A stretch of DNA of 47,497 bases, the filler included, from Catajapyx aquilonaris (Eukaryota), in NCBI GenBank assembly GCA_000934665.2. It is 2 parts of 2 records of this genome, joined end to end, with 100 filler letters (N's around TTAATTAATTAA, not from the genome) between each part and the next. Parts side by side here need not be neighbours in the genome. Positions count along the whole stretch, not along the records: positions 1 to 23,790 come from KZ539390.1; 1 more part is not named here. One strand, 5' to 3'. Below the pieces are notes generated by a model. The model saw only the letters and a program-made list of their open reading frames with translations. It did no database searches and was not told the origin of the DNA. Position 1 is the first letter of the stretch. Each line of letters starts with the position of its first letter. A program made the translations under genes and the position numbers. Below, one piece after another: positions 1 to 47,497 of the stretch.

Positions 1-670
1 TTTTACGCGATGTCTACCTTTTAGCGGCTATCAATCGCTACTATTAGAATTAGTTCTTACTGCAACAGAAGAACAACAACACAGTGCAGAATGATAGAAA
101 TTTTAATGTTGAATAGCTGTTCTTTTTTGCGAGATATTTACGACTTTATTTTGACAATTTCAGTGCGAGAACTTCTAAGATCTTCCGAACGGAGATGTGG
201 TAGTGACACATATGAGAAAAAGAGTAGTCTTCTGCGCATGTCAGTTGGAATAATAGCTGTTCACAAGCGCTACCAAGCGACCAGGAGCGAGTCGTGCTCG
301 GAGGCAAAGTGACTACTCTCTAATGTTGTTATACTCATTGTTTTGTTGTAACACTTTTCTACATATCCACAAATGAAATAAATGCATTTATTCCATATGC
401 CCATGGTGGTATTATTAAAAAGTCATTTTTATTCCGGCAAGTACAAAATAAAAGGTCAACTTTTGCTCTGGTTGAGTGTCACTCAGCCTCCAGCATTTTC
501 CCACTTGCAGATGTGAAATCTCAGTCGCTCATATGTAATTAACATGTCATTAATATTAAGAATGTATCTCACGATTGGCCTAATCATTATTTAGTTGTGC
601 AATTCAATCACGTACACTAGAGGGCTCTACACACAGCAATACTTACAAATATTTTATTCAACTGTTTCAG

Positions 671-1928
671 ATGGAGCCTGCGAAAATGGGGTGAGTAAGT
701 GTCCCAATTAGTACTCGACTTATGTCTAAATTATATATGTTGGAGGCTATAATATGCCTGTTTTATATCTGCATCGCATCTCTGGGCCTGCAGACAAGTT
801 CCACAACAATGTAGGCTAATGTCTCTGCATTGCAAAAGAAAGGGTGCATATGGGACTGGAGCTACAAGAGTGATTAATAACAATGGCATTTATTAGCTTA
901 AAATGCAACAGAAGTTATAACACATTTTTGATGGCAGTCCCAACGGATATGGCTCTACCATGCGATAGCCTGTTAATCCGGTATTTTCAAGCTGCCTGGA
1001 AGATCCTCATCAATCCTTTGGTCCTATTCCAGGCTAAGGCATTGGTAAAGCGCAGTGCGACCGGGAGACCAAAAAGTGCAGGTAATGCTTTTATCGGCCT
1101 TTGCTTTGGTAGCTAACCGCGGTGATTAGGATATTTATTAATTATTAATTAAATAATTTAAGTCCCTATAGAAGACTTTTCTCTCGCAGATTTTTTTTTC
1201 TGCGAGAGAAAAGTCTTCTATATAGGGAAGCGCACTAGTCAGAGAGAACCTTCAAGGCTGATGCAGAGAGAATTGCCTATTCTCTTCGTGACACAGGCTA
1301 TAGAATCAATCACTTGACGCATTAAATTGGAATGACAGCTGTAACCCAATAACTGTTAATAATTGTAGCATTGATAATTTCAGGAGGAAGAGCGACAGCA
1401 AGACGAGCGACAGCAGCAAGACGAGCGACAGCAGCAAGACGAGCGACAGCAAGACCAGCGACAACAAGACGAACGACAGCAAGACAGAGGACCGTAACAG
1501 TTACTCGGAGGAGATCGATAGGATATAATGCTGAAACCATGACAACTCGATCATATCCCACACCGACCACATTGTTTAGAACGAGAATGACCACACGGTA
1601 CTATACTAAAACCACCGGAAGATATCCTACAACAGGAGTGTATACTGGAACAACCTTAATGTATACTGTAACAAATGGGTGGTATAGAGGAACCACCGGA
1701 TATCTTACTCCAACAACTGTATATTGCACTGAGACTGTACAGTACACTGGAACAACTGGAATGTATACTGGAACGACTGTAAATTGTACTGTAACAACCA
1801 GGGGGTATACAGGAACTACTGGGCCGTACACTGGAACCACTGGGCCATACACTGGAACTACTGGAAGGTATACGGGAACTACCGGACCACACACCGGGAG
1901 AACCCAGAGGAATACCAGAAAACACTGA
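671..1928 (+). CDS. Secreted-precursor family gene A (5'-incomplete); tail Arg/Ala/Thr-rich then Thr/Tyr/Gly heptad repeats (YTGTTGP)
   Basis: Exons 671-690 (20-nt microexon, xGACENG), 1033-1081 (AKALVKRSATGRPKSA), 1384-1928 (GGRATARR...YTGTTGP...RKH*), all AG/GT-bounded with the same phases as paralogs. AATAAA 1998-2003. Upstream exons uncertain (candidates 164-199 VRELLRSSERRC, 511-534); signal exon probably before the window. Confidence 0.75.
1167..1222. repeat. Perfect 24-bp inverted repeat with 8-T loop in last intron of gene A (mini-MITE-like)
   Basis: tatagaagacttttctctcgcaga (1167-1190) and its exact reverse complement (1199-1222). Confidence 0.85.
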
Positions 1929-2912
1929 AGCATATTGTAACGACCCCTGCCGCTTCGTAGAACGGCAGGACAAGAGAAGGTGGACATGAGAGAGAAAAAT
2001 AAAATTGAATAAGCATGATAGTTAGAATTTGAACTAAATGGGAATAAAAACATGACCATTAAAAATTGCAAAAATGTTTACAGGGAGGAATGAAGCTAGA
2101 TTACTTGCTAACGTCATTGATGATGTAAAATGACTGCAATATCAATACGGTATTGTAGACAAAAATGAGGGACAATAATCACTAGTAATTAACAAGTTCC
2201 GGTCCTTAAAGAGCAAAGGAAATCAAAATAGACATTTTCTAATATTTCAACAAACGTTGCCTTTATAGTCACTTGCACATTTCTGCTGTCTTAATAATTG
2301 CGCTTAATTGTTTCCTGCAACCCAGTAATTATGTTCTCTTGGACATGTTTTTCTTGTAGAATAATTCGACTATGCTAAATATTTGCATGTTAGCATGTGC
2401 TTTCTTTCACTTCTAATATGTTAAACAGTCGCCTCTATAGATGAGGACACTGATGCTTGCAGCGCTTTTGACCGAGTTTCATTCTTGATTTGCTGCTAAT
2501 TTATTTGCTCCGCATTTTAATAATCGAGAGAAACCCGGAACAAGTGGTTAATCCCATTTAGATAATGCAGCTTGATTACACTATTTTTCTGAGTTTACCA
2601 TTGACCTCAAGACCAAACAAACTAAATCAAAGTAAGTGTATGGCCATAGTGTCACAGGGAGGCCCGCTATTATGCTGCTGTCTTTCAGTGATGACCGTTG
2701 TCACGCATCCCGTGTCACGCAAGCAGCTCGCAATTCTGGCGACGTATCATGCTACAAAGATGATTAACGACGTGAATTTACAATGGCTTTCGGGAGGATG
2801 TGCGTCACCAGAGAAGAGCTAGATGTCTGCAAAATATCGCAATCACAAAAGTTGCTTATATCAAGCTCAGTTGAAGACGGATGCACCCACCATAGTTAGC
2901 CGAGGAGTGAAG

Positions 2913-3926
2913 ATGACTGTGACTGTCGCAGTGTTGGCTTTCGTCACATGCACTGTGGTGAGTCCACTGTTGATTGTTGAACGATGAATTTGGTGATTGC
3001 AAAATAGTATAGTTAATAATAATAATAATTGTTCAGTTATGTAGAAAATCTGCGAATTATTAAAAATCAGGCTCAGTCTCATGAAGCACTTATTGGGTCT
3101 TTCAGAGTATCACTTTTGCAAACGGGTTGCCCTTGGCCATGGGCGGTCAATACATTTCAGCCGAAGACAAAGGTATATGTACGGATCACGAAAGTGTCAC
3201 CGTAATGCTCCGAAAGTATGTTGCAACGAGCACATTTTAATTCAAAGTCTTCTCTTTTCCAGGGAATCATTGGCCATTAACGGTACGTTCTTAACTATAC
3301 ACTTGGATTATTTTTGGTTTGTCATTGTTATGGTGACATTGCTTAACAGTGACAACTTGGAAGCTTGTATGATCCATATGAAAGACCACGTTGTCTACAA
3401 AATAATTCTGTTTTCTCGTTCCAGATATGCACTATGCCGAATAAAACGATTGCCGAAATAAACTACGATGACACTAGCGACAAGTACTTCGCATGTAAGC
3501 ACTTGTACAAGAATATTGTACAAAATCACTTCAGACTGAACAGCAGTAATGAGCATCGGTATACCTATGATTTCAGTAAATATTTTGTCGGTGTTTGGTT
3601 TCCATGACGCGTCCCGAGTGAAGCTTTCTGAAGGACAGCAGGTCAACAAAATCGGAACAACATCGATGGTAGGACATCCTCCGAAGCATCAGTCAAACCA
3701 GAAGGAAAGGTTGAGAAGAAGTCCGCAAGGAAAAGGCAAAGAGAAAAAGGAGGAGAAAGAAAAGGAGAGGAAGGAGAGGAAGGAAAAGAAAGAGCAGGAG
3801 AAGAAGGAACGAAAGGATAAGAAGGAACAAGAAAAGAAGGAACGAAAGGATAAGAAGGAACAAGAAAAGAAAGAGCGGAAAGAAAAAAAAAGGAGCAGGC
3901 AAAGACAGAGAGAGGAAAGACAATAA
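2913..3926 (+). CDS. Secreted-precursor family gene B (divergent), ~183 aa, Lys/Glu/Arg-rich tail
   Basis: Exons 2913-2957 (MTVTVAVLAFVTCTV), 3106-3172, 3263-3282 (20 nt, GNHWPLT), 3425-3494, 3577-3926; phases 0,1,0,1 and open throughout; RLRR|SP site precedes (EQEKKERKDKK)-type repeats; AATAAA 3947-3952. Confidence 0.7.
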
Positions 3927-4420
3927 TAAGGATGAGAAAGAAAAGTAATAAACACCCTAATCCAAATTAATTTCCCTTACAATAATTTGCACCCACTTCA
4001 TGAATTAATTTTGCTACCTACCCTCTCCATAATTATTTAGGCTATAAGTTTCGGAACAAAAAAAAAAGTCAGGTACTGTTGCCATTTAGGAAAATTTTCT
4101 TGTCAATTCTGAACGGGTATGACTGTAATTAGCGGCTTAGGTACCTAACGCTGAAATGATAATCATAACTCAGATTGCATTGTTAAGGTAGGGGATCAAA
4201 TCAGAGAGTATAGCGCACGTCGGCAAAATTAATCAGTCACCGACGTCACAATGAGAAATATCCACAATGGATATTTTTAACAATGACAGGCTAGCAACGG
4301 CATGACAACGATGGTCAACAGCAGTTGCTGGGATTGAGCACCATTGTTGGCGAATTGGAGTTGGAGGGTTAGGTGGGTCGTCGACTTTACTAGTGCGGAT
4401 ACGGAGACAGAACAAGGAAG

Positions 4421-6958
4421 ATGCCTGAAGCAAAGAAGCTGGAGCTGGTCTCGACCATCGGGTTCGAAGGTCAATGCAATAAGAGGAGGTCAGCTCCTGA
4501 GCGTGAGTGACCGTGCTGTGTATTGTTGTGTTCTAGGCAAGGTCCTGTGTGGCGTGCACGTGCATCCGGACGGAGTGAACTGCGTGTACCCGACTGGTAC
4601 GTCCCTGGTGATGTCCGACCTCAAGTCTCCGAAGCAAAAGTTCTACAACGGACACACGCACTTCGTCAGCTGCATGTGCATCTCAAAAAGCGGAAAGTTC
4701 ATCGCCTCGGGGCAGGTCAACCACATGGGATTCAAGGTCAGCAGGTTTCCACATTGTTGAGTGACCAGTTGTTTCATTATTGTCATTGGGATTTGCAGGC
4801 GCCTGTGATAATATGGGACTGCGAGGGACGGAAGGTGTACGGGTCGCACGAGGTGCACAAGGTCCGGGTTGAGTCATTGTCGTTCTCGTGCCGTGACAGG
4901 TACGTAGCGTCGTTGGGCGGAAGGGACGACGCTAACGTGATAGTGTACGACGTGACCAAGAAGGAGCCACTGTGCGGCCTGCAGTCAGCCACGGGGCCCA
5001 TGGGTTACGCCAAGGTTCTCCGGTACCTCAACACCTCCGAGAAGCTGTTCCTGACCGGCGGGGACATGACCCTCCGCCTGTGGCAGCTGGACGTCCCCAA
5101 CAGGAAGGTGCTTCCGACCGACGCCCAGACCCGAAAGATCCGGAGAGTCATCCGAAGCCTCGAGATTGACTCCGAGGACCGCTGGGCCTACGGCGGGACG
5201 GAGACCGGGGACATCCTTCTGATCCGACTGGAGATCACTCGAACCGATCCTGGGTCGGGGAAGCCAAAGTACGACGTGTTGGCCACGCTGACAGACACCC
5301 TAGTGCGAGTACCGCGTAGGAAGGGAGAACCGCCTGACTTCTTCCAGAAGGGGGCCATGTCGCTGATGGTACTGGACGGAGGGAAGAGCCTCCTGGTCGG
5401 ATCCGGAAGCGGAAGGGTGTCGCTGGTACGTCGCAGGGAAGGAGTGTCCTCGAAGAAGCCAGGTCCGATGGGGAGCAAGTACAGCATCCCGATGCTGGAG
5501 GGGACGCTGGTCGAGGAGAAGGGCGTCAAGCTGGTAGGTGGCGTGACGTCCTTGAGCTGCCTCACGTCCGAGTCGGCCAAGGGGACAGTCCTGATCGGCA
5601 CTGACCACTCGCAGCTGTACCAGCTGGAGCTGGCCACCTTCACCACCAAACTCGTCCTGACCTGCCACATGGGAGGGGTCACCTGCGTAGCGTACCCGCA
5701 CGGCTGCTCGGACCTGTTCGCCACCAGCAGCCAGGAGGACGTCCGCATTTGGTCCACCCGCACGAACAAGGAGCTGCTGCGGATCTCAGTGCCCAACATG
5801 CAGTGCAGCGTGGTCGTCTTCACCAGGGACGGACGGTATCTGATGACCGGATGGAGCGACGGGGAGATCAGGTCCTTCACTCCCGAGACCGGAAGGAAGG
5901 TCTTTTCCATACACAATGCACACAAGATGGGGGTACGTATGTTAATGGTGGGAACGTCAACAGGAACGTAAATGCAAACGTGAACGTGAACGTAGACGTA
6001 GACGCGAACATAGACGCAAACGTGGACGTAGACGTGGACGTAGACGTGAACGTAGACGTGAACGTGAACGTAGACGTGAACGTGAACGTAGACGTCGACG
6101 TGAACGTAGATGTGAACGTAGACGTCGACGTGAACGTAGATGTGAACGTAGACGTAGACGTAGACGTGAACGTAGACGTGAACGTAGACGTAGACGTAGA
6201 CGTGAACGTAGACGTAGACGTGAACGTGAACGTAGACGTGGACGTGAACGTAGATGTGAACGTAGACGTAGACGTGAACGCAAACGTGAACGTGATGTCA
6301 ATGGCTTTTCCTTCAGGTGAGCGCCCTGGCTGTGACGTCTGACGGCAAGCGGTTGGTGAGCGGCGGTCGTGAGGGTATCGTGCGGATGTGGGACATCACC
6401 CCCCATAAGCAGACGTTGCTTGGGAGCCTGAACGAGCACAAGGGGGCGGTGACGTGCATCCACATCCGGTCGACGGACAAGGAGTGCGTGACGTCGAGCA
6501 GCGACGGGAGCTGCATCGTCTGGGACCTGGACAGGTTCGTGCGGAACCAGATCATGTTCGCCAACACACTCTTCACAGGGGTGCGGTACCACCCGTCGGA
6601 GGTGCAGATCATCACTTGCGGGACGGACAGGAAGGTCGGGTACTGGGAGACGCTGGACGGGTGCAGCATCCGGGAGCTGGAGGGATCCCTGACGGCGGCG
6701 GTCAACGTCATCGACGTCACAGCCAACGGACTCTGCATGGTGACTGGGGGTGTGGACATGGTGGTCAAGGTCTGGAGGTACTACGAGGGGGACGTGTCTC
6801 ACGAGGGGCACGGGCACACCAGCCCCATCACCGCCTTGGGGATCAGCCCCGGGGCCAAGTTCATCATCACCGCCAGCTCAGGAGGGGCCATCTTCCGATG
6901 GAAGTTCCCCGAGATCGACACCAAGGGGAAGCCTGTCACTGCCGGTTCTGTGCCCTGA
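4421..6958 (+). CDS. CFAP52: Cilia- and flagella-associated protein 52 (WD40 repeat, WDR16/FAP52), ~674 aa
   Basis: Exons 4421-4469, 4537-4736, 4799-5932, 6317-6958 join in frame. Recognisable CFAP52 motifs: LELVSTIGFEG, HPDG..YPTG, IASGQVNHMGFKAPVIIWD, SLGGRDDA, KELLRISVPNM, GWSDGEIRSFTPETG, DGSCIVWDL, TCGTDRKVGYWE, IRELEGS, GAIFRWKFP. AATAAA 7022-7027. Confidence 0.95.
5963..6295. repeat. Hexamer microsatellite (RACGTR)n in CFAP52 intron 3
   Basis: Continuous gacgta/aacgtg/gacgtg/aacgta units between donor 5933 and acceptor 6316. Confidence 0.95.
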
Positions 6959-7414
6959 TTGATTGGCGGCATAATATATGGCAGCCAGAGTAGCGGAAGA
7001 GAGTTTATTTGTGACAATAATAATAAAAGTAGAACCTGGTTTTATCGACTTGACACCATTGTTGTTGTTTTCTTGGGAGGACCGGGGGGGGAAGAGAGAG
7101 GCAACGCTGTGTCCATAGCACTACTGCGTGTTTCAGAATGTAGCACACGTTTCTCTGAAAGAATGGATTATTTGCGGATAAGTGGCCAAATCTGCAGTCA
7201 TTGGGGATTATTATTGTTCCACCAAGTATACGTATAACAAGGAGTTCAGTACAGTAAGTACCCGTTTTACGCGGCTCCATTTTACGCAGTTTCACATTAG
7301 TGCAGGTTCGAAATTCATGATTTACAAACTATTTGCATGTGCAGTACAACAATGTTCTCAGAAGATGAGGCAATGAGGCATACAAGGGGTGGTTTAGTGA
7401 ACGGTGGCTTAAGT

Positions 7415-7826
7415 GCCAAATAATATTGGCATAATGTTGCGGATTTTTCTAACAGTCGGAATATAATTAGTGTTGCCAGCTGCAAGAGGAGCTTTATGAA
7501 GCTAAAATTAATTAAAAATTATCTACGTACCCCTATGAGCACTTGAAGGTTGGGTAATTTTGCTATGTTGTCAAATTGGCAAGAATTATTGACTAATCAA
7601 ATTGATTTTGACAGATTTGCGGCCCAAAAAGCAAGGAACGAAAAATTGTCATGGCGATGAATATATGAAACAAACAATAAGCAATAACCTTTACTTTGAC
7701 CTTTTTCCAAGAGCATAGCATTTTGATCTTAAAGATTTTTTGCCTGCAATTAATAAAATTAAATGGTAATTATTGAAATTTTAGATCTGCCCCGGGCGCT
7801 CCTATAACCTTAGTATAGGCGCCACT
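7415..7826 (+). mobile_element. hAT transposon 3' remnant (C-terminal dimerisation domain plus terminus)
   Basis: Reads ISVASCKRSFMKLKLIKNYLRTPMST*RLGNFAMLS, matching the hATC motif SVASCERSFSKLKLIKNYLR; internal stop; ends in gccccgggcgc...ggcgccact like a hAT terminus. Confidence 0.8.
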
Positions 7827-8227
7827 ACATTCAATTGCAGTAATTTTTTTCTCCTCTTTGCATTGTTGTGTGTGGCAGGAAGGATCAATGACACATATTC
7901 TTTTCCCACAGTCATTGTTGGGCGCATTCTTCGGAACATTTATTTTTATGCAAGTTATCCTTCACACGCATATACTTGAAACCTTTTTCACACTATGCGC
8001 CAAGGCCTGGTGGGCATGTATTCATACAATACACTGCACAGCCGACAATAGGCGACAATGTGACACACGCACTTCCTGACCATCGAGTCGACCGAAATGA
8101 GTAAGTGTATTTCACTTCGCATATCCGAAGAGGCGTAATTCGAAACGCCTTTCTGAATGACGTGGGATGCGACCATGACCCTGAGACAAATGTGTCACCA
8201 AAAGCAGCCTCCAGTACCAATTTGCAC

Positions 8228-8247
8228 ACCGGTATATTATATAAAGG
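8228..8247 (+). promoter_or_regulatory. TATA box of gene C (family motif ACCGGT(A/T)TAAAA-GG)
   Basis: accggtatattatataaagg ~45 nt before ATG; equivalents at 11103-11117, ~13012-13023, 15635-15649, ~17747-17760, 20133-20146, 22024-22037. Confidence 0.7.
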
Positions 8248-8286
8248 TGCATCGGACAGCTGCATCGCATTCGCTGCGAAGAAGAG

Positions 8287-9428
8287 ATGAAGCTCTGTCT
8301 CGTCCTGATTGTTGCCTCGCTCTGTGTCGCCTGCGCTGCGGTGAGTCACCCTCAATTCGCTTTACAATAATTAAACAAGGGCCTTACAATAATTTAGCTT
8401 GGAGAGTTGCCCTCTGATTGACATTATGTGCAGCGGATATTACAACGTTTTAATAATGTGAACAGTTTTGTCGCCGACACGCCTGCAATTCACTCACAAT
8501 GACTTTGCTTTTCAGGGCTCGCCATTCTCCAAGATCCGAGAGTTTTTGTCTGATTCGGATCAGGAAATCGAGTGCCACGGTGAGACGGCAGTCTTTTGAT
8601 TAATGAAATATGACTCTTCCAAGTGCTGCATTGAATGTTGGTTATGATTTTGTGTCGTCTTTTCCAGATGGAGTGTGTTCATCCACGGTGAGTATATAGT
8701 TCACCTCATTACGCAACACTCCGAAACACACTTTGGAAAAACCATGGCGCAATTACTTGAGATATATTGCTTCAAAAAATATTCACAATTTTGTATACTC
8801 TGAGTTCATGGTATTGACAATATTTTGGCTTCCCAAATACAAAAATCACAAAAGTACAGAAAAATTTATAATCACTGGCCCACAACATTACGAAGGGCAA
8901 CATTATGACTCTTTAGAAGAGTGTAGAGGATTGGCTGAATGGAATAAGACGATCAATGCTACTTATCAAGAGAGGAGAGTCTCGTATTATGTATCCATAA
9001 TGACATGTCTTTATAAGGAGAAAGGGTTGACAGTGACGAATAATTTTCAGGTGAACAGACTGTCGAAGCGAAATGCTGAGAGTGACCTGGAGCAGCGGAC
9101 AGACGACGGTGAGTGACATGGTCAACTCTGCTGTGGTCCAGTGGTCATCACACCCTTCTTCACACATATAGTGTCACATAAGTGGCCGTCGCATAATGTA
9201 GCCACACGGCCTTTTATTTTCTTAGGTATTGCCCGAGTGAAGAGGAGTCCGAACCGAGAGGAAAGGAACAGGGAGAGGAATGAGGACAGAAGGGACGAGA
9301 GGAGGGAGGACAGAAGGGACGAGAGGAGGGAGGATGGAAGGGAGGAGAGAAGGGAGGAGAGAAGGGAGGATGGAAGGGACAGGAACAGAGAGGAGCGCAG
9401 GAGAGAGGAGGAGAGGAGGAGAGGATAA
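8287..9428 (+). CDS. Secreted-precursor family gene C, 132 aa, Arg/Glu/Asp-rich tail
   Basis: Exons 8287-8340 (MKLCLVLIVASLCVACAA), 8516-8579 (GSPFSKIREFLSDSDQEIECH), 8668-8687 (DGVCSST), 9051-9108 (VNRLSKRNAESDLEQRTDD), 9226-9428 (GIARVKR SPNREERN...RRRG*); AATAAA 9721-9726; exons far better conserved than introns versus D/E/F. Confidence 0.9.
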
Positions 9429-11150
9429 ACACACAATAACTCAAGAGGGAATCTAATTCCGATGATTCACATGAAATATGTGGCCAGATGACCGCTATAG
9501 AAGCAATCACTGAAGAGGCTCCTCTTTCATGATTGGACTCTGCGAAACTGTCCCGTATTTTTGCGCAACATCGGATTAGATTGCTCCGTAGACAGAGGAA
9601 AAGGTGTTAATACCATGAGACCATATGCAGTCCATGCAGACACTTCAATCCTCTGTATAATTAGAATTGTCCCACCGCGCCTCACCACTTTCCCACCTTC
9701 CTATATTATGTGTACTGATCAATAAAATCATTGTGCATCATACTTTTGTGTCGTTCATGAGTTGCTTGATTGTCTCACAGAGTTCGGTTGTTATGGCTCC
9801 AAAGAGTCTTTCACCCGGCCGCAAACATAATAGATACGAGTTGCAGTACCCAGTGACAACACCTACGATAACTAGCATAGACCATGCAGTACGAATTTGT
9901 ACACAACAAACCAGTGCAGCAGAAGTCAAATTGGGCAAGGAAAACAATATGCACTTATACTGTAATACTGTGTAATAACTATTTATTAATAGCACAAGGG
10001 ATATTAACCAGACAAACTTGAGCCAAAAGAACAGTAATAAAAATCCTGCCAGAATCTGGCGATACTTAGCCATAACAAGAACGAGCACCAGCTGGTTCCT
10101 CAACATCGCACGGTTGCGACCTTGTAGTTGACGAGGATGATATTTATGAATATTATCCTCTTTTCTTCGTAGTGGAACCAGTCGAATAACGTTACGAATA
10201 GAGAGTCGTACGCCCATCTCCAAGGCTGCAGCTTATCGGCGACTGCCTAACGAGTCAAGGTAATATCAGAAGACAATCGGATTGATGCATCAGACTACAC
10301 AAACCCCCAAAAATGGGGCAAGTATAGTCCTTGAGACATTATCATAATCCACGGATCACATGACATTGCCGTTGGCTGCGAGGGCGGAAGCTATCAAGTT
10401 TCCCAGATGAACCACAGTAGAAAATCGTCACAAATATTATAACACGTACTGTAATAACGCTTGCATTAGCTACATACAGTTTAATGCAGGCACATTTCAA
10501 ATTGAGGACTTCTATGCAATAAATATTAATCTTACATTACCAACAATTATTTTGAAGTTTGAAGGACGAGACTGCATTGGAATGGTGTGACAGGTATACT
10601 TCTCGGTACACTGGTGATTATAATAAACAGCTCATAGCTTTAAAGTAATAAACATTTATTGTTCACTAACATCCATCCTGGACTGTATACATTACATTCA
10701 ATTGCAGTTATATTTGCTCCTCTAATCGCATTGTTGTGTGTGGCAGGAAGGATCAATCTCGCATATTCTTCCCACAGTCATTGTTGGTCGCATTCTTCCG
10801 AACAGTGCTTTTTATGCCAGTTAACCTTCACAAGCACTTGAAACCTTTTTCACACTATGCTCCAAGGCCTGATGGGCATGTATACAATACACCGCACAGC
10901 AGACAATGGGCGACAATGTGACACACGCACTTCCGGGCCATCGAGTCGCCCGAAATGAATAATGAGAAGTGTATTTCACTCCGCATATCCGGAGAGGTGT
11001 AATGTGCAAGGACTTTCCGCATGTCGATGACGTGATGCGACCATGACCCTGATAACAAAAGTGACATGCCTACCAAAAGCAGCCTCCAGTACCAATTTGC
11101 ACACCGGTATAAAAAGGTGAATCGGACAGGTGCATCGCTGCGAAGAAGAG

Positions 11151-12331
11151 ATGAAGCTCTGTCTCGTCCTGATTGTTGCCTCGCTCTGCGTCGCCTGCGC
11201 TGCGGTGAGTCGCGCTTAAAGGCCATTTCACAAAAAAAATGTCGCGCGGCAAATGGCGCGACTTGCGGCAAATTTTTATTTATATTTATTGTTGCCAATT
11301 GTTGGCAACAATAAAATTTGCCGCAAGTCGCGCCGTTTGCTGCGCGACATTTTTTTTGTGAAATGGCCTTAATTCGCTTTACAATAATTAAACAGGGGTC
11401 TTACAATAATTAGCTTGGAGCGTTGCCCTCTGATTGACATTATGTGCAGCGGATATTACAACGTTTTAATAATGTGAACAGTTTTGTCGCCGACACGCCT
11501 GCAGTTCACAATGCCTTTGCTTTTCAGGGCTCGCCATTTTCCAAGATCCGAGAGTTCTTGTCTGATCTGGATCAGGAAATCGAGTGCCACGGTAAGATTT
11601 GTTGATTCATGAAAATATGACTCTTCCAAGTGCTGCATTGAATGTTGGTTATGATATTGTCATCTTGTGTCGTATCTTCCAGATGGAGTGTGTTCATCCG
11701 CGGTGAGTATATATAGTTCCGCTCATTACGCAACACTCCCAAACACACTTTGTAAAAACCACGAGGCAATGACTGGAGATATCATTTTCAGGTGAACAGA
11801 CTGTCGAAACGAAATGCTGAGAGTGACCTGGAGCAGCGCATAGACGACGGTGAGTGACATGGTCACCTCTGCTCTGTCCAGTGGTCATCAAACCATTCTT
11901 CAGACATCATGTGCTGCAGAATGATTGGTCGCCCTGGCCTTATAATATGTGATGACACGACCTTTTCCTTTCCAATAGGTATTGTCCGAGTGAAGAGGGG
12001 CGGCCCCGGGTCGGTGCGCGTGGGCGAGAATGGGGCTGGCACGCCCCCGCCCCCTGCAACCCGTCGTCCTCGGGGAGGAAATAAGAGGGGGAAGAGGAGT
12101 CCTCGCCGTATTAACAGAGGGGAAAGGAGAAGGGAGCAGAGAGAAAGGAATCGGGAGAGGCAAGAGGACCGACGGGAAGAGAGGGAGCAGAACAGGGAGC
12201 ATCGTCAGGAGGAAGAGAGGGAGAGGGAGAAGCACAGAGAGGAAGAGGAGAACTTGGAGAGGGAGCACAGGAGAGAGGAAGAGGAGAAGAGGAGGAGGGA
12301 CCAGAGGAGGCACCAGAGGAGGAGAGGATAA
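11151..12331 (+). CDS. Secreted-precursor family gene D, 182 aa, Pro/Gly peptide plus Arg/Glu tail
   Basis: Exons 11151-11204, 11528-11591, 11683-11702, 11792-11849, 11979-12331 (GIVRVKR GGPGSV...PPPP...KRGKR SPRR...RRRG*); AATAAA 12584-12589. Confidence 0.9.
11220..11369. mobile_element. 150-bp palindromic MITE with TAA target duplication (PIF/Harbinger/Tourist-like) in gene D intron 1
   Basis: aggccatttcacaaaaaaaatgtcgcgc... inverted at ...gcgcgacattttttttgtgaaatggcct; TAA at 11217-11219 and 11370-11372; paralogs C, E, F show the empty site. Confidence 0.9.
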
Positions 12332-13054
12332 ACACACCACAACTCTGGAGGAAATCTAATTCCGATGTTTCCCAGGAAATATGTCGCCAAATGACCGCTA
12401 GAACCAATCATGATTGGACTCTGCGAAACTGTCCCCGTATTTCAGCACAACATCAGATTAGATCGCCTCACAGACAGAGGAAAATACCACATGCAGTCAC
12501 TTCAATCCACTGTATAATCAGCCTGGCATTGTCCCACCGCGCCTCACCACTTTCCCACCTTCCTATGTATACTGATTGTGAGCAATAAAATCATTGTGCA
12601 TCATGCTCTCGCTTCGTTCATGAGTTGCTTGATTGTCTCACAGAGTTCGGTGGTTATGGCTCCAAAGAGCATTTCGCCCCAGCAAACATGATACAGTAGA
12701 TACTCGCGTGAGTATACCCAGTAATAGGAAGATAGGAACCACTCCTGAAATAAGATACTAGTACAATAATTAAAAGCGTAGGCCTATTATAATTTCCCAG
12801 CTGGTAGGTATGAAAGCATGAAAGTTATATCCAGGATTTTCAATGGATTTTGCTGTACCGACGTAATAATTTTTCCGACATGCAGATGTACTGGCCAAGG
12901 CCTTTCAAGAGTGAACAAGGGGGATAATTCAAATCCCTTCCGCATGTCGATGTCAATCACGTAATGCGACCATGATCCTGATGTGAGACAACAGCGACGA
13001 TTTTCTCGCCGCGGTATAAAAAGAAGCATTGGGTTGCATCGCTGTGAAGAAGAG

Positions 13055-14200
13055 ATGAAGCTCTGTCTCGTCCTGATTGCCTCGCTCTGCGTCGCCTGCG
13101 CTGCGGTGAGTCACCCTCAATTCGCTTTACAATAATTACAATAACAATATTCAGCTTGGACAGTTTCCCTCTGATTAGCATGTTGCATAAAGGGTATTAC
13201 AACATTCTAGTACGCTGAACAGTTTTGTCGCCTGCAGTTCACGATGCCTGTGCTTTGCAGGGCTCCCCATTCTCCAAGCTCCGAGAGTTTCTGTCCGATG
13301 CTGCGGTTCAAGAAATCGAGTGTCACGGTAAGATTGCATGTCCTTGTGTCCTGTAATGTCACAGAGCGATGGACACATTGTCAAGTGCAGCTTTGAACTG
13401 TCGTTATGATATTGTACTGTCCTTTCCAGATGGAGTGTGCTCATCCACGGTAAGTCCGGCTTATTACGCAATACTCTGAAGACACTTGGGAAAATCGTGA
13501 AAATTAACTGTTGGCAATATATGGGTGCAGGGAAGGGATGCATTATGCATCATTGTGCGTGTGGCTGCAGCATGTAGGTTTTATTTCCCTTCCAAAATAT
13601 AATTTCAAAAGCGTACGAAAATGTACATGACATGTCTTTATGGAGAAATGGTGACAGTGACGAATAATTTTCAGGTGAACAGACTCTCGAAGCGAAATGC
13701 AGAGAGTGACCTGGAGCAGCGGACAGACGACGGTGAGTGACATGGTCAACTCTGCTCTGTCCAGTGGTCATCAAACCATTCTTGAGACATCAAGTGCCGC
13801 ATGATTGGTCGCCATGTCCTCATAACGACCTATTTCCTTTCCTATAGGTATTGTCCGAGTGAAGAGGGGCGGCCCCGGGTCGGCGGGCGTGGGTGAGAAT
13901 GGGGGTGGACTGCCCCCGACTACGCCCCCTCCTAAGAAGAGGGGGAAGAGGAGTCCGATCAGGGCCAAAAGGAGTCCGAACATCAGGGGCGAAAGGCAAA
14001 GGGAGGAGATAGAACGTGAGAGGGAGAGGCACGAGGACCGAAGGGAACTGATGGAGGAGATGAGGGAGCATCGTCAGGAAGAAGAGAGAATGAGGGAGAA
14101 GCACAGAGAGGAAGAGGAAAGGCTGGAGAAGGAGCACAGGAGGGAGGAATTTGAGCAGAGAAGGAGGGACGAGTGGAGCCAGAAGATGAACGCACTGTAA
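13055..14200 (+). CDS. Secreted-precursor family gene E, 182 aa, Pro/Gly peptide plus Arg/Glu tail
   Basis: Exons 13055-13105, 13261-13327, 13430-13449, 13675-13732, 13848-14200 (RVKR, RGKR and RAKR sites; ends ...WSQKMNAL*); AATAAA 14508-14513. Confidence 0.9.
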
Positions 14201-15677
14201 CTCTGGAGGGAATCTATAATGCCGATGTTTCACCCGAAATGTATATGTGGCGGATTAGCCCCTCGAGAACCAATCACTGAAAGAGGCTCCTCTTTCATGA
14301 TTGTATTCTGCGAAACTGTCCTCCTCCATATTTCAGCACAACATCGGATTCGATCGCCCCGTAGACAATCATAGGAAAAAGGTCTTAATACCACGAGACC
14401 AGATGCAATCCATGCAGACACTTCAATATTGTATAATCGCCTGGCATTATCCCACCGCGCCTCACCACTTCTTCCTATGTTACACATAAATGTATGACCC
14501 TCTGAACAATAAAATTATTGTGCATCCTGCCTTTGTGTCCTCCAGGAGTTGGTTGATTGGCTCATAGAGTTCGATGGTAATTGATCAAAAAAAGGGTTTT
14601 CGCCTCATATTATGAACGATTAGGAAATTGTTAAAGTTTCCACGCTGCGGAACTATGACAATCGTATTCAGGATTTCCCAGCATAGATCATGTGATTTCG
14701 CATAAATCTGCCAGCATGTAATCATGTTTGCTAGTACCGACGTCTATAATAAACTAATACATTCAAAAATTTACTTGCACTTTTCATGTCCTGAAAATGG
14801 AATATTAATTTCTCGTCACCTTAAGCTGCTTTAGCTCCATGTTACTATTACTTGAATTTTATTACCTCATACAAAATATATTAAATGATTTTAAAACTTT
14901 ATTTTAATACGCGATTTAAAAAAAAATCCATCGCCCCTCGTCTTTTTCACACTGTCCGTGATGACTCTTCTGTGGGAATCATATAAAACTGAAGTGATAT
15001 TTCTAGACTTGCAAACATTCTGCAGAATAGATGGAAAATGTATGGATTATGTTCCGGACTGCCAACGAATAGTTTGAATGCAAATTTCTTGTAATGACGC
15101 GCTAAAAACAACAATCACGACACTGATCTGTTGAGACCGGTTATTCTCTATAAACTGGTTGTTGCAATAAATTCCACAGCGAAAGTTATAGATTGTTATT
15201 ATTCACCAATCTCCATATTTGACAGTAGATATCCAACGACAATCACTTATAGCGTGTGATTTTTTAAAAAATCAGGAGGGAACACCCAGAAAATTTTCCC
15301 ACGGTTTTTGTTGGGCTTTTTTCTCTTCGATAGATTGCCTTTTTGCTCACGTCATCCTTCACGAGCACTTCAATTTTTTTAAAGCTCTCGGCCAAGGCCT
15401 GTTGGGGAAGTGCAATAAACCCCAGAAACAACAATAGGCGACTGTACAACTGGCACCTCACATCAGGACCAGGAAGCCTCGAAAATGAGTAATAAGCGGC
15501 AATAATTCCCGCCGCATGTGTAATCCTCGCGGGCGTTCCACGAGTAATATGTCGATTACGTGACGCAACCCAGACCCTGGGAACAAAGGGACACGCCAAC
15601 CGAGAGTACAAGCATCCATAAACGATGTCCCTCCACCGGTATAAAAAGGTGAATCGGACAAATTACATCAAGAAGCC

Positions 15678-16809
15678 ATGAAGCTCTGTCTCGTCCTAAT
15701 TGTCTCGCTCTGCGTCGCCTGCGCTGCTGTGAGTCCATTTTAATTCGCTTTAGATTGATCACCTTGCAGAGTTGCCCTCTGATTAACATGCTGTATAACG
15801 GGTATAACCATGCTTAACAGTAAGTTCACAATCCGTGTGCATTGCAGGGCTCCCCATTCGCCAAGCTACGAGAGTTTCAGTCCGATGTGGATCAAGAAAT
15901 CGAGTGCCAGGGTGAGATTTCACGTTGTTGTTTCGTTCCTCAGAGCACCAGACTTTGCCTAGTGAGATTTTGAATGTTTGTTATATACTTTTGTATGGCC
16001 TTTTCGCTTTTCCAGATGGAGTGTGTTCATCCACGGTGAGTCATGCCCATTATGCAACACTCTGAAGACGCTGTGGAAAACCGTGTCATTGGCATATATT
16101 GGCAGGATATTGGTGCAGATATTTTTTTTTTGTAGAAATGTACACCCTGTACGGAATATGCTGAATGGGATAATGCGACCAACATATGCCAATCTTACTT
16201 CTCAAGTGTCTCATATTATTTAATGGTCATGCTGTATTTTTATTATGCAAAAGCAATTTAATTCAACTATTGATGATAGTAGCGAATGTTTTGTAGGGAA
16301 ACAGATTGTCGAAGCGAAACGCCGAGATTGACATGGAGCAGCGCACAGACTACGGTAAGTGACGTATAGCTCGTTTCAGCGAGGGTATAATAATTATATT
16401 CTTCTCAAATATTGTCGATATGAATACTCAAGATCGGTCTGGATTAAATCAAAGGCAATTTCTATGCTCTCTGACATTTTCTACAGATTGATCAGGCGTA
16501 ATTTTGAAACTATTTGCCAATGTATAATTAGAACCTTCGTCGAGACTTGACCATTACAATCTTCTGACATACGTGGTCAAAATCACACGACCCTTTTTTT
16601 CTCGACCATCAGGATTGTTCCGAGTGAAAAGAAGTCCGGTTGATGCTCGAGAGGAAAGGAAGAGGGACAAATACAGGGAGAGGGAGGAGAGGAAGAGGAA
16701 CAGGCAGCAGGAAGAGGACCTGAGGGAAAGGAACAACAGGCAGGAGAGGAAGTTGAAGGAGAAGAACAGGAGGCAGGACGAGAGGAGCGACAGGAGGAGG
16801 GAGGGGTAG
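15678..16809 (+). CDS. Secreted-precursor family gene F, 129 aa, Arg/Glu/Lys tail
   Basis: Exons 15678-15728, 15848-15911 (GSPFAKLREFQSDVDQEIECQ), 16016-16035, 16297-16354 (GNRLSKRNAEIDMEQRTDY), 16613-16809 (GLFRVKR SPVDAREER...RRREG*); AATAAA 16945-16950. Confidence 0.9.
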
Positions 16810-17797
16810 ACACGCACCAGAGAAGACCATTCTCTGCTTGCCACGAGAAGTCCAGATGCGAACAGTATAGTCTGCAATATATTAGCACAGCTGCTGTCCC
16901 ACCGCGCCCAACCAATGCACGTTGCTGTAATACACATTATCACCAATAAAATTATGCCTGCATCGCTATTTCTTGTCTGATCTTTCATTGTTACTGGCTT
17001 ATCAAGTCAAAGGATGGCGAAAAGTTGTGGATTGTTTTGACGTGGATACGTCTTTAAAATCGGATCAGGGGGCATGCAGGCAAACTCGAGAGTTACAGAA
17101 AAGCGTTACAGCCCCCGCCAGGGGTTTTGAGAAAACCAATAAATTTCATTGGGGAAAGAGCAAGAAAATAATCATGCACATTTGCCATATTTAAATTATT
17201 CTTCCTACAGCACTCGTCAAATTATTTCGTAAAACGCAACACAAGACAAAATTTCACAAAATGTCAACCCGAATAATTTATGAGACAGCTGAATATCAAC
17301 ATCGGCGGATATCTGCTGTACATATCACGCTAGAAGCAGTGCGATGTAGACACCTCTAAAGAATCATTGGGAAGAGTACGTGACAACTCTTTGTGGATGC
17401 TACCATTTGAAAGAGTTCACACGGAGAGCAATCACAATATCACTATATCAGCAGTGACATAACAATTTCCTTCCTGTTATACTGAAAACGCACTATAAAA
17501 TATTGCGCCATTCCTCTAGTGTCTTCTCTTGCTTTTTTTTGTCACGCAAGGTCGTCCTGTCCATTCGTGACTTATGCGAAGAAGCAAGCTAATAAAATGC
17601 GGCTTAGTGGTTGACTTTTGGTCCATCCTATATCTGATGATGAGTAATGGCCATGGTTGGTGACATGGTGCTTGTCAGTAAATACTGGATGTGGTAAAAG
17701 CATTGCCCGCATGTGATGATTATTACTCACGCGAACACCTTGAAACACCATTAAAAGGGGGGGAAGAGTCGGAAAAATGGTATCGTTACATTTTAGG

Positions 17798-19075
17798 ATG
17801 AAGCTGGCGATTGTCCTTCTGGCCTGTTTGGCCTGCACACTGGTAAGAACCCTATCTCAATTAGCCTGCACTCATCACGTGCACTGAGACTGTAGCTATA
17901 TGCATTGTCACGCGATGTTGACATTTCCTATAGCCATGACACACACTTTGACAGGGATTTGTCCGGAGGTCTCCTGAAGATCGCCAACTGAGCGGATGCA
18001 ACGGTAAGCCCTACACAATGCATTCACCTTACAGGCCTGAAGTCACACCCCTTTAATTGTTGTTCACAATCATTGCTGTCTATTGTGGCTTCAGTACAGT
18101 TGAGAAGCTGAATGCATATATCCGCATGCATATGTATAAACAACTAATGAGAATCATGCCTTTTGAACAAAAGTGGTCGCGTCATTAAAATCAGTTGACC
18201 AACGGTATTGTCTCGATTTCCAGATGGAGATTGCGCATTCCCGGTGAGTAAAATGTAGTCGATGTCATGAAGGAATAAAGCAATACCACGAATATTGTCA
18301 CCCCCTGTTTTGCATTTTAGGAGAGAACACTGGTGAAGAGAAGCGAAGTCCTGCCTGCAAAACGCAATTCAGGTAATCAGAGTTCCTTGTATAGGTAAGG
18401 TTGGTTGCACCACTGGCAGGATACACAGTACCTCTCGTTACATTGCCAGCAATTATTTGCACTTGTCACGCACAAATCTGGAAAAAAGAATTAGCTGACA
18501 GTGGTGATGCTCAGCCTGAATAATTCCCATTCCCATTCCTCGAGCCACTTTTTTGTTGCTTAATTGTTAACACGAGCTTCTCAAGCTGGCTTGGTGGCAA
18601 GAAAGAAGTGGGTGTGTGAATGAGCCTTAATTGGCCGGTGAGTGTTGTCCTTAAGTGTTTTGGTCGCATGTTTGCAGCAGCGGTCCAGGTGCGTGTGAGG
18701 AAGCAAGGGAAGAGGAGGCGTGGAAAGAGGCGGAGAGGAGGAGGGGCCAGGAGGAATAGAGGCGGGGCCAAACGTTGCGGGACTGGAGGTGGAGGCGGGG
18801 GAGGAGGTCAAGGAGGAGGTCAAGGAGGAGGTCAAGGAGGAGGATCATTCTCGTTTGACCTCAACGGTGGGGTCGGAGGTGGGATCGGACAATTCGTCGG
18901 AGGTGTTATCGGAAACGGGACAGGGTCTCCGATCGGAGATATTATTGGAGGTGTGGTGGAGGCAGGGGTCGGGCAATTTGTCGGGGGCTCGGTCAGCGGG
19001 TCAGGAAACGTCGCCGGGTCAGGCTCTGGAGGAGGCGGAGGTGGTGGGAGAGGAAGAGGAAAGAGGCGGAAGTGA
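17798..19075 (+). CDS. Secreted-precursor family gene G, ~187 aa, basic Gly-rich tail
   Basis: Exons 17798-17842 (MKLAIVLLACLACTL), 17955-18003 (GFVRRSPEDRQLSGCN), 18224-18243 (DGDCAFP), 18321-18372 (ERTLVKRSEVLPAKRNS), 18678-19075 (AAVQVRVRKQGKRRRG...GGQGGG...GRGKRRK*); AATAAA 19166-19171. Confidence 0.9.
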
Positions 19076-19311
19076 AAGACCTGATGACAACTATATCAGC
19101 AACCTGTATCACGTCCCTGGCGTAATTAGAAGCAATTATGACTATCAACTTATGTACCGGTACGCAATAAAACTGTCAAAAATTAAAGTCGACATTCATT
19201 ACGGTATGTACCCTTTCGAGCAAAAATATCTGGAGTTTGGTTTGGTTTCTTTCAGGAGCTAAGACCATAATGCATGGTCTCCTATATAGTAATATGTGGT
19301 ACCAGGAAGCA

Positions 19312-19654
19312 TATACTACAAAGAGGCGCACACTTCTGTCGGCGCCTTTGATGTTCGCGTCTCTCTGTTTGGGGCCGTTGCCAAGGCTGGCGGCCATTTT
19401 GACGTGTGGGGAACGCCTACGAGGTATAAATAGGGTACAGGCAAAAATAGGGTCCGCCATCTTTGATGGTTTTGGCGGCCATGGCAACTACACGGCAAGA
19501 ACACGCGCGAATCAAATATGGCGGACTCTGTTTTTGCCTGTACCCTATTTATACCTCGTTGGCGTTGCCCCCACTTCAAAATGGCCGCCAGCCTTGGCAA
19601 CGCCCCAAACAGAGAGACGCGGAAATCGAATGTTTGCGCCTCTTATGTAGTATA
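19312..19654. mobile_element. Foldback MITE (~340 bp, arms ~150 bp)
   Basis: tatactacaaagaggcgca...ccgccatctttgat mirrored by atcaaatatggcgga...tgcgcctcttatgtagtata with a few mismatches; TA-rich flanks; non-coding. Confidence 0.85.
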
Positions 19655-20182
19655 ATATACTACATAATCACCACTGTACCACCAGGGAGCATATTATGAC
19701 ATTTCTGAGTCGAGTACTACATTCACGGTTTCGCCATAACCTGCGCAACATTTCGACTATTGAAGACAATAGAAAGGGAGGGATCACAATATACTGAACA
19801 GTGATAAACGACTTCCTTCCTGCTAAAAAAAAGTACTTAAAATATTGCCTTGACTCCAGTGTCTTGTGTCCCAGGGTGTCACGCAAGGTCATCTTGTCAA
19901 ATCGTAGGAGGAGGCGAATAAAACGAGGCAAAATGAGTTGTGCTGAGGGTGTTTGTCCCATCCGGATGATGCTTCCTGAATCATAATAGATGGGCGGTGA
20001 CACGTGTTTGCCACCAGAGGTGCAGCCCTTTTTCAAGGTGGCCAACCCGAAATATAAGTTGCAAGGAATGTCAAAGCCATGTTGATATCAAAGACCATAG
20101 TCACACGCAACCAGCTCACAATGAGCCATGAAACCGGTTAAAAGGGGGGATGGGCTGAGGATATGGTTTCATTACACCCAGG

Positions 20183-21107
20183 ATGAAGCTTCTCTCCGTA
20201 GCGATTGTCCTGTTGGCATGTGTAGCCTTTGCTCTGGTAAGTCACTAATATCAAACAGTAAATATTTCCGCGAGAGCGAAAATAAATAGGGACAATTTAT
20301 TAGCCCATATTGATGCTAATATTAGCACACTTTGCATTTTATAAAATACAGTACACCTCTTATTGCATTAGCGGGAGATTCATTCATATTTAAATCCATT
20401 TTTATAGGGATATGTCCAAAGATCACGTGATAATGATCAAGTGGTCGGATGTCAAGGTAAGCTCATTTACCTGCACTCGTATTAATTTGCCAAACTGGAT
20501 TCGCACTAATTTGTGTATTTTTTCAGATGGAGAACGATGCTCTTTTCTCGTGAGTATCATACAAGAGTGTTCATCTGAAAATTATTGCAGCCATTTTTTT
20601 TCCTCCAAATTTACGTACACGAGAGAACACAAAATAATAAAGCGTGAATTGTTTCAGGAACGCACATTGGTGAAGCGAAGTGATGCTGTCGACGGGTATA
20701 CCCTCGATTTAGGTGAGATAGACCAATCTACCAGTCTGTAAACATTAAAATATAGCGTAGTCCATAATGTCAAATGGTCGATGGAAAAACTGGAGAATTT
20801 TTTTTAGAAATTGTGTCATCAGATTCAATTCAGACAAAATATTGTTTGTTATTGTTCAGTAGCTTCGAAGGTGCGTGTGAGGAGGCAAGGCAAAAAGGGC
20901 AGAGGAAAGCAGAGGAAAGGAGGAAGAGGAGGAAACAGAGGTGGAGGTGGAGGAGGTGGGGCAGGGGCCGGGGCAGGAGCAGGAGCAGGGTCAGGGGGAA
21001 AAGCTGAAGCCGGAGCCTCCTTCGGGATGCAAGTTGGAGGTGGTATCGGAGGTGGGGTTGAAGGCGGTAACTTCGCTGGAATCGGTGGTGGCGGTGGAGG
21101 AAAGTGA
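20183..21107 (+). CDS. Secreted-precursor family gene H, ~142 aa, basic Gly/Ala-rich tail
   Basis: Exons 20183-20236 (MKLLSVAIVLLACVAFAL), 20408-20456 (GYVQRSRDNDQVVGCQ), 20527-20549 (DGERCSFL), 20658-20712 (ERTLVKRSDAVDGYTLDL), 20860-21107 (VASKVRVRR QGKKGRG...GAGAGAGAGAGS...GGGK*); AATAAA 21183-21188. Confidence 0.9.
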
Positions 21108-22066
21108 ATCATCAGGACGTCGGAAGAGGAAGATTCCAGCAATTGCGACACCCAATATTTTGTAACTAGAGTAACGATCACGAATAAAAAAGCGGCACAC
21201 ATGCACACATTCAATGAAACTGCAAGTGTCATTTCATAACCAACGTTATGCATATCCACCATGCTAGCCATCTGGAGTCAACTGCGTTTTATCATGCAAC
21301 GTCCAACCGCACATAAAAATTTATGAAGGAAACGTTGCAACTATATAGTGACAAGCTTTTATGCACCTAGTTACATAATATGAACTTTTCCTTTACAGTG
21401 TATCCTTCAATCTATAGATTCACGTCTATAGTGCTGAAAACACTCGATGTCTCGATTCAGACTATAATTATTTTGTGCTTGCAACTACCACTAGCAAGTG
21501 CCCGCTGTAGCATCACAAATGGAGAAGAAAATCGCCAGTAATGTTGTTACACGGGATAGGAGTAGAACAATATAAAGCACAGAAAGAGTAAGCACAACTG
21601 AACTGGTGGCAATTGCGCAACTGATCATGTTCAATAATTAAGTGAAGGAAATCAATCATGTAGAACACTGTATCCTGTCCAGCATGATTGTTCTGCAGAT
21701 ATACAGGTCTGCGTGTAGTTGGACAATACTCCACTGGCAAAGGATTAGTGTACACCTGTCAACTCGCTGTTGTTTGCAGAATATTATGTAATGGAAGTAA
21801 TCATAATTTAGTGGTGACATAACAACTTCCTTTCCATGGAAACCCCTCATTGTCTGATACCTTCTGTCTTCTGCTGCCAGGCAAATCAAATGTGGCTTTG
21901 ACCCATTCGGATGGTGTTTCCTGGGAGGTGACACACGCCAATCACCGAAACAACACCCTTTTGATGGTGTCAAAGGCCACTCACCTCCCACTCACGCTAA
22001 TAAAGGTCACAATGCGATTTGAAACCGGTTAAAAAGGAGGCATGCCTACGTTTCATTACACTCGGA

Positions 22067-23285
22067 ATGAAGCTTCTCTTCGTGGCGATTGTCCTCCTGG
22101 CCTGTGTGGCCTTTACTCTGGTAAGTCACTATAATATCAAACAGTACGCGGTTTCCACTAGAAACACCTTATTTTCATGCCACGTAGTTATTATGCCATA
22201 TTATATTGCATGGAATCCCTTAATTAAAGTTAAGATATTTCAGGAGGAACATTAACTTCAACACCGTATTCAGTTCCTTTGTTGCGATAGGAAAAAAAAA
22301 CGTGACATAGATTTCTACAAGATAATAACAGTCCTTTTTTTACATTCAACTTGTCATATTCCTAGGGATTTGCCCGGAGGTCAAGACGTGGTGATGATCA
22401 AGTGACCGGATGTCAAGGTAAGTCCATTTATCTCTGCACTCGATCAGTTGACTGACGCCATTTGTTTTCTTTCATTTGCTTATACTTATTTAGACGGAGC
22501 ATGCGCATTCCCGGTGAGTACATGCACACCAGTTGAAGTGTTACATGATTCACAAACAATATGTACGCAAGTCCAGCTAACATAACCCCGCATTGTTTCA
22601 GGGAAGCAAGCAGGTGAAGGCAAGTGATGATGCCAACGGGTACAACAATGATTCAGGTAGAGCATGCCTATACCACACGACCAATGGATGTTTCAAAAAG
22701 ATTGTACTCTATATAAAAGTTCGCACGGTTATTTCAGGGGCGTTTAAGGTGCTTCGTGTGAGGAGGGACAACAAGAAAGGGAAGAAGAAGAGGAAGAAGA
22801 CGGGTGGAGGCGGGAAGAAGAATGGAGGTGGAGGAGAGGATGGAGGCGACGGTGGTGGAGGAGGAGAAGGAGGAGAAGGAGAAGGAGGAAAAGGAAAGAA
22901 GAAAATAGGAAAAGGAAAAGGAAAAGGTGGTGGGACAGGAGGCGGGGGAGGAGAAGGAGGGNNNNNNNNNNNNNNNNNNNNNNNNNNNNNNNNNNNNNNN
23001 NNNNNNNNNNNNNNNNNNNNNNNNNNNNNNNNNNNNNNNNNNNNNNNNNNNNNNNNNNNNNNNNNNNNNNNNNNNNNNNNNNNNNNNNNNNNAGGAAAAG
23101 GAGGAGCCGGAGGAGTCGGGGGCGGAGGCAAAGCAGGAGCCGGGGGAGGGGTCGGAGGCAATATGGGAGTCAATGTCGGAGGCAATATGGGAGTCAATGT
23201 CGGAGGCAATATCGGAGGAGGGGCAGGAGCAGGAGCTGGGGTCGGCGGAGAGGCCGGAAACTACGCCGGAAACTACGGTGGATGA
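22067..23285 (+). CDS. Secreted-precursor family gene I, Gly/Lys/Glu-rich tail (contains N gap 22962-23092)
   Basis: Exons 22067-22120 (MKLLFVAIVLLACVAFTL), 22366-22417 (GFARRSRRGDDQVTGCQ), 22494-22513 (DGACAFP), 22602-22656 (GSKQVKASDDANGYNNDS), 22738-23285 (GAFKVLRVRR DNKKGKKK...GGNMGVNV repeats...NYGG*). Confidence 0.87.
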
Positions 23286-23790
23286 AGAAAGGAAGGAGGT
23301 GAAGGAGGCCCAACGACAAAGAAATCTCTGAATTTAATGTATTCAAATATATTACACTATATTACACCCGTGTTTGGTTCCTCATTTTATCCGGCTTTGT
23401 AAGACACTGTAACAATAGTAAATACTAGCAGGATACCCGGCGTTGCTCGGGTTATGAAAGACTTTTCCATGTAGGTCGTTGATTTGGTAGTAACCTTTGA
23501 AATAATTATGGCTATACAATGTTGGGATACCTGTTACATGGAGCATATTGCATGACTGTGCATGAAGTCCAAACACCAAACTGCGGATGTCAGATTGTAA
23601 GAGAGAGTACACAATACGCCTTAAAAATCCAGCAGGCTGGTTCCATTTCAATCCAGACGGTGGGTGCCCAGTCATGGTCTTCGATTTTTTTAAAAAAAAT
23701 ATATGTGAAACCCACATCCAATTGAACCCTTATGGAGCAATCAGTTTTACGAGATTAAATTTAGTTATCGATATATTATTATTTCTTTCA

Positions 23791-23890
23791 NNNNNNNNNN
23801 NNNNNNNNNNNNNNNNNNNNNNNNNNNNNNNNNNTTAATTAATTAANNNNNNNNNNNNNNNNNNNNNNNNNNNNNNNNNNNNNNNNNNNN
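23791..23890. other. Artificial assembly linker: 44 N + TTAATTAATTAA + 44 N
   Basis: Exactly 100 nt, symmetric, central 12-mer gives stop codons in all six frames. Confidence 0.9.
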
Positions 23891-24129
23891 AAAAAGTATT
23901 AAAAAAAAGTATTGCAAAGGAGGTAAGCTGACCGCCTGAGAGCGCTGGGAGTGGGCATCGACTGTGCTGCTCCTGCTGACTGGCAGCCAGAAACTTACTC
24001 TCCCACCCCTCTCTCCCCTCCTTCCGACCCTGCCTTCTTCTGCCACATGATATCATCCCTGACGAGGAAATCTGGCGGGGGCCTGCTCCACATGCGGCTT
24101 CACCACTCCCGCCAACCCCTCCCATCTTC

Positions 24130-24890
24130 AGCCCAAAGAAATTTAAAATTTCAGCCAAAATGGCTGAAAGAATGGAAGTGGTTAAGTTACTCAAAGAAAG
24201 TTGATGGAGCCTTTTGCAAATATTCTGTACTGTTTTACAAAAGGTGTGTGTTGGTAAAGGGAGCCACCAAAAAATGGGGCTGTTGTGTTGTGAGAAATTT
24301 AGTAACTGGAAAAAAGCGAAAGAATGTTTCACTGAGCTGGAGCGAAGTTCTTATCACCGGGACAATGTTGAAATAGCCCACACTATAATTAAAATTGAGA
24401 CAAGTCAACAAGATCCAATTAATTTGCACCTAAAGAGAGAAAGAAAGAGATTTTGGAAAACACAAATAAGTTGATGCGAATTGTTGAGACTGTGCTCTTT
24501 TGCGGGAGACTGGGTTTAAGGGGTCATAGGGGTAGCATAAGAGTTGGAGAAGACGCAGAAGGGAATGAAGGGAATTTGAGCTTTTAAGGTACCGAGCAAA
24601 GTATGATGATAACCTCCAATAGTCACTATCTAATAGTAAAAGTAATCCATTACACACAAGTTGGAAGATACAAAACGAAATTGTTGAAATAAGCAACAGC
24701 CTTATTCTTGATGGACTGGTGGCAATGATAGATTCATCATTGTTTTGATTCCATGACATCAAATGTGGAGGAACAATTTTTGCAATTTGTACCTCTGGAA
24801 GATCTTACAGGCAAAGGAATTTCAGTTGCAATTATTGATACGCTCAAGGCTCTTGGAATAGATTTGAGCAAAATGCGAGGTCAAGGTTAC
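24130..24890 (+). mobile_element. Degenerate hAT transposase (TTF-type zinc finger / ZMYM1-like DUF4371 region)
   Basis: Fragments across frames: LKFQPKWLKEWKWLSYSKKVDGAFCKY, FSNWKKAKECF..LERSSYH, TSWKIQNEIVEI, FVPLEDLTGKGISVAIIDTLKALGIDLSKMRGQGY; frameshifts and stops. Confidence 0.85.
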
Positions 24891-25039
24891 TTCAAACCTC
24901 CACCACCAGATACTTGGGGATGGTAAAAATCTATAAGGCAATTTGTCACTGTGTTCAACCATATCAGATGCCTCAAAAATCTCAGAAGAACTGATCACAG
25001 TCATGTGACCGCAAGAAATGGTGCTCATTATGCAAATAC

Positions 25040-25188
25040 TGTATCATCAGTTCAAAAAGAATTGTCCCAGTCATCCTGATGTGTGTGCTGCCCGCTCGAC
25101 ACACACCATGTAACTTACATGGTGTGTGTCGAGCGGCCAGCCCACATGTCAGGATGACTGGGACAGTTCTTTTTGCACTGTTGATACA
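25040..25188. repeat. ~150-bp near-perfect palindrome (MITE or hairpin)
   Basis: Centre ...cgctcgacacacaccatgtaa c ttacatggtgtgtgtcgagcg...; arms extend to tgtatcatcag / ctgttgataca. Confidence 0.85.
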
Positions 25189-26448
25189 TAAGAAACTGAT
25201 TCCAGTGTACCCTGCGATGCTATGCTCAGGGTGAGGGTGTACCTGCTATGAGGTATAGGGTGAGGGTCACTGTTCACGAAATGATGTTTACGAAAGGATC
25301 TCATTTCATTAACCAGCGGTTGGATGAGGTGTTTGAACTAATTTTTTACATTAAACAGCGCATTTTGGAGAAACTTACTGAATTCACACCCTATCTATAA
25401 TATTAAAATGCTTCGGACTATGACCGAGTCCTACTATTGGTCCACCGCCAAATTGTTGCCGCCACTTTCTCATCGGCCCGCATTCTACCTAGCCTTCTTG
25501 ATTCTACCATGCGCCATGGGGTGTAAACAACTCTGTTGGGTTGCTGGGGAAACTGTCCATTCCTTCTCTGTATTGTTGCCCAGTTGGCACTACTGTGAAG
25601 TTCTTTACAGAGTCAGTTCCCTTTAAGGAGCAGCAGACACAAGACAGACATGTGCTCACTTCTCATTAATTGGGCCGTTCGAAGACTGCTGGAGGGCTAA
25701 CGTTACACCCTCTCCTGGCGATATGGTGCGCCGAATAGATACCCCAGGCCTGTGCCTAGAAAAGAGCGAGCGAAGCGAGTGGTTGTCTAGGCCTGTGCCC
25801 TAGGAAAATACGAGCGCAGCGAGGGTTTTCCTAGTCTTTCTTAAATGTATATTAGCTGTAACTCCATGTTTAATATGTGTGTAAATGAAAATATACGTAC
25901 CCCTTTTCAAAAATTATTACAGTGAAACGTATGTATAGCATAGTTGCATCGTACTATTCAAAAGAAGATATCCCAAAGTGTAATGTTGTGGCTAAATATG
26001 TTTAAATTTTTGTTATGTTGTCAACCACTTATATAACCCTTTTGGGGATTATTTCTTTGGAGCATTATTGAGCACTGCTCTAATAAGCAGCTTATGAGTT
26101 ATGAATAATTGTTTTATATGCCACTCCCTTCCAGTGCAGTGGCTTGATAAGCTCGAGAATTCACAGCTCTGCTCTCTCTGCATTAAGATGCACAGAAACT
26201 GAAAATGTTGTGCAGTCTTCCTATTAGCGACTTGGCAACGCAGTGTATTACAATATTCGAATGTGTAGTGAAAATAACATGTCATACTAGAGGCTAGATA
26301 AATAGCTATATAAAAAAGAGCGGGATTCCGAAGTCGATATTTCCTCATGACCACCATTTTGATGGATTACAGGTTAATTAGAGCTTAAAAACTTGGGGAC
26401 TCGGGCTTTTTACATTCAGGAATTCATGTCGTATCTGCAACGTATATA

Positions 26449-27730
26449 CGAGGGGAGATCAAAATACTCGTATCCTGAGGTAGAATCGCACACTGTAGAA
26501 CCAGGGAGCATATACTACTGTAGTATATGCTCCCTGGTAGAATGGTATCTACCTTACGATTTTTCGATGTAGTCCCCTCTGAGTGTAACACACTCGTATT
26601 CCAACGGTGATCCAAAGCTTCTATGCCGTGCAGAAAAAAGATATTCTCCTGCCCCTGCAACCATCAGTCAGTAACAGCTGTCTTCAATTCTTGGTCGCCT
26701 GAAAATCTGGTCCCGCGAGGTGGAAGTCTGAAGGTGCCATGGATCTGGGGAAGGGGAGGGGGGNGGGGGGTGTTCAAATAGCTGGAAGCCGCAGTCATGG
26801 CAACATGTGACGAATGTGCTGGAGCGTTGTCCTGATGCAACAAGACGCACCTCGCCGCAATTTTCCGCGTGTTTTGGCCTTGATTTCCTCACGCAACTTG
26901 TGAAGAAGGTCAGCATAATAAGTCCCCGTGATGGTTCTGCCATGTTCCAAGAAGTCCACCAGGATTGGAGGCCAACACCTTACCCGCCGATGATTGAGTG
27001 TGAAACTTGCGGGGGGGATCAGTGTGCCGCCACTCCTTGCTCTGCTGCTTTGTTTCCTGATCATAGTGGTCAACCCATACCTCATCTTGGGTCACATATC
27101 TGGACATAAACAGCTCTGGATCCGAGCGGAAGAGGTCCAGGGAGGCCTGGAACAGTTTCGTGCGAACTCGTTTCTGATCGGGATTCAGCATTTTTGGTAC
27201 CCACCTCGCCGACACCTTGTGAAATCCCAAGATGTCCACCAAAATGCTCTGGACCGACCCGTAGGAAATGCTTACGACGCGACGGTGGATTTTCCATCAT
27301 CATGTCGTGAATGGCATCGACGTTTTCGTCAGTCGTGGAGGTCTGGGGCCGACCAAGGCGGGGTGCATCTTCAACACTTTCTCGGCCGCATTTGAATTCC
27401 CGTACCCACTTCTTAACCATCTCATAAGAAGGAGCACCATCACCTTCAGTATCCTTCATGTCGTTATGGATCTCAATTATGTATGTCAGTTGAGCCAAAC
27501 CTTTCTTGTGGAGGTACTTAATCACAGCATGGGCCTCGATTTTGTCAATTTTTGAAGGCATCCCGCACCTTGCCTCACACTCCACACTGTGACATTGCCA
27601 GAAATGGTGCGATTCGTCTGAAACTCGTCATGTGGCTTTCAAAATGTCTACCCTGCCACTGGGTAGAGCCACGTGCTTTTATACAGTTACGCCATCCACC
27701 TCAGGGTACGAATTTTTTGATCTGCCCTCG
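26449..27730 (-). mobile_element. Full-length (1282 bp) mariner element with frameshifted transposase
   Basis: TIRs cgaggggagatcaaaa / ttttgatctgccctcg flanked by TA; minus-strand fragments AVIKYL..., VKKWVREFKCGRESVEDAPRLGRP, HKVSARWVPKML, YVTQDEVWVDHYD, HQDNAPAH in different frames. Confidence 0.95.
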
Positions 27731-30070
27731 TAAAGGGCATCTTTTCTGCCAGAACTCCTCCCGCTGTGTATGGCCTACACCCCCTACAGCATTGGGAGTG
27801 CTGGTGTCGAAATTTAGCCCGCGTTTTCTATATTTGCAATAAACTTTTGTTTTTTGGAAACGGTGTCGAGGAACTTGGTAAAGCTCAAAAAAATGAAAAA
27901 AACGAAAGAAAAAAAAAGGCCGACCACGGAGTTTCCATTTCTGCCGTTACGGGCTGGGTGGCGTTACCGGCTGGGTGCGCCTTTACTTCTCCGCATCACC
28001 GTCGGATGTCGCGGTGCGCGTCCCCCCCCCCCTTTCACCCTCCACTTTCGCACTTTTGCTTAATTTTTTGCCAAGTTTTGGCAACTGGACCCTAGTACTG
28101 TATTAATTTGCTTACCAACCACTATTGTATCAATCTGCCTGCATCACCTACTGTCGTGTTATTTTGGGTGCAGGTCAGCAGGGCCCGTGGAGGATTCGGC
28201 AAAATATAATAAAAATATACGGTACAAGGAAGTGATTCAAAGTTTCCCTTATTCCCTCACAAGCTTCGGCAGGCCATGTCGCCCCTACTCCATCGAAGTT
28301 ATAAAAATGGTCGAAAGATGGCTAGATGGTTCAGTAGCCCATGAGAAAACTGCCAGGTATATCGAAGGAAACGATAAAATACCACTTAGCTCGATTTCAT
28401 AGTAGGCCTATTATATATGTATCGTGTCAGATGAAAGGATCTGTTTGCAAGATAAGTTTAGGCGCATATCGCTGTGATGTGAGTCGTTCCCGTGAACTGA
28501 GGAGGGATTTACAGATCTCTTCCTCCTCTCCCACGACCACATGCTTGATACCCGCCACGCAGGGAAAAATCTTGGTTGCGCCGGATGACATCATTTTAGA
28601 CGTTCCAACATACGTGACTGTCATCATTGGTCATTCAAAACAGGTGGTGTACTGTACTCCCTTTCACCCGTGGGATCCAAGGTGGGATCCCAGTTTCGAT
28701 GCCTGGGTCAAGCGGATTTTCCAAGGGATTTTCTCATGTGGGAGGTGATCCGATAGGTTCTGTACTTGTTTGCTTGGGTTTTCTTGGAGCACTCCCTTTC
28801 TCCCACAATCTCCTCGAGATTACTGCTTCATTTAACGACCCTGTTGCTACGCATGTTTATGAAAATGTGTTACAATTGCGTGCGAAGAAAAGGAGACTGG
28901 GACGGTACTGCGCACTTTTTTCGATCGAACTTCCCATCACGCCTTTCGTTTTGGTCAATAATGGATAGATATTTATTTGGTTGCAACCGTGGTTTCAAAA
29001 TACGATTTTTCCGTGATTTAAGCGAACTTACAGGCACAAAATTGGATATGTGAGGTAGGTATGGTCTTTGCATGTTGTGATGCCACCATCAGAAGATTGG
29101 ACTGTCAAATATAGGATACCGGTATTAGTTTTTCTCCGATGCACTATACCTCTGTCCAAACAAAAGGTTGTGGTCAGACATACCGGTACCTATAACCATC
29201 AGGACTCGAGTATGTGTGTTTGTTTTGCCTAGACACTTGAACTGGGACGAGTGCTGATTGTGTAGCGCCAGGTTACGTCAGACCGAAACTTTTTAAAAGT
29301 GCATATCATAGCGCAACTTGCACTGTTATTGCGAAGTGCAAAACTGAACTGATTATAATAAGTTTTTAACATCTCTTTTAAGGCTTACGATGGATGCATA
29401 TCTCAAGAGGAGGCCAAGGCCCTACTTCAAGACATAATGGTGAGTAATTAATTTTTTGTTATATGCAAGACGATTCGAAATACTGTATTTCTGAGAGTTG
29501 AGGAGAATGTGCTTGTCTCCTGCCATGGAAAGGTTGTTCTGAGTTTATTCCTATTGGCTCATGCATGCTCAAATCCGCAGCGTTTAATACAGCCCCCTGT
29601 CACTTCCCCCCAAGTTGTATGGATACGGTAGTTTAATTTCTGTGTGGCCGCCAGGCTGGGAATTTGGCGCTGGCGCTTGGCGGCGCTACATCGTTCGCTA
29701 TCCGCCATCTTTTTCAAGGTGCACTCTAGTGGTAAGTCTGCGCAACTGCGCAAGGAAAGAAAAATTCAGCCAATCGCGGCAGACTACCCGCTACCTACCA
29801 CAGGAGTTGCAATTTGAACAAGATGGCGTCTTAGCTAACGATGTGACACAGATTTTACACTACCGTATTCGAGGAGTGTCATACACCTGGTTTAATAATA
29901 GCCAGAGAGCCACATAGAGTTATTGCTTTAGTTTCTTCCTAATCAAACTGTCCGCCTTGCGCGCCGTAGGCTAAGGAAAATACAATAATTGTTATTTTGC
30001 CAATCTGTACGCTGGGACCCGGGACCCGGTAAATATTGTAGTTTCGGAATATCGCAGGGCTTTGTATCTA

Positions 30071-30841
30071 CAGGGTGGGCGAAAAGTCCCAGGACACCTG
30101 GCTTTTTTTGCCTGCAAAACAAATCTGTGCATGGAAAATGTGTCGGAGATGCTGGTGTAACATCTTCTGGACCCTGACGGAACTGTTTGATGAGGGGAGA
30201 TATCTGACGACCCCCAACAACACCCACAATAAATTAACAATGTTAACAGTGCAAGATGGCGGATACGAGCGGGTTCACTGTGGAGGAGAGACTTGTGGCT
30301 ACTGTGTGGGTCCACGAGAGGCCTCATACGGGAAAGAACCTAACGCACATCATGCAGGATATCAGGGCTCGTTTTGGTAAGGCGCCACTGAGAAGAAGTA
30401 ACTTGTTCAAGTGGGAGAAAAAAGCATTTAGCAAGGGAAGTGTCTTTCACGCTTCCCGTCTTTCACATTTCACATGCTGAATGCTTTTTTCTCCCACTTG
30501 AACAAGTTACTTCTTCTCAGTGGCGCCTTACCAAAGCGAGCCTCAGGTGATATCCTGCATGATGTGCGTTATGTTCTTTCCCGTATGAGGCCTCTCGTGG
30601 ACCCACACAGTAGCCACAAGTCTCTCCTCCACAGTGAACCCGCTCGTATCCGCCATCTTGCACTGTTAACATTGTTAATTTATTGTGGGTGTTGTTGGGG
30701 GTCGTCAGATGTCTCCCCTCATCAAACAGTTCCGTCAGTGTCCAGAAGATGTTACACCAGCATCTCCGACACATTTTACATGCACAGATTTGTTTTGCAG
30801 GCAAAAAAAGCCAGGTGTCCTGGGACTTTTCGCCCACCCTG
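30071..30841. mobile_element. Foldback non-autonomous Tc1/mariner-type element made of two inverted copies of a transposon 5' end
   Basis: ~363-bp arms (30071-30433, 30475-30841) starting TA|CAGGGTGGGCGAAAAGTCCC; each carries a transposase N-terminal HTH (MADTSGFTVEERLVATVWVHER...RARFGKAPLRRSNLFKWEKKAF). Confidence 0.88.
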
Positions 30842-31287
30842 GTACTGTCATGCAACCACAGTAGGGGTATTTCGGCGGCCATCTTGCAAGAGGCCATTAG
30901 ATGTGATGGCGACAGGATGGGGAAGGATGGCGGGAGCATGGCAGCGTAGCTTCCGATATTGATTGCGGAATTTGTTTGTAAATAGTTTAACCCGAAAAGT
31001 GTACATACCCATGCCATGGGTTGCGCAGGCAATATCATTCGAAATAAGGTGAAGGAAGCCCCACCCCAACGCAGTGCAAACTTCGACTCGGGCTACCGTT
31101 CAAATCAACGCTAGTATTTACATCGCGATGAGGGAAGAAACTATCATTCCGGCCAATTTTCGCCACCTTGGATCGTTAATTTGGGGCAATACGCCACCCT
31201 GTATAGCATGCTACGAGGCAATAATAAAATATGAAATGCCAGGAATGTTGGGGCATATTCTGGCTACATAGCTAGAAGATACATATA

Positions 31288-31333
31288 CAGGGTTTTCCGA
31301 TAGCTGTTCGGACAAAAGAGTCGAGACACCCTG
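31288..31333. mobile_element. 46-bp remnant with CAGGGT/ACCCTG ends and TA flanks
   Basis: tata cagggtt...acaccctg tata; ends resemble those of the 30071-30841 element. Confidence 0.4.
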
Positions 31334-32035
31334 TATAAGCTATGTGAATGCCACCTTAGATGAGATGAGATCGTATATACAGAACTGAAAATATATTTCG
31401 GTCCTGACCATTTCTGCTATGAGATAAGTGTTATGTTTGTCACTATTGAACCATACACAACCTCTCCCCTCTGAGCAAAACACTTCAATTAGTAGTCACA
31501 AATCAGTCTTTCTGGTGGCTTGTCGCCTCGCTTTGGCTCTTTTCTGCCACCCTTTTAGGCCCCCAGGCTGCCTGGCTTCCCCTGGTGGGACATCCCCAAT
31601 GGCTGCTTCCCTCTGGTTTTACTCTGCAGTATTGCCTCCTTGGCTGTAGGCCTCGCTGTCCTCTGGCTCACCACTGGGGTTGCTGACAGCTGCTGGTAAC
31701 CCCCGTCTGTCTACCTCAGCTCCTGATGCCCCCTCTCGGTTGGCCCCAGCCCCTGCTGCCCCCTCATGGTCTGTCCTGGCCCCAGCTGCACCCTATTGGT
31801 CAGCATTGGCCCCCTCATGCTGGTCGCGGAATGACTACCAGCAATAGCAGCTTCTCTTCCCTAATGCGGAAATTGGCCTCAAGTTGCTCCAGCACTTCAC
31901 CATCTGGAGTCCTCCGTCTCTCCAACTCCCGCAGCCTTTTGGTCAGATCTGCATTAGCTTTCAGCAACCTCTGGTTTTCCCCTGTCATGTTGCGTGTCTT
32001 TTCTCTTTGACCTTCGATCCCCCGAAGCTTCTCCT

Positions 32036-32470
32036 TCAGTTCGGCGAGCTCTTCCTTGTACTCTTCCGAGGGTCCTCTTCAGCTGGTGCTGTGGACTTTC
32101 CTCTAGAGTCTAGACCACCATTATTCCTGTGGTGAACGCTGTACACTTCGGTCCCCAGGACCGCAAACCAATTGCGTCCTAGCAGGCTCAGGCCGCTTCC
32201 TCTCACCACCATTAATGGCAAGTCTCGTACCATGCCACGGGAGGTGACCTCCACGCCCACCTTCCCCAGAACAGTCAGCTTCCTCGCTGACCAGGTGTTC
32301 AGCTGGCAGGATGCCTTATGCAGCTGCCTAGCTCCCCTCTTCTGCAGGGTCTTCCAGGTCTCCTCACTAACCATCGTGAAGGAGCACCCGTGTCCACCTC
32401 CATAGGCACCTCCACACCATTCACCACCACCTTGGTCCGGATAGGTTCAACAGCTGCATGCGCTACCAAT
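32036..32470 (-). mobile_element. Ty3/Gypsy (K02A2.6-like) retropepsin fragment, frameshifted
   Basis: VEPIRTKVVVNGVEVPMEVDTGA then, in another frame, MVSEETWKTL...LTVLGKVGVEV...LPLMVVRGSGLSLLGRNWFAVLG: aspartic protease DTGA and LLGRNW motifs. Confidence 0.85.
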
Positions 32471-33039
32471 GCACCAAATTTCATGAAAATCCGCAACTGG
32501 CCCTTGGAAAGAGTCCCTTGTGAGTTCCAGAAGTCGTAACTTTTGACCGTGTATGTAGGCATTCGCCGAAACGGTTTGCATTTTGTTTAATAACTTACCT
32601 GCGTATATTATTGTGCCAAGTTTCATTCAGCAACTCCATTTACAACACTTACAGTTCCCTTGTGAGTACAGATCAAATAATTATATCAATGGGATATAAG
32701 CAAAGCTGTTTCTTCAGGTGAATACTCACCTAATCTGGCGACACGAAGTCCTGGATAATATTATCATATGGAAGATGGCTCACTAGCGCCAACCAAGTGC
32801 TTCGAATTCACATCCGCACTGCCGACCCATTTGAACACTCGAAGGAACTTGCTATTTTCACCATAAAAAGTATGCTTCGATGTGATTTTACGTTACATGT
32901 AATCCAACCATCACGGATTCTAGTTGGATGACAGTTCAGAGGAGCATCCTTGATGGGTCCAATAATGATGATATACGTAGGAGACACATTGATTTTCGAC
33001 GGCTGTGTCTAATCGAGTGAAAAATCCCGGGTTCAAAAT

Positions 33040-46780: not shown

Positions 46781-47167
46781 CCGAAGCAGTAGTGGTGGAG
46801 TGGATAATATGATATCCGACTGCTAATCGGGAGGTCCTGGGTTCGAGTCCCGGAGGCCGGCGGTCCTGACCTTGGTTTTCTGGGGTTTTCCAAGGTCGCC
46901 CCAGGAATAATTTCCGGGATCGTACCGTAAAATAGGCCCTGTCCTGGAGGAGGTGCGGGTTAGTCGGGGGTTTCTGACTCGCATCTAGGGGGTCATCTTG
47001 GCGAACGGGCCCCCTGAGGGACCACACGACCCCCAACTTGATGACATTGCACATGCACCAGTGTCCCCCCCTCCTATCTCCACCCTGTCCCTGCACATAG
47101 TGGTATTCCACTCCCCTAAGAGAGCCCGTGGCTCTAGCACGGGGTATATCTTTAAAAAATTTAAAAA
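46781..47167 (+). mobile_element. tRNA-derived SINE (second family)
   Basis: A-box-like tagtggtggagtgg, B box ggttcgagtcc, A-rich tail, 21-bp TSD aaagtaacagtgccgtagtga at 46760-46780 and 47168-47188. Confidence 0.92.
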
Positions 47168-47497
47168 AAAGTAACAGTGCCGTAGTGAGCAGATTGTGCA
47201 GGGTAATAGTTAGCATGCCGCCCACGGAAACCCCGTTCAAAATTGGCGCAATCCCACGCCCAGATACCAGTTTCGCCTAGTACCCTGTGGCGGCGCGGGG
47301 GGCGACCTGGACTGGGGGAGCACCTCACTAGCAGACGACGCAAATTCTGAGACCACATGGTCATAGAATACTCAGGTCTGGTCACTCACACCCACCCCCT
47401 GCACAGTGGAAAAAATCGCGAAATTCATGGTCAGAGTTCCAATTTGGCAACCTTGTAATGTCCAGTTCAAACATACTTAGGCACATCTAAAAATAAC

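Follow-up and report, generated by a model that had tools for sequence, protein, structure and literature searches.

Nine small neighbouring genes, A to I, lie co-oriented on the plus strand at positions 671-23285 of the window, the 47,497-nucleotide stretch of Catajapyx aquilonaris DNA analysed here, whose first 23,790 positions come from record KZ539390.1. The array was read directly and with scripted models (Table 1). Each gene from B to I has five exons with intact open reading frames and intron phases of 0,1,0,1, while the visible part of gene A is the last three exons, with phases of 0,1 that match the common plan. All 34 modelled introns (32 in B-I and two in A) are GT-AG and have lengths of 70 to 363 nt. 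Exon 3 is a microexon, 23 nt long in H and 20 nt in the other eight genes. In the eight genes with a known start, exon 1 encodes exactly one hydrophobic leader of 15-18 residues (mean Kyte-Doolittle hydropathy 2.2-2.6), and the precursors before cutting range from 129 to 242 residues. The co-oriented array, its exon plan and phases, the place of gene A in it and the microexon all agree with the first-pass annotation. The models were built from sequence alone, and splice sites were chosen with the expected pattern known.

Table 1. Exon coordinates of the nine genes of the array (positions in the window).
Gene	Strand	Span	Exon 1	Exon 2	Exon 3	Exon 4	Exon 5
A	+	671-1928			671-690	1033-1081	1384-1928
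B	+	2913-3926	2913-2957	3106-3172	3263-3282	3425-3494	3577-3926
C	+	8287-9428	8287-8340	8516-8579	8668-8687	9051-9108	9226-9428
D	+	11151-12331	11151-11204	11528-11591	11683-11702	11792-11849	11979-12331
E	+	13055-14200	13055-13105	13261-13327	13430-13449	13675-13732	13848-14200
F	+	15678-16809	15678-15728	15848-15911	16016-16035	16297-16354	16613-16809
G	+	17798-19075	17798-17842	17955-18003	18224-18243	18321-18372	18678-19075
H	+	20183-21107	20183-20236	20408-20456	20527-20549	20658-20712	20860-21107
I	+	22067-23285	22067-22120	22366-22417	22494-22513	22602-22656	22738-23285

A TATA-like box is found 38-49 nt upstream of the ATG in seven of the eight genes with a start (at -49 in C), a core-promoter word is common to D, E, F, H and I at its expected position, and poly(A) signals follow every stop codon. 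No signal-peptide exon of gene A is recognisable in positions 1-670 of the window, where two weak candidate exon-2 donors occur at 199 and 479. Gene G has a NAGNAG acceptor at 18678/18681, and the tail of gene I contains a 131-N assembly gap (22962-23092), across which the reading frame is assumed. A loose microexon pattern, applied to the whole window on both strands, gives 15 matches, eight of which are family microexons at their expected positions; with this pattern no additional member appears 3' of 23285 or on the minus strand. The unrelated CFAP52 gene sits within the array between B and C (4338-6958).

Exons 2 to 4 encode a conserved head of about 30 residues, with L-x-K-R at its end and a short spacer after it. 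A two-cysteine loop, C-x-D-G-x(1-2)-C, spans the exon 2/3 joint in eight of the nine genes, B being the exception, with four residues between the cysteines and five in H; exon 3 of gene A encodes D-G-A-C. The L-x-K-R motif is present in exon 4 of seven genes (C-H and A, where it reads L-V-K-R), and the KR spacer attributed earlier to the family is limited to these, as gene I has KA and gene B has no KR. Exon 5 starts with RV[KR][KR] in seven genes (RVKR in C-F, RVRR in H and I, RVRK and then KRRR in G) and with RLRR in B, often directly before Ser-Pro. The multibasic site said to open the last exon therefore holds for B-I, while gene A lacks a strict R-x-K/R-R. A signal peptide together with an R-x-[KR]-R or dibasic site, the features of furin/proprotein-convertase substrates, can be read in the sequence, and cleavage is predicted.

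The shared head is, judging from its substitution rates, under purifying selection. Its dN/dS is 0.11-0.52 in all nine within-class pairs (0.11-0.32 in the six C-F pairs and 0.29-0.52 in the three G-I pairs), and exons 1-4 are more alike than introns in the same nine. The Cys pair, the KR and the furin-type sites are kept between classes whose non-coding DNA no longer aligns. Because the head has a conserved Cys loop, is selected and is bracketed by leader and KR, it is probably itself a product. The conserved N-terminal part described earlier as a shared chassis is thus present, but the head seems to be more than a delivery part. Six head motifs have no occurrence in the literature searched, and we know of no named peptide that matches the head. 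Gene B stands apart, with a divergent head and with identity to C or G in exons 1-4 that is not above intron identity. Since its head has no detectable sequence kinship to the others, B is placed in the family by exon sizes and phases, position, strand and the R-x-R-R-S-P junction.

Each tail class has its own distinctive composition. The tail of A contains 35% Thr, 13% Arg, 12% Gly and 9% Tyr, that of B 37% Lys and 28% Glu, and those of C-F 21-43% Arg and 21-30% Glu, while the tails of G, H and I contain 46%, 52% and 53% Gly and carry net charges of +16, +8 and +10. Over all nine genes the net tail charge is +1 to +23. These counts bear out the initial description of Thr/Tyr/Gly, Lys/Glu, Arg/Glu and cationic Gly-rich tails. 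The tail of A has an Arg/Ala/Thr-rich start (TRF periods 15/18/33 at 1390-1485) and then Thr/Tyr/Gly repeats of 21 nt (12.4 copies, 1629-1886). In B, R-L-R-R-S-P leads into a Lys/Glu tail with a period of 33 (4.4 copies, 3746-3892). RVKR-SP precedes a 60-residue Arg/Glu/Asp tail in C (periods 24/12/36 at 9273-9395) and an Arg/Glu/Lys tail in F, both with a terminal Gly. Gene D has, after RVKR, a Gly/Pro insert of about 33 residues closing with a second R-x-K-R, and then an Arg/Glu tail with a terminal Gly; E resembles D, with a diverged C-terminus and no terminal Gly. In G, a Gly-rich tail comes after the RVRK and a K/R-rich stretch; it has G-x-x-x-G-type hydrophobic stretches and ends in Gly plus four basic residues. 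After RVRR, H has a cationic Gly/Ala-rich tail ending in Gly-Lys, and I a Lys/Gly tail with Gly-Asn-Met/Ile-Gly-Val-Asn-Val repeats (period 24 at 23151-23217) and a terminal Gly-Gly.

In all eight repeat-bearing tails the top-scoring tandem-repeat period is divisible by three, TRF finding no repeats in the tail of E, and purines make up 71-88% of the coding strand in the tails of B-I as against 46-50% in introns. In exon-5 DNA alignments, tails of different classes show no detectable homology (z at most 4.7), while D and E align in frame with a z of 49.5. Tail class follows position in the array (A, B, C-F, G-I), which indicates that the classes predate the latest duplications. Since the RV[KR][KR] codons of exon 5 are conserved, the change from conserved to variable sequence falls within this exon, and with the furin-type site and the tail in one exon the proposed interchangeable cargo exon is unsupported. 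In-place, in-frame repeat growth rather than exon swapping fits the diversity of the tails, because the border is internal to the exon, the repeats are in frame, a purine bias is present and cross-class homology is absent. On this reading the tails are in-frame minisatellite expansions 3' of the conserved site, purine-rich in B-I.

Charged residues (Glu, Asp, Arg and Lys) make up 0.65-0.85 of the tails of B-F, and a single-sequence AlphaFold2 model of the D exon-5 product is one 70-residue helix (residues 46-115, pLDDT 95-98). Since i/i+3 and i/i+4 pairs of opposite charge occur no more often in the charged tails than in shuffles (z -1.1 to 2.2), the helix prediction rests on composition and this one model. 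If the D prediction holds, composition and uninterrupted helix resemble those of charged single alpha-helix (SAH) domains, which the excerpts of PMC5812594 and PMC5347031 describe as rigid connectors between structural domains; by that description the family differs, since here a C-terminal peptide would be secreted and free. For G the AlphaFold2 model, of low confidence (mean pLDDT 50.7), shows two weak helices.

None of the ten exon-5 translations reaches the Pfam gathering score, the scan being of exon-5 products only; the best score is 19.3 bits against a cutoff of 25 (DUF6033, B exon-5 product), and the tails of G, H and I have no Pfam match. Searches with tails only find no relatives, and none outside the window is known. 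For the G tail none is found in a set of 5.8 billion proteins, the PDB or the Atlas, armadillidin- and acanthoscurrin-type peptides included. As first noted, no named family can be assigned from the exon-5 scan and the tail searches, while leaders, cleavage motifs and compositions uphold the view of secreted, convertase-type precursors that share a conserved N-terminal part but end in low-complexity sequences of very different kinds.

The structure and processing of the products are best described, with a probability of about 0.6, by a tandem family of secreted precursors, each cut into several products. Signal peptidase would remove the exon 1 signal peptide, and a furin/PC-type convertase together with a carboxypeptidase would set free both the tail and the disulfide-looped head. 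The signals for C-terminal amidation would be the Gly that ends C, D, F and I and the Gly plus basic residues at the end of G and H.

A similar overall design is known from frog-skin and conotoxin precursors, which form multigene families with a conserved signal and pro region, a basic cleavage site and a hypervariable C-terminal product; for frog skin it was reportedly set out by Vanhoye et al. in 2003. The present family shares the conserved front, the basic site and the hypervariable product. However, the variable part of those precursors evolves through point substitutions and stays within one class of fold or length, whereas the tails here are repeat expansions unrelated to one another, and a conserved, predicted disulfide loop belongs to the 'pro' part itself.

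The role of the products is a more tentative matter. Circulating or epithelial host defence of the Bomanin or Baramicin type is the leading guess, a possible reading drawn from analogy, with a secreted material as its main rival. The Bomanins, in the excerpt of PMC4411088, are a 10-gene cluster at 55C in Drosophila with a conserved 16-residue Bom motif containing CXXC and with unconserved tails 'rich in homopolymeric stretches', and are reportedly restricted to the Drosophila genus. The resemblance to that account lies in the tandem cluster of about ten small secreted-peptide genes, the short conserved two-cysteine motif, the mutually unconserved low-complexity extensions of the 'tailed' Bomanins, and the signals for N-terminal trimming and C-terminal amidation. 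The Bom motif itself is missing, CXXC being absent from all nine genes. The five-exon plan with its microexon is particular to the present family, and so, by the excerpted description, is a dibasic or furin site between head and tail. Baramicin paralogues, as the available parts of PMC9246212 and PMC8423362 (polypeptide genes) present them, have a common N-terminal domain, which can have its own role, C-terminal content that is variable or lost, and a precursor cut into several peptides. Their head is the IM24 domain, and their variable part consists of repeats of a defined peptide, while the tails here have differing low-complexity chemistries. The tails of G-I, which are 46-53% Gly, cationic and predicted to carry an amidation signal, agree with the description of Gly-rich arthropod antimicrobial peptides such as acanthoscurrin and serrulin (PMC6784228, in part). 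Armadillidins (PMC7017220 and PMC5031766, in excerpt) likewise combine a conserved signal peptide with a variable, Gly-rich mature part and a terminal Gly, but their repeats are of GGGX/GGY type with Arg, Tyr, His and Phe, and the portions cited describe no pro-segment, Cys-loop head or furin-type site, all three of which the family has. The R/E and K/E tails, with near-neutral to moderate net charges of +1 to +14, do not look like antimicrobial peptides, and their many internal RR/KR pairs could mean that cutting in a regulated secretory pathway leaves fragments only. No kappa-B-like words occur in the 500 nt upstream of the eight ATGs (0 against 2.4 expected with a loose pattern), which speaks weakly against Toll/Imd-type induction, since the motifs are those of Drosophila.

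It is rather unlikely, though less so than the other alternatives, that a single gland produces all nine proteins as components of a multi-part secreted material, one of the roles suggested in the first-pass annotation, such as a glue, cement, silk-like thread or egg or spermatophore coat, in which cationic Gly-rich, polyampholyte and Thr/Tyr-rich chains would associate by charge and cross-linking. Every tail is repetitive and of low complexity, and their chemistries complement one another. The A tail looks mucin-like, repeats with Tyr close the tail of I, a rigid rod is the prediction for the R/E tail, and the genes share a strand and a related core promoter. Small, oppositely charged, Gly/Tyr-rich proteins are also used in the adhesives of sandcastle worms and mussels. 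However, the cationic tails have no truly acidic partner, every tail being net positive, the products are small, with convertase sites and terminal-Gly signals typical of peptides, and the part under selection is a Cys-loop head that a bulk material would not need.

An improbable alternative is that the precursors are hormone- or neuropeptide-like, with the head as the sole bioactive part and with spacers and tails that are disposable and drift freely. Clear purifying selection is seen in the head alone, the signal cleavage site and KR lie on either side of it, several arthropod peptides have a comparable C-x4-C or C-x5-C loop, and the many dibasic pairs of the tails would be chopped in the regulated pathway. 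Neuropeptide genes, however, are usually single copy, and nine paralogues, four of them with a nearly identical head, would be unusual; the head also matches no named peptide known to us. Free drift also fits poorly with tails that keep their frame and class character, with a terminal Gly conserved in C, D and F although Gly is at most 10% of the tail, and with a dN/dS of 0.54 rather than 1 between the D and E tails, for which the alignment is uncertain. That the array is non-working, made of decaying or never-expressed duplicates with frames left open through purine-rich repeats and exon models over-fitted to the phases, is very improbable: the genes are known from sequence, all three frames are open across several tails, alternative open splice combinations exist, A lacks its 5' end and I has a gap, but eight complete frames are intact, the heads and cleavage sites are conserved beyond the non-coding DNA, and core promoter and poly(A) signals are kept.

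A tandem family of small secreted precursors, probably lineage-restricted and with no named relatives, looks real. Under the host-defence reading, the conserved, small, Cys-containing head would be the common working part of the family, to which the tails would add properties specific to each class: cationic Gly-rich, membrane-active peptides in G-I, rigid charged helices in B-F and a Thr/Tyr-rich, probably glycosylated, stretch in A.

The nine genes of the array, A to I in order along the window, form a multigene family of secreted prepropeptides of a known kind, distinguished by a conserved Cys loop that spans a microexon and by tails of four unrelated chemistries that arose from repeats. 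The gene models were built from the DNA alone, by direct reading and by scripted assembly, and they confirm the layout proposed in the first-pass annotation: nine co-oriented genes, five exons in each of B to I with intron phases 0, 1, 0, 1, and a microexon (exon 3) that is 20 nt long except in H, where it has 23 nt. All 34 introns (32 in B to I, two in A) are bounded by GT-AG and measure 70-363 nt. Exon 1 codes for exactly the hydrophobic leader of 15-18 residues, and in seven of eight cases the following exon opens with Gly. Seven of eight genes also have a TATA-like box, 38-49 nt 5' of the ATG, and a poly(A) signal is found downstream of every stop codon. A related core-promoter word occupies the expected position in D, E, F, H and I; its pattern was derived from those very sequences and is descriptive, not a test. 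For A, no signal-peptide exon is recognisable in the 670 nt upstream within the window, and this gene may either start outside the window or be a truncated copy. Exon 5 opens with NAGNAG tandem acceptors in G (18678/18681) and H (20860/20863), where either choice keeps the frame and changes one residue.

Features of the window, in nucleotide positions along it
Feature	Position	Strand	Description
Array gene A	671-1928		Thr/Tyr/Gly tail; best repeat period 15 nt
Array gene B	2913-3926		Lys/Glu tail; best repeat period 33 nt
CFAP52	4338-6958	+	WDR16-type WD40 gene between B and C, apparently intact; large exons about 4511-5940 and 6296-6958
Minisatellite in CFAP52 intron	5978-6295		12/18/30-nt units, 17-26 copies, about 80% matches
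Array gene C	8287-9428		Arg/Glu tail; best repeat period 24 nt
Array gene D	11151-12331		Arg/Glu tail; best repeat period 36 nt
Array gene E	13055-14200		Arg/Glu tail
Array gene F	15678-16809		Arg/Glu tail; best repeat period 12 nt
Array gene G	17798-19075		Cationic Gly-rich tail; best repeat period 12 nt
Array gene H	20183-21107		Cationic Gly-rich tail; best repeat period 6 nt
Array gene I	22067-23285		Cationic Gly-rich tail; best repeat period 24 nt
Mariner/Tc1-type transposase remnants	26795-27627	-	Partial DDE match (PF01359, E 3.7e-07); weak HTH match
Tandem repeat	33157-34396		Unit of about 290 bp, several copies, 75-85% identity (self-BLAST)
Trinucleotide-repeat tract	40418-40885		Poly-Ser/poly-His/poly-Asn on one strand, poly-Thr/poly-Met on the other

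The window is eukaryotic DNA with a GC content of 39-55%, and its first 24 kb has a purine excess on the + strand. No Rfam families or tRNA genes were found in it. The best database relatives of the CFAP52 product, from barnacles, aphids, fish and flatworms, are only 39% identical to it. The minisatellite in the CFAP52 intron is open in all frames and gave false matches in the pattern scan for a furin site followed by low complexity. The transposase remnants are split over several frames, and the trinucleotide-repeat tract probably represents a microsatellite rather than a gene.

The conserved part of the precursors centres on the head, the region coded by exons 2 to 4. In every aligned product except that of B, eight of nine in all, the Cys loop, C-x-D-G-x(1-2)-C, straddles the boundary of exons 2 and 3; B lacks it. 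Exon 4 carries L-x-K-R in seven genes (A and C to H), KA in I and nothing comparable in B, while RV[KR][KR] lies in the first codons of exon 5 from C to I and its counterpart in B, RLRR, lies deeper in that exon. Six basic sites in B to F, and one in the head of G, are followed by Ser-Pro. The head of B has no detectable sequence likeness to the other heads; what this gene has in common with the others is its place in the array, its strand, the sizes and phases of its exons and the R-x-R-R-S-P junction. Judged from its codons, the shared part is under purifying selection, with dN/dS values of 0.11-0.32 in all six pairs within C-F and 0.29-0.52 in all three pairs within G-I, although each comparison covers only about 50 synonymous sites. 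In every one of the nine within-class pairs, exons 1 to 4 are more alike than the introns. Across classes, where the non-coding DNA can no longer be aligned, the two cysteines and the basic sites are nevertheless kept.

The tails, the low-complexity ends of exon 5, have in translation the compositions that the first reading of the DNA had assigned to them. On the coding strand the tails of B to I are 71-88% purine, compared with 46-50% in the introns. Tandem repeats are present in every tail except that of E, and the best-scoring period is always a multiple of three. The furin-type site and the residues preceding it belong to the conserved alignment yet share an exon with the tail, so the border between conserved and variable sequence falls inside exon 5 and not at an intron. 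Exon-5 alignments revealed no convincing DNA homology between tails of different classes (z did not exceed 4.7, and the frame offsets disagreed); D and E align in frame with z 49.5. From these sequences we conclude that the tails probably grew in place through in-frame repeat expansion. Of the earlier interpretation, the secreted precursors, conserved towards the N-terminus and variable in their product, are retained, whereas the interchangeable cargo exon is unsupported, given the position of the border, the repeat periods and the lack of convincing cross-class homology. An origin by frameshift, with the Gly-rich, Arg/Glu and Lys/Glu tails as frames of one purine tract, is attractive, and the same scores and offsets do not bear it out. 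In the flanks, taken as 300 nt upstream of the ATG and 400 nt downstream of the stop, alignments were obtained only among C-F and, weakly, for H with I; between classes the flanks are uninformative on divergence in place. The classes succeed one another along the array as A, B, C-F and G-I; since tail class tracks array position, the classes predate the latest duplications.

Charged residues make up a fraction of 0.65-0.85 of the tails of B to F, and their opposite charges are spaced no more favourably than those of shuffled sequences. In the AlphaFold2 model of the D exon-5 product, the first 45 residues are disordered and are followed by an unbroken helix over residues 46-115 (pLDDT 95-98). 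Based on composition and this one single-sequence model, the charged tails are predicted to be single alpha-helices (SAH). The G tail gives a low-confidence fold (mean pLDDT 50.7), in which its Gly/hydrophobic stretch is modelled as two weak helices. The SAH domains described in PMC5812594 and PMC5347031 are connectors between domains within proteins, whereas the helices predicted here would be free and secreted.

If the precursors are cut behind the leader, at KR and at RV[KR][KR], the products would be a disulfide-looped head of 28-34 residues, a short spacer and the tail; trimming of Ser-Pro dipeptides and amidation are possible later steps. C, D and F end in Gly, though Gly accounts for at most 10% of the tail. 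In G and H a Gly precedes the terminal basic residues, and the last two residues of I are Gly-Gly. These ends fit C-terminal amidation, given how carboxypeptidases and the amidating enzyme are known to act. E (14150-14200, compared with 12280-12331 in D) has lost the basic, Gly-ended C-terminus of C, D and F; its stop codon is aligned with that of D, and the last 10 or so codons differ. The sequence itself shows leaders of the secretory type, conserved cysteines, basic sites, reading frames that are intact, and a head under selection.

Upstream of the genes, the word TKACGTGR occurs at about 8158, 11028, 12957 and 15556, at similar distances (98-129 nt) from the ATGs of all four Arg/Glu genes, C, D, E and F. 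The eight upstream regions hold five matches where 0.8 are expected; since C-F are recent duplicates, the matches there are not independent observations. The ACGT core is presumably CRE or bZIP-like. No kappa-B-like word lies in the 500 nt upstream of the eight ATGs; as the motifs are those of Drosophila, this counts only weakly against a classical immune-induced promoter.

What the products do can be framed in several ways. The first-pass annotation saw the toolkit of one gland, for a material or for a defence or reproductive secretion. The material version is one rival, and the repetitive, chemically complementary tails, with a mucin-like Thr/Tyr tail among the nine, agree with this; the peptide-type processing signals, the small products, the selection on the head and the lack of an acidic partner speak against it, and we consider it plausible but less likely than not. 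A further reading, to which we give roughly one chance in seven, is that runaway in-frame repeat growth within a single exon coupled one head to four polyelectrolyte modules (a cationic Gly-rich chain, Arg/Glu rods, Lys/Glu rods and a Thr/Tyr-rich, glycosylatable chain), which would be co-released by convertases, the tails assembling by charge into a condensate or coating that concentrates or anchors the head on microbes or surfaces. A hormone-like role, in which the head alone is active, is improbable. That the array is non-functional or its models over-fitted is very improbable, as the conservation pattern speaks against it.

Searches for relatives were made in databases with the low-complexity tails as queries, and the blanks are weak evidence because the head is the informative part. 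The G tail matched none of 5.8 billion proteins at E<=0.01 among 8000 candidates scored, and a profile of four Arg/Glu exon-5 products had no match at E<=0.001 among 1.84 billion representatives. Ten exon-5 translations gave no Pfam family at threshold, the G and A tails gave only chance-level PDB sequence matches (best E 0.16), and the G and B exon-5 products had no usable match in the ESM Atlas. Six head motifs, taken as text strings, were absent from 8.1 million PMC papers and 0.36 million preprints, and keyword searches of the literature for Gly-rich, furin-processed arthropod peptides returned no matching family.

By analogy of design, the closest published system is the Drosophila Bomanin cluster, described in PMC4411088 as ten genes with a conserved 16-residue CXXC motif, of which the 'tailed' members carry unconserved, homopolymer-rich tails. 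Baramicin is also close; its paralogues, according to PMC9246212, share a common N-terminal domain and yield several cleaved products. The present family is not Bomanin, since the cysteine spacing differs, and may work like it. The G-I tails resemble glycine-rich cationic defence peptides such as the armadillidins, for which PMC7017220 describes a conserved signal peptide and a Gly end.

The array offers testable peptides: the looped head, the Gly-rich polycations and the free charged helices. As one gland's material kit, it would make small polyelectrolyte proteins available for study as a compact set. If the condensate reading is true, it would be a defence or adhesion system that pairs Gly-rich polycations with single alpha-helices secreted in free form, and we know of no description of such a pairing. 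If expressed, the array would be a clean case of secreted-peptide diversification, in which the signal, the cleavage sites and a head under selection are kept constant while in-frame repeat expansion, and not point mutation or exon shuffling, remakes the product past the cut, and it would add a Bomanin/Baramicin-like multi-product family outside Drosophila.
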